A stretch of 64,000 nucleotides of DNA from Azolla caroliniana. Its lineage: Eukaryota; Plantae; Polypodiophyta. A program made the translations under genes and the position numbers. Of this stretch, positions 1-64,000 are shown piece after piece (position 1 is the first letter of the stretch; the number at the start of each line of letters is the position of its first letter). Below the pieces are notes generated by a model, which was not told the DNA's origin, made no database searches, and saw nothing but the letters and a program-made list of their open reading frames with translations. The stretch covers positions 13,764,001-13,828,000 of the forward strand of contig JBHGNT010000018.1 in NCBI GenBank assembly GCA_043228905.1, given 5' to 3'.

Positions 1-219
1 CTAATAGTACTAATAGCCCAGATCTAGCGAACAGATTTGATGTCCTTAGTCAGTTAGAAGAAGAGTTAAACGACTAAGTTCAGCCAAAATAGGATTCGTT
101 TGGTTGGACAGCCCTAGATTTGTGCAGCCCATTAGTGGTTCCATTCCCTCTAAGCAAGTTAGTGATGTGTTCGTAGCCCAAGTAATAGTTAGTACTAAAA
201 GTACCCCTCCAGTACCTTT

Positions 220-3200
220 ATGGATAAGAAATTTGCTCAAGCTCATAAGATATCCCTAAGAAAACTCCAGTGTCCAGCCTCTGTAGTAGTCATTGATGGA
301 CGTCCCATTGCTTCCGGAAATATCATAGAAGAGTCAGAGCCCATTAATATTGTCCTAGATAACTTAGCATGTGTAGTATCATTTAATATTATTAGTATCC
401 CAGAACATCCCATAGTTTTAGGATTACCGTGGTTCGAGTTCCATAACCCAGACATAGATTGGAGAATAAGAGAAATCCGGTGTCGACAAACCCAAGGGTC
501 AACTCAGAAGATGGCAACCATTTCACTATGTCAGCTATGTTAGTTGCGTAAAGAAGGGCGCAAGGAAGAAATGTTCCTCTTTGCAATATCAGTAAACCCC
601 TCCAGCACCACTAAAGAAGAATCCACCGTTCAACTTCCCGAGAAGTATCGTCATTACGTCGATGTGTTCGATAAAGTACAAGCCAACACAATTCCTCATC
701 ATCGACCGTACAATTGCCCCATCGATTTACAGCCGGGAAAAGAGCCGCCATGGGGACCGATCTACAATTTGTCACCAACCGAGCTGGAAGTCCTTCGGGC
801 CTATATAGAGGAGAATTTGGAAAATGGTTTCATTCGGCATTCGAAATCTCCAACTGGCGCGCCCATTTTCTTCGTCAAGAAAAAGGATGGATCGCTTCGT
901 CTCGTTGTAGATTACCGTGGCCTGAATAAGGTTACAATCAGGAATAGGTATGCTCTTCCCCTTATCTCAAGTCTTTTAGAACGGATCAATGGTGCCAGGT
1001 TCTTCACGAAGATTGACTTACGTGGAGCATATAACCTCGTACGGATCCGACCAGGAGACGAATGGAAGACCACGTTTCGCACCAGATATGGGCACTTCGA
1101 GTATACGGTCATGCCGTTCGGCCTCACTAATGTGCCGACAGTCTTCCAGCACATGGCTAATGATATATTCCGAGATCTATTGGATGATTGTTTGATCATT
1201 TATTTGGATGATCTACTGGTTTATTCAAAGACCCAAGAAGAACATGATTCTCATGTACTATTAGTACTAAAACGACTTCGAGAACATGGTTTGTATGCAA
1301 AGCTGGAAAAATGTAGTTTCGGGTGCAACCAAGTGGAATTTCTCGGGTACATCATTTCGTCAGAAGGCATCTCCATGGACCCAGCTAAGGTCAAAACGGT
1401 GGTAGAATGGCAGACTCCGCATTCGGTGCGGGATGTGCAATGCTTCCTAGGCTTTGCCAATTTTTACCGGAAGTTCATACAAGATTACTCAAAGATCGTT
1501 CTACCTCTCACACAACTTACCAGGAAGGGACAACCGTTCATCTGTTCTGAAGAAACGGACATGGCTTTCGAGAGTCTTAAAAAGGCATTTACATCGGCTC
1601 CAATTCTAGCTCATGTCGATCCGGAAAAACCATTCATTATCGAAGTTGACGCATCGGATTTTGCATTGGGGAGCATTCTGTCACAACAGGGGAATGATGA
1701 GAAGCTACATATTGTGGCTTTTCACTCACGCAAGTTTGACACCGCCGAAATCAACTACGAAATTCATGATAAGGAGCTAATTGCAATAGTGGATTCTTTT
1801 ATGCAATGGAGGCATTATCCGGTCACTGTATTTAGTGACCACAAGAACCTTGCCTACTTTCAGGATGCTCGTGTGTTGAATCGACGTCAAGCTCGGTGGG
1901 CCCACTTCCTCACGCGTTTCGACTTCAAAATTACATATCGTCCGGGGAAGCACCAAGGGAAGGCACATGCATTATCACGGCGTTCGTATCTAGCACCCCG
2001 TCCCGGCGAGCCAGCTTTCGATAACCAAAAACAAGTCATCTTGGGACCGGCACGACTACAAGCAACACAGATCTTTGACATGCCCATGGATTCCCACGTT
2101 ATCGATACCATACGCGAAGACTTGAAGACAGATGCGTTCGCCCAAGCTATACTAGCACAAATTGATCCCTCTCGCGCGTCGTGTTCACAGTCGCAACCAC
2201 CAGGTACAGACTATCGGCAATTCAAATACCATGATGGATTACTCTTCTTTAAAGAACTTTTGTATGTTCCTAATGGTTCTTGCCGCCTTCAAGTAGTACA
2301 AAACTATCATGACACATATACAGCTGGGCATTTTGGTAGTACAAAAACATTACATTTAGTACAACGATCATTCTGGTGGCCCTGTATGTGACAATTTGTC
2401 GAGGATTTTGTTCGGACTTGTGATACATGCTGTAGAGCGAAAATGCCAAGGCATCATCCATATGGTTTATTAGAACCATTACCAATTCCAAGCAAGCCGT
2501 GGCAATCCATTGCTCTAGACTTCATCACAGATCTTCTAGTCTCTAAGGGGTTCAATGCGATTCTAACGGTGGTCGATCGATATACGAAGATGGCTCATTT
2601 CTTGCCATGTACTAAGGAGATCTCCAATGAAGACACTGCCGAAATTGTCATGCGTGAAGTATGTCGGCATCATGGACTTCCCGATAGTATCATTGGCGAC
2701 CGTGGACCCCAGTTCGTGTCAAAATTCTGGAAGCACCTTTTTAACATGCTCAAGGTCACTTGTAACCTCTCCTCCAGCTACCACCCCCAAACCGATGGCC
2801 AAGCCAAACAAACCAATCAAACGCTGGAGCAGTATCTGCGGTGCTTTCTCAGCTATCATCAGGATGACTGGGCAGATATTCTCCACTTCGCCGAATTTGC
2901 CTATAATAACTCTATCCACGCATCCACTAAAGTTACGCCATTTTATGCTTATACGGGATGTCACCCCCGGTGGTGTGTACTTGAAAACCCAGAGGTGTCC
3001 ACAAATCCTTGCGCAGAAGATCGTTTGGAGAGGTTACGCAAGATACAAGCAGATGTATCTACTCACCTCCAACAAGCTCAACAAACACACAAGGTTTATG
3101 CGGATCGTCATCGACTCCCATCTAGTTTTAACATTGGAGATCGGGTATGGCTACTCCGACGACACATCAAGACCACTCGCCCATGCGAGAAGTTGGATTA

Positions 3201-3600
3201 TCGGCGATTAGGTCCTTTCCGTATTATAGGAAAGATTAATGATGTCGCTTTTCGTCTTGATCTACCTCCACAACTTCGGATACATCCGGTGTTTCATAGT
3301 TCTCTCCTCGAACCCTATCAAGAGAGCACCATCCCAGGACGTATTACACAGCCTACACCCCCGATCGAGCTTGAAGATGGACCTGAGTACGAGGTTGCTG
3401 CCATCCTTGATTCCAAGATTGTTCGCAACAAGCTCTAATATCTAGTCGATTGGCTAGGATATAGTCCCAGCGAGCGTACTTGGGAACCGATAGAGAATGT
3501 CACCAATGCTCGTGCTCTTCTTGAAGACTTCCATCGTCAATATCCAGAAAAACCGGGTCCTCAATCCAAAACGACTCATTACACTCGTCATTTTAACGTA
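220..3600 (+). pseudogene. Gypsy pol polyprotein (partial protease, RT, RNase H, integrase, chromodomain) with 3 in-frame stops
   Basis: ORFs 220-543, 544-2391 and 2443-3438 share one frame. Motifs: LGLPW (protease C-terminus), YLDD (RT), DASDFA (RNase H), H-x6-H...C-x2-C zinc finger, TDGQ and GPF (integrase). Stops at 541, 2389 and 3436. Confidence 0.92.
3385..3555 (+). other. Chromodomain at the integrase C-terminus
   Basis: Reads EYEVAAILDSKIVRNKL*YLVDWLGYSPSERTWEPIENV, a classic group-I chromodomain with one premature stop. Confidence 0.88.
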
Positions 3601-3601
3601 G

Positions 3602-4037
3602 TGTCATGATATGGCAAGACTCGAACCCATGACCTTATGCTACATGGGTCGAGCTTTTGACCATTAGACTATACATTGTAATACATAGAATATTATTTTC
3701 ATTTATGTTTTATTATAGAAAATTGATGTATATTCCAGATTTCTCTGGAACATTCTAGAAACTTCAGGAGTATTCCTTAGAACACTATAAAAGGAGGTAC
3801 AAGGCATTATTTCGAACCAAATCGGTTCAACGCCAGTCTTAAGCCTCCTAGCTACTGTACATTTTCTTCACATAATATATATCTTTTCTTATCATCACTC
3901 TCTCTCTCTCTCTCTCTCGATCTCTCTCTCCCTCCCTCTCACTCACTCTTTCCTTCTCTCGAGAGTTCTTCACCTCTCCTAGTACTAATACTTCTTTTAG
4001 TACTAATTCCTTCTCTGTCTTAGTACTGTTCCTGACA
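3602..4037 (+). repeat. 3' LTR of the Tcn1-like element
   Basis: TGTCA...TGACA inverted termini directly after pol; TATAAAA at ~3786; CT-rich R/U5 region. Confidence 0.8.
3606..3678 (-). other. Degenerate tRNA-like (Pol III A/B box) cassette in LTR U3
   Basis: Minus strand: A box TAGTCTAATGG (3671-3661) and B box GGTTCGAGTC (3627-3618) at tRNA-like spacing; the stems pair poorly. Confidence 0.6.
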
Positions 4038-7000
4038 ATGACTTTTGCTGACCGAACGAGAAGGTTCGAGTCAAGCAAAGCTTCGATTGAAGTTATCGAT
4101 TGTAGAGCAATGATCCGGTCGAGGGATTTCCGACCGTTGAGACAACCGATGGAGTTCCGGTCGAAAAGAGTTGCCATGGCGAGTGGGTTCACTGTGCAAT
4201 GCACTGTCCCACAAGCGTGCCATGTGTTACCCGTAAGAATATATGGGGAGGCATAAGGGTATGTGTAATGATGTGGTATGTGTATGTGTAAAGTAAATGA
4301 GTGTGTGAGGATGAGTATGTGTATGGACACATGCACAATTATGTGCATGTGTACAAGAATGTGTAACGGTCTTATTTATAACAGTCATGTAACCGTTACA
4401 TTGGATGTATTATGTAAACCCCCTATGGGGTATGTAATGAAATATACATTTTTCCCCTCTCATTTTGTGTCATTTCCTATTTTTCCTTCTCTCTAGCTTT
4501 CTCTTTATCGTAACCCCCTTGGAAGGGGGGTGAAGCCATTCTAGGCCACCCCCCACCCCATTAACAATGGGCCATTAGAACCTGCTATTAATAGTTTTTG
4601 AATGACGTAGACTTGTCACAGTTCAAATATAGTAATAATAACTCTTTAATAACCACCACTCGTAATGAATACTAAATGATTTGTTGGCTTGTCCATTTAT
4701 AGTCTGAAAAGGATAGTGCCAAGAAGTAATAATAACAAGAATATTTTTCTGTTATACTTTTGCCAAGATTTGATTTGTTTTTTTATTTTTTATTTGTTTT
4801 CTATTTACACTTTTGTCCTTTTGTCAACTCACTGAGTAGTCGTCAGACTATCGGGTTCGACTCCGAGTCCGAATGGATTATCCGGTGTAGGACCTTGATA
4901 CGGTTTCAATTGGAATCCATTCACCCATTTAGGTATGATCTCCCTAGCTAATTTGACGACTTGGTATGTACCATTCTTACTGTCGACAATCCAAAAAGGA
5001 CCGGTCCATCAAAATTAGAGTTTACCCGACAGAACCCATCTTTGTTTGGAATACTAAGACTGGCTTACCGACTTCGAACAGGTTTATCTTTTTTTGTCGA
5101 TGTCGGTCGCGCCTTTGTTCGTCTTTGCTTTTGTTCTAGATTACACATGGCTTGGATCTGACTTTCTTCTAGCAATATCAATTGTTCCTTCCGAACCCGT
5201 TCTGACTGCTCTTCATCAAGTCCTTTGGTAATTTGCACACGCAATGTCAGAACTTGAAATTTTACAGGCATTACCGCTTCCAAGCCAAATTTCATTCGAA
5301 ACGGGGTCGATTTCATCATTGTCTTGTACGTAGTATGGTATGCCCATAAGGCATTATGTAACTTCTGATCCCAGTCGGTTCTATTCTCCTTAACTATTTT
5401 TCTCAAAATCATTTGTAATGTCTTGTTAGTTGATTTGGCCAACCCATTCGCTTGAGGATAATACAAAGTACTCTTTTTATGTACAACTACATAGTAATTT
5501 GATAATTCATGTACAATTCTATTTATAAAATGAGTACCTTGAGCACTTACTAGTTCGATTGGGCACCCGAATCAACACCATATGTTTTCATAGAGAAACT
5601 TTGTTGTTGATGATGCTATATTATCTGGAAGTGCTTTGGCTTCGACCCATTTCATACAGTAGTCGATGGCAATGATTATGTACCGATTGTTGGTTCTTGC
5701 AGTTGTCGGCTTGAATGGTCTAACAAAGTCGACACCCCATTTCTAAAACAGCTCCAATCGTAATATCGTTGGTGCGGCATCCTATCTCTTTCGGTTGGTT
5801 GTCCGGTCTGCTAGCATAAATCGCATTATCGACGGTAGTCAACTGCATCTTTTGTTGTAGTTGGCCACAATAGACCACTATTCCAAATTTTTCTGGCAGT
5901 CGTTTCCCCAACATAGTGTCCTCCGACAATACCGCAATGGGCCTAACACAAAACTGCTTCCTTTTCAAATTGTTGAACTGCGCACCGCCATATGTTGTCT
6001 GCTCCCTTATGGTATAATGTATCGTTTAACAGACAGAAATTCTTACTCCAAACTACTAGCCTCTTTCGTTGATCCAATGTCATTCCTTTTGGTGATAATC
6101 CAGTACTACAAAAGATTTTCATTTCTATAATCCATAAATCTGCCTTTTCTTCATCCATTTCTGTGGACATCATTGTGTCGACTCGGAAGAGTTGAGAGTC
6201 GGGAAAATCATCTTTTACTCTTGTACCCGACTCTCCCGACCCTAGTCGACTCAGATAGTTGGCCATTGCCTGCTACACCCTTGGTCGGTGAATTATGTTG
6301 AATTCAAATTCCTACAACAACAATGTCCATCTGGCTAATTTTCTAGTTAATTCCTATTTCAACACCAAGTATAATAATGTCGAATGGTCAAAATGGAATG
6401 TGAATTTCTGACCCAACAAGTAATGTTGAATTTATTAACATTGTATATCATGCCGAGAGCCTCGCGTTCAGTTGTCAAATAATTTCGTTTGGTCGTTGCA
6501 TTGTTGTTAAAAAACGCGTACTTTATAGATAGAGTACATTTTAGAATACCCACGCGTATTCTAAACGTATTCAACCTTTTGGAACTGACATTTTTTCTAA
6601 GCCTAAATTTGTAAATAATTTAAAAATTAATTTTCTAGGGTGTTTTTTAGTAGAGAAAAAGAAAATAATTATGTAAATATTTAGACACCATTTATCCATG
6701 GGCAATAAAGATAATTGGTATTTACTATATAGTATTCAAATTCCAAGTATCTTTGCATTCAACATCTATGGTGTTGAAGTATTCAATGTATTCAACGTAT
6801 TCAACATATTCAAAACGTACTCAAGGTATTCAACGTATTCAAAACGTATTCAACGTATTTTACCTTTAAATACGTATTCTAAGAACTTATAAATTTTTTT
6901 AGAATACTTATAAAATACGTAGCATACTTATTGTACCCGTACGGTATGCTATGTATGTTACAACCATGGGTCATTGATAACTTCCGACTCGTGTAGTACA

Positions 7001-10000
7001 TCGACCTGTACTAGTTTGGTTCTATCAGTTGCATTAACGAACTTCCAATTGCTACATATGATGCATCGACAAAGACATGAAAATCATTTTCCCAATCGGG
7101 AGGTTGTACTACCAAAACCTTATTTAGCATCTTTAGACAATCATATGCATCTTGGTCAGTTGGCGTCCATTGAAAAGGCACTTTATGAACGGTCGTATGT
7201 AAGGGTGTCGCCACATCGGCTAAATACCGAATCATCTAACTATGCCATCTAATCTGGCCCAAGAATCGACTAAGGGCTTTGGCATTTGTCGGAGGTGGAG
7301 CGTCCATTATTGCCTTCACCTTGTCAGGATCGACTGGACTACCTTCCCGACTGACAATATGGCCGAGCAGTGTACCGCTCTTCACTCCGAATGCACATTT
7401 AGCAGGATTGAGACTAAGTCAACCTTGTCGACACTGTTCCAAACATAATCGGAGATGTTCCAAGTGATCGGCTTTTCTATCGTATACTGCAAAATCATCC
7501 AGCTTTTGGTTTTTCTTGGGTACGACGACTATTGGACTTAACCAAGTTGCCTTTTTTACTGGATGAATGAAATCGACCCTAAGCAGTTTGTCGATTTCCT
7601 CTTTCACTTTAACTGCATAATTCGGATTTAGCATGTATCGACGTTGTTGTACCGGCTTCACATCTCTATGTAAGTTGATTTGATGTTGACAGAATGCCAG
7701 ATCTAACCCATTCATATCTTCAAACGACCATGCAAACACATCTTTATACTGTCGTAACAACTCGGTCATCTTAGCCTTTTTAGCCAACTCCATTTCCTTG
7801 GCAATCAAAATCATCTTTGGTTCGTTATCCTTGTCGGCTAAATTTAATTCTTCTAATGTTGATGCCTGAACTCTTTTGGATACCTGCATTTCCCTTTTTG
7901 TAGCTTCATGTTGGATTTGTATTTCCTTCATTGTTTTGTCATGGAAAGGAATCTCCTGTTCTTTCGCCTCCTCATTGAAATATGGCGTGAGTGTTTGCAT
8001 GATGTCGACTTCGAATAGTGGAATAATTTTTGGATTATCTTCGAAGTATTGTTCTTCTTTGTCATCATCCAATCCTTCCATCATGTTTACTGCTTCGGAA
8101 TGGATTGGTAAACATTGCCGAGTCGTGTTAACCTTTTCTTGTGTGGACACCCAAATCTTGTTCTTCCCCTTTCGGAATGTCAAAGTATTATTGTTCCAAT
8201 TCTGTTTAATGTTAGCAGTTTTTAGCCAAGATTGACCTAATAACAATGGATAGGCACCGGGTGCATCTAGATTAAGCATTATTACTGAAATTTGAAAACT
8301 ATGGCCCCCTATAATAATATCTAATTGTTGAAGTAGACCAAGTGGTCATAGCATGCTTGTGTCGACCATTCGTAACTAGAAGGGACAAGCATCCCATTTG
8401 GTAATGCCAAGTTGATCACATGTGAGTTTAATAATCACATTAACTCTCGAACCCCTATCGACAATACTCCCTGTGACTTCCTGTCCATGAATTGCCACTT
8501 TAATTGGTGGACTATGCTCATCCATCACCATCAGTCTAGTAACCGGATTATTATAATTGACCGATACTTTATCTGCCCCATTCTACGCAATAATTGTGTC
8601 TACTTTCTCAGTAAACGAGGCACTAATTTCAACAAGCCAGTCAATGGTAACGACACTTGGCAATTTGCCACGACTTTCCATATCGCCTCCTCTTCAATTG
8701 TTATAGTCGGCATCGTCCGCTCCACTAGCCAACACTCCAACTTGTCTGTCGATATGGCACTTTCTTGCAACATTTTGGCGACATTGTTGTTATTAGCCTC
8801 CTCAACCCATTCTTTGGGTACTTTCCTTACCGCCTCCTACACTTCCCACTCTGATTGTTTACCCTTATTGCGAGTGGTTACCTGCTACAGTATCTCTGGC
8901 ATGACCATATTAATCGCCTTTATCTTTTGTTGGACATTGCTTATCATAGTGGCCATCCTTTCGGTAAATGTAATAATTTGGCACCATTGAGGCGCTCGAT
9001 TCACCAAGTTCATACTGAGGTTGACAAGCATCTTGAGATTTTGAGTTATCTTTGTCCCTAGGAGCTTATTGGAACTGTCGAGATCTTTTCGACTTCATTG
9101 AATCGACGATTTGATGGGAGATTGTCGTCATTACTTTTGTGATTTGTGGACCTTCTATTGTCTTGATATTGACCACCCCTATAAGGTTGCCAATTATTAA
9201 TATCCCGGAGGGTGAATACTCTTGTTCATAATTGTTCCGACTATCACGTTGATAATCATGTTGTCGGTCATCTTCCCGACGATATCCATTATATCAGTCA
9301 TCACGCCGATATTCATCGTGTCGATAATTATCATACCTGTGACTCTCATTTCTGCGGTTATCATCGCACCACTCTGCTCGATACCGATCATCATATCTTG
9401 GTTGATCATCTTCTTGCAACCGATGCCCAAACCGATTCCGATCCTTGGGAGCATTATTCTCAAGGTGAATCTATTGAAATCATGTGGCTATCTTGTTGAG
9501 CAAATTATACTCACATTGATTAACCAAATGATGGAAAATTGTACAATGAGTATGTAAACTGCATTCCATTGTCGAATGCACCGTGTTGAGACAAGTGGTA
9601 CATTGCACCGCTTGTCAGAACTGCAACTCTTCTACTAGGTAAATTTTTGTGTAATGCTGACATATTCATACTATTATTAGTACGATCTATTGCTAAAGCT
9701 TTATCGAGCAATGCTAGAGTTGTTCAAAGAGTCTCATGTATCGCTTCCAAGAAGATATCCTTTAGCTCTTCTTCTAGAATCGATCGTGAAATTTGGAGTT
9801 GCAAATTTTGAAACCGAATCACGAATTGTGACATTGTTTTATGAGGCTCCTAATATGTTGCAAAAAATTCGCTAATTAGACTTTGCGGCTATCGATGAAA
9901 TAATTGGGTAAACTTTGCGGCTAATTGTTCGAATGAGTTGAATGCCTTTGACCCATTTTGGGCATACCAATTCGCCAACGGACCGTCAAATGATAGCATG

Positions 10001-10900
10001 AACTCAGCGATTTTTTATTTTTCTTCAGCTGCAACTGACAGTCGTTGTGCCACATGGTTCACGTCCCATGTCGTCAGAAAATTGAGCACATGCGCTTCCG
10101 CATCAGCTCGATCCCAATACTTTGAGTAAGGGTAAGGCATATTGTCTTCTTCCCAAATGTCGTAAAAAGAACTATGTTTGGACTACTCCTCGTCCAAATG
10201 ACTATCAATTAAATCGGGAATTGCACTCCACTCTCCCTCAACTTCTTGCTGAGTCTGATTGATAGGTACCGAATCGTCAGCACTCCCACCTACTACACGT
10301 TGAGTCTCTGATCATGTGCATGGTTTTTTTCGGCCTATAGGTGTATCTAGAGTAGATGACATCCATTCCCCTTGAGTAATCGGGTCAAGGAATCGTGGTC
10401 GTGTAGGAGATTAAGGTAGGGCCGAGTAGGGCTGAACCGTTAACGATAACCAGCTACAACCGATTTGCACCCCACATCTTATAGGTTAAATAATAGAATC
10501 GAGAATAGGATTTAGATGAGATAGATGCAGAGATGACCCAAATAGTATATGTATTAACTACGAAATAGAAAAGATTACAAGAGGTAATACAGACCTATGA
10601 TAAATCGGTAACTCTCTCTCTCTTAGTACAAGTCTTCTAATCTAGATTTTATCACTCTGACTCGTAACAGGATATTTTCTATCTCTCTTTCTTTCTGCTT
10701 CTTAACGATTTATATAGCCTACGCGTTTCGGCTACTTCCTCCTGATTCTTGGTCTTTTTTCATGGTTGTTTGTCTTTCGGTTTACCTTCCTCGGCTGCTA
10801 GTGCTCGGCTTGTTTCTCCTTTTCATACTTGACCTACTCGTCCATTTTCACACTTTACTTTTAAGATTCTTTTCAACCCTCATGCCTTTTGTCCCACAAT
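4038..10900 (-). mobile_element. Heavily decayed non-chromoviral Ty3/Gypsy element (Athila/Selgy-like); boundaries approximate
   Basis: Minus-strand fragments in order: gag (~8850-10200, with an R/D-rich region), protease (~8250-8500), RT (7419-8279, internally deleted), RNase H (FHVFVDAS, 7011-7235; NYLTTERE, ~6480) and integrase (YYPQANG...ALWAY, 5065-5968). A PPT-like G-tract lies at 4549-4559. Confidence 0.8.
6499..6968. mobile_element. hAT-family MITE inserted in the Gypsy RNase H
   Basis: TIRs CATTGTTGT / CATGGTTGT; 8-bp TSD GGTCGTTG (6491-6498) / GGTCATTG (6969-6976); many internal ACGTATTC repeats. Confidence 0.8.
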
Positions 10901-11024
10901 AACAATCTGTAAAGTGTGTCATCTTTCATGATGCTTTATGCCCCTTAGAGTGGTATTCTCCACACATATGTTTCATGTTGGTTCCATGATGATTGGGACA
11001 TGTGGGATGAGCTTGAGCTTGAGC

Positions 11025-11096
11025 TTGAGCATCATCCAATGGAAGGGCACTAGATTTGCAAAATCTAAAGACTTGGATTTGAACCTTGCCACTTGC
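11025..11096 (+). other. Degenerate tRNA-derived sequence (Cys-GCA-like; possible SINE head or pseudo-tRNA)
   Basis: D-loop-like TCCAATGGAAGGG, perfect anticodon hairpin TAGAT-TTGCAAA-ATCTA, then a degenerate T loop GGATTTGAACC at canonical spacing. Confidence 0.4.
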
Positions 11097-11599
11097 AAAA
11101 CTTTAGCATAAAATTTTTCATATTCATTGAATTCCTTTCTTCAACATGAATCACATTTTAAAAAAACATACTTTTGCTAAAAATTAGAGTGGAAATTTGG
11201 CCTAGAGGATAGCAAAGCAATAAATCTATGTTGCTAGCTCCAACTTGCACCAAGCAGAAAATAAAATCAAGGGCGATTTCTTTGGGCTCACACAAAAAAG
11301 TGTGATTCAGTAGGTTCAATGAGGACAAGAACGTGTTACTCTCATGGAGAGCCTTATTGAGCACTTTTTTGTGTGTTGAGCCATATCGAATCATGAGTGC
11401 TTGTCTTTCAATCATAGACTGAAGATAGGCGAAATGTTCATTGAGTGGTGAGTGGTTTGCTTAATTTACATTCCTAGGTGATCTTGTAGCCAAGGATCTC
11501 TCGAGGTTATCATTTGACTTTCCTTATTATGCATAAAGGTAATGCTTTTAAGATTGTGTTTAGTTCAAAATGACTTGCTTGTATTTTTCAAAGATAGAG

Positions 11600-13062
11600 C
11601 AAAGCAAAAGATGCAGAAGGCATCGACGAGCACAGAGCAGGCCGCAGGAGGCGCGAATAGTGCAGCAACCATGATAGGAACGTACAGGAGGTCAGCTACG
11701 GAACAGCCACAAATGTGATCGGCGGTTGGATTGTACATGTGAATAGAGGAGTCCAATGCACCCCCCCAATCATCGCCTCATTTGTGTGATGAGATAGTCG
11801 ACCTCGTGCTGTCAAAAGAGGATAAAATCATAGTGGTAGGTGAGGTACATAGGTTGGAGGCATTTTCACTAGTTGTGCAGGTGCAGGGTTCAAGACCAAA
11901 TCGATTAGAACTCCGTCATATTTTATATGCTACTTTTTCAAAGGAAATGGATAACATCCTTGACATTCAATTTATGTCCAGAGGATGCTACCATGTGGAG
12001 TTCGCAGATGAGGAGTCTGTCAACAAGCTTTTAACAATTAAGGAGGCGGGTGTGGAAGGTGTGTGGATTTCCTTTCACAAATGGTCACATAATGTTAAGG
12101 TGGATGACATTTTATAGGATCAGGAAGCTAGCATGGTATTTTCAACAGTATTCGTTGGTTTGCGGAAGGAGTGGAGGAACGTTCTTCCTCGCATTGGGGC
12201 TTTACTAGGTAAAGTCATTGCTACGTGCGATGGATAGGCTGTTGTGTCAGATAGAGGTGGTGGGGTTCCAGCAATTCAACTGATCGCACCAAGAAATGTT
12301 TGATTGCCTACAACTATAGCTTTACCTAATTAAATTAATAATAAACCTCCGGTGTTGCAAAAGGTGTATTATCAAGGTTTGCCGGATCAATGTTTTATGT
12401 GCCGTCAATTTGGTTATTTAGGTCGAGATTGTTAGAAGTGACGTCCAAATGTAGAAGCCCATAGGCCTAATCAAGCAGTGGTTACTAATGATGGCTGGTC
12501 TACGGTTTCAACAAAACATGTTTTTAAACCGACTAATACAGTGATTAATCGAGTCTTATTACTTGAGGGCAACCCTTTTCACTCTTTGCAGGAAGTGGAA
12601 AAGGATGCGAGTAATTTTAAAATGGAGAGCAGACTTTCTCCATCAGTTTTTACAAAGGAACATCGTTGGGCATATAAGTCCAAGGACATCCTTTCACAGG
12701 TACAACCTTTGGAATTTGTTAATAAACTTAATAATCAACTTAATAAGGGTAAACAACACGTTTTTGATCATGTACAACAATCTGATATGCCCCTAAGCCT
12801 GATTGGCATTCAACAAACTGAAGTGGGCAAGGTAGACATTGCACATGTTGACATGAATTGTGAAGCTATAGTTGCTTTCACTGCAATGGATAGGTCTTCT
12901 AATAGGTTTCATATAGTAGATAAACACATCCCAGTGCGGTCACATAAGTTGATAGGGAAAGACCTCTGGTCTAATAGGAGACAATTACGGGCCTCAGAGG
13001 ATGGAAGAAAGGGCAGAGATGTTGCACTTGCCGAAAGAAGAATAGGAGGAAAATATGAATGA
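11600..13062 (+). pseudogene. L1 ORF1 (DUF4283-like region plus zinc knuckle)
   Basis: GCYHVEF...WISFHKWS; CFMCRQFGYLGRDC at ~12391; several stops. Confidence 0.72.
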
Positions 13063-16000
13063 TGGATAGGTTAAATATTATATCATGGAAGGTTTGAGGT
13101 CTAGGAGGTAGAAATTGTCATAAAGTAAGGAGTGTTTTCCGTCATCAATTGAGGAAGTCTTTGGTAGCTAGGATTGATGTTCATTTTATTCAAGAGCACC
13201 ATTTAAATGAACAAAGGATTCGGAAATATGGAAATCTGTTGTCATGTCAATGGAGGCAGCTTTGGGTGCCTACAGTTGGCTGGACTCTATATAGCAATAA
13301 ATGATACATGTTTGTTCTCATTCTTACATTATGGAATCTTGTCATGTGGTCGAGGTCAATATGCAATTTTTTGAATAGGTTTGAAGAAGTGGGGTTTCTT
13401 GAATATTTATGATCTGAATAATGCAAGAGAGAGAACGATATTTTGGAAGAGCATAATTTCACAATTACCCACTGTGGATCATTGGGCGATTGTAGGTGAT
13501 TTTAATATGTTAGAGGATGTGTGTGATAGGATAGGAGGAAGGTCACATACAATAGTTGGTTTAGAATTATATGAATGGGAGTGACTGATTTTTTCTTTGG
13601 GATTAATGGATTTGTGGCATGTGTCTTCCTTTGTAAGGCTACAAGATTCTTTATCGTACTCCAGATCAGATAGAAGAGAGTTACATACCAATTTGTCTAG
13701 GCTAGATAGATTCTATATTGATAAGTTTCTATGGGACAAAGGAGGCTCCATTGGAATTTTACCTTCATTTTCCTTTTCTGATCATGCACCACTTCGTTTA
13801 ATTATAGTTTTATAGGAACACTATAAAACTTCTATATTTCGAATTCCGAATCATGTGTTTCTTTACAAGATTGTGTTCTTGTTGTACATAATATTTGGAA
13901 TAAGTATGTCTATTCTTATGATTATGCATTATCTAGTGTTCAAAAGGCTATTACTGAAATACAACAATTTTTTCACTATAAAGCCAAACAAATATTTCAA
14001 GCATCTTTCACTAAAATAGGAAGACTTCGTAGGCGATTGAGGTCCTTGTAGCATTTGCAAGAGAGAAGGCCATATTCGACTTATATAAGTTCTAGAGTGA
14101 TACACGTAGGGAATAAGATATTAGAATTACAAAAGGTTTCTGCTGAATTTACTTACCACAATATAGCATCTAAATGGGCAGAGTCAGGAGATAAAGTAAA
14201 TAAAATGTTTTTTAAAATGCATAATCACCATAAGTTGGCTACTAGGATTTCCTGTTTAAAATGTCCTGGTGGCTGTTATACCAATGATCCTAGTTAGATG
14301 CGGCAAATAGCCTCTGAATATTATAATAATTTGTTGAAGGCTCAATCCTTTTCTGCTGATGATTTATCCAAAGAGATATTATATGGTCGAGGATTCAACA
14401 TAGAGTGTCTGTTAAACTTTCCGAATGTCTTTTGCAACCACTAAGTCCTCAAGAGGTTTTTAAAGCAGCAAAGGCCTTAGCAAAGGATGTTTGTCCTGGA
14501 TTGGATGGGTTGGGGGTCCAATGGTATATAAAATATTGGGATTTGATAGGTGAGGGACTGACTAAAGCTTATCAACAGGTTTTAGATTCTGGAAATATGC
14601 CGCAAGAATGGAATGACGGTTTAATCTACATGATTCCCAAATCAAGTGGTCAGTTAGAGGAACTTCGGCATTGGAGGCCAATTACTTTGTTGAACATTAT
14701 TTATAAGATATTAGCCAAAACCTTAGCTAGATGTTTACAACCTTATCTTTCTGAACTGATTCATGATTCTCAGACAGGTTTTATATAAGAGCGAAGTATT
14801 TTTTATAATATTATTCTTTTTTGGGAAATGGTAGCTTTTGCTGAAGTGCAGAATCAAGAGTTGGCAGTGCTATTTTTGGATTTCGAAAAAGCTTATGACA
14901 GAGTGGATTGGGATTTCATGGAGGGTATTTTACTCAAGATGGGTTTTCCAAACAGATGGATACGGGGTGTTTCAACATTATATCGTAATGCACATAATTT
15001 TTCTTTTATTTGCAAGGGATGTTGGTAGGCGTTTCTCTATTTCAAGATCAATCAAACAAGGATGTCCACTTGCTCCTTTTCTGTTTTTATTAGTATCTGA
15101 AGTGTTTTCTATACACTTAAATTCTTAGCATGTTAATATCAAAGGTTAAGCATTTCCATTTGCAGATGTTGGCGTCGATTGTGAGTTTGTCGATGTTATA
15201 GCTCTTTATGTTCAAGCCTCACAATTTAACTTGTTGTAGGTACTTCTCAGATGCATCGGGTGCATTGATCAATTGGGATAAATCATCAGGTTTTTGGGTG
15301 GCTTCGGGAGATCCGCCATTTAATGTACCTAGCGTAGGTTTCACGTGGATTCCTAAAGGGCAATCCATTACGTATTTAGGATGTAGAGTAGGGATAGGAT
15401 TAAAGGTAGAAGATATGATTGCGCCCTTGTTGTTAAGATTAAGGAATAAGCTAATATATTGGAATAAGGAAAAGTTATCCCTAGCAGGACGTGTAGTTGT
15501 TGCTAATTTTGTGCTTTTGTCCTCCATTTGGTATATAGCGTCTACGTGGTTGTTTTCTAGGTCAATAATGCTTAAAGTTCAATGGCTAGTGCAGAATTTT
15601 ATTTGGGGGAATGCTACTATACACAATACTATAGCAAAGGTAGCTTGGTCAGTTCTTATACAACCCAAACAAAAAGGAGGTTTAGGTTTGATTGATCCTT
15701 TTATGCAAAGTAAAGCATTACTTGTTAAACATGTTGTTAGGTGTTTATTGCCAGGAGAGGAGTTATGGAAAAAGTTTTTGGATGTGTCATTTATATAAAT
15801 TTAAACCATCGATTGGTGGTCAATGGTGTGTTAGTCTTAGATGGTTCTTTAAGTCGGACTTTCCATTGCCTAAGTCAACAGTTGGGTCTTTACGTTTTTG
15901 TAATGGAATTCTAAGGGCATGGGAAAGTATTCGTCGAGCCCTTGTTTTCGTGCCACCAAAAACATATCATCAATTAATGCGTCAACCGTTGTCGTAGTGT

Positions 16001-18162
16001 ATTTCGTACACTACATGAAAAACTTATAAAGTACCGATTTAATAAATATGAATAAATAGTAGAAAATATTAAAATATATATAACATGCATAGGGCAAGAT
16101 TCGACCCTTGCACCTCCATGTTAATAATGTAATGTCTTACCATTACACTAGCATTTCATTAGTGTTCAAAAATAGATGTTCCACATAGAAAGCTTAGTTC
16201 ACCTAGGATAAACTTTAGTTAAAAGAAAACGCATGCTAAAAGAAAAAGCTACGCATGCACATCTAGCGTGCATGAACGCTATAGTTGATAAAAAACACAC
16301 AAGTTAGAAAAAGCATGATCACTTTAGATAAAGCATATAGTCTATCTATAGGAAAAGCATGGAGTCTATAGTTAGAAAAAAAAAAAGCATGGACTCCCTC
16401 ATCACTACATAAGGATGGGGAGCACAATGTAATAGGTGTGTGAAATATTTGGAAATTGGATATATTTCCGAAAACACCAACCGATTAATATAATCGTGGG
16501 ATTCACGAAAATAATACAATCTATACTTGTGGGATTCACAAGTTTCTTATATCTTTCTTTCAATCTAAATACATATTCTTATCTAAATATTGATTAATCA
16601 AATACAATACACTCGTGGGATTCACGAAATTTCTATCTCTCTTTCTAATAATCTATTCATTACTAGCCTCATCTCATATTCTTCTTTCTCCTAGTCCAAA
16701 ACCTCAGTGGTTCCCACCCGACTCACGCAACGATCCGGCGCCGAAAGGCACGACACCGTTGTTATGGAATCCTTTATTTACTGATGAAGCGGCATGTGTT
16801 TTGGGTTTACGACCTAGGTTATCTTGACCTACAATGGATAATGGACCAACTCGTACGGTTGCGGATTGGGTAAATTTCCTGCAAACTTCAATGCAAGACC
16901 AAAAGACTAGGATGTCTAATTTCAGAGGGGCAAACATTATGCTCTCTCAAGTGTCAACAGTGTACCAAGTAACACTGCCAACTTTGCGATTTGGTCATTT
17001 TCAGAATTGGTATGGTATGTTTTCAACATTGAATATACTTATAGGAGCTCTTTGTATACTCAAAATGGCAGCCTCTACTTTTATGAAGTTTTGGATAATG
17101 GTAAGTTGTTTTTAGTGGAGGAGGAGTCTTCAATTATGTCTTCTACCAAGCAGTTGCCCGTGAGAGTAATTGCTAGATTAGATAAAAAGATATTTATAGA
17201 TCCTTATCCATTAATTGCTAAGTATTCATCTCAAATGTGGGTTTTACACTCTAGGCAAATTGCTGATCTGGAGTGGGATCCATCATATTATGGTTGGAAG
17301 TTGCCCATGTCTGACACTATGCAAACGAAAGTTCTTCTATTTTTCGCATATTCTATGGTGTTGGGTAGAAATGTTTTGTTAAATGAGATAGACTAGATAC
17401 CTACGGGGAAAAAATATTGGGAGGAAGGTAATGTGTCATCTTCATATATGTTGAAGTTCTGGAAACAATTTTGGTCACTTAAATGTATGAACAAGGTATT
17501 GCATTTTCGATGGTTAATGATTCATTATGCATTGCTAGTAGGAGCTTTATTGAGGGGAACAGTACCTAATCGATCATGTGGTAGGTGTGGTTTTGCATCT
17601 GAGACATTGCATCATGCTTTTTGGGAATGTGTTACGGCCAAATGTTTTTGGTCTCGTATTCTTAGGCTATTAGGTCGTAAGAATAGGGCGGCTAAATTCC
17701 CGTGGGGTACAATCTTTTGGGGTACGTTGGCTCAACAAACGGTTTTTTATCATCATCATAATTCATCATTGACTTTATATGTGAAAAGTTTTCAGGTGTA
17801 CATTACATCAAGCTCCTTGCAGGGAGTCAAGTTTTTTTCCAAGTGTTATGTTTGGAACATTATTTCCTCTTTGGCCTTATGGATTATTTGGAAAGCAAGG
17901 TGTTCTAAAATATATAATGATGAACAAACTAATGTTGTGGATCAAGTTAAATTATTCTAGGAATTATTGGTAAATACGGTTAAAGGTGAATATGATAGTT
18001 ATAAGGGGTTTGAAAATGGACCTAACCGGAAAAGTAGGAGAATTAAAAGGGTCAGTTATTCCTATTTTCTTGGATGCAGTAGGTGAAGATGTTAAGTGGA
18101 ACTATGTTCCACCTCTTTGGTTATTTCCGCCACCATCATCCTTTATATTGAATACAACATGA
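13059..18162 (+). pseudogene. L1 ORF2 (APE endonuclease, reverse transcriptase, zf-RVT)
   Basis: IISWKV*GLG, FIQEHH, GDFN, SRLDRFY, SDHAP, PGLDG, WRPITLLN, DFEKAYD, QGCPLAP, KVAW, CGRC...H...C; many stops and frameshifts. Confidence 0.88.
15990..16755 (+). mobile_element. Solo LTR (Gypsy family related to the 26295-34142 element)
   Basis: TGTCG...CGACA termini; 4-bp TSD CCGT on both sides; reverse complement of the 38140-39019 family; minus-strand tRNA-like cassette at ~16086-16157. Confidence 0.88.
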
Positions 18163-18451
18163 CTAAATAGGAAGTCCACATTAATTTGTCATTAGTACAG
18201 TAGTTGCATTAAGTTTGTTTGTAGATACAACACTTTAGTGGTACATAGTGAGATGGTGATGATTTCTATTTGGTAAGGATGAAGGATGGTGTTGTCGGGG
18301 GTTGAAGCAAATTTTGAGGGGATGCAGACAATACATTCACTCTATTTTGGTTTGTATAGGTTTTAGGTAGTGAACAAACAAATGGTTGAGGTGGAAAATG
18401 AAGCACATTGTTGATGGGGAAAATGAAGCACATTCAATTTTTGTAGAGGAT

Positions 18452-18906
18452 TGTTGAGAGACAAGCTCAACATCGGCCGGATCTGCTGAAGAAGCAGAGG
18501 ACCGGATCGGTTGGGACCGATCGGTTAGGCCGAATGCGTAAACCGGTATGCAAACCGGTGCGTAGGTAGGGCCGGATCGGTGCGTAAACCGGCAGGCCGT
18601 TAGGAAAGATATTCCGTGAGGAATATATTTGGGAGTTAGTGTAGGAGCTCTTAATGAGCATTGAAGTACTGTCAGTACTTCAGTCAGTCCTTCTAGGACT
18701 TGTATAAAAGTGTTCATTGAACACACATATGTATAGTGTGGTGAATAGAGATTGAGTACTTTTGTTGAATATAGTTCTCATGTTTTCTCTCTCTCACTCT
18801 CTCTGTCTCTCCCGCGTATACTATGTAAGCTCAAGCTCTCCATTAAACCTGAGTTTTCTTCCTTCTGTTCGGTCTTCATACTTGCTTCCGCATGTTACTT
18901 TTTATA
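18452..18906 (+). repeat. 5' LTR of Copia A
   Basis: Direct repeat of 23807-24261, with about 20 substitutions counted by eye; termini are TG...TA. Confidence 0.92.
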
Positions 18907-18978
18907 TGGTATCAGAGCGTGAGGGTTGAGAACCTCTCTGCAGCCGACACAGCTTGACGAAGAAGAACAAGAAGAACG

Positions 18979-21900
18979 ATGGATAGAGGCATGGCGAGCT
19001 CGCTTCCAACAGAGAAGCTCGACAAAACCAACTACGCGTCTTGGTCCTACAAGATGCACCAGTACCTGCTCGGGCACGGCTACTGGAGTTATATCGAAGG
19101 AGTTAATGATGCGGCACCCGAATCGACACACAGAGACTTCCCGTCGTGGGAGCAATCGGCGAGCAGGGTATTATACTGCTTCGCGTCGTGTGTGGGTGAA
19201 TAGCTATTGAGCTATGTTCGGGATGCAAAGACGCCGAAGGGTGTGTGGGAAAATCTGAAGAAGATTTTCGCTGTGAGCACCACAACCAGGAAGCTTCAGC
19301 TCTGACAGGAGTTGAGCAACCTACGACAACGCGACTTGTCGGTGGCGGACTATACCTCAAAGATCAAGGATATCTACGACTCCCTTGCCTCCATAGAGGT
19401 GAACATTGAGGAGAGCGAGATGGTCCAAATCTGTCTCGGAGGTTTGGCGTCGAAGTTCAGAGCATTCTGAATGGTTGTGTGTACCCGGGAGAATATGTCG
19501 TCCTTTTTCGGCTTACAGTCAATGCTCCTGGTAGAGGAGAACCACGCGGGTGCGTCTACAAGCACGCACACCGACAGCAGAATGTTGTACACGAAGGGAG
19601 ATAGGCCCCGTGGACGTGAAGGTCGAGGCGAGTCGGCACGCAATGGAGGCAGCCGACGAGATCAAGGAAGAAGGCACTGAAGTGATGCCGACAACAACTC
19701 CGGACACTCCAGAAACAGGGGAAGTCGAAGCGATGAGAACCGGCAAGGGAAGGCCATCGCAGAGTGCTAGTACTGTGGCAAGAAAGGCCACAGGGAAAGT
19801 GAGTGCTAGAAGAAGCGCGCCGATTCGGAGAGAACCGGTTCCGGAAACGGCTCCGGACATTATGACAAGGGAAATCGGCAACGATCGCACTACGCCGAAG
19901 ACTCCGGGAGAGCCAGAGAAAGGTCTGCCTTCGTGACGAGACACGAAGCAAACTCAATGAAACGGACCACCCCGAGATCGGACAAGGTGTGGTACGTAGA
20001 CTCCGGCGCGTCAAACCACATGACGAGCCATAAGGAGTGGTTCTCGTACCTTGAAAAACCGATACAACCTGGAGTAGTCGCAACTAGAGACGACACTCTA
20101 CATCCAATCGCGAATGTCAGAGAAGTTCCCCTTAGCCATGTCGGGCAGAAAGGGAAACTCATGAACGTGTTGCACGTTCCGACAATCACGAAGAACTTGG
20201 TCTCGGTCGGAAAAATCGTCGACCAAGGGATGGAGGTTCGGTTTACACACCTCGGGTGCTTCATTGAGGAAGAAGGCCGTGTGATTGCACAAGGGCGCAG
20301 AGACGGGAGGATGTTCATCCTCGATTCCACTAACGGCGGCACCGCAATGTTCGTGAAAGGACAAAAATCCGAGTCGGACATCGACTTGTGGCACAAGCGG
20401 ATAGGCCACGTCAACTACCAGCGACTTCAAGATCTGCAATCGAAACAGGTAGTGTTCGGATTGCCCAAATTTAGTGGCCAAAAGGCACAAATTTGTGAAG
20501 CCTGCCAGCTCGGGAAGCAACACCGACTTCCTTTCCCCAACGAGCGAAACCGGAGCCGGAACAAGCTCGACCTTATACACTCCGATGTATGGGGGGCGGC
20601 ACAAAATGTTAGTCTTCGCGATAGCTGATATTTCGTCTCCTTCATCGACGACCACACGCGGCACATGTGGATCTACCTCACTGAGAGGAAGAGCGAAGTC
20701 TTCGACTGTTTCCGGGACCTCAAAGGGTTCGTGGAAACGGAAACGGGAAGAAAGATCAAGTGCCTACGGTCGGATGGTGGGAAAGAGTACTTTTCTGGTC
20801 AATTCAACGGTTATCTACAACAAATGGGATTCCGCGCGAATTCAGTTGTAGATACACGCAGGAGCAGATTGGCGTGGCCGAGAGGAAGAATCGGTCAGTT
20901 GCGGAAGCGGCACGGGCAATGCTGGAGGAGAAGAGCTTGCCCAAGTTCTACTGGGCCGAGGCGGTAAGGACCGCGGTATACATCCAGAACCGGATCGGAG
21001 ACAAAGTGTCGGCGCACGAGCTATATTTCGGAACGAAGCCGAACTTGCGACACTTGAGGTTGTTCGGTAGCATTGCGTATGTGCATGTACCGAAAGAGAA
21101 AAGGAGGAAGCTGGACACAAAGGCCGAGAAATGCATCTTGGTCGGTTACTCGGACGAGCAGAAGGGTTATAAGTGCTATAACCCTCGCACCAAACAAGCA
21201 CGTGTTAGCCGCAACGTTGTGTTTGACGAGTCCGCGTCCTGGTACCAACCCCCGACTCCGAACCCCGGATCCAATCCAAGTTCTGACAATGAGGTCAGCG
21301 AGGCCGAGATGCCTCCGGATGAGCCCAAAATCGAGACCCGCAAAGAGAGTCTGATTTCACTCCGTTTAAGTGGACCGATTGGACGACTGAGTCAGTACGA
21401 TCAGTCCGATGAAGAGTCGGCGAGTAGTGGAGACTCAGCCGTGCATTCCCCGCGCAGGAAGCCGAGGAGACGGCTTATGCGCAAAGAGAAAGGGAAGAAG
21501 AAGGTGTCGGATTCTGTCACGGATACGAACGAGTCAGACCGACGCAAGTCCGACTCTGAGGGAACTGGTGACAGGTCTTTAAAGGTGAAGTCCGCGTCGA
21601 CCGAGAAGGCCTCGACATCGGCTAATGTGAGATTACGACGATCTACCCGCCAGAAGAATCTTGTTTTGCGGTTCGGATACACCGAATACATGGCGCATCA
21701 TTATGCATACATGACCCGTGTAGCGGAAGTGCATGAGCCGGAGAGCTATGCAGAAGCGGCTAAAGACGCAAATTGGCGTGCCGCGATGGAGGAAGAGATG
21801 CACGCATTGGCGGAGAACGAGACTTGGGACCTGGTTGACGCACCAAGAGGGGTAAAACCGATCGGGTGTAGGTGGGTGTACAAGGTCAAGTACAACATTG

Positions 21901-23669
21901 ATGGCTCGGTCAACCAGTACAAGGCTCAGCTAGTGGCAAAGGGCTACGCGCAGAAACACGGCATCGACTACGATGAGACGTTTGCGCCGGTCACGAAAAT
22001 GACGACCGTCCGTGTTTTGCTCGTAGTAGCTGCGGTGAAGGGGTGGCACTTACATCATATGGATGTAAAGAATGCGTTCCTGTAAGGTGACCTTGAGGAA
22101 TAGGTGTACATGGTACAACCCCCCGGTTTTCACTCTGGAACGAACTCCTCGGCAATATGCCGACTGAAGAAGTCCCTTTACGGACTGAAGCAAGCCCCGC
22201 GTGCCTGGAACGCGAAGATCACGCAACAACTGCGTCGGATGGGCTTCGTTACGTCAAAATCAGACTCTTCCCTATTCATTCGGAAAGGTCGACTCGGACC
22301 GATTAGTATTTTACTATATGTTGATGACTTGGTCATCACCGGCACCGACCTAGGTGAAATCGACTGCGTGAAGCTCCAGCTTGCGGCATCGTTTGACATG
22401 AAGGATCTGGGGGACCTTCATTACTTCCTCGGGATCGAAGTGATCCGTACCCCCGAAGGCATATTGATCAGCCAACGTCATTACGTGCTGAGTATGCTCT
22501 TCAAGTTCGGGATGGCCGACTGTAAGTCCGTCTCAACTCCTCTGGATAGAACCCTCAAGCTTCGTCCCGATACGGGAACAGTATGCGACCCGACGAGGTT
22601 CCGACAAATTGTCGGAAGCCTCATATACTTGACCATCACCCGACCCGACCTTAGTTATACGGTCGGAGTGATCACTCAGTTCATGGCGCGACTTACCGAG
22701 GAGCACCTTCAGTGTGTGCAATGCATACTTCGGTATGTCAACGGCACTAAGGACCGGGAACTGCTATATCGGACCGGTGCAGCCGCACAATTAGTCGGCT
22801 ACACCGATGCTGATTCGGTTGGCAACGCCGCCGATCGCCGATCCACGTTCGGATACGCGTTCTCCCTCGGGAGTGCCGCGATCGCGTGGAGCAGTAAGAA
22901 GTAGCCGACAGTTGCACTGTCGAGCACCGAAGTTGAGTACCGAGTAGCGGCTATCGCGACATGCGAAGCCATATGGTTAAAGCGGCTGGTTAGGGACCTG
23001 CAAGAGGAGGTGTCAGATCCGACGACGATCTCTTGCGACAACCTCAGCAACATCCAGCTCGCGAAAAACCCCGTTTTCCACGCACGGACCAAGCACATTG
23101 AGGTGCACTACCATTTCGTCCGTGAGCATGTCCTTTCCGGTGAAGTCGAACTTCAGTACGTTCCGACGAATCGGCAGACTGCCGACATCTTCACCAAGCC
23201 TCTTGGTCTGGACAAGTTGCGGCAATTCTCAGGTGCGCTCGAATTGCGTCACCTCGACGTGCCAAACTTGAGGGGGAGAACAGTCCCGAACGACCAAGCA
23301 AGGCAGCAGGAAAGGAGTGGAGACCGCGACACCGAGTCGGTTGACTCGGTTGTCGAGTTCGACTTCGGATCGGCTGAAGAAGCCGAGGGCGGACCCGCAA
23401 AAAAGTTCGGAAGCAAACAGAAGGGGAGCAGCCGAAGGAGAGAGCCGAAGCCAACCACACATGGGGAAGATGACGCCATCGAGGGCGAGGAAACCGAAGA
23501 CAAGTTGGAGACAGCCAACTCGGACGAGAGCGAAAACCGGTCAGAGGTAGCCGAGTCGGTTCGGATGTTTGATTCAGATACGCTGAATCAATCGAGCCCA
23601 AGCGGAAGAAAAAGCAGCAGGAGAAGCGTCACCACCGCAACAGCAGAAGAGCTGATAAGGGCCACATGA
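18979..23669 (+). pseudogene. Copia gag-pol polyprotein, disrupted
   Basis: EKLDKTNYASW (gag), WYVDSGASNHM (PR), LWHKRIGH...CEACQLGK and IHSDVWG (IN), LYVDD (RT), CDNLS...RTKHIEVHYHFVRE (RNase H); several stops and a frameshift near 20830. Confidence 0.92.
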
Positions 23670-23806
23670 GCAGACAAGCCGACCGAAAGGGTTGAAGCGC
23701 ACGGAGTCGAACAGGTCATGGAGCGCAAGCGAGGCGTGAAGCCAGGAGGAACCAGAGCTGTGAGCCCGAAGATCCCGAAGAGCCTCAAGTTGAGCTTGAG
23801 GGGGAG

Positions 23807-24261
23807 TGTTGAGAGACAAGCTCAACATCGGCCGGATCGGCTGAAGAAGCCGAGGACCGGATCGGTTGGGACCGATCGGTTAGGCCGAATGCGTAAACCG
23901 GTACGCAGACCGGAGCGTAGGTAGGGCCGGTTCGGTGTGTAAACCGGGGGGCCGTTAGGAAAGATATTCCGTGAGGAATATATTTGGGAGTTAGTGTAGG
24001 AGCTCTTAATGAGCATTGAGGTACTGTCCGTACTTCAGTCAGTCCTTCTAGGACTTGTATAAAAGTGTTCATTGAACACATATATGTATAGTGTGGTAAA
24101 TAGAGATTGAGTACTTTTGTTGAATATAGTTCTCGTGTTTTCTGTCTCTCACTCTCTTTGTCTCTCCCGCGTATACTGCGTAAGATCAAGCTCTCCATTA
24201 AACCTGAGTTTTCTTCCTTCTGTTCGGTCTTCATACTTGCTTCCGCACGTTACTTTTTATA
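23807..24261 (+). repeat. 3' LTR of Copia A
   Basis: Follows the PPT and is followed by the TSD AGGAT at 24262-24266. Confidence 0.92.
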
Positions 24262-25071
24262 AGGATGACTAACAATGGTGTAGGGGGATGAACCACAATT
24301 TTGGTATAGGTTCTGTTTTTTTGGTACAGGTTCTCGGTGGTATAAATCGAGATGGTTGATGTGGAAAACGAAGAAACTTGGAGAGGATGAGGATAGCACA
24401 TTTCTGTAGAGGATGAGTGACGATGGTGTAGGGGGATGAAGCATAATTTCATGAGGGGATTAGGAGAGTAAGCTCATTCTGTTTTTTGGTATAGGTTCTC
24501 AGTGGTATAAATCGAGATGGTTGATGTGGTCATTGAAGCAAATTCTCTATTTTTTAAGGATGAGTGAATCATGGTGGTGTTGACGACTGAAGCAATGTTT
24601 TTATGAGGGGATGAGGAATTTTCTGTTTGTATAGGACTTCAATGGCCAACGATCAGACGGTTGATGTGGAAAACAAAGAAAATTGTAAAGGATGAGTGAC
24701 GCTAGTGTTGGGGGAAGAAGCGGAATTTCGTGAGGGGATTAAGAGAGTAGTGTCACAATGTTTTTGTTTCGTAGGTACAGGTTTTGCTATGTTGTGGTTG
24801 TTGTGGACATGTGGTTGTCGGTGACATGTTGGTTGGGGAAAAGGAAGCGTGTTTCACTCTATTCTTTTGTTTGTATAGGACTGCACACATGGTTGATGTA
24901 GAAAACGAAGAAACTTGGTGAGGATGAGGATAGCACATTTCTGTAGAGGATGAATGATGATGGCATAGGGGGATGAAGCATAATTTCATGAGGGGATTAG
25001 GAGAGTAAGATCCTTTGTTTTTTTTGGTACAGGTTCTTGGTGGTATAAATCGAGATGGTTGATGTGGTCAT
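24262..25071. repeat. Complex tandem repeat (~540-bp unit built from GATGGTTGATGTGG-type subunits), first block
   Basis: GTATAAATCGAGATGGTTGATGTGGTCATT recurs at ~24505 and ~25043. The same unit occurs at 39537-40520, and related sequence at 18240-18451. Confidence 0.8.
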
Positions 25072-26294
25072 TGTTGAGATACAAGCTCAACATTGGCTGG
25101 ATTGGCTATGCAAGCCGAGAACTGGATCGGTTGGGACCGATCGGTTAGGCATGACCAGTGCGTAAACCGGTACGCAAACTGGTGTGCAACGAGAAGCCGT
25201 AGCGGTGTGTGAACCATGACGCCGTTAGAAAGATATTCCGCGTAGGAATATATTTTGGGAGTTAGTGTAGGGCTTAGTTATGAGCATTGAAGTACGTGTC
25301 AGTACTTCTGTCAGTCCGTATGGACTTGTATAAAAGTGCTCACTGAGCACATCCTATGTATAGACTAAGTATTATTATTTTGGAGAGAGTTGTGTGTATT
25401 GTCTCTCTCTCTCCCTCTCTCTCTGTCTCCCCCGCGTATTGCGTGAGTCCAATCTTTCCATTAAACCTGTGTTTTTTTTTCTATGTTCGGTTTTCTGTTG
25501 CTTCCGCATGTTGTTCTTTTTACATGGTATGAGAGCGCGAGGGTTGAGAACCTCTACAGCCCACCTTAACTCGAGAAGAAAACCTAACCTTCGGAAAGAA
25601 CAGGAAAAACAGTATGGATAGAGGCATGGCTAGCTCGCTTCTGATCGAGAAGCTCGACAGAAACAACTACGCGTCTTGGTCATACAAGATGCACCAGTAC
25701 CCACTCGGGCATGGATATTGGAGCTATGTCGACGGAGCAAATGAGACAGCACCTGATTCGACACATAGAGACTTCCCGGCTTGGGAATAGTCGGAGAGCA
25801 GAGTTCTCTACTACTTCGCGTCTTGTGTGGGCGAACAGCTTCTAAGCTATATTCGGGATGCCAAAACACCGAAGGATGCTTGGGGAAATCTGAAAAAGAT
25901 TTTCGCCGCAAGCACCACAGCCAGAAAGCTCCAACTCTGACAAGAGTTGAGCAATTTGCGACAACGCGATTTGTTGGTGGCTGATTACACCTCAAAGATC
26001 AAAGATATATGCGACTCCTTAGCCTCCATCGATGTGAACGTCAAGAAAGGCATAATGGTGCAGCTCTGTCTCGGGGGACTGGCATCGAAGTTCGGAGCAT
26101 TCCAAACTGTTGTGTGCACACGGGAGAATACGTCGTCATTTTTCGACCTACAGTCGATGCTCCTTATAGAGGAGAACCATGCGGGTGCGTTGACGAGTAC
26201 GCACGCTGATAGCAAGATGTTGTACACGGAGGGAGATAGGCCCCGTGGTCCTGGCGGACGAGGCGAGTCGGTGCGCAATGGAGGCGGCCAACGG

Positions 26295-27321
26295 TGTCGT
26301 GAAGATCCGTCACTACGCGCGGATCGTGAGGCGGAACCGCCGGGGTTCTGGACCAGAAGGATTTAGAGTCGATACAAGCTTTGGCGAGAAAGTACTTAAG
26401 ATAGATTGGGAAAGAGAGAAGTTGAGATTACGCGATTGATTTGAAAACGAATTTCTTCCTCTTAATTTTCATAAAAAAAAACCATATTTTTCTCCTCCCC
26501 CTTCCCTCTTTTATAGATGCTCTCATGCATATGATGCATGTGAGGGTACAAGACATGCATAAATTGCATGTTTGCCATTTGGCGCTTAAGTATTACATGT
26601 GGTGCATGCTAACCATGTCACTCATTTTAGCACTCATGGATGAGAATTTACATGTAAAAGTACAATGATAGAAATATAATTTCAACTAAATACCATGGCT
26701 TAATGATAAGCCATTTGACTCCTAACTTGGAGGTGCAAGGTTTGAATCCATACTTGCCCTCCTTGTATATGTAAATATGTATATATTTTTATATATTTAT
26801 TTTATCTAGTCGCCGGTTCGCCGGATACCGTCGCCGGATGCCGATGCCGCCGTCGGATGCCGACGCCGTCGCCGGATACCGGTGCCGCATGCCGCCGCCG
26901 GATTGCCGTCGGATGCCGTCGGATCACCGGCTCCATCGCCGGTCCGGTTTTGGTTGGCCAAAACCCTTTTCGAGTAGCTAGCCACCTCCACTCTAAGTTC
27001 AAGTTACCTTGAACTCTCTATGCTCCACACATAGACACAAAGATAATATCTTTTGCTCCACCTTATATATGATGAGAGCCGTATTTGTCGTGCCTATGTG
27101 GGATATCTCACAATTTTCTCTTTTCTTTTCACAAACTTTATACCCTCATATCTTGACATTTAGTTGTCCATTTCTCGTGTAATAAAGTGCATTCGAAACC
27201 TCCATCATTTTGTACTTAGATATTAAAAATGTTATCTTCACAATTATTGTATTACGTGATTCATACTCGATTTTGTACGTTTTATGGGATTTTCACACTA
27301 TTGCCGAAAATCTTCACGACA
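26295..27321 (-). repeat. 3' LTR of the Ylt1-like element
   Basis: TGTCG...CGACA termini; PPT (GGTGGGGGTGGA on minus) at 27322-27333; contains a tRNA-like cassette at ~26689-26760 (+) and GC-rich repeats at 26811-26947. Confidence 0.93.
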
Positions 27322-27393
27322 TCCACCCCCACCAAACCGCACGTCCTCCGGTACGTGCCAAGAATAGAAGAAGTGAGATTTCGGCTATGATGA

Positions 27394-30300
27394 TCAATTA
27401 GATTCCTCCATGTCTTCATTTTCATCCGGCCTATTATGTTCATCGTCGAGGTAATCGAGGTCAGGATCCTTGTCTTGTCTTTTCTTGAAAAGCTTTACTC
27501 TTTTTCCCGCAATGGGTACGGCCAACCTTGATCCGTCTAGTTCCGCAAGGTGGTATGTGGCATTATCGTTGGCACTTGTCACCACATACGGCCCGAACCA
27601 TCTTCTTGCGAACTTCCTTGTTGTACTATGTTGATTGTCAAGGGTGCTGTCGTAAACCAAAACCCAATCCCCATCTTCAATCTTCTTGGGACGAAGTCGA
27701 TGCGTGTTGTTGAACCAAACTTTGTTCTTTACTCGGGCTGCCTTCATCATCTTTCGCGCATTTTCTAAATCTTCAGGTCTTCTTTCAAGTTTCCTTATCC
27801 ACGCCGCTAATAACTCTTCTGGGTTCATCTCGTTCTCCCACGGTATCGCTACCCATGAGGCGATCGTCCTTTCGATGGGCATAATCGGCTTTTGTCCATA
27901 CATAAGCTCTGTCGGCATATACCCTGTCACCGAGCTATGTGTCGTTCTATCGGCCCACAAGGCATAGGGTAATAGTCGTGGCCAATTCCCGACTCGAACG
28001 TTGCATGCCCGTACGATGGCTTTAACGATAGGTCCATGCCCTCGCTCGATCTTCCCATTTGCTTCCGGATTGTAGGCAGTCGTGAGGGAGAGCTTCACGC
28101 CTAGTCTTTCGAAGAGCTCCGTCACTTCGTGCACGTCCAACTCCCTTCGGTCGGCCACTATCTTCCCTACACATCCATATCGGCAAACAACATCTTCAAG
28201 TAAAAATTTACAAATGGCTGAAGTCGTCTTATTTGTCAAGGCTCGTCCTTCCACTTGATTTGTCAAGTCTTCCCTTGCGAGCGCTAAGTACTTCATTTGT
28301 CCCACTCCCATTGGCATCGAGACCAGATCCACCATCCATTTGAAGTGAATGGTGAGTGGGTATGTCGGCTTTAACTCATCACGATGACGTATATTTGAAT
28401 ATATTTGGCAAGTTTCACATGTGTAAACGAAATGGAGTACATCTTTGTACATGCTTGGCCACCAGTACTTCTCCTTCAATTTTTCGAACGTCGCCCATGT
28501 TCCTCTATGACCTGCCCAAGCACTCTCGTGGAATTCGGTCATCAGCGTCTCTTGCTCTTCTTTCTTTACCACCACTCGACGTGGTATTCCTGTTCTTCTT
28601 TTTGGATGTCGCCAAAGGAATCCTCCCTTCAAGAAGTATCGATAAGCTTTCTTCCGGATTCGTAGGGCCTCCTCCTTTGTCAACGAAGCATCGGTCGTCA
28701 ATGTTCTTAGGAATCTACCGATGAGTAACCACTCTCCTTCGTACTCGTTCTCGTTGAAGGCGTGGAGGGTTTGCGTGTCCTGGTCTTCCGCCGACAATCG
28801 AGCCATCTTGAAGAAGTCGAGGGCGACATCTTCATCTTCCGAAACCATGTTACTTCCATTTGAAAATCTTGCCCTCGACAGCATGTCAGCCATGGCGTTC
28901 TTCTTCCCTATGATGTGACGGATCTCTGGGTTTAAAGACTTGATGTAGGCGATCCACCTTAGCATAGCAAGATCTGGGGTCGCACATCCCGAGACCATTC
29001 CGAGAATTGGGAGACAATCTGTCTCTATTATCACTTCTGACCCGATCAAGTAATCTTTGTCCGTCTTCACTGCCGACACAATACCCCAAAGTTCCCGCTT
29101 GACTTGGGCATATCTTTGTTGCCGTTCATTGAGAACCTTTGCTCCGAACCGGACGGCATATCGCGCATTATCTTCACCTTCTTGATTGATGACCCACCCA
29201 ATTCCGGTTGGGCTCGTATCTACGGTCACGTAAATTGGTTTCCCTTCGGCATAGTCGGCCTTCCTTAGTGCCGGAGCTTCAAGAAGCAATTTCTTTAATC
29301 TTCGCATCGCCTCTGTGTGCTCGTCTCGCCATTCGAACTTTATTCTTTTCTTTAGTAGTCCATATAACGGTTCGACGACATGAGCGTAGTGAGGAATCCA
29401 TATATGATAAAACGTGCACGCTCCAAGGAACCTTCGAACCTCCGTTTGGTTTTTGCATTCTTCTTTCATGTCTTGGATTGCGTTCACTTTGGATGGCGAG
29501 GGCTTCCGGCCGTATGCTCCACACAAGTGACCTACCACCAAGATCTCCGGTTGCCCGAATGCGGATTTTTCTCCCGAAAATGTCAAATTCGCATCTTCGA
29601 GCCTTTGAAGCACCTTCTCGCAATCTTTCATATGATCCGCAACGAACTTTCTACAACCTTCCTTATCTTTCGATTCATCTTTCTCCTCATCCGAACATCC
29701 TTTTATCGGAATATCATCCAAGAATGGCATCGTGATGTCCGGAATGCAATCCTTCAAGACTTTATTCATGGCATTCACCATATGAGCCACCGAGTTCGTT
29801 GCGCCTTGGGGTAAGGTACACATCCGCACAAGCCCGATCGGAGTCCTCATGGTTGTAATGTCCCGACTGTCGATCGCCAACTAGAATTGGTCATATCCGG
29901 AGTAGAGATCGCCAATGGAGTAGATGGACCGGCCCGCAAACGCTTCGGCAAATTCGTCCACGCTCGGACCGATTCCGGCATTTCGAATTGTCACCTTGTT
30001 GACGGGTTGAAGATCTTGGATGAATCGCAATGATGCATTCTTCTTCGGCACCGTGAACCACCTATTGGAATAAGGAGCATTCGACGGTTCTAGAATTCCC
30101 ATACTCACCTTCTCCTTTAAGAGCTCGATCAGCTTCGGAAGGTGTGCTCTCGGAACCGGTATCGGTTTCAAATTCCAAGGCACATGAGGCACCGTGAAGA
30201 TCACCATTGGCTCTATAACCTTTGGGTCGGCACATCCGATTTCTCGTGGGAAGAATGCGAAAGCCTTCCCATGTCTCTCAAGCATATCGCGAAACATTCG

Positions 30301-30888
30301 CTCCTCTTCAGGGAGAAGGAAATCCTCCTTTCCAACTCGTAGCTTCCCCTTCGTCTCTTTGGTGAAGTCATGACCTATCTTCTTCGGATCTCTTAAGCTT
30401 GGATCGTTAGCGACTTCCTTCATCTTTTGCCAGCTATCTTCCGGTAGCGGAACCGCAACTGGCTTGATCTTCTTATCCACTGTTTTATATTTCGTGTTGA
30501 TGTCAGCTTCATTCATCGAGATGCCACGACGGTATTCATCGATGATAGCATACATGTTGACGGAGTTAACCGAAATCACACGTTGGTTGTGAAGATAGCT
30601 CAAGTCCACAACGTCCTCGATTTCGCCGATGGTGTCGTTAAATGAGGCTTCTTCCATAATATGAGTCACGAACTCCCCTTCTTCTATTATGTTCTCTTCT
30701 TTCAGCATCTTCTCGAATTCTTGTATCCGGCTCTTGTGCTTCTTGTCAGGTAGTACTAGTTTACATGCGCCACTAGGTGTGACACATGTTGCTTCTCCTT
30801 GCAATCCACGTGCTCTTCTTTCTTGTGGGGTCTTGTGATTGCTCGGACTATTTGTGCCCCATGCTTCAATAGTCCGCTCTAAAAATCC
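27394..30888 (-). pseudogene. Gypsy Pol (RT, RNase H, integrase) with one premature TAG at 29883-29881
   Basis: DLYSGYDQ, LPQGATNS, FLDD, VDTSPTG, H-x6-H...CETC, EANGKIERGH, WFGPY; no chromodomain. ORFs 29881-30804 and 27394-29880 are in frame. Confidence 0.93.
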
Positions 30889-33083
30889 GCGGATTCGCCT
30901 CCGAGACTATCTCGATTCCTTTCATGATTGGCTCGCACCGTTAGGAATTGGACCGATCTTTGGTTGTCAAGACTCTTTATTCGTGCGAAGGCTGCTCCAT
31001 TATCGAACACTTTGGTCTCCATCCGAGATGATGTGATATAAGGTTGCCCTAGGATGACAGGATGCGATGCCGATTCTTGTACGAAGAAGTGTTGATCCAT
31101 CTCCACATCCCCGATCGTGACTTTGACATTGGGACAAGCTCCGTACAAGTCCTCCGTAGACTTTGTTGCCGCGCGAATCTTCCATCCGTGGTTTGTATTA
31201 ATTGGCCATCTTCCCTTTTTGTAGAAGTCGGTTGACATGAGGTTGATCTCCGAGCCGTGGTCGATCAAGGCTACAACGGTCTCTTTCTTCTCCCCGATCT
31301 TCACCGGCGTCTCCGTTGTCGCTCATGCCCAATGAGGTCGAGTGTAGTGGTTGTCCACCATATCTTCATCGATTTCGTCTCTTGCCATCGTTATGGCATT
31401 CGTTTTTGCTTTCTGCGGCTTCTCTTCTTCATCGTCCGATTGTTGTCTCTTTCTCTTTACAAGGTCCACGATCGTGTCATGGAACTCCTTCTTCGTAATG
31501 CCAAGCAATTCCCTCAAGGACAAAGTTACATGCCTATCAAGAACTCGTTCTTCGAGAATCTTCTTTAGGTCCGTCGTCTGCTCTATGTCCGACCTTAGCT
31601 TATAGGTAGGTATGGTCCTTGTCCTCCGAGCGGGGTCTTCGACACCAACCTTCACGGGCCGAACCGTTTCTTCAACTCATATGCTCGGCTCCCCTTTTCG
31701 GCTTGATTCTCGTTCCTCCGTTTGTAAAGGTCGACTCGTCTCCACATCGTCCTTCTTTTTCGCGTTCCTTGTTTCATGTCTTTTTGATGGGCCTTGCTCT
31801 TCTATTCTCTTTCTCTTTTCTTCGACGAACACCTCGTGGTTGTCGCACATCACCTCTGCGAGTATGGTGTTGTCGTCCACCGGATCCGACCACCCGGTTA
31901 TGCATTGCACGTTTCGGTCCGCAAGCTCTACCTCGTTCGATGTGACTTTTCCCTTCTTCTCATATTCGAGAACGGAAGTCCAAAACTTTGCTCCCGCTCT
32001 AGCAGCTTCAGTCTTGTCTTTCCCGACTCTTATTCCGGCCGACGCAGCATAGTGCATCACATCCACATGAGTCGCATCGGCATCCTCCATAGATTTCTTC
32101 ATTCCTCCTCTTCCGAAATTCACCCGTAGGGGTCTTCTAGTCTCGCTTGAGCAGATCATGTTGTCCTCTATGTATACGATATTTTGTCGAATCGCCTCTC
32201 GAAGGCTCGCACAATCCCTTCTCATGTGGTCCATGCTATCGCACCACACGCATCTAAAGGGTTCTTTTCCTTTAGGGCCCCGACGATTTATGTTGGCTAG
32301 CGTGACCTTCTCGAACTTCTTCGCTAGCTCTTCGATGATGTCGTCATCAATCTTCTTTTCTTCCACGTTACTTTGTCTCAGCGGCTCAGCTACTTTCGGC
32401 GGTCTTGCTTTCTCCGTGGTAGTCGGTCCCGTCAAGTCGGTGTCATCAACCCATTGGCGACGCTTGTCGAACCTATTGCATGCCCGCTTCACCGCGATCC
32501 AGTCCGCTACGAGCCCATTTGCTTGGGTATCATCTTCGAGAAGAGTCCCCAACTCCCGTCTATCCTTTATGTCCATGGCCTTCAAGAAGTACAAAGTCTT
32601 GTCCTCTTCAAGCAACACTTGGTCCGTATTGGGGAGACGACTAAACATCTGGTCGAATTCGTCGTACACCCTCGAGACGCTCATCTTCTTATTCTTCTTC
32701 TCTATCCACTTCATCAGGGCATGTCGAGTCATCCTCGTTGAGTCATCAGTCACGAACTCCGCTAGTATCGTTTTCTCGAACTCAGACCATGTTGTCTTTC
32801 CTTCTTGAAGCTCGATGACACGTCTTTGGATGTTGTTGGCGACAACTCTCTTGAAGCTTGCGATTTGACGTGCCTCGGACACATCCCTTTAATTCATCTC
32901 CCTCTTATATGCATCAAGGAACTTCGTAACATTCCTTCCATCGAATTGGCCCTCGAGCTCTACGACACGATCGACAGCCTTCTCCACGCTCACGTCGTTG
33001 TCCCGAGATCTCATCATTTGCTCGACGATTAGCATCATCCTTTCGAGCTCTCCCGCTTGGTTGCTTGAGGATGCCATCTCCAA
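30879..33083 (-). pseudogene. Gypsy Gag-protease ORF (CCHC knuckle, DUF4100-like region, aspartic protease) with 3 premature stops
   Basis: ORFs 32889-33083, 31677-32882, 31323-31655 and 30879-31304 share one frame; CVWCDSMDHMRRDC; LIDHGSEINL...ILGQPY. Confidence 0.9.
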
Positions 33084-33118
33084 GTATCAATCTCAACTTG
33101 ATCCTTCCTACCGCCTCG

Positions 33119-33136
33119 TTCACATCGGGTTCACCA
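33119..33136 (-). other. Primer binding site complementary to the tRNA-Trp 3' end
   Basis: Minus strand TGGTGAACCCGATGTGAA matches the plant tRNA-Trp 3' end as I recall it (TTCACGTCGGGTTCACCA) with one G:U-compatible difference; 8 nt from the LTR. Confidence 0.7.
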
Positions 33137-33144
33137 CTTAATTA

Positions 33145-34142
33145 TGTCGTGAAGATCCGTCACTACGCGCGGATCGTGAGGCGGAACCGCCGGGGTTCTG
33201 GACCAGAAGGATTTAGAGTCGATACAAGCTTTGGCGAGAAAGTACTTAAGATAGATTGGGAAAGAGAGAAGTTGAGATTACACGATTGATTTGAAAACGA
33301 ATTTCTTCCTCTTAATTTTCATAAAAAAAAACCATATTTTTCTCCTCCCCCTTCCCTCTTTTATAGATGCTCTCATGCATATGATGCATGTGAGGGTACA
33401 AGACATGCATAAATTGCATGTTTGCCATTTGGCGCTTAAGTATTACATGTGGTGCATGCTAACCATGTCACTCATTTTAGCACTCATGGATGAGAATTTA
33501 CATGTAAAAGTACAATGATAGAAATATAATTTCAACTAAATACCATGGCTTAATGATAAGCCATTTGACTCCTAACTTGGAGGTGCAAGGTTTGAATCCA
33601 TACTTGCCCTCCTTGTATATGTAAATATGTATATATTTTTATATATTTATTTTATCTAGTCGCCGGTTCGCCGGATACCGTCGCCGGATACCGATGCCGC
33701 CGCCGGATACCGGTGCCGCATGCCGCCGTCGGATTGCCGTCGGATCACCGGCTCCATCGCCGGTCCGGTTTTGGTTGGCCAAAACCCTTTTCGAGTAGCT
33801 AGCCACCTCCACTCTAAGTTCAAGTTACCTTGAACTCTCTATGCTCCACACATAGACACAAAGATAATATCTTTTGCTCCACATTATATATGATGAGAGC
33901 CGTATTTGTCGTGCCTATGTGGGATATCTCACAATTTTCTCTTTTCTTTTCACAAACTTTATACCCTCATATCTTGACATTTAGTTGTCCATTTCTCATG
34001 TAATAAAGTGCATTCGAAACCTCCATCATTTTGTACTTAGATATTAAAAATGTTATCTTCACAATTATTGTATTACGTGATTCATACTCGATTTTATACG
34101 TTTTATGGGATTTTCACACTATTGCCGAAAATCTTCACAACA
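33145..34142 (-). repeat. 5' LTR of the Ylt1-like element
   Basis: Direct repeat of 26295-27321, differing by a handful of substitutions plus indels in the GC-rich repeat. Confidence 0.93.
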
Positions 34143-37100
34143 ACGGGATCAAGTAGGAAGGCACCGAAGTGATGCCGACAGCAATTCCAAACCCTCCGAA
34201 AATAGGGGGAGTCGAGGTGACGAGAACCGGCAAAGGAAATCCGTCGCGGAATGTTGGTACTGTGGCAAGAAAGGCCACAAGGAGAGCGAGTGTTGGAAGA
34301 AGCGCGCCGATTCGGAGAAAACCAGATCTAGATCTGGACAAACTGGCAAAGGAAATCGGCAGCAATCACACTACGGCGAAGGATCCAAAACATTCGGAAA
34401 CGGGGCAACCTTCATGAAGAGACACAAAGCAAACTCGATGAAGAAGACCACCCCGAAATCGGACGAGGTGTGGTACGTTGACTCCGGCGTGTCAAACCAC
34501 ATGACGAGCCATAAGGAGTGGTTCTCATACCTTGAGAAACCGATGCAACCGGGAGTAGTCGCAAAAGGAGACGACACTCCGCATCCGATCGAGGATGTCG
34601 GTGAAGTTCCCCTGAGCCATGTCGGGCAAAAAGGGAAACTCATGAACATGTTACACGTCCCGACAATCACGAAGAATCTGGTGTCGGTCGGGCAGATCGT
34701 CGACCAGGGGATGCAAGTCTGGTTCACACATCTCGGGTGCTTCATCGAGGAGGAAGGCCAAGTTATTGCGCAAGGGCGCAGAGACGGGAGGATGTTTATC
34801 CTCGACATCAATGACATTGGCACCGTAATGTTCGCAAAAGGACAAAAAGTCGAGTCAGATATCGACTTGTGGCACAAGCGGATAGACTATGTCAACTATC
34901 AAAGGTTTCAGGACTTGCAATCGAAACAAGTTGTGTTCGGATTGCCCAAATTCAATGGCCGGCCCAAACTTGTGAAGCCTGCCAGCTAGGGAAGCAACAC
35001 CGACTTCCTTTCCCCAACGAGCGTAACCGGAGCCGGAACAAGCTCAACTTAATACATTCAGATGTATGGGGCCGGCACAGAATGTTAGTCTTGGTGGTAG
35101 TTGATATTTTTTCTCCTTCATCGACGACTACACGCGGCACACGTGGATCTATCTCATTGAAAAGAAGAATGAAGTCTTGGATTGTTTCTGGGACCTCAAA
35201 AGCTTCGTAGAAAGGGAAATAGGGAGAAAGATCATGTGTCTACAGTCGGATGGAGGAAAAGAGTACTTTTCCGGCCAATTCAACAGTTATCTTCAACAAA
35301 TGGGAATTCGGCGCGAATTCAGTTGCAAGAATACACCAGACCAAAACGGTGTAGCCGAAAGGACAAACCGATCGTTTGTGGAAGCGGCACGGGCAATGCT
35401 GGAAGAAAAGAGCTTGCCCACGTTCTATTGGGCCAAAGCGGTACGAACCGCGTTCTACATCCATAATCATATCAGAGACAAGGTGTCCGTGCATGAGCTA
35501 TATTTCGAAAGGAAGCCGAATCTACGACACTTGAGATTTTTCCATAGCATTGCGTATGTGCATGTGCCGAAGGAGAAACAGAGGAAGTTGGACACGAAAG
35601 CCGAGAAGTGTATCTTGGTCGGCTATTCGGACGAACAGAAGGGTTATAAGTGTTATAACCCCCGAATCAAACAAGCTCGCGTGAGCCACGATGTTGTGTT
35701 TGACGAGTCCGCGTCCTGGTACTTTCCTCCGACTCCGGACCTCAACTCCAACTCCGGACCTCCGGACCCGAGTTCTGACGATGAGGTCAGCGAGGCTGAA
35801 ATGACTCCGAATGACCGCAAAATCAAGACCCTCGATGAGAGTCTGATTTCATTTCGGCTAAGTGGACCGAACGAGCAACTAGGTCGGTTTGACTAATCCG
35901 AAGAAGAGCCGGCGAGTAGTGGAGACTTTGTCGTGCATTCCCCCCGCAGGAAGCCGAGGAGACGGTTTACGCACAAGGAAAAAGGGAAGAAGAAGATGTC
36001 GTATAAGGGCGAGTCGGATCAATGTGAATCCGACTCCGAGAAGAGCGATGACGGGCCTTCGAGAGCAAAGTCCGCGTCGGCCAAGCAAGGCTCAACATCG
36101 GCTAATGAGCAATTACGCCGATATACCCGCCAGAAGAACCCTATTGTGCGGTTCGGATACAACGAGTACATAGCGCATCACTATGTGTACATGACGCGTG
36201 TAGCGGAAGTGCGTGAGCCAGAGAGCTACGCAGAAGCGGCAAAGGACGCAAATTGGCGTGCCACAATGGAGGAAGAGATGCGTGCATTGGTAGAGAATGA
36301 AACCTGGAACCTAGTTGACGCTCAGAAGGGTGTGAAGCCGAACGGATGTAGGTGGGTGTACAAGGTCAAGTACAACACCGACGGCTCGGTCAAGCGATAC
36401 AAGGCCCGGTTAGTAGCGAAAGGCTATGCGCAGCAACACGGCATCGACTACAATGAGACGTTTGCACCAGTCGCAAAGATGATGACCGTCCATGTTTTGC
36501 TTGCGGTAGCTACAGTGAAGGGATGGCATTTACATCAGATGGATGTCAAGAATGTGTTCCTGCAAGGCGAGCTTGAGGAACAGGTGTACATGGTACAGCC
36601 CCCCGAATTTCACTCCAGAATGAACACCTCGGTGGTGTGCCGATTGAAGAAGTCCCTTTACAAACTAAAGCAAGCCCCGCGTGCTTGGAACGCAAAAATC
36701 ACACAATGATTGCGTCGGATGGGATTTGCGACATCCAAATCAGACTCTTCACTGTTCATTCAGAAAGTTCAACTCGGGCCTATTAGTATTTTACTTTATG
36801 TTGATGACTTGGTCATCACCGGCACCGACCTAGGTGAAATTGACCGCGTAAAGCTCCAGCTCACGGCATCATTTGACATGAAGGACCTTGGGGACCTTCA
36901 TTACTTCCTAGGGATCGAAGTGATCCGTACCCCCGAAGGCATATTGATCAGCCAATAGCCTTACATGTTGTCTATGCTCTTCAAGTTTGGAATGGCAGAT
37001 TGTAAGTCTGTCTTGACTCCTCTAGATAGAATCATCAAGCTTCACCCCGACTCCGGAAAGGTTTGCGACCCGAAGAGGTTTGGAAAAATTGTCAGAAGCC

Positions 37101-38139
37101 TCATATACTTGACTATCACTCGAACAGACATTAGTTACCCGGTCGGTGTGATTAGTCAATTCATGGCGCAGCCAACCAAGGAGCACCTTCAGTGCGCACA
37201 ACGCGTACTCCGGTACGTCAGTGGCACTAAGGATCGGGGGCTACTATATCAGACCGATACTGACGTGCAAATAGTCGGCTACACCGATGTTGATTGGGCC
37301 GGAAACGTCGACGATTGCCGATCCACATCTGGATTCACGTTCTCTCTTGGGATCACTGCGATCGCGTGGAGTAGCAAGAAGCAGCCGACATTTGCACTTT
37401 CGAGCACCGAAGCCAAGTATAGAGGAGTGGTTGTCGCCACATGCGAAGCCATCTGGCTGAAACGACTACTTAAGGATCTACAGCTGGAGGTGTCCAATCC
37501 GATGACGATCTACTGCGACAACCTCAGCAGCATCTAGTTAGCGAAGAAACTTGTCTTCCACGCCCGGACTAAGCACATTAAGGTGCACTACCACTTTGTC
37601 CACAAGCGTGTCCTCTCCGGTGAAGTCGAACTTCAGTATGTTCCGATGGATCGGCAGACTGCCGACATTTTCACCAAGCCCCTTGGTCTCGACAAGTTGC
37701 AGCAATTCTCGGGTGCACTTGGGTTGCGACACCTCAATGTGCCGAACTTGAGGGGGAGAGAAGTCCCGGAAGACCAAGGAAGGGAGCAGGAAAGGAGCGG
37801 AAGAGACCGTGACGCCAAGTCGAATGACGAATTCGATTTCGGGTCGGCTGAAGAAGCCCAGGGTGGATCCGCGAAAGAGTCTGAATGTGGACGTGAGGGA
37901 AGAGGCAGAAAGAAAGAGTCGAAACCAGCCAAGCATGGGGGAGATGAAGCCAACTTAGACGAGAGCCAAAACCGATCGGAGGAAGCTGATTCAATTCGGA
38001 TGTTTGATTCGGAGACGCCAAATCAACCGAGGGCTAAGCGGAACAAAGGGCAGCCGAAGAGGCGCCAACACCGCGACAGCAAGGGAGCTGAGAAGGGCCT
38101 CATGAGCACACACGCCAACCGGAAGGGTCGAGGCACTTG

Positions 38140-39019
38140 TGTCGTGCCTTACAGCTCTGGATCGTTGCGTGAGTCGGGTGGGAACCGTTGGGGTTTTGGA
38201 CTAGGAGGAAAGAAAATTCTAAGGCGGTTAAGAATATGAAATATATTGTAAGAAAGAAAGATATGAAAAATTCGTGAATCCCACGAGTATAGTGTATTAG
38301 TGAGTACTCAAATTAAGAGAGAAAAAATAGTTAGCAAACTCGTGGATCCCACGATTATATTATATTAATCAACCCTTGTAAAATAATCAACAACCCCTAT
38401 ACATCTTTCTCTCTTCCTTATATAGTGTTGGAAGAGTCTAAGTTTATCACATGCAAGCATCATGCTTTCCCTATCTTTAGTTTTCATGCACACTGCATGT
38501 GCATGATTAGCTTTCTATCTCATCTTTTCTTTTAACTCGAGTGTCTATGCATGAATAACTTTTTGTACCATGCATGTCTAGAAATTTAACATGGGATAAA
38601 GTTTAGTATAACTTTAAAATTCATAATACGCTAGTATAATGATAAGGCTTAACATTATTAACATGGAGGTGCAAGGTTCGAATCTTGCCCTATGCATGTA
38701 ATATATATATTATTATACTTTCTCCTATTTACAAATATGTCTCTTCATCTGATGAGAGACTCTCACCGGCCTTCTTCATCCGGCTCTTTCCGGTTCTACT
38801 TCATCCGGTGCTTGCTAGTTTTCTTTGTCCGGTTCTTACCGGGACCTCCTTACCGATCTCTTCGTCCGTTTCTCACCGACTCTCACCGACCTTCTTCATC
38901 CGGCTCTTGCCAAGTCTCCTTACCGATTCCTTCTTCCGGTTCTCACCGGGTACTCCATGTCCTATCCGGAGAGACCAAAAATGTAATTTTTCACGTAGTG
39001 TGCGAATTACACTACGACA
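38140..39019 (-). mobile_element. Solo LTR of the same family as 15990-16755, inserted in the 3' region of Copia B
   Basis: TGTCG...CGACA termini; both ends and the tRNA-like cassette (38625-38696, +) match the reverse complement of 15990-16755; TSD imperfect. Confidence 0.85.
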
Positions 39020-39536
39020 ACGCAGAATCGAACAGGACGAGGAGCGCGAGCGAGGCGTGAAGCCAGAAGAAACCGGAGTGATGATCCAGAAGAACCAAAA
39101 GAGCCTCAACTTGAGCTTGAGGGGGAGGGGAGTGTTGAGATACAAGCTCAACATTGGCCGGATCGGCTATGCAAGCCGAGAACCGGATCGGTGCGTAAAT
39201 CGGCATGCAAACCGATGCGCAACGAGAAGTCGTAGCGGTGCATAAACCAAGAGGCCGTTGGAAAGATATTCCGCGTAGGAATATATTTTGGGAGTTAGTG
39301 TAGGCCTTAGTTATGAACATTGAAGTACGTGTCAATACTTTTGTCAGTCCGTATGGACTTGTATAAAAGTGCTCACTAAGCACATCCTATGTACAGACTG
39401 AGTATTATTATTTTGGAGAGAGTTGTGTGTATTGTCTCTCTCCCCCTCTCTCTCTATCTCTCCCGCGTACTGTGTGAGTCCAATCTTTCCATTAAACTTG
39501 TGTTTTTTTTTCTACATTCGGTTTTCTGTTGCTTCC

Positions 39537-40520
39537 ATTAAATCAAGATGGTTGATGTGGTCATTGAAGCAAATTCTCTATTTTTTAAGGATGAGTGAAT
39601 CATGGTGGTGTTGGGGACTGAAGCAATGTTTTTATGAGGGGATGAGGAATTTTCTGTTTGTATAGGACTTCAATGGCCAACGATCAGACGGTTGATGTGG
39701 AAAACGAAGAAAATTGTAAAGGATGAGTGATGTTGGTGTCGGGGGAAGAAGCGGAATTTCGTGATGGGATTAAGAGAGTAGTGTCACAATGTTTTTGTTT
39801 GGTATGTACAGGTTTTGCTGTGCTATGGTTGTTGTGGACATGTGTGGTAGTTGGTGACATGTTGGTTGGGGAAAAGGAAGCGTGTTTCACTCTATTTTTT
39901 TGTTTGTATAGGACTGCACACATGGTTGATGTGGAAAACGAAGAAACTTGGTGAGGATGAGGATAGCACATTTCTGTAGAGGATGAGTGACGATGGTGTA
40001 GGGGGATGAAGCATGATTTCATGAGGGGATTAGTAGAGTAAGCCCATTCTGTTTTTTTGGTACAAGTTCTTGGTGGTATAAATCAAGATGGGTGATGTGG
40101 TCATTGAAGCAAATTCTCTATTTTTAAGGATGAGTGAATCATGGTGGTGTTGGGGACTAAAGCAATGTTTTTATGAAGGGATGAGGATAGCACATTCACT
40201 CTATTTTCTGTTTGTATAGGACTTCAATGGCCAACGAACAGACGGTGGATGTGGAAAACGAAGAAAATTGTAAAGGATGAGTGACATTGGTGTCGGGGGA
40301 AGAAGCGGAATTTCATGAGGGGATTAAGAGAGTAGTGTCATTAGGTTTTTGTTTGGTATGTACAGGTTTTGCTATGCTATGGCGAGATGGTTGCTGTGGA
40401 CGTTTGTGGTAGTCGGTGACATGTTGGTTGGGGAAAAGGAAACATGTTTTCTTTGTTTGATAAGGATGAATGATGACGTTGTTGGGGGTTGAAGCAAACT
40501 TTTATGAGGGGATGATGAAA
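39537..40520. repeat. Complex tandem repeat (~540-bp unit), second block
   Basis: Units starting at ~39540 and ~40078 are near-identical to 24505-25071. Confidence 0.8.
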
Positions 40521-40542
40521 TCAGAAGCATTTTCTTTTACAG

Positions 40543-41250
40543 GTGTCTGTTGTATTCGGCGAAGTATATTCCGAATTATTATATCTAGAAGACTACGATT
40601 CAGAACTTCAACGGAATGCAATTGAAGGAAACAACTCTAGGGCAGCAGGGAAAGTTTGGCTTGTACATATGCAACACCTACAAATTATGTTGTCTTTGTG
40701 CTTCCAAAAGCTTGTGATAAACTGAAAGTTGTGAAAATAGCCAACAAATACATGCACATATTTGTGGAAATAGGGTAGTGGAGAGTATTGTTTTTTATCT
40801 AATGGATATGTATTCAAAAGTTGTTGGGATAGATCAAGTCAGAGATGTAGTCCATAATGTCTCGTTTCGTGATGTGGTGCCATGGAAGGCATTACCAGCA
40901 CGACTGGTCTTCATGATAGTTCGAAGGTTTACAGCATATGCAATGTCAAGGGATCATCTCAAATGAATAGCTGACATGTTGGATCACTTGAAAAAGCAAA
41001 AAGAGGAGCAAGATGAGGATGCGTTGATAAAGTCAAGAAGATGCAACTTCAACGAAATTCTGGAGATGAAGTCACATACATGAAGTGTTTGTTATGCTTC
41101 CCGCTCGAAAGATAGTCTACTGCAATGTTATTATTACAGGATATGATTCCAATTCTAAACCAGGTTGAATCTTGCATTGGAGCATTAGAAAAGGGGAATG
41201 TAGGTAAAGATTGAGGAGATGGGCAGGCTGAAGAGAAACCAGGTTGTTAG
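40543..41250 (+). pseudogene. Decayed coding-like segment of unknown function
   Basis: Consecutive short ORFs (40543-40725, 40778-40966) continue past stops as protein-like text, after an acceptor-like TTTTACAG; no motif recognised. Confidence 0.3.
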
Positions 41251-41392
41251 CAATGCATTGCTTGATCTATGGGATACGTGTGGAGTCTTACAGAAAGTAC
41301 ATGAACTCTTGGATATGCTTCCATTTCGAAAGATGGTTTCCTGCAATGCAATGTTTTCATTATAGTTCGGTGTTTAAGCCAATGATTACAGG

Positions 41393-42077
41393 CATAGATT
41401 GACATATTCGCATTCGTCGGGTTTCCCATTCGAATTCAAACGAATACGAATACAAATGGGTGGTCAAGTATTCGTTTAACTCAAAAAAAAAAACTCTGTC
41501 CTTTTTAATTTCTTAGGATAAAAAAAAGGAACTTGACAATAAATAGGGATAATAAAAAAAGGACTTGGGGATTTGACACTACTAAAATTTTATAATAAAT
41601 GTATAACTTATAAGTTATAAGTATGTATTTGTTTTATTTTTAATAAATAAATAAAATAAAATAAAGGCTCATTAATTTCTCACTTTTTATTCCCTCAAAA
41701 TTTATGGATATTTTTATTTTGACATTAAAAATAGTACTTCAAACTAATCATACTTCAAAGTTCAACATAATCATATTTGTAAATATAACTAAATTTTTAT
41801 AATAAATGTATAACTTATAAGTTATAAGTATTCATTTTTTTAAAATAAATAAATAAATAGATTAATTAAAATAAGTTTCATAAACTCTCTTGACACTATA
41901 ATCTATTAATGAATAATTGTTCTTTTTTTGGTGAAATAAATTTATTTAAATAAATAAATAAATATTTTATATATATTTTACAAAACGAATGGGTTTTTAA
42001 TATTCTTGGTGCCATTTCGTATTCTCAAATATTGAGAATATTGCGCATTGAGAATATCACGCATGTGTTAATCTATG
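41393..42077. mobile_element. hAT-family MITE
   Basis: TIRs CATAGATTGAC / CATAGATTAAC; 8-bp TSD ATTACAGG / ATTATAGG; AT-rich interior with subterminal GAATA/TATTC motifs. Confidence 0.85.
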
Positions 42078-43429
42078 ATTATAGGTGATAGAAAGAACAT
42101 TCATGTAGGTGTTCACCGTTCTTTGTACTTTTATACTATGACTCTTTGTAGTTTTTATTGGTCTACCACAACTATAGCATTTATGAGGTTGTTAGTGTAA
42201 TCATTTTGTCATGGATGTACAAGTTTCTACTAATGAAGAAGATGTTTTTTGGAAAAAAAAAATGGCTTGCTTGTATGATATCAACTTTTGCAATTAGAGC
42301 ATATAGGGAACAAAATGATCAAATGATATATTAATATTTCCAAATTAGAATGTTCAAATTGGGACCATTTAAAGATTTTGAAGCCCAATTACTTGAGAAG
42401 ATCCATTAGAACAATTTTTGTCCACATTTCATGTGATTTAGGTTGTGTAATACGTTGACTCAATATATATATTTATTTATTTCCGTCAACTTAAAAAAGA
42501 GTTGAGGGTTAAAGCATAATAAGACAAGACATTAAGTGTGAAGTACAATGTGGTGCATTGCATCTTTTCATAAAAAGGGATAATGCTACCTTTACAAACC
42601 CAAAAACAAAAGCATGGAAAAACTATAAATACCAATGAAAATAAGTATGATTCAAAACTTTACAAATAAAGAAGAACGAATCTCCTCAAATTGCCTTAAG
42701 CAATTGGTAAAGTTTTCCACTCTTTGGGTTGTCAAAATCATTTTAGAACCATATGTTTGAAGAGCAAACTTTAAAAATGTAGGATCTTGAATTTGAGGAT
42801 AATAAATTATAATGGAAGAGTTTTATAATGATATACATTATAGCTTGAATAGCAAACCACTATTGTACACAACCTAGAACTAAAAAGTGTGACAAATCTT
42901 TATCATTAACCTCCTTAATTTTATTGCCCGAGGTATAAACTCTCGAATGCATGAGCTTTACCATTATGCAATATCACCTTTCCATAAATAACTTGTGAGG
43001 CAAAATTGACAAGCATGTCTTGGACCAGTTTCTTATATTATGTATGTGTCTTAAACTAGTTTCTTATATTATGTATGAAGGTAGTGGCAAGTGCATCCAC
43101 ATTGCATTTTAGTATATTATGTATTGTCTCATTCTAGCCTAAGCAAGATTTGTGATATCTTTCTAACCCAAACCTGTGGATCACCTCTTCATAAAGGAGG
43201 TGCTCAAATACTTACAAACTAGCAAGGTTAGCCGATTTATCAAAGAAGACGCATGAGCATGCACACATGGCAATAATTTATTGAAGAAAGAAAACACACA
43301 TTTATTCCTATGGAGGTGGAATGAGATGAATAATCACAATTGCTTTCGATTATTAAAGAAGCTAAGATCATCAAAAGTGACAACTTGCCTAAATTTTGAT
43401 CGGTGAAAAAGAGACCGAGAAAGAGAGAA

Positions 43430-43927
43430 AAGGAAAGGAAAGGAAAGGAAAGGAAAGAAAAGAGAGGGGCCGAAATGGCATAATGGGGACCGAAGGGGAG
43501 AGGTAACATCTAAAAAATGTGGTGGTTGCCTCTTTGTCGAGGGCACTGGAAACCAAAGTTTAGTAATAGTGTGGAATCGAATAAAAGAGATTCCAGATAA
43601 AATATTGTGAGGCTAAGTAATTAATTACAGCTGGATGGACCAAGCTAGGCCGGACCACGAGAGGTCCGGAGAGGATTAGTCAAAGGGGGGGGGGGGGGGC
43701 AGGCGATCGAAAGATGGAGAGAGGTAGTAGGTTAATTAGGTCTTCGGTGGGAACTGAGGGAGCGCTAGAAGCCCCACCATCTCCATTTCTCCTGCTCCAT
43801 AAAAAGAAGAGATGGATAGAAGAAAGACAAAAGAAAAATGTGTTGAGTGCCGTCCCCCTAATTTGGAGGGGTTGCCGGCCAGTTGGAGTAAGGGCCAATT
43901 GGAGTAAGAGAAGCTTGTGCCTTTTAT

Positions 43928-43963
<36 letters not shown>

Positions 43964-44024
43964 AGTGTCTTTTATCGATCGGATCGAAACGATCCATCGC
44001 TCAGAGAATCCTTTACGCACACAC

Positions 44025-44067
<43 letters not shown>
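43430..44067. repeat. Simple-repeat cluster upstream of the NIPA gene: (GGAAA)n, G15, (AC)16, (AG)20
   Basis: Visible at ~43430-43455, 43685-43699, 43930-43961 and 44027-44066. GA repeats are typical of plant promoters and 5' UTRs. Confidence 0.9.
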
Positions 44068-44071
<4 letters not shown>

Positions 44072-44175
44072 CAGTGAGGGGTAGAGATAGACATAGAGAG
44101 GGAGCGGTCTTAATGGAGGTCCACAATGTAAATCACCCATGATTTCAGAACATATCGCATTTTTGTTTTTGAAGT

Positions 44176-44347
44176 ATGAGTGGATTCATTGCTCTCAGAG
44201 AGAATAGGCTGGCTGCTGGTTTCGGTATAACATCAGAGAATGTTGTGGGTCTTATCCTTGCCCTGTCATCTAGCATTTTCATTGGATCAAGTTTCATCAT
44301 AAAGAAGAAAGGTCTCATTCGTGCTGGGTTATCTGGAGTCAGAGCAG
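44176..44347 (+). CDS. NIPA: NIPA exon 1
   Basis: ATG ... GVRAG followed by the donor gtatg. Confidence 0.88.
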
Positions 44348-47300
44348 GTATGGGTTTTTATTCGTTCTTGAGAAATTGTCCTGTTTTAGTTTATATATCT
44401 AAATTTGAAATTTCGAAAATTATTGTGTTTTGTTTCCTAGGGATTGGAGGGTATACTTACTTGTATGAGCCGCTTTGGTGGGTTGGCATGATCACAAGTA
44501 TTCTTCTCTCTCTCTCTCTCTCATCTCATACTGAATCTTCTGTTCAAAAATTTGTGAAGATGAGATCATCCACATAAACGAAGACAATGTTTATCAGGGG
44601 TGAATGTTGTAATCATTTTTACATTGTAGGAGTGGAATTGAGTAGTGACTCTTGATGTTTATCAGGGGTGAATGTTGATGAACATTGCAATTGATAGTGC
44701 ACATTGTGATTATGAGAAACTGTTAATGAGTGGATGTGATTGACAAATTGTTGAAGGCAAAATCTAATGTAGTTGAATGCAGGTCATTGTATCAAAGAGT
44801 GATCTTTGATGCCTGCACTCTTTAGGTCAAAATATGCTAGTTGATGAGTCTCCTCACATGTGCCCCAATGTCACATCTCACATGAAAGAGAATGTGATAA
44901 GTTGTATTGAAGCAAAGTTATAGTTCAATATTAATATATAATGAAAAATATTTTCAAGATTGAACCATTCCGGTTGAATTGCAACTTGTCTCTTGTTAAT
45001 AGAAATCCTTTTGTCCCCTTTCCTTTTCTTTCTTTTTTGATTCAATGTTGTTCTTGCCTTCGGCCCTTGACAATCCGATCTCAAGAAGTAGGTGCATGTA
45101 TGGCATTTGAGGCTTGACTTGAAGAAACTTCATAATGTGCTTTTGGACATTTTCAAACTCCTTTTGGGTTGATTTAGGGATGCTACCGCCTCATACTTCA
45201 TCCACATAGAGAAGCACTAGTGTTGCAGATATGTTAGCAATACTCCTTTGAGACCCAACATTTAATTTCTCCACCATTGTGTATATTCTCCAATGTATAG
45301 TGAACCCTCTTTCCATCTATGATTGGAGGCAATGTCAAGCCCAAAATATTTGAAGCTTTCGATGGTTTCAAGTAGGTCATTATCGTACACAATGCATGTT
45401 TATCCTTATTTTGAGACTTCACAAGCATAAACCTTAGTTTTGGAGCTATTACACTAAATTTACGAAAGAGAGTAGGCATCCTTGCTTAACACCAAAGATG
45501 CTTGTGAAAAAATCTAAAATTCCATCTCCCAAATGCACATGCCATATCATAATCGCAAAAATTTGTTTAATATTATAACTTTCAAATCTTTCGACCTATG
45601 CTTCCCTCTAGCATAGGTCGATCCAGAATGGAGAGGTATCTGAAGCGAGGGAAGCACTTGCGATGGTGGAAGATAATGGCCTTTAACTATTGATGACAAA
45701 GGTGCTGAGGTCGTGGTTTGTGGGGTTGGGGCCTACGTGCATGACCAATTGCTATTACCCAATCTATTTTAACCCCTTTGTTATGTCCTGGTCAGGAGCC
45801 CATTTGTGTATCCCTTGATTGAGTTGTAGCATTAGTAGGAGTGGTGGGGCAAGAAAGTTGTGATTGTTCTTTGTGGATGAGCTTGTGTGGCTGTACTATT
45901 GTCCTTCAACAACTTTTCTCTATGTCTTTTGAGTTCGAGCAAGAAAAGTCCTAGGCACCGTTGGTCCTCATATTCCATTACCTTGCGTAGTGGGCCAAAG
46001 CCTTGTTTAAAGAGGCAATGGTATCTCCCTCTGATTTCATAAAAGACACGACAATGACAAACATAGTGTTCTTCGGATTCCACTCCTTGATGACACAATT
46101 GGCAAATTCTTTCTTCTAGAGGTATTTGTGTATATTTGCCTACCTCAATCTCTAACTGATGTGACGAAGTTACCAGCTACCCTATCACACTGCACAATGC
46201 ATAGGATAGATGTATGTCCATATAAGGTGGCCTGATGATGAATCCATCCTCTGATTTGTCTAAATATAAGGGGATAGATAGAGATAAATTTTATTGTTAA
46301 CTTCAAAGGTCAAATATGATCTATAAGATAAAATATATAACATTTTCACATAGTACACGTGAAAGTGAATAGCGACTCTCAACGTTAAAGAACTTTACTA
46401 ATGAAAGTTGCAATTGAGAGTGCACATCGTGACTATGAGAAATTCGTGCAAGGATTGGGTTTGGTTGAAGATGTATGGAAAGCATAGTTGTATGTGATCA
46501 AAGGTAGAGCATTGTATGAAATTGTGATATGCAGACTCCTGAAAATATTTAGGGAAAAGTGTGCATAGTCGATTACTCTTATCACTTCTGTCCCAACATC
46601 CTGTCTCACATATTTGTACTTAGTGTGAGCTAAGTTGCATGGAAGCAATGATTTAGATGGTAGACATGGGCTCTAACATGTATTGACATGGAACATAGAA
46701 CATAGAACATGGTTTTGTAGTTAGGTGCATCATATGTAGTGTGAATCAGTGTGTTGCATTCCACCTTCCAAACCATTTTTCCATATCTTCTATACAAGTG
46801 GAACACAATTTTGCGTTTGTATATCTTTTGGATCTTTTTTGCTTGCTTCTCATGCATTTATACGAAGTCAATGTAAGTGACTTTTTGAACATTAAGCATG
46901 TATTCAACAAATCTTTCCATGACCACGATCTCAATTTGGCATTGCAAAAAGGCCTCATTCATAGAGGAATCTATTGATGCATCATGATGCAAGTATGTCA
47001 CATTCCATTTTCCAAACCATTTTTCCATATCTTGTATGCAACCGGAACACAAAATTTTGCTTTTATGTGTCTTTTGATCTTTTTGCTTGATTCCAACGCA
47101 ATTCTAGGAAGTTGATGTGAGTTACTTTTTGAACCTTAAGCATGTATTCAACAACCCTTTCAATGGCCATAATCTCAAATGGGAAGTGGTCCAGTCTCAA
47201 AACGTAGGGGGGTGTATGGTGTTTGTAATAACATGCTTATAAGGATACATGTAAAATCATTAGTGTTGGGCCATAACGATACACCATTTGCAACAAGCAT

Positions 47301-50300
47301 TTTGGTATTATTGCACGTTTGTAGGAGTAAGTTTGCAAATTGATCTAGATCTTTTTTATCAATAGAAAAAAGACTATACATTTGTAATCCTCTTGCTCCT
47401 TGAGATGTGTGGCATGAAAGATTGTTGCACATCAAGTTGCAAACTTCTTGTATGAGCATTTATGTCACCAAAGACAATAACTTCTCCATTAGCTTTGGAA
47501 TAATCAATATCATCTTCTAGATTGGCAAAGATTTGGTCTTTAACAAAACAGAAATTAGAATCTTGATGAGGAATGTAGCATCCAACAACAAAAGTGGGCA
47601 TATCATTTGGTGTTTCTATTTTAAGCCATATGTAACATTTATGTTCATCATTTTTTATGATGAAGGCATATTTCTCTAATTCCCTCTTAATCAAACATGT
47701 GACCCATCGTTGTCCTCTTTGTTATCTTGGATTTTTCAACCATATCACGGAGTGTACATTGTAGTTGCCCAAACTTGAATCCTTTCAATATTATGCTCCC
47801 AAGTTGCAACAAGAAGTATGATATCCAATTCATTGGTAAACTCCTCTATGCCAAGTTCGACATTCCATGGGTGTCCATTGCAATACATTTTTCCCCACAA
47901 CATACATTGGCCTATAGCTTTGTTTTGTATTCATTTTTCATTTCACTTGTATCCCTCCTCATTGTGTCCATTTTTTTCCTCTTTCCATGCTTCTTTTAGT
48001 TCGATCTTGTTAAATGCTCATTTGTTTTTAATGAAGTTTTCGTATATTCTCTAATCTCATCTTCAAGCTTTACAATTGTTTTCATAAGAGTCTCATTCTC
48101 AATAACAATAATTTGTAGTTTTACATTCTCTTTCATGAGTGCCATAATCTGTTCACCTTTTGTCTTGAAGAGGAAATCAACTGGCTTATAAGCATTGTCT
48201 ACATTCTGGCTGACTTTGTTGCATTAATATCAAGAATCATTAGTGATCTTGGCTCATTATCAATCATGCTCTCGGACTCTGTGGCTCTCTTATTTGACCA
48301 AAGTGAACTTATCTTCCTAGATCATATCATAGATCTTGTTGCAAACTTTGATTCAAGCCATAAATCTAACCTTGTATGACTAAGTTATGGCTAAAACAAA
48401 CTTGACAAAGAAGACTAGATCGGAAGACTAGAGAAAGAAAGAAAGAACGAAAGAAAGAACGAAAGAAAGATATATTAACGTCTTCTAAGGCCAAAATTGG
48501 CCCATGAGATAGTTGGTTTACAACAAAATGGGTATTTATCCAATCATCAGAACTAAAAATAAAATAAAGTAAAAATAGAACTTAGCTAAAAGAGTTCTAG
48601 TAGTGTACAAAACGTGGTATACTCAATAAAAGGAGTGACTTTGCACTAAGCCTAATTTCATTTCCACCCAAGCCTCTCGAAAAGAAGTGGGAGGTCAAAG
48701 GGTTTTGGTGTGGGTGTGACCCGTGGTCTTAGTGTAGAGTGTGCCCCAGCCATGGCTTCAAGGCGGTGTAGCTCACGTTCCCTTATTTTCTTTATTGCTT
48801 CTATACCACGTCGAGTTGCTTTGAAACCCGACATCTGAGGGCGTTTGGTTCTTTGGTTTTCTGCTTCATCAAGGAAAAGGCCGAGTGGTGCAAGTGTGTC
48901 GACATTCGTTGTCTCCCCCTGTTCCTGAAAAACTTCATTTGTTACATGTTGGTGAACATTAGCAACATTATTGGCAACATTTTGTAACTTATTCTCTTTG
49001 TGTTGTTTTAGCTCTAGGATGTGCCTACCTAATTTCTTTATATCTAGAGTATCTAATAGTTTGGGGAGTGTGGGAGAGGAACCAAGTGTGTCTTGGTATT
49101 TTGCCCTTATCTCGGCGTAGGTTGGACACTTGTATGTAAAGTGATACTCATCCTCTATCTCTATGTGGCATAACCTACATATCCTTTCCTCCCTAAGGAC
49201 TCCATTAGTACGATCATTCTCAATCTCAAGTTGGTGAGAAGATATTCTAAGTTTTCCAATGGTAACCCTTAGTGCATGTGGTAAGAATAAATCTAGATAT
49301 TTTGACCGCGTAATAAAACCTAACTTAGAGAAGTGCATGAAGTGTTCCTTATAGTACAACATTTTAGATAGGAATGGCTTTAGTGGGGTGATCCATTTAT
49401 ACCGAGTGTAAATTTGCCATATTTCTTGGTGTATTACTTTATTGCGGTCCTCATGAGAGAGTAAAGTGTTATCAATTGCGTGGTTGTACCTAAGGGGAGG
49501 TAGGTTATTTATGTCTAGACCGTTCACAAGAAGCCAACTCACCATCATGCCATACCATGAGCTAGTATAGCCGGACTCATACAGTGATTGAGAGGCCTCA
49601 AAGGCTTGATGAGATATTCTATCATGTGGTTGGTTATGTATCCTGTGAATAAAGACTACAAGTTGAAAAATTGCCACTACTAACATTAGGGGTAAAGTGA
49701 ACTCAACCCTAATAATGTCATGTGGTACTGTCGATTTGCTTCGGAGTTGGCGTGATAACATCATCACCAATGGTCTCTCTAATTGCGTCCACATGAAAGA
49801 TGGTAGTCCTGGAGCCCAAACCACTGATACATGAGAGAGAGACAGAGATAGAGATAGAGATAGAGAAAGAGAGAGTGAGAGTGGTTTTACAAGCATAGTT
49901 GAATGTGATTAAAAGCAAAACATTGTATCAAAGTGTAATACTAAGACTCTTGAACTTGTTTAAGGTAAAATGTGCAAAAGTTGACTAGGCTCATCACATG
50001 TGCCTATCATCATGTCTCATATTGAAGTGAGTGTGAACTAAGACGCATGGACGCAATGGTTTGAATGGACAACAAGATGGGTACTAACATGTATTTGTGT
50101 GTGGTTTTCCTGTTTGGTAAAGAATGTGGTTTCCCAACATATGTAGTATAATGTGTGAAGCATGAGCCTTCACCATTTTTCCCATTTCATGATACATTGG
50201 TGTTGCAAAAAGGTCCTATTGAGAGAAGAATCGTTTGATGCATCCCATCCTCCAAGCCATTTTTTCATATCTTGCATCCATCTAGAACACAAAATTATGC

Positions 50301-53300
50301 TTTTAATTGCCTTTTGGATCTCTTTGCTTGGTTTCCATGCTATTCTAGGAAGTCATGAGGGTTCCTTTTGAACCTTAAACATGTACGCAATAACCTTTCC
50401 ATGCGACTTGGAAGTCATGAGGGTCTTTTTTGAACCTTAAACATGTACTCAATAACCCTTTCCATAGGCATGTTCTTAGTGAGACGTGATCTCTTCTCAA
50501 GATGTAGGAGGATGTATTACATGCTTTTTTGGCTTGAAGAGACTTTGTAAGACAGTTCTTTTGAACATTTTCAAACTCTTCCCAAATAGACTTAGGAACG
50601 TGACTGCTCCATACTTCCGCCCCATAGATTGTTGCTGTTGCTACCAAATTGTTGGAAAGATATTTCGTCCCAACATAATAAGCTCTCTTTCCCACCTCTA
50701 AGCAACAGGTAGGACATTCATTCCATCCATGTCAAGGGAACTTCGACACCAAGGTATATAAATCTTTCCATAGTTTTAAGTGGCTCATTATTGTACATAA
50801 TGCTTGGTTTAGCCTTATTTTTGTTCCTCACAAGCATTTTCTTCATTTTAGAGCTATTGACACTCAACTTAGTACGCATGGAAAACTTTTCCAATGCTCT
50901 CGTAAGCTTTTATGCATCTTCTAAAGTATTTGCAAACAACATCACATCATCTATGAACAACAAAAGTACGGTGACTACATTCCCATTGGAGACTTCTATA
51001 TGCCTTCTTTGTCTAGAATTTTGTAACTATTTGTTCTAATTCAACAATGCATAGACTAAATAGAGTTGGTGAATGAGATAGATAGATAGATGGATATCTT
51101 TTTAACATCCATGGGAGACCAATTGTAATCTATGGGATGGGGCTTAGTCCATCGCGAGGATTGAACTTGGGTTTTCTCAATTTTAGGACTTTGACGGTTC
51201 AATGTAAACCACCAAGAGAACGGCCAAAGAGATTTTATTGTTGCTCCCTAAGATTAGAATTGACGTATGAGAAGATTAAAAGAGAGAGAGAAAGAAAGAA
51301 AGATATATTAACGTCTTTTAAGAGGCCAAAAATGGCCTATAAGACCAAATAAGAGATTACATCTTGAGTGTTGTCTCGTTTTTGAGAACAAATCAAAATA
51401 AAATAAATACTACACAGTAAATATAAAAGTAAGTAAGATGAAAAGAGAAGAAACGAGGGAATTTGGTTTTTGGCACATGTGAGATTCTCAAGTTAGGTAT
51501 ATTGTAGCTTTTGTCTTCGAAAGATCTCTAGCATAGGTCGATCTAGAATGGAAATGTCTCCAAAGCAAGGGAAGCACCTACGATGGCGGGAGATAATGGC
51601 TTTTATCTGTCGATGACAAGGGTGTCGAGGTCGTGGTCCATGGGGGCAGGGCCTCCGTGCACGACAAATTGCTATTGCCCGATCAATTGTAACCCCTTTG
51701 TTATGTCCTGGTTTGGAGCCCATTTGTGTATCCCGTGATGGACTTGTAGGATTAGTAAGAGTGATGGGGCTAAAGAAAGTTGTGATTGTTCTTTGTGTAT
51801 GAGCTTGTGTGGCTGTATTCTTCAACAACTTTTCCCGATGTCTCTTGAGCTCTAGCAAGAAAAGTCCTAGGCATCGTTGGTCCTCATATTCCATTACCTT
51901 GCGTAGTGGGCCAAAGCCTTGTTTAAAGAGGCAATGGTATCTCCCTCTGATTTCATAAAAGACACTACAATGACAAACATAGTGTTCCTTAGATTCCACT
52001 CCTTGATGACACAATTGGCAAATTCTCTCTTCTAGATGTAGTCATGTATATCTGCCTACCTCAATTTGTAGCTGATGTGATGAAGTTCTTAGCTGCCCTA
52101 TCACACTACGTAGCGCACAGGATAGATGTATGTCCATATAAGGTGGCCTGATGACGAATCCATCCTCTGATGTATGTAAGAAGTGCGTCTTATAGTGAGC
52201 CATCTTTGTACCAAGTGGTATTTTGGGGCTGATCCATGTTATCTTGTTTTCCAAGTTAATAATATCAGACCGGATCACTCTATTCTTTTCCACTTTGGTC
52301 ATATTTAGGTGGGGATAGTCCAAGCTATATTGGAACGGCGGTAGTGCATTTATACTCATGCCATGTGACTCGAACCATTGCTGCATTTCAGCATACCAAC
52401 AATGAGTGTCTCCATTTTCAGCTAGTTGTCTTGATGACATAAGTGCCAACCTTGGGTACCTTCGTTTAGGTAGCTCCCAAAGACATTGGATAAATGTCAC
52501 TGATGGGAACAATGCCTCGGTTATTATAAGTGCTGCTCCCATCTCTGCCCGGATTATATCGTGGGGCACCGATGCTTTGCTCCTTATCATGCGAGCAATC
52601 ATTGACACTAAAGGTCTCTCTAAACCTTTCCAATGATTTGCCTTGTTAAGACTTGGTCCCCATGTTTCTACTCCATAGAGAAGAGTTGGTGTGACAAGTG
52701 TATCAAATAACCATAGCTTAGTCCGTGGCTCTTGGAACTGCAAATCTGCACATTGTCTCTCGAGAGCACCAAGGGCTGCATATCCATGAGAAAGTCGGGC
52801 ACAAGCAGCCTCCTGTAAGGAGAACCTAGGTCCTGTAAATGTTACTCCTAGGTATGTGTAGGAGCGTGTGTATTCCACCTTTTCCTCTCCCAAGAAGAAT
52901 TTTGGTTTTGATCTTGTTACCCATGCTTGAGTGGTGTTAAACACCATCACTTTAGTTTTGTCCATGTTGATATATTAACGTCTTCTAAGATCAAAATTGG
53001 CCCATGAGACAATTGGTTTACAACAAAAATGGGGTATTTACCCATTCATCGAAAATAAAAATAAAATAAGACTTAAGCTAAAGAGTTCTAGAAAAAACAT
53101 GTCCTATAAAGGAAATGCTTTATACTAGGCCTAGTTTCATTTCCATCCAAGTCTGTCGAAAAGAAGTGGGAGGTCAAAGGGTTTTGATGTGGATGTGGCC
53201 CGCGGTCCCAATATAAAAGGTACCCCAACCATAGCTTCTAGGTGGCGCAGCTCATGTTCCCTTATCTTTTTAATTGTTTCTACTCCACGTCAAGTTCTTT

Positions 53301-55868
53301 GAAGCTTGACATCCGAGGGCGTTTGGTTCTTTGCTTTTTTGCTTCAGCAAGGGAGAGGCCGAATGGTGTAGGTGTGTCCACATTCATTTGAAGGGCAACA
53401 CGAGGATTAGGCTTTAGGTCAACTAGAGAGGGAGAGAGTTTGAGTGAGAGATAAAGGGAGAGAGAGAGAGATGCACGCTGTCTTGGGTACAAAGAGTGTA
53501 CCACTTTTTTTTGGGTTTTTAGATATTATGTATATACAAGTAAAAAATGTGCTACGAGTGCGTTCATACTCGTGCACTAATAAAAGGCATGATGGCCCTT
53601 TATTCCCAACAACCTCCTCCCACCTAAAGGCAATGTGCCGTGAGAAAAAAAAAAGAAAGTCAGCTAAATCCAAGTATGTACAAAGCTGAACTACATACAT
53701 CTATCCAACTCCCATCATCTGTCGGCAATGAGCAAATCGCTCAGCTCGAAGACCCTTCGTGAGAAGATTTGCAGGATTATTATTTGTATGTACTTTGACA
53801 AGCTCAATGTTCTTGCTGTCAAGTACATCTCTGATGAAGTGATACTTCACCTGTATGTGCTTCGTCTTTGCATAAAAGACGGGATTCCGAGCTAGCATGA
53901 TAGCACTCTGACTGTCACAATGAAGAATAGGTAACTCCGTAATGCCAAGATCTCTCACTAGATATGAAAGCCATGAAGCCTCCTTGCATGCCTCAGTGGC
54001 AGCAACATACTCTGCCTCTGTAATAGACAATGCAACTCACTTTTGTAGTCTGGAGATCCAAGAGACTGCTCCTCCTGTGAAAGTAAACACATACCCAGAA
54101 GTAGACTTTCTGCAGTCCGCGTGACCAGCATAGTCTGCATCCGTAAAACCAATGACAGATGCCTTTTGCTTTCCAAAGCAAATGCACAAGTCCTTTATGC
54201 CTTTGAGGTATCTCATAATACCTTTCACCGCTTCCCAATGCTTTTTTTTGGGGTTTGCCATGTACCTACTAACCACTCCCACTGCAAAAGCAATATCAGG
54301 GCGTGTAGCAACCATCACATATATCAAACTACTAACGGCGGAAGCATATGGAACTTTAGCCATTTCAGCCTTCTCATCATCAGATGTAGGGCTGTCTTCT
54401 GCACTGAGTTTCAAATATGGAGGCAATGGAATCCCAATTGTTTTCCCCCCTCCATATTGAAACGCTGCAAAACCTTAGAGATATACTCCTGTTGAGATAG
54501 AAAGAGTACCCCTTTTGACCGGTTTCAGAGTATTCACATGCCAAGGATGTGATTTGCATCACCAAGATCCTTCATATCAAAGCTGCCATGAAGGCTTTGC
54601 TTCAATGAATCCAAGGCATGAATATCCTTGCCAGCAATCAACATATCATCAACATACAAAACCAAGATAATCAGGCTGCCATCTGCTGCCTTCTTGGTGT
54701 ACAAGCAGTGGTCCACTTGACTTCTACGAAAACCTTGAGACTGCATAAATGTATCAAATTTATGATACGATTCTCTTGGTGCTTGTTTCAACCCACACAA
54801 ACTCCTTTTGAGGTTACAAACCATCTTCTCTTTGCCTTTAGCCACAAAACCTTCAGGCTGCTGCATATATATGTCTTCATGTAGATCGCCATGTAAAAAG
54901 TTAGTCTTCGTATCCATTTGTATGAGCTCCATATCTTCAACTGCAACTAGACCCAAAATGGTTCTTCATGTAGTCATCTTAACTACAGGAGAGAAGATCT
55001 CATCAAAATCAACTCTATATTCCTGCTTTTATCCTTTTGCAACCAATCTTGCTTTGTACTTTGGCGAGGAGTCAGAAATGACCTTCATTTTATAAACCCA
55101 TTTGCATGGAAGTGTTTTCTGCCCTTTAGGCAACTGCACCAAATCCCAAGTGTCATTTTTCTCAAGAGATTCCATCTCTGACAACATGGCTTTATGCCAT
55201 TTCTTATTGTCCTATCTGTCCATTGCTCCTTGAAGCAAGACGGTTCGCTACAATCAGTCACCATGACATAATCAGCCACACTGTTTGCATCAGGAACAAA
55301 TCTGTCAGGCTGTCTAGTAACTCTAGATGATCTCATAACCCATTGCTCATTGTTTGATTGCTGTTGAGCCTGCAAATCATCATTTTCAACTTGCTGTCCA
55401 GGCATTTCAGCCTGCAAATCAGCATTAACAGCTTGTTGTTCTAGCCATTCTTGCACATTTGGTGGCTCATCGTTATTGGCAAAGGCTGGCTGATCATTTC
55501 CAACCTCATTTTCTGCATTTGCAGGTAAGTTTACAGCAGGTGTTTGCTGCTGTACAGCGGGCACATTTTCCTGTCTAAAAGGTATTTCTTCTCGGAATAC
55601 AACCCTACGTACTTCCTCAGAGGTTGTTTATGCATGCGATTTTCCCGGAATATAACATCATTGTTGCGTGCTATTTTTCTTTTCTCGGGATCCCACAATC
55701 TATACCCCATTTCACCCTCGTCACCGTATCCTAGGAAAACACTCTAACCTACTCTGTGGAAAAAGAAATGTGACTTGCTCTAACATGCTCTGCTCTGATA
55801 CTAGTTTGAAGGGCAACACGAGGATTAGCGTTTAGGTCAACTAGAGAGGGAGAGAGTCTGAATGAGAG

Positions 55869-55921
<53 letters not shown>

Positions 55922-58900
55922 TGCATGCTGTCTTGGGTACAAAGAGTGTATGTACCACTTTTTTTTTGGTTTTTAGATATTATGTATATACAAGTCAAAA
56001 ATGTGCTACGAGTGCGTTCACACTTGTGCACTAATAAAAGGCACGATGGTCCTTGTTCCTAAAAAGTTTCATTAGTTACATGTTGGTGAATATTAGAATG
56101 GTTATGATTAACATTTGGTATCTTATTCTCTCTATGTTGTTTTTGCACTAGGATATACCTACCTAGTCTCTTTATATCTAGGGTATCTAATAGTTTGGAG
56201 AGGGTGGGAGAGGGTCTTAGTATGTCATGATATTTCGCCCTTATCTCGGCGTAAGTTGAACACTTGCATGTAAAGTGATACTCATCCTTTATCTCTATGT
56301 GACATAATCTACATATCCTTTCCTCCCTAAGGACTCTATTAGTACGACCATTCCCAATCTCAAGTTGGTGAGATGATATCCTAAGTTGTCCAATGACAAC
56401 CCTTAGTGCATTTGATAATAATGTATCTAGATATTTTGGTCATGTAATAAAACCTAACTGAGAGAAGTGCATGAAGTGTTCCTTATAGTACAACATTTTA
56501 GATGGGAGTGGCTCTCGTGGGGTGATCCATTTATATCGAGTGTAAATTTGCCATATTTCTTGGCGTATTACTTTATTATGGTCCTCATTAGAGATTAAAA
56601 ATTTATCTGTCCTATGGTTGTACTTAAGGGGAGGTAGGTTATTAATGTCTATGCCATTTGCAAGTAACCAACTCACTACAGTGCTATACCAAGAGCCGGT
56701 ATCTTTGGACGCATATAGGGATCAGGATGCCTCAAAAGCTTGATAAGATATCCTATCTTGTGGTTGGCTATGTATCCTATGAATAAAAATTACAAGTTGG
56801 AAAAGTGCATCTACTAACATCGGGGGCAAAGTGAACTATGCTCTAATAGTGTCATGTGGTACTATCGATTTGCTTCGGGGTTGACATGATAACATCGTCA
56901 CCAAAGGTCTCTCTAATTGCATCCACATGATAGATGGTAGACTTGGAGCCCAAACTGCTGATGCATACATGGGGGAAGGGGTCACTAATGAGTTGAAGAG
57001 CCATCCCTTAGTCTGTGGTTCTTGAAAGTATGCCTGGTGACATTGTCTCTTTAAGAGTAAGAGGGATGCATACCCTCTCGTTAGCCTATCTTTGGCTGCC
57101 TGGGTCATCGAGAATTTACCTGAGCAAGCACTAAACGTGACTCCTAGACATACATATGATCCAACTACCTCAACTGGTTTATGAGAGATATATATTGACG
57201 TCCCCCATAAGCAGATTTCTTTTCTTTTAATGCAAAATGGAAAATTGATTAAGTAATTTTCATAACTAAGCTTTGTAAGGGGCTTGTCCTTGTAGGAATT
57301 GTCTTTATGTCACATAGTCTTACAATAGCTTAAGAGGGTTTACCTTGCCATAAGTTCCACTCTATTGTAGTAAAGACAGCAAGGGTTTTTTGTTATCTTC
57401 ATGTTCTGATAATATACAGAATATTTCTATTGGAGATTGAGCGAGAGAAGCTAGCCACTATAAAAGAAGAAAGAGAGACTAAATTTCCCCAACTGAATTC
57501 TAGTGATTGTAGGAGAGATTGCGAACTTTGTAGCATATGCATTTGCGGCTGCAATTTTGGTCACTCCACTTGGTGCTCTCAGCATTATTGTTAGGTAATG
57601 CATAAAATTTTGTTTATGATTGCAGTGTCTTTACTTCAAGCTGCATCATTTTAGCATTATTTAATTATTAGTAACTGTATATTTGTAGTGCTGGTCTAGC
57701 TCATGTAATGTTGAAAGAGAAGTTGAATAAGCTTGGTGTATTGGGCTGTGTTATGTGCATTGTGGGATCTGTGGTAATCGTACTTCATGCACCACAAGAA
57801 CGCACTATTTCTTCAGTGACAGAAATATGGAATCTGGCAACACAACCAGCATTTCTTCTGTATGCAGCATCGGTTATTGCAATTGTATTGGTCCTTATAT
57901 TCCATTTTGCTCCAACGTGGGGCCATACTCATGTGATGGTGTTTGTTGGCATATGCTCCTTGATGGGTTCGTTGTCGGTATGATTTCTTTTCCCATTGTA
58001 TTATGACTCTCTGCACGAAATCCAGAAAAATCAGAATACTGATTTAGGAAACAATGAAGGTGATGAGTGTCAAGGCATTAGGGATTGCTATCAAGCTAAC
58101 ATTTGAAGGGGAGAATCAGTTCACATATTGGGAGACATGGCTTTTTCTGATGGTGGTTGTCACATGTATAGTTACTCAAATGAACTATTTGAACAAGGTA
58201 ATAAAGTTCCATGTCAATGTTCTTTGGGTCTTGGCCTATCCCGAGAAACGCTGAGATATTCTTTATTTGGTGTGTAGGCACTGGATTCATTCAATACTGC
58301 AGTTGTTTCTCCCACCTACTATGTGATGTTCACATCTCTCACGATAGTAGCAAGCGTGATCATGTTCAAGGTAAGGTCTAAAGAATAAGTTACAGCCAAG
58401 ATGTTTTACAACATATTTAAATTTTGTGTGGACATTGTATGGTATACCAGGCAGTATACCAAGCATACTAGCCATGTACATTCTTTAATAGATATTGATA
58501 TGCAGGACTGGGATGGCCAAACTGCTACAAATGTGGTCTCAGAAATCTGTGGGTTCATCACAATTTTATCTGGAACAATTTTACTACATTCGACAAAAGA
58601 CTCCAGTGACAACAGAAGGTCAGGGATAAGTAAGTACTATAAAAATCTACTCAGGTCCATTAGATTGAATGTTATTTAAAAAAGCATCTTAATTGTATGC
58701 TACATAGAGGGTTTCTTTGAGTGAAGACCTCTTTTTCTTTGTGAATGAAACATCTCTTGGTTATCAAATCTCAACAATCAACAGGCCCAACTTCAAAGGT
58801 CCTATCAAGTGTGCTCATATAACATTCCAAGCGAACCTCTGTGTAGGATCATGCCTGTTGACATGTAAGATTCTTTAGCCTGGAAAGCCTTATTGGTATT

Positions 58901-59608
58901 AAAATAAGATTTACATCAGTATTTTGATCTCAATGCATGCCATTTTGTGTGTTACGGGAAGATACAACTAATAATACAAGGGCAGTCACTTTTTCAAACC
59001 TTGAGCGTCAAATTTCTCATTGTGTAAAGGCAATGTACAAACTAAAATACAAGGGGAGTCACTTTTTCTTTTGCATCATGGCCACCATCTGAGTTACCTA
59101 TGCTCAGATTTTGTAGCATATCCAATGATATGATTAGAAGATTTGCCTATGTTTCTAATGAATCATAAACCAAGTTATCCAAACATAATTGCTGAGAAAA
59201 ACTTTCCATAGACTTATGAAATTGCCTCTTCTAAACAATGATAAACCTTGTTGAAGGTAAGGTAACGAAAATAACACTCTTTAAAACTAAAGTAACCTCA
59301 AGGTCATTTCCTCGTAAACTCATTTTTTGTGGGTTCTCACATCAGTTTGAGATTTCCCGTTACTAAAATGATGTATTATTAAGAATATAATGGATACATG
59401 AATCAAATCTATCAAGAACCTTGAATGAGATCATCCTAAAATTTTGTGGAAAAATGGATTAGCTGCAGGTGTGTATTCACCTCTATCACCATCAATTTCG
59501 GCACGATTCAGCAATGGAATAGTAGATGTGGTGAAACTCCCAGAGGAAGATGAGATGCCTCCATCGAACATCCATCTACGTCGACATGATCTGTTTCCCG
59601 CTCCATAA
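44176..59608 (+). CDS. NIPA: Probable magnesium transporter, NIPA/DUF803 family; 8 exons, 367 aa
   Basis: join(44176-44347,44441-44497,57504-57594,57689-57977,58060-58197,58278-58370,58506-58629,59469-59608) = 1104 nt, all introns GT-AG and in frame. Motifs: [60 protein letters not shown]. Confidence 0.93.
44441..44497 (+). CDS. NIPA: NIPA exon 2
   Basis: cctag| [19 protein letters not shown] |gtattctt. Confidence 0.9.
45130..45480 (-). mobile_element. Degenerate RTE-X-like LINE fragment (post-RT region) in intron 2
   Basis: Minus strand reads [24 protein letters not shown], homologous to 50375-50695. Confidence 0.55.
45590..46255 (-). mobile_element. RTE-X-like LINE 3' fragment
   Basis: [21 protein letters not shown]-terminal zinc finger; close paralog of 51493-52170. 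Confidence 0.78.
46270..48420 (-). mobile_element. Internally deleted RTE-X-like LINE (ORF1-like coiled coil, APE endonuclease, duplicated C-terminal segment)
   Basis: IWLKI...GCYIPH...VFGDINAHT endonuclease motifs (47374-47694); ~235-bp tandem duplication at 46740-47180. Confidence 0.65.
48435..49830 (-). mobile_element. 5'-truncated RTE-X-like LINE with a (TTTC)n tail
   Basis: ORF 48658-49830 contains [11 protein letters not shown]...[16 protein letters not shown]; the minus strand ends GACGTTAATATATC(TTTC)n. Confidence 0.8.
49930..51070 (-). mobile_element. Degenerate RTE-X-like LINE fragment (RT C-terminal half)
   Basis: LLFIDDV RT motif at ~50945-50965; [10 protein letters not shown] in 50375-50695. 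Confidence 0.65.
51281..52967 (-). mobile_element. 5'-truncated RTE-X-like LINE with microsatellite tail
   Basis: KTKVMVF...YTYLGV...LLYGVETWG...[11 protein letters not shown] (52042-52965), zinc finger (51493-52014), tail GACGTTAATATATC(TTTC)n. Confidence 0.82.
52969..57178 (-). mobile_element. RTE-X-like LINE (sister of 48435-49830), split by a Copia insertion
   Basis: 52969-53388 and 56055-57178 are collinear with 48470-49830 once 53389-~56055 is removed. Confidence 0.78.
53389..56059 (-). mobile_element. Internally deleted Ty1/Copia element (Tnt1/Tork-like) lacking gag, PR and the IN core
   Basis: LTRs at 53389-53611 and 55807-~56059; PBS TAGTATCAGAGC (55803-55792); PPT at 53612-53625; retains the IN C-terminus, RT (LYVDDM) and RNase H (CDSQSA...KTKHI). 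Confidence 0.87.
57504..57594 (+). CDS. NIPA: NIPA exon 3
   Basis: ttctag| [31 protein letters not shown] |gtaatg. Confidence 0.9.
57689..57977 (+). CDS. NIPA: NIPA exon 4
   Basis: tgtag| [12 protein letters not shown]...[10 protein letters not shown] |gtatga. Confidence 0.92.
58060..58197 (+). CDS. NIPA: NIPA exon 5
   Basis: gaag| [14 protein letters not shown]...QMNYLNK |gtaata. Confidence 0.9.
58278..58370 (+). CDS. NIPA: NIPA exon 6
   Basis: tgtag| [31 protein letters not shown] |gtaagg. Confidence 0.92.
58506..58629 (+). CDS. NIPA: NIPA exon 7
   Basis: tgcag| DWDGQ...[10 protein letters not shown]...SGI |gtaagt. Confidence 0.85.
59469..59608 (+). CDS. NIPA: NIPA exon 8 (stop)
   Basis: tgcag| [13 protein letters not shown]...[10 protein letters not shown]; phase matches the exon 7 donor. 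Confidence 0.8.
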
Positions 59609-61815
59609 ATAAATAAAAAATATATAATTTATGTTATTCATTCTTTGGAGGGCTGAAATTCAGCATGTATTTATATAAATGAGCTGGGTTGGGGTTAACA
59701 TCGAAAGCCCAGTCAATCTCTCGAAGAGAAGAAAAAATGAGCTGAAGTTGCAACTAACAAAGCATTGCCAAGCAAATAACGTTTAGTTGAGTTAAGGTTT
59801 TTTACGATGGAGAACACAAATTATGGCTCATTCTTTCTAGAGAACCTCTTGCAAAATGAGAGACACATCATCCACAAAGACAGCGAAAGGACCTTCCATC
59901 TGTTCCCTTGTACAGCAAAAACCATGAAAATATGATTCATTTTCCTGAAATGAAGAATTGGGATGTTTGGTATCTCACCATAAAGTCATCTGAAGGGGAT
60001 ATGGAACACATCTTTTTGTTGATATTATTGAAAACTTAGTTATGTTGTAGTCAGTGATTGGTTCCTTTTTACATACTCTGCCAGAGGAGCCCGGGTTTAA
60101 CATTGGAATACAAGCAGTATATCCTCAAATCAAAGTCTTTCTGTTGAAATACTTGTTCTCTATATCTATACACTGGAGTACTTGTGAAGCAGGCACTAGT
60201 ATGTTAGAAATATAAGAAATATAATGGCATCTTGTGGGTGAACTTTCACATATTTGAGAGAATTTTACAATGACTTAACAAATATAATTGATTTGGCTGT
60301 TATTTTGTCTTATTCCTACTACAGTATTGTTTTTGCAGCAAATCACAATCTATGCTTCACAAGTATAAAAGATACATGCAATGCCTTGAGAGAATGTCAA
60401 TACAAAATTAGAAAAATACAATACATACGACTTCAAGTATTCTAACATGCCTTGATCTTTGAAAGGTAATGTGTTATGAAACCAAATGCCTATAAATCTT
60501 ATACTAGTCTACTATAATACATCAAAATGATCACTTGCTTGATATTAGCCAATGACAAACATTAATCTAGAGTGATGGATCATGGAAATGACCACCTTAT
60601 TTACATTTAGTTCTATGTTGCCTACAACACAAGTATCAACTACCTCTTAGTCAAAATTGAAACATTTTGTAACTGTACATATCAAGTAGTGTCAAGCCTT
60701 GTATTTATATATTATAAAATATTGTAACTACCACTAAGTTAAAATTCATAAGCTTTCAATGAAAGCATATGTTTAATCATTCAATTGCTATTAAGACATT
60801 TTGTAATCAAGATTTGGTTAAGACTAATGCATGGTATTAAGAGAGATTGAGGACATTTGGAGAAATAGGTTTTGATTAACTAGGAAGCAAGTACGCAATA
60901 GAATGGAGCTCAAATATCTTACTATGTCTATATCTAATTAGGAGCAACACTCTACTAATGAGGGCCAAATAGTCTAAGGGTTCTCTCTTTCGATTAGTGC
61001 TATACCTCTTTACATCCTTCTTCAACTAAAAGGTGGGTGATGGGTGTGCCAATGTGTATTGTACTAATGACTTATGGAACAAAAAGTGGTCAATTATGAC
61101 AATTTTCCCTTACAAACATCATATATTATAAAATTGTATTACCAGTTGTAATGCCTATGGATTATATTATTACTCGTTATTGAGAGCATCTTTATAGTTG
61201 TATTTGGTCGATTCATGAAATGTTAATGTCTATAGAATGGCCAACACCTAACACACGTGTGGGACAACAATATAGCCTCAAACAAGTAAAAACAAAAACA
61301 AAAACTAGTGAGGCACCACACCCATGTCCCTTTACAATTGGAGTGTGTAATTGTAGGCGACTTTGGATCATGTCAGGGATTCTGCGAGGAATTGGCAAGG
61401 ACTTTCTGTACTTCATCTTTCAAGGTGGGCTTGGCAAAGAGCTACAATTGAAGACTTTGATAGGTTTCGTCTAGTACTTTGAGCAAGGTGACCACTTATA
61501 GCACCATGTAATTGCATTCGATCTTGGATCAAAATTTAGCCATCTTATCAATGACCAAGTAGTAAACAACTTTATCATCCACCTCTAGATTCTCATGGTT
61601 GATGTGGAGAATGAGCAATTCCACAATATTTGACATTGTTTCAAGGTGGCGACAGTAGCGTATGTTCGATAGTGTGAAAGGCCAAAACAACAATTCCCTC
61701 AAATAATAGGATGTATATAGGCCAAAAAGTGATGCAAGCCCGAATGCCACCAAAAGCAATTTTGTGTGTGTTTTGTGTTGCATTTTCTACTACCCTAAAA
61801 CAAACTAGTCGGCCA

Positions 61816-64000
61816 TGTCGAATACGAGTGTATAAGGGTCGTATTTACATTGTCCTATTGGACATACTAGGTTTCAGGCTATTTATGTAAATAGTGGAAA
61901 GGGCAGTTGCCCTAAGTTAGTTGGTATTTAAATTGGCTCTTGTAACCTAGTTTTGTGGTTGTTCATTTTTGTATATTGTGTTGTTGTAACTCTCCGAATA
62001 ATACAGTTACATTGCCTTGTGCCCACTTTGGTGTCTCTCTCTTCTCCTTGTCTTCTCTCTGGTCTTGTCTCTGATTAAGTTGCTTTCACTCTTACAATCT
62101 ATTACTGCTCGCTACCTACTTGAGATCTTCATAGGAAGATTGCTGATTCTTGTTCCACACATGATAGTTGGTTCCAACATATGGTATCAGAGCTTGGTGT
62201 TTCGATTTTGCAACTAGTCGTCCTTTATCTCCATCAACAACTCATCTTTTGTCCCTTTTGAAGATCGTTTTTGGTATAATAGATTCCAAGATTTCAGTCC
62301 TGCTAAAATCCCTTGTTTGGCAACTCCCTACAAGATCATTTTTCGCGAAGAGAAACAAATGACAAGTTTGCACTCCACTGTTCTAAATCACTGTTAATGT
62401 AAGCTAGACGACTATAATTTGTTTTTGTGATTGTAGCTGCTCGGAGTGAGACTTCTTCATTGGACAGGCCATGCTTGTGCTTCATCTAGTTAGTTGACAA
62501 TCGAATCTAGATCATCTGATGCTATTCACTTGCTCGTCGTAACCACTCAAAGAAAAGTCCGCCCTAGGAACAACCCCCATCAGTGCCTCACTTGACTACA
62601 CGATGTTCAGGAGTACCAGTTAGTTCCATCCCTCTCATCGTTGTAGTCACTAGAAGCAGGATCGGCCTGGAGATCAGTACAATCGGCACATAATTTGTGA
62701 TCGACATATTGAAATTGACAAACGGAATTAGATTAATAGTTAATTGTCCTCAATTCGGCTAAGTGATATCCGGGAAGACTAGTTAGCTATGTCCCTCCAC
62801 TCACCGTAGCCACTCTGAGCAAGTTTAGTACCCACCTGTCATCCGAAATCCAATCAACTGACCAATCAGCGCATTCGCTTCGAACTCAGCTAGGTCGATT
62901 GATTGTAGCCACCTCGGATAGAACCCGCCAATAGTCGAAGTCAATTCGACTCTTGTCCAAATTTGACTAGAACGATATCGGGTGAGCCAGTTGGTTGCAC
63001 CCCACCATAGTTTGTAGTCGACTCTGGACAAAGTCTAGTAAGCCAACACAGATGGCATCAACATCTAGCTCATCAGAGATGAGTCTAAGGAAGTTCGATG
63101 GATCAAACTTCAATTTCTGGAATGAACAGATGCAAGACTATCTAATAGTCAAGAGTCAGATCGACCCAATTAAGCCTAAAAACGATCCAGAAGGATACAA
63201 GCCGAATGAGTGGACAAAGCTATATCGAATTGTCCTAGCCACCATTCGGATGCACTTGTCGGAGTCAACACCCTTCACAGTGCAATCGTGTTTGATTGCC
63301 TTCCAACTATGGAAGACACTCTCGAATAGTTATGAAAATAAGGTCGCCACAACAAAGATATATATCTAATCTGGCGCCTCCACAACCTTCGGATGAAAGA
63401 ATCTGACTCTGTCTAGGCACACCTCAACGAGTATGAAAGCTTAAGCTCCCAAATTTCGGCTCAAGGGACGACAATCAAAGACAAATTAAAAGCAATGTTT
63501 CTTATGAGTTGTCTCCCTCCTCCTTGGGAAACTTTTGCCAGAACTGTGTGCAATGTGTCAACTACTACAATAAAATACTTTGAAGTCACAAGCTCAATCT
63601 TGGCTGAAGTAGCTCGGAGGAAATCGTTTGCAAACGATTTGGCTAGTGACGCGTATGTAGTACAAGGTTCGACCGACCGACCGAATAGTCGAGGAAGAAG
63701 TTCTTCCCAACTGCCGACAAATCAACGAAGCTAGAGCAATTCCCAAGATAATCGAACCTACAACTATTGCAAGAAACCCAGACATATCAAGGCTGATGAA
63801 CACGACATCCATGCTGACTTCTCATCAAGAGGGTGGACACTCCATAGGGGGAACCTCTTGCTTGCTTGAGGTCCGAAAGTACATTCATATTGTACCCGCT
63901 ATACGTCACACTCAGAGAGGGTGACTTGTTTCTGGTTGACATTCTTGTGTCATCGTTGTGGCATGGATGACTCGTACACCTTAGCAAGGCCGACATCACG
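61816..64000 (+). mobile_element. Ty1/Copia element (Tnt1/Tork-like), 5' part, degenerate; runs out of the window
   Basis: LTR ~61816-62179 (ends TTCCAACA); PBS TGGTATCAGAGC at 62182-62193; gag KFDGSNFNFW (63051-63800) with a decayed knuckle; then jumps to the post-protease/GAG-pre-integrase region (SSLWH). Confidence 0.82.

Follow-up and report, generated by a model that had tools for sequence, protein, structure and literature searches.

A tRNA-derived promoter cassette in antisense orientation in the U3 of Tcn1- and Phygy-type LTR retrotransposons of Azolla caroliniana: a candidate TFIIIC/Pol III module

Five LTR copies in the window, i.e., the whole 64,000-nt stretch of Azolla caroliniana DNA that was analyzed, carry a tRNA-like cassette in U3, and all five are antisense to their element. 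Its position, orientation and copy number, the conservation of the promoter columns across families and the loss of the RNA-structure positions were established directly. On balance, and with considerable reserve, we favor the reading that a tRNA gene was captured into U3, worn down to its internal promoter (A and B boxes) and fixed antisense in autonomous Tcn1 and Phygy elements. The cassette would likely bind TFIIIC and, at 100-250 bp upstream of the TATA box of the element, likely assemble a Pol III start complex. This complex would keep the promoter of the element open and shielded from neighboring heterochromatin and read-through. TFIIIC binding, Pol III initiation (read indirectly from a mutation pattern) and an advantage for the element are what we infer from the sequence.

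The initial annotation had described an A box and a B box at tRNA spacing in five LTR copies, and all five were recovered at their places (Table 1). As it had also described, the cassettes lie upstream of the TATA box, with A box to TATA distances of 114 bp (Tcn1), ~255 bp (S16, degenerate TATA), 207 bp (S38) and 180 and 180 bp (family Y), thus 114-255 bp in all five. T8 and position 52 are 43-44 nt apart, which is the spacing of class I tRNA genes, and the layout is that of a type 2 Pol III promoter (A box, B box, host tRNA spacing). Scored with the host-tRNA matrix, the window copies reached 18-28 bits compared to 15-33 bits for host tRNAs, and scores of at least 18 occurred by chance 0 to 2 times per shuffled window (10 shuffles). 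Since single window copies are modest evidence, the claim rests on the genome-wide data.

Table 1. Positions of the cassettes, LTRs and associated features in the window.
Feature	Position	Strand	Details
tRNA-like cassette, Tcn1 LTR, U3 start	3606..3678	-	A box 3671-3661; B box 3627-3618
tRNA-like cassette, S16 solo LTR	16086..16157	-	A box 16150-16140; B box 16107-16098
tRNA-like cassette, family Y 3′ LTR	26689..26760	+	A box 26696-26706; B box 26739-26749
tRNA-like cassette, family Y 5′ LTR	33539..33610	+	A box 33546-33556; B box 33589-33599
tRNA-like cassette, S38 LTR	38625..38696	+	A box 38632-38642; B box 38675-38684, intact
3′ LTR, Tcn1-type chromovirus	3602..4037	+	5-bp target-site duplication
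TATA box, Tcn1 LTR	3785..3794	+	114 bp from A box
Predicted self-priming segment and likely R start, Tcn1 LTR	3818..3830	+	13 nt complementary to sequence after 5′ LTR
Solo LTR, Phygy-type family S16	15990..16755	+	4-bp target-site duplication
3′ LTR, Phygy-type family Y	26295..27321	-	TATA at 26516-26507
Family Y element, whole	26295-34142	-	4-bp target-site duplication
Primer-binding site, family Y	33119..33136	-	18 nt, at most 1 mismatch to 3′ end of host tRNA-Trp; 8 nt after 5′ LTR
5′ LTR, family Y element	33145..34142	-	TATA at 33366-33357
LTR, Phygy-type family S38	38140..39019	-	TATA at 38425-38416; LTR followed by start of primer site

The individual copies differ in their state. The Tcn1 cassette has AGGT at tRNA positions 44-47, and 16 nt separate the end of its B box from that of the LTR. 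The S16 copy carries T54G in the B box, a change absent from its relatives L140, L141 and L145. Both family Y copies have G19A in the A box and C56T in the B box, so that the B box is damaged in three of the five window copies (C56T twice, T54G once). G19A was also found in the S38 cassette and is common to most of its close relatives. In the family Y 3′ LTR, the CTCCTAA reported for the anticodon loop indeed occupies tRNA positions 32-38. The GGCTT/AAGCC hairpin is present, but it is not a true D stem, being one base out of register compared to host tRNA-Arg. Likewise, the T5 run at 26786-26790 exists but is not a family-wide feature. The suggested check against tRNA models was negative, as ARAGORN reported 0 tRNAs and Rfam no tRNA match. 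Cloverleaf pairing amounts to 0-6 of 7 acceptor and 0-4 of 5 anticodon pairs, which is not that of a functional tRNA.

The carrier elements encode RT, RNase H and integrase, with LTR-to-LTR spans of 5.2-7 kb. The Tcn1-type LTR is preceded by RT, RNase H, integrase and a chromodomain (coding part upstream; PF00385 at 3439-3600 after the integrase, E 2e-10) and 7 of 430 sites distinguish it from its sister LTR, which lies immediately outside the left edge of the window. In the window Tcn1 element a tRNA primer site was not found; instead, the 3′ LTR holds the 13-nt self-priming complement, 33 nt past the TATA start, with two changes in the 5′ LTR copy. Self-priming has been predicted for Tcn1 (PMC6317226). 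The family Y element has two LTRs that are identical at all but 7 of 997 sites. Of the two LTRs that had been called solo, S16 is one, flanked by a 4-bp duplication, while S38 is no clean solo LTR: it has no target-site duplication around 38140-39019 and keeps the start of the primer site. Full-length relatives of the S38 family are found elsewhere (L121-L124).

Three Gypsy families had been proposed. These reduce to two lineages, Tcn1 chromoviruses and tRNA-Trp-primed Phygy elements, because S16, S38 and the family previously termed Ylt1-like (Y) have in common a primer site for tRNA-Trp, pol segments with 62-79% identity and homologous cassettes. Phygy is defined by a 4-bp NCGN target-site duplication (PMC6317226), which was found for the family Y element and the S16 solo LTR. 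Families Y, S16 and S38 match Phygy by published features rather than by tree placement with named references, and the element at 3602..4037 likewise fits a Tcn1-type chromovirus by its features rather than by placement with named Tcn1/RLG1 sequences. Both clades were described from mosses and club-mosses (PMC6317226; PMC2864245), and the passages on tRNA, PBS, TATA and polymerase III in these two papers do not mention a tRNA-like U3 module. The presence of a tRNA-derived A/B module in the U3 of both chromoviral and non-chromoviral Gypsy lineages, as originally proposed, is borne out.

Genome-wide, the exact A+B pattern was found 2,419 times compared to a single match for the reversed-pattern control. 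Among the fetched matches, 28 of 30 lie in LTR sequence and two in a different SINE. Flanking direct repeats are 0-7 nt long and no SINE body follows, which argues against a plain SINE insertion. For Tcn1, 30 LTR starts were sampled by anchoring on the polypurine tract and not on the cassette. In 25 of them, the first 60 nt contained a B box in antisense orientation that scored 10 bits or more, whereas each of the other 39 bin-strand combinations gave at most 2 of 30. These LTRs form 9 U3 clusters with a pairwise identity of 0.49-0.66 (shuffled 0.52), and the integrases of the sample are 51-94% identical to the window integrase. In an integrase tree with 66 rows, 20 cassette rows fall into two supported clades, including 8 metagenome contigs; the cassette also occurs in relatives from metagenomes.

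Phygy LTRs anchored on the primer site contained the cassette in 15 of 24 cases (11 near-perfect, 1 with an insertion, 3 degenerate). It is absent from the Phygy sister families L164/L182 and from both L200 LTRs, whose neighboring pol is 73% identical to Y. In the Tcn1 clade it is absent from rows L271, L272, L284 and L282 and largely absent from L280. The module is therefore dispensable in some sister families. In four Copia LTRs, no score above 9.6 bits was reached on either strand.

Over 22 family representatives, the promoter columns T8, A14, G53, T55, C56, A58 and C61 are conserved at 0.91-1.00, a value that is partly circular since the same columns anchor the alignment. A44-G45-G46-T47, which are absent from the scoring matrix, are kept at 0.82-0.91, and AGGT at these positions occurs in only 5 of 19 host isotypes. 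Position 33 (U33) is conserved at only 0.50 and the stems pair poorly. The statement that promoter positions are kept while stems decay is thereby confirmed across families. A conserved T4-T5 terminator was not found: the first T4 follows the B box by 1-134 nt or does not occur within 300 nt (2 of 22 representatives). Because neither structure nor terminator is conserved, the defined small antisense RNA suggested earlier is disfavored. The B box outlasts the A box in several families, with B-box-only forms in L234, L251 and L258, which matches the high-affinity/low-affinity order of published TFIIIC binding. The published B-box consensus includes a GTC signature upstream of the core (PMC3159450), and TFIIIC encloses the B box plus its upstream region (PMC11811891). 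The distance between cassette and TATA box ranges between 114 and about 355 bp over the families. A complex bound in the U3 of the 3′ LTR would stand in the way of transcription of the element itself.

After insertion, the boxes show no sign of protection. Between sister LTRs, discordance was 9/271 (box) vs. 11/838 (non-box) in Phygy and 3/181 vs. 10/574 in Tcn1; in the favored reading, selection would act on transposing copies, followed by free decay. The B-box CpG was changed in 23 of 57 young Y copies compared to 4 of 57 at a control CpG. Among the 100 listed of 742 matches, counted by eye, 70 had CG, 17 TG, 12 CA and 1 TA. Since this loss is near-symmetric, it was read as recurrent CpG decay, apart from three elements with C56T in both LTRs, one of them the family Y element of the window. 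In these three, damaged templates may still have transposed. A B-box-dead sub-lineage of family Y was rejected, since C56T, which had looked clustered among the query-biased top matches, was unlinked to other markers in 57 copies.

In the sister LTRs of 35 elements, non-CpG C-to-T changes affected 12 of 91 C sites located 8-40 nt upstream of the A box compared to 93 of 3,820 elsewhere (p = 4e-6; ~fivefold), a signal of 12 events only, with similar rates being reached by G-to-A windows 95-170 nt downstream. In the two family groups that played no part in defining the bin, the values were 8/46 and 49/1,479 (p = 2e-4). The strand difference in the upstream flank was not significant (p = 0.07), and 10 of the 12 events map to the 3′ LTR, not to the promoter LTR that a barrier would serve. 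At active tRNA genes a mutation peak lies 12-15 nt upstream (PMC6130373), a pattern that the excess at 8-40 nt may reflect. An apparent hot spot over the cassette body disappeared when whole LTRs were compared, leaving the upstream flank signal alone.

Convergent acquisition, which had been inferred between the lineages, holds only within Phygy: the L191/L192 LTR carries three mutually unrelated cassettes around its TATA box, each with the 5′ side toward TATA. One L192 cassette lies in R in sense orientation and is the sole sense cassette found. Between Tcn1 and Phygy, the cassettes also resemble each other beyond the boxes (z up to about 5), which would fit a transfer of the module as well. 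Possible donors were sought in a host tRNA set of 20 isotypes, from which Ala, Glu, Val, Tyr and Arg(CCT) are missing. Family Y and one L192 cassette match tRNA-Arg(TCT) best, but a second scoring favors Lys(CTT) for Y, and the comparison does not single out one donor. An origin from the primer tRNA-Trp is not favored, as it was never top-ranked among the 20 isotypes. A separate tRNA-derived SINE is present in this genome (L188/L189); as a direct donor it was rejected, with a z of at most 3.3.

Other explanations start from the same observations. We regard it as unlikely, though worth serious consideration, that antisense Pol III transcription itself is the selected function, running from the 3′ LTR into the purine tract and integrase end and limiting or tuning element RNA by interference or small-RNA seeding. 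The constant antisense orientation in U3, the intact A and B boxes at tRNA spacing in most families, the 3′ LTR bias of the upstream C-to-T events and T-runs after the B box in several Phygy families would all fit. However, T4 runs are erratic or missing, stems and middle are not conserved, some Tcn1 families keep the B box alone, and the sense cassette of L192 in R does not conform. Improbable to a higher degree is a site for TFIIIC or another factor with a role other than shielding, for instance in positioning within the nucleus or in the handling of replication forks, or a common Pol II enhancer motif that by chance uses the B-box letters. While the B-box-only families, the variable TATA distance and the many extra-transcriptional effects described for TFIIIC sites (PMC4228148) are in line with this, most families also keep T8/A14/GG at 43-44 nt and positions 44-47, beyond the need of a single short motif, and the upstream C-to-T excess would speak for a start complex.

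It is very improbable that the cassette in element RNA, being the complement of tRNA D and T loops, pairs with the primer tRNA in the manner of Ty3, whose bipartite primer site has its 3′ half in U3 (PMC5371799). For family Y, tRNA-Trp is second of 20 in predicted duplex energy, but over nine Phygy cassettes it ranks 2, 2, 6, 7, 14, 16, 18, 19 and 19 of 20 and never first, in a host set of 20 that lacks several isotypes. Furthermore, the cassettes keep G52 where tRNA-Trp has T, and the self-priming complement in place of a tRNA primer site largely refutes such pairing for Tcn1. Hardly credible is the view that the LTRs passively retain a neutral remnant of some old SINE or tRNA insertion. The SINE in this genome, the free decay after insertion and the families without a cassette agree with it, but the promoter columns, a hypermutable CpG among them, are kept in LTRs whose remaining U3 shows no more than chance identity and whose elements have integrases down to 51% identical, and neither a SINE body nor direct repeats beyond 7 nt accompany the cassette.

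To our knowledge, most known anti-silencing devices of elements are proteins. How elements that target heterochromatin are transcribed is an open question, and a tRNA-promoter module acting in cis would answer it in another way, if true. The chromodomain-bearing moss element RLG1 is expressed in unstressed plants (PMC7466625), and TFIIIC sites act as barriers and read-through blocks in yeast (PMC4228148). We suggest tentatively, as a generalization that may well fail, that such autonomous LTR retrotransposons carry a portable TFIIIC/Pol III insulator against silencing, that chromodomain-guided elements bring their own tDNA barrier into heterochromatin, that such modules were captured repeatedly by unrelated lineages and that thousands of Pol III start sites outnumber or rival host tRNA genes. 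Exact A+B sites number 2,419 or more, most of them within LTRs, and could influence TFIIIC availability as well as chromatin boundaries in the host.

Several known systems share parts of this arrangement. The HIV-1 U3 contains a tRNA-like stretch. Ty3 also has tRNA-complementary U3 sequence in a Gypsy RNA (PMC5371799), but this matches its own primer tRNA, which the cassettes do not, and Tcn1 is predicted to self-prime. Yeast tDNA barriers, ETC sites and chromosome-organizing clamps are B-box sites near Pol II promoters that act at the DNA level and include B-box-only forms (PMC4228148; PMC3159450). In contrast to the cassettes, which are known from sequence, these are host loci, not mobile, with demonstrated occupancy. 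The Cassandra TRIM is a plant element whose two LTRs each carry a Pol III promoter of small-RNA origin, but this promoter is 5S-derived and drives the element's own transcript, and Cassandra is non-autonomous (PMC10886601).

The closest description concerns Helenus/TRIMp3 (Kojima 2024), non-autonomous elements of 311-1,263 bp with a Pol III promoter, of unstated orientation, proposed to make template RNA; only elements below 1 kb were kept, autonomous partners were expected to be transcribed from a Pol II promoter, and a resemblance to part of a tRNA was noted for "not a few LTRs" of Repbase (PMC10886601). Like the cassettes, their tRNA-derived LTR sequence keeps A and B boxes without a functional tRNA, originated by SINE or tRNA capture and likely has several origins. 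Unlike them, the carriers here are autonomous gag-pol elements of 5-7 kb that possess a TATA box, and their cassette faces in the opposite direction to the element, a placement that would not yield template RNA. The cassettes would thus extend TRIMp3 from short non-autonomous to autonomous elements, in the opposite orientation and for another purpose.

The window consists of nested pieces of Gypsy, Copia and LINE elements, and all five tRNA-like A/B box pairs proposed by the initial annotation could be located, with a T8 to position 52 distance (tRNA numbering) of 43–44 nt. Each of these cassettes lies antisense to its element, with a TATA box 114–255 bp downstream, as had been proposed. With a scoring matrix derived from host tRNAs (57 sequences, 20 isotypes), the cassettes scored 18–28 bits, compared to 15–33 bits for the host tRNAs and 10.4 bits for the 99th percentile of shuffled U3. 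The exact A+B pattern was found 2,419 times in the 523 Mb source genome, whereas the pattern read backwards was found once. Among the first 30 matches fetched, 28 lie in LTR sequence (cassette masked) and two in a separate SINE, which speaks against the plain SINE insertion considered earlier. The tRNA covariance check that had been suggested gave no support: in the window and three isolated LTR stretches, Rfam yielded no tRNA match and ARAGORN 0 tRNAs; a host tRNA control reached 67.5 bits. The cassette is real.

Cassettes, carrier LTRs and neighboring features (L, fetched loci or metagenome contigs; C, contigs of the source genome; other positions refer to the window)
Feature	Location	Strand	Remark
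Cassette, Tcn1-type element	3606-3678	-	3' LTR 3602-4037
Cassette, S16 LTR	16086-16157	-	LTR 15990-16755
Cassette, family Y element	26689-26760	+	element 26295-34142
Cassette, family Y element	33539-33610	+	element 26295-34142
Cassette, S38 LTR	38625-38696	+	LTR 38140-39019
A/B-like match in LTR that Tcn1 element inserted into	4016-4072	+	spacing off, probably chance
A/B-like match inside LINE RT frame	52424	-	spacing off, probably chance
NIPA-type magnesium transporter gene exon (PF05653)	44173-44574		among repeats
Tcn1 LTR starts in tandem	L199:25-1032; L238-L240		own cassette in each
Seven family Y LTR matches in tandem	L078-L084 (C14:16.916-16.922 Mb)		939-bp period
Trp-primed LTR family with three cassettes	L191:4373-5923; L192:4308-5858		
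Short non-autonomous Phygy-type derivatives	L195:2838-6437; L203:3660-6875		cassettes intact; LTRs 100% identical, hence very recent insertions
Separate tRNA-derived SINE-like repeat, ~320 bp	L188:5732-6049; L189:5807-6157		A and B boxes intact, outside LTRs
Large tRNA gene clusters	C3:9.32-9.50, C1:26.2-26.4, C8:17.80-17.82, C16:4.99-5.11 and C5:17.99 Mb		many degenerate; Pro, Gln, Trp, Lys by sequence

In 22 family representatives, the majority fraction was 0.91–1.00 at T8, A14, G53, T54, T55, C56, A58 and C61 (partly circular, these being anchoring columns) and 0.82–0.91 at positions 44–47 (AGGT), which lie outside the scoring matrix and, of 19 host isotypes, read AGGT in five. At position 33, where 16 aligned host tRNAs show no variation, the fraction was 0.50, the stems paired poorly, and the first T4 after the B box was 1–134 nt downstream or missing. 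Since the boxes and positions 44–47 are kept and position 33, stems and T4 are not, the pattern is that of a DNA promoter and not of a folded RNA, in agreement with the earlier view that boxes persist while stems decay. A GTC upstream of the core is part of a published B-box consensus (PMC3159450). TFIIIC surrounds the B box together with the adjoining upstream sequence, and C56G cuts its binding 370-fold (PMC11811891).

The three Gypsy families originally distinguished reduce to two lineages, Tcn1 and Phygy; that both chromoviral and non-chromoviral elements carry the cassette holds. The putative Tcn1 label of the first element is based on its features: it encodes RT, RNase H, integrase and a chromodomain, has a 5-bp target-site duplication and a 13-nt self-complement directly after the TATA box, and no tRNA primer site was found in it, which matches the description of Tcn1 (PMC6317226). 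The family Y element and full-length relatives of the S38 LTR have a common tRNA-Trp primer site and pol segments 62–79% identical, compared to 24% between Tcn1 and Phygy, hence the two lineages. Their LTRs are alignable essentially only over the cassette (~70% across 93–102 nt). By their features they fit Phygy (4-bp NCGN duplication, Trp primer; PMC6317226, supplementary row). Both clades are known from mosses and club-mosses (PMC6317226).

Independently of the cassette, Tcn1 LTR starts were sampled using a purine tract plus LTR start pattern (2,199 sites genome-wide, first 30 fetched). Within their first 60 nt, 25 of 30 carried a B box in antisense orientation scoring 10 bits or more, compared to at most 2 of 30 in the other 39 bin-strand combinations. 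These starts form 9 clusters with a U3 identity of 0.49–0.66, near the shuffled value of 0.52, so that the suggested comparison with flanking U3 favors the boxes; the integrases, where present, are 51–94% identical to that of the window. In most copies the B box ends 6–37 nt from the LTR end, a distance that sets it apart from the integrase attachment site; some families retain the B box alone. In an abundant Tcn1-type LTR family (L235, L242, L243, L252, L260), a short inverted repeat holds the A box in its loop, and the 1.5 kb next to the 3′ LTR gave little integrase match or none.

A metagenome scan returned 80 loci; of 93 candidates in all (13 from the own genome, some picked for cassette presence), 66 yielded integrase and LTR start. 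On the integrase tree, the cassette was present in 12 of 12 own and 8 of 54 metagenome rows, and these 20 form two supported clades (100/99 and 97/88), with 3 changes compared to 17 for shuffled labels. It is absent from L271, L272, L282, L284 and largely L280 within the same larger clade, and from every more distant row of the 66; L276, scored as lacking it, has a degraded copy on inspection. A single gain with losses and two gains both fit.

The Phygy sample, based on the primer-site pattern (845 matches including duplicates), comprised 30 loci with 24 distinct LTRs. At most one mismatch per box was found in 11, a 3-nt insertion in one and degenerate boxes in three; three have a deletion through the cassette, four are apparently shortened by other insertions, and two of one family (L164, L182) are without it. 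The cassette is also absent from two GC-rich LTRs in L200. The further Trp-primed family carries three different cassettes around the TATA box: two lie in U3 in antisense orientation and one in R, downstream of the TATA box, in sense orientation, and all have the 5′ side facing the TATA box. Since they are mutually unrelated outside the boxes (z ≤ 1.7), they are direct evidence of repeated capture. The proposed convergent acquisition is thus seen within Phygy, whereas the Tcn1 and Phygy cassettes may share a source, some pairs being alike outside the boxes (z up to ~5; cassette-tRNA pairs up to 4.4). Comparison with host tRNA isotypes fixed no donor.

Inserted copies decay freely. Among the matches listed, 30 of 100 family Y rows had a changed B-box CpG (counted by eye); among young copies the figure was 23 of 57 (58 fetched, 57 usable; 19 C56T, 4 G57A), compared to 4 of 57 at another CpG. 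Sister LTRs from 58 fetched regions and the window gave 36 pairs, 35 of which were used (15 Y, 6 S, 14 Tcn1). Here the box columns were unprotected, and no raised mutation rate was found in the cassette body. In family Y, sister LTRs differ by 0.4–0.5% near the TATA box and the R start (100–300 nt TATA-side of the A box) and by 2–5% in upstream U3, making the former a mutation cold spot.

At 8–40 nt upstream of the A box, non-CpG C-to-T changes on the tRNA-like strand affected 12 of 91 C sites, compared to 93 of 3,820 at other positions (p = 4e-6; odds ratio after AT matching, 5.6). For families not used for setting the bin, the values were 8/46 and 49/1,479 (p = 2e-4). The excess rests on 12 events in 10 elements, its strand bias has p = 0.07, and G-to-A windows further downstream have similar rates. 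Of 17 transitions in the bin, 8 lie 10–18 nt upstream of position +1; active tRNA genes have a mutation peak 12–15 nt upstream of the mature end (PMC6130373), and the available part of PMC12262721 adds nothing further on tRNA loci. The excess is suggestive evidence, short of proof, that many copies carry Pol III start complexes.

Most likely, the extended B box would be bound by TFIIIC, which in copies with a surviving A box would load TFIIIB between cassette and TATA box; this would leave the element with an open and insulated promoter. In yeast, TFIIIC sites have barrier activity and stop read-through (PMC4228148). The moss chromovirus RLG1, not necessarily the window's family, presumably targets heterochromatin but is expressed without stress (PMC7466625). 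The 3′ LTR, to which 10 of the 12 upstream events map, could instead house an antisense Pol III brake, which we consider unlikely; another DNA-level role is less probable still. Pairing with the primer tRNA, modeled on Ty3 (PMC5371799), is improbable, as tRNA-Trp ranks first in no cassette. A neutral relic would match the decay of inserted copies and is the most doubtful reading: with boxes retained from family to family in spite of such decay, the data point to selection in transposing copies.

The closest known system to this predicted TFIIIC module is Helenus, whose LTRs also contain tRNA-derived sequence with conserved boxes (PMC10886601). The sense cassette of the three-cassette family could drive a Helenus-like transcript. 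The literature within reach (most subscription journals and Repbase lie outside it) yielded no report of antisense tRNA promoters in LTRs of autonomous moss elements. Helenus elements are described as short and non-autonomous, with a Pol III promoter proposed for their own RNA, from a screen retaining only elements below 1 kb (PMC10886601). Compared to that description, the antisense tRNA-promoter module in autonomous LTR elements differs in its carriers and its proposed role.
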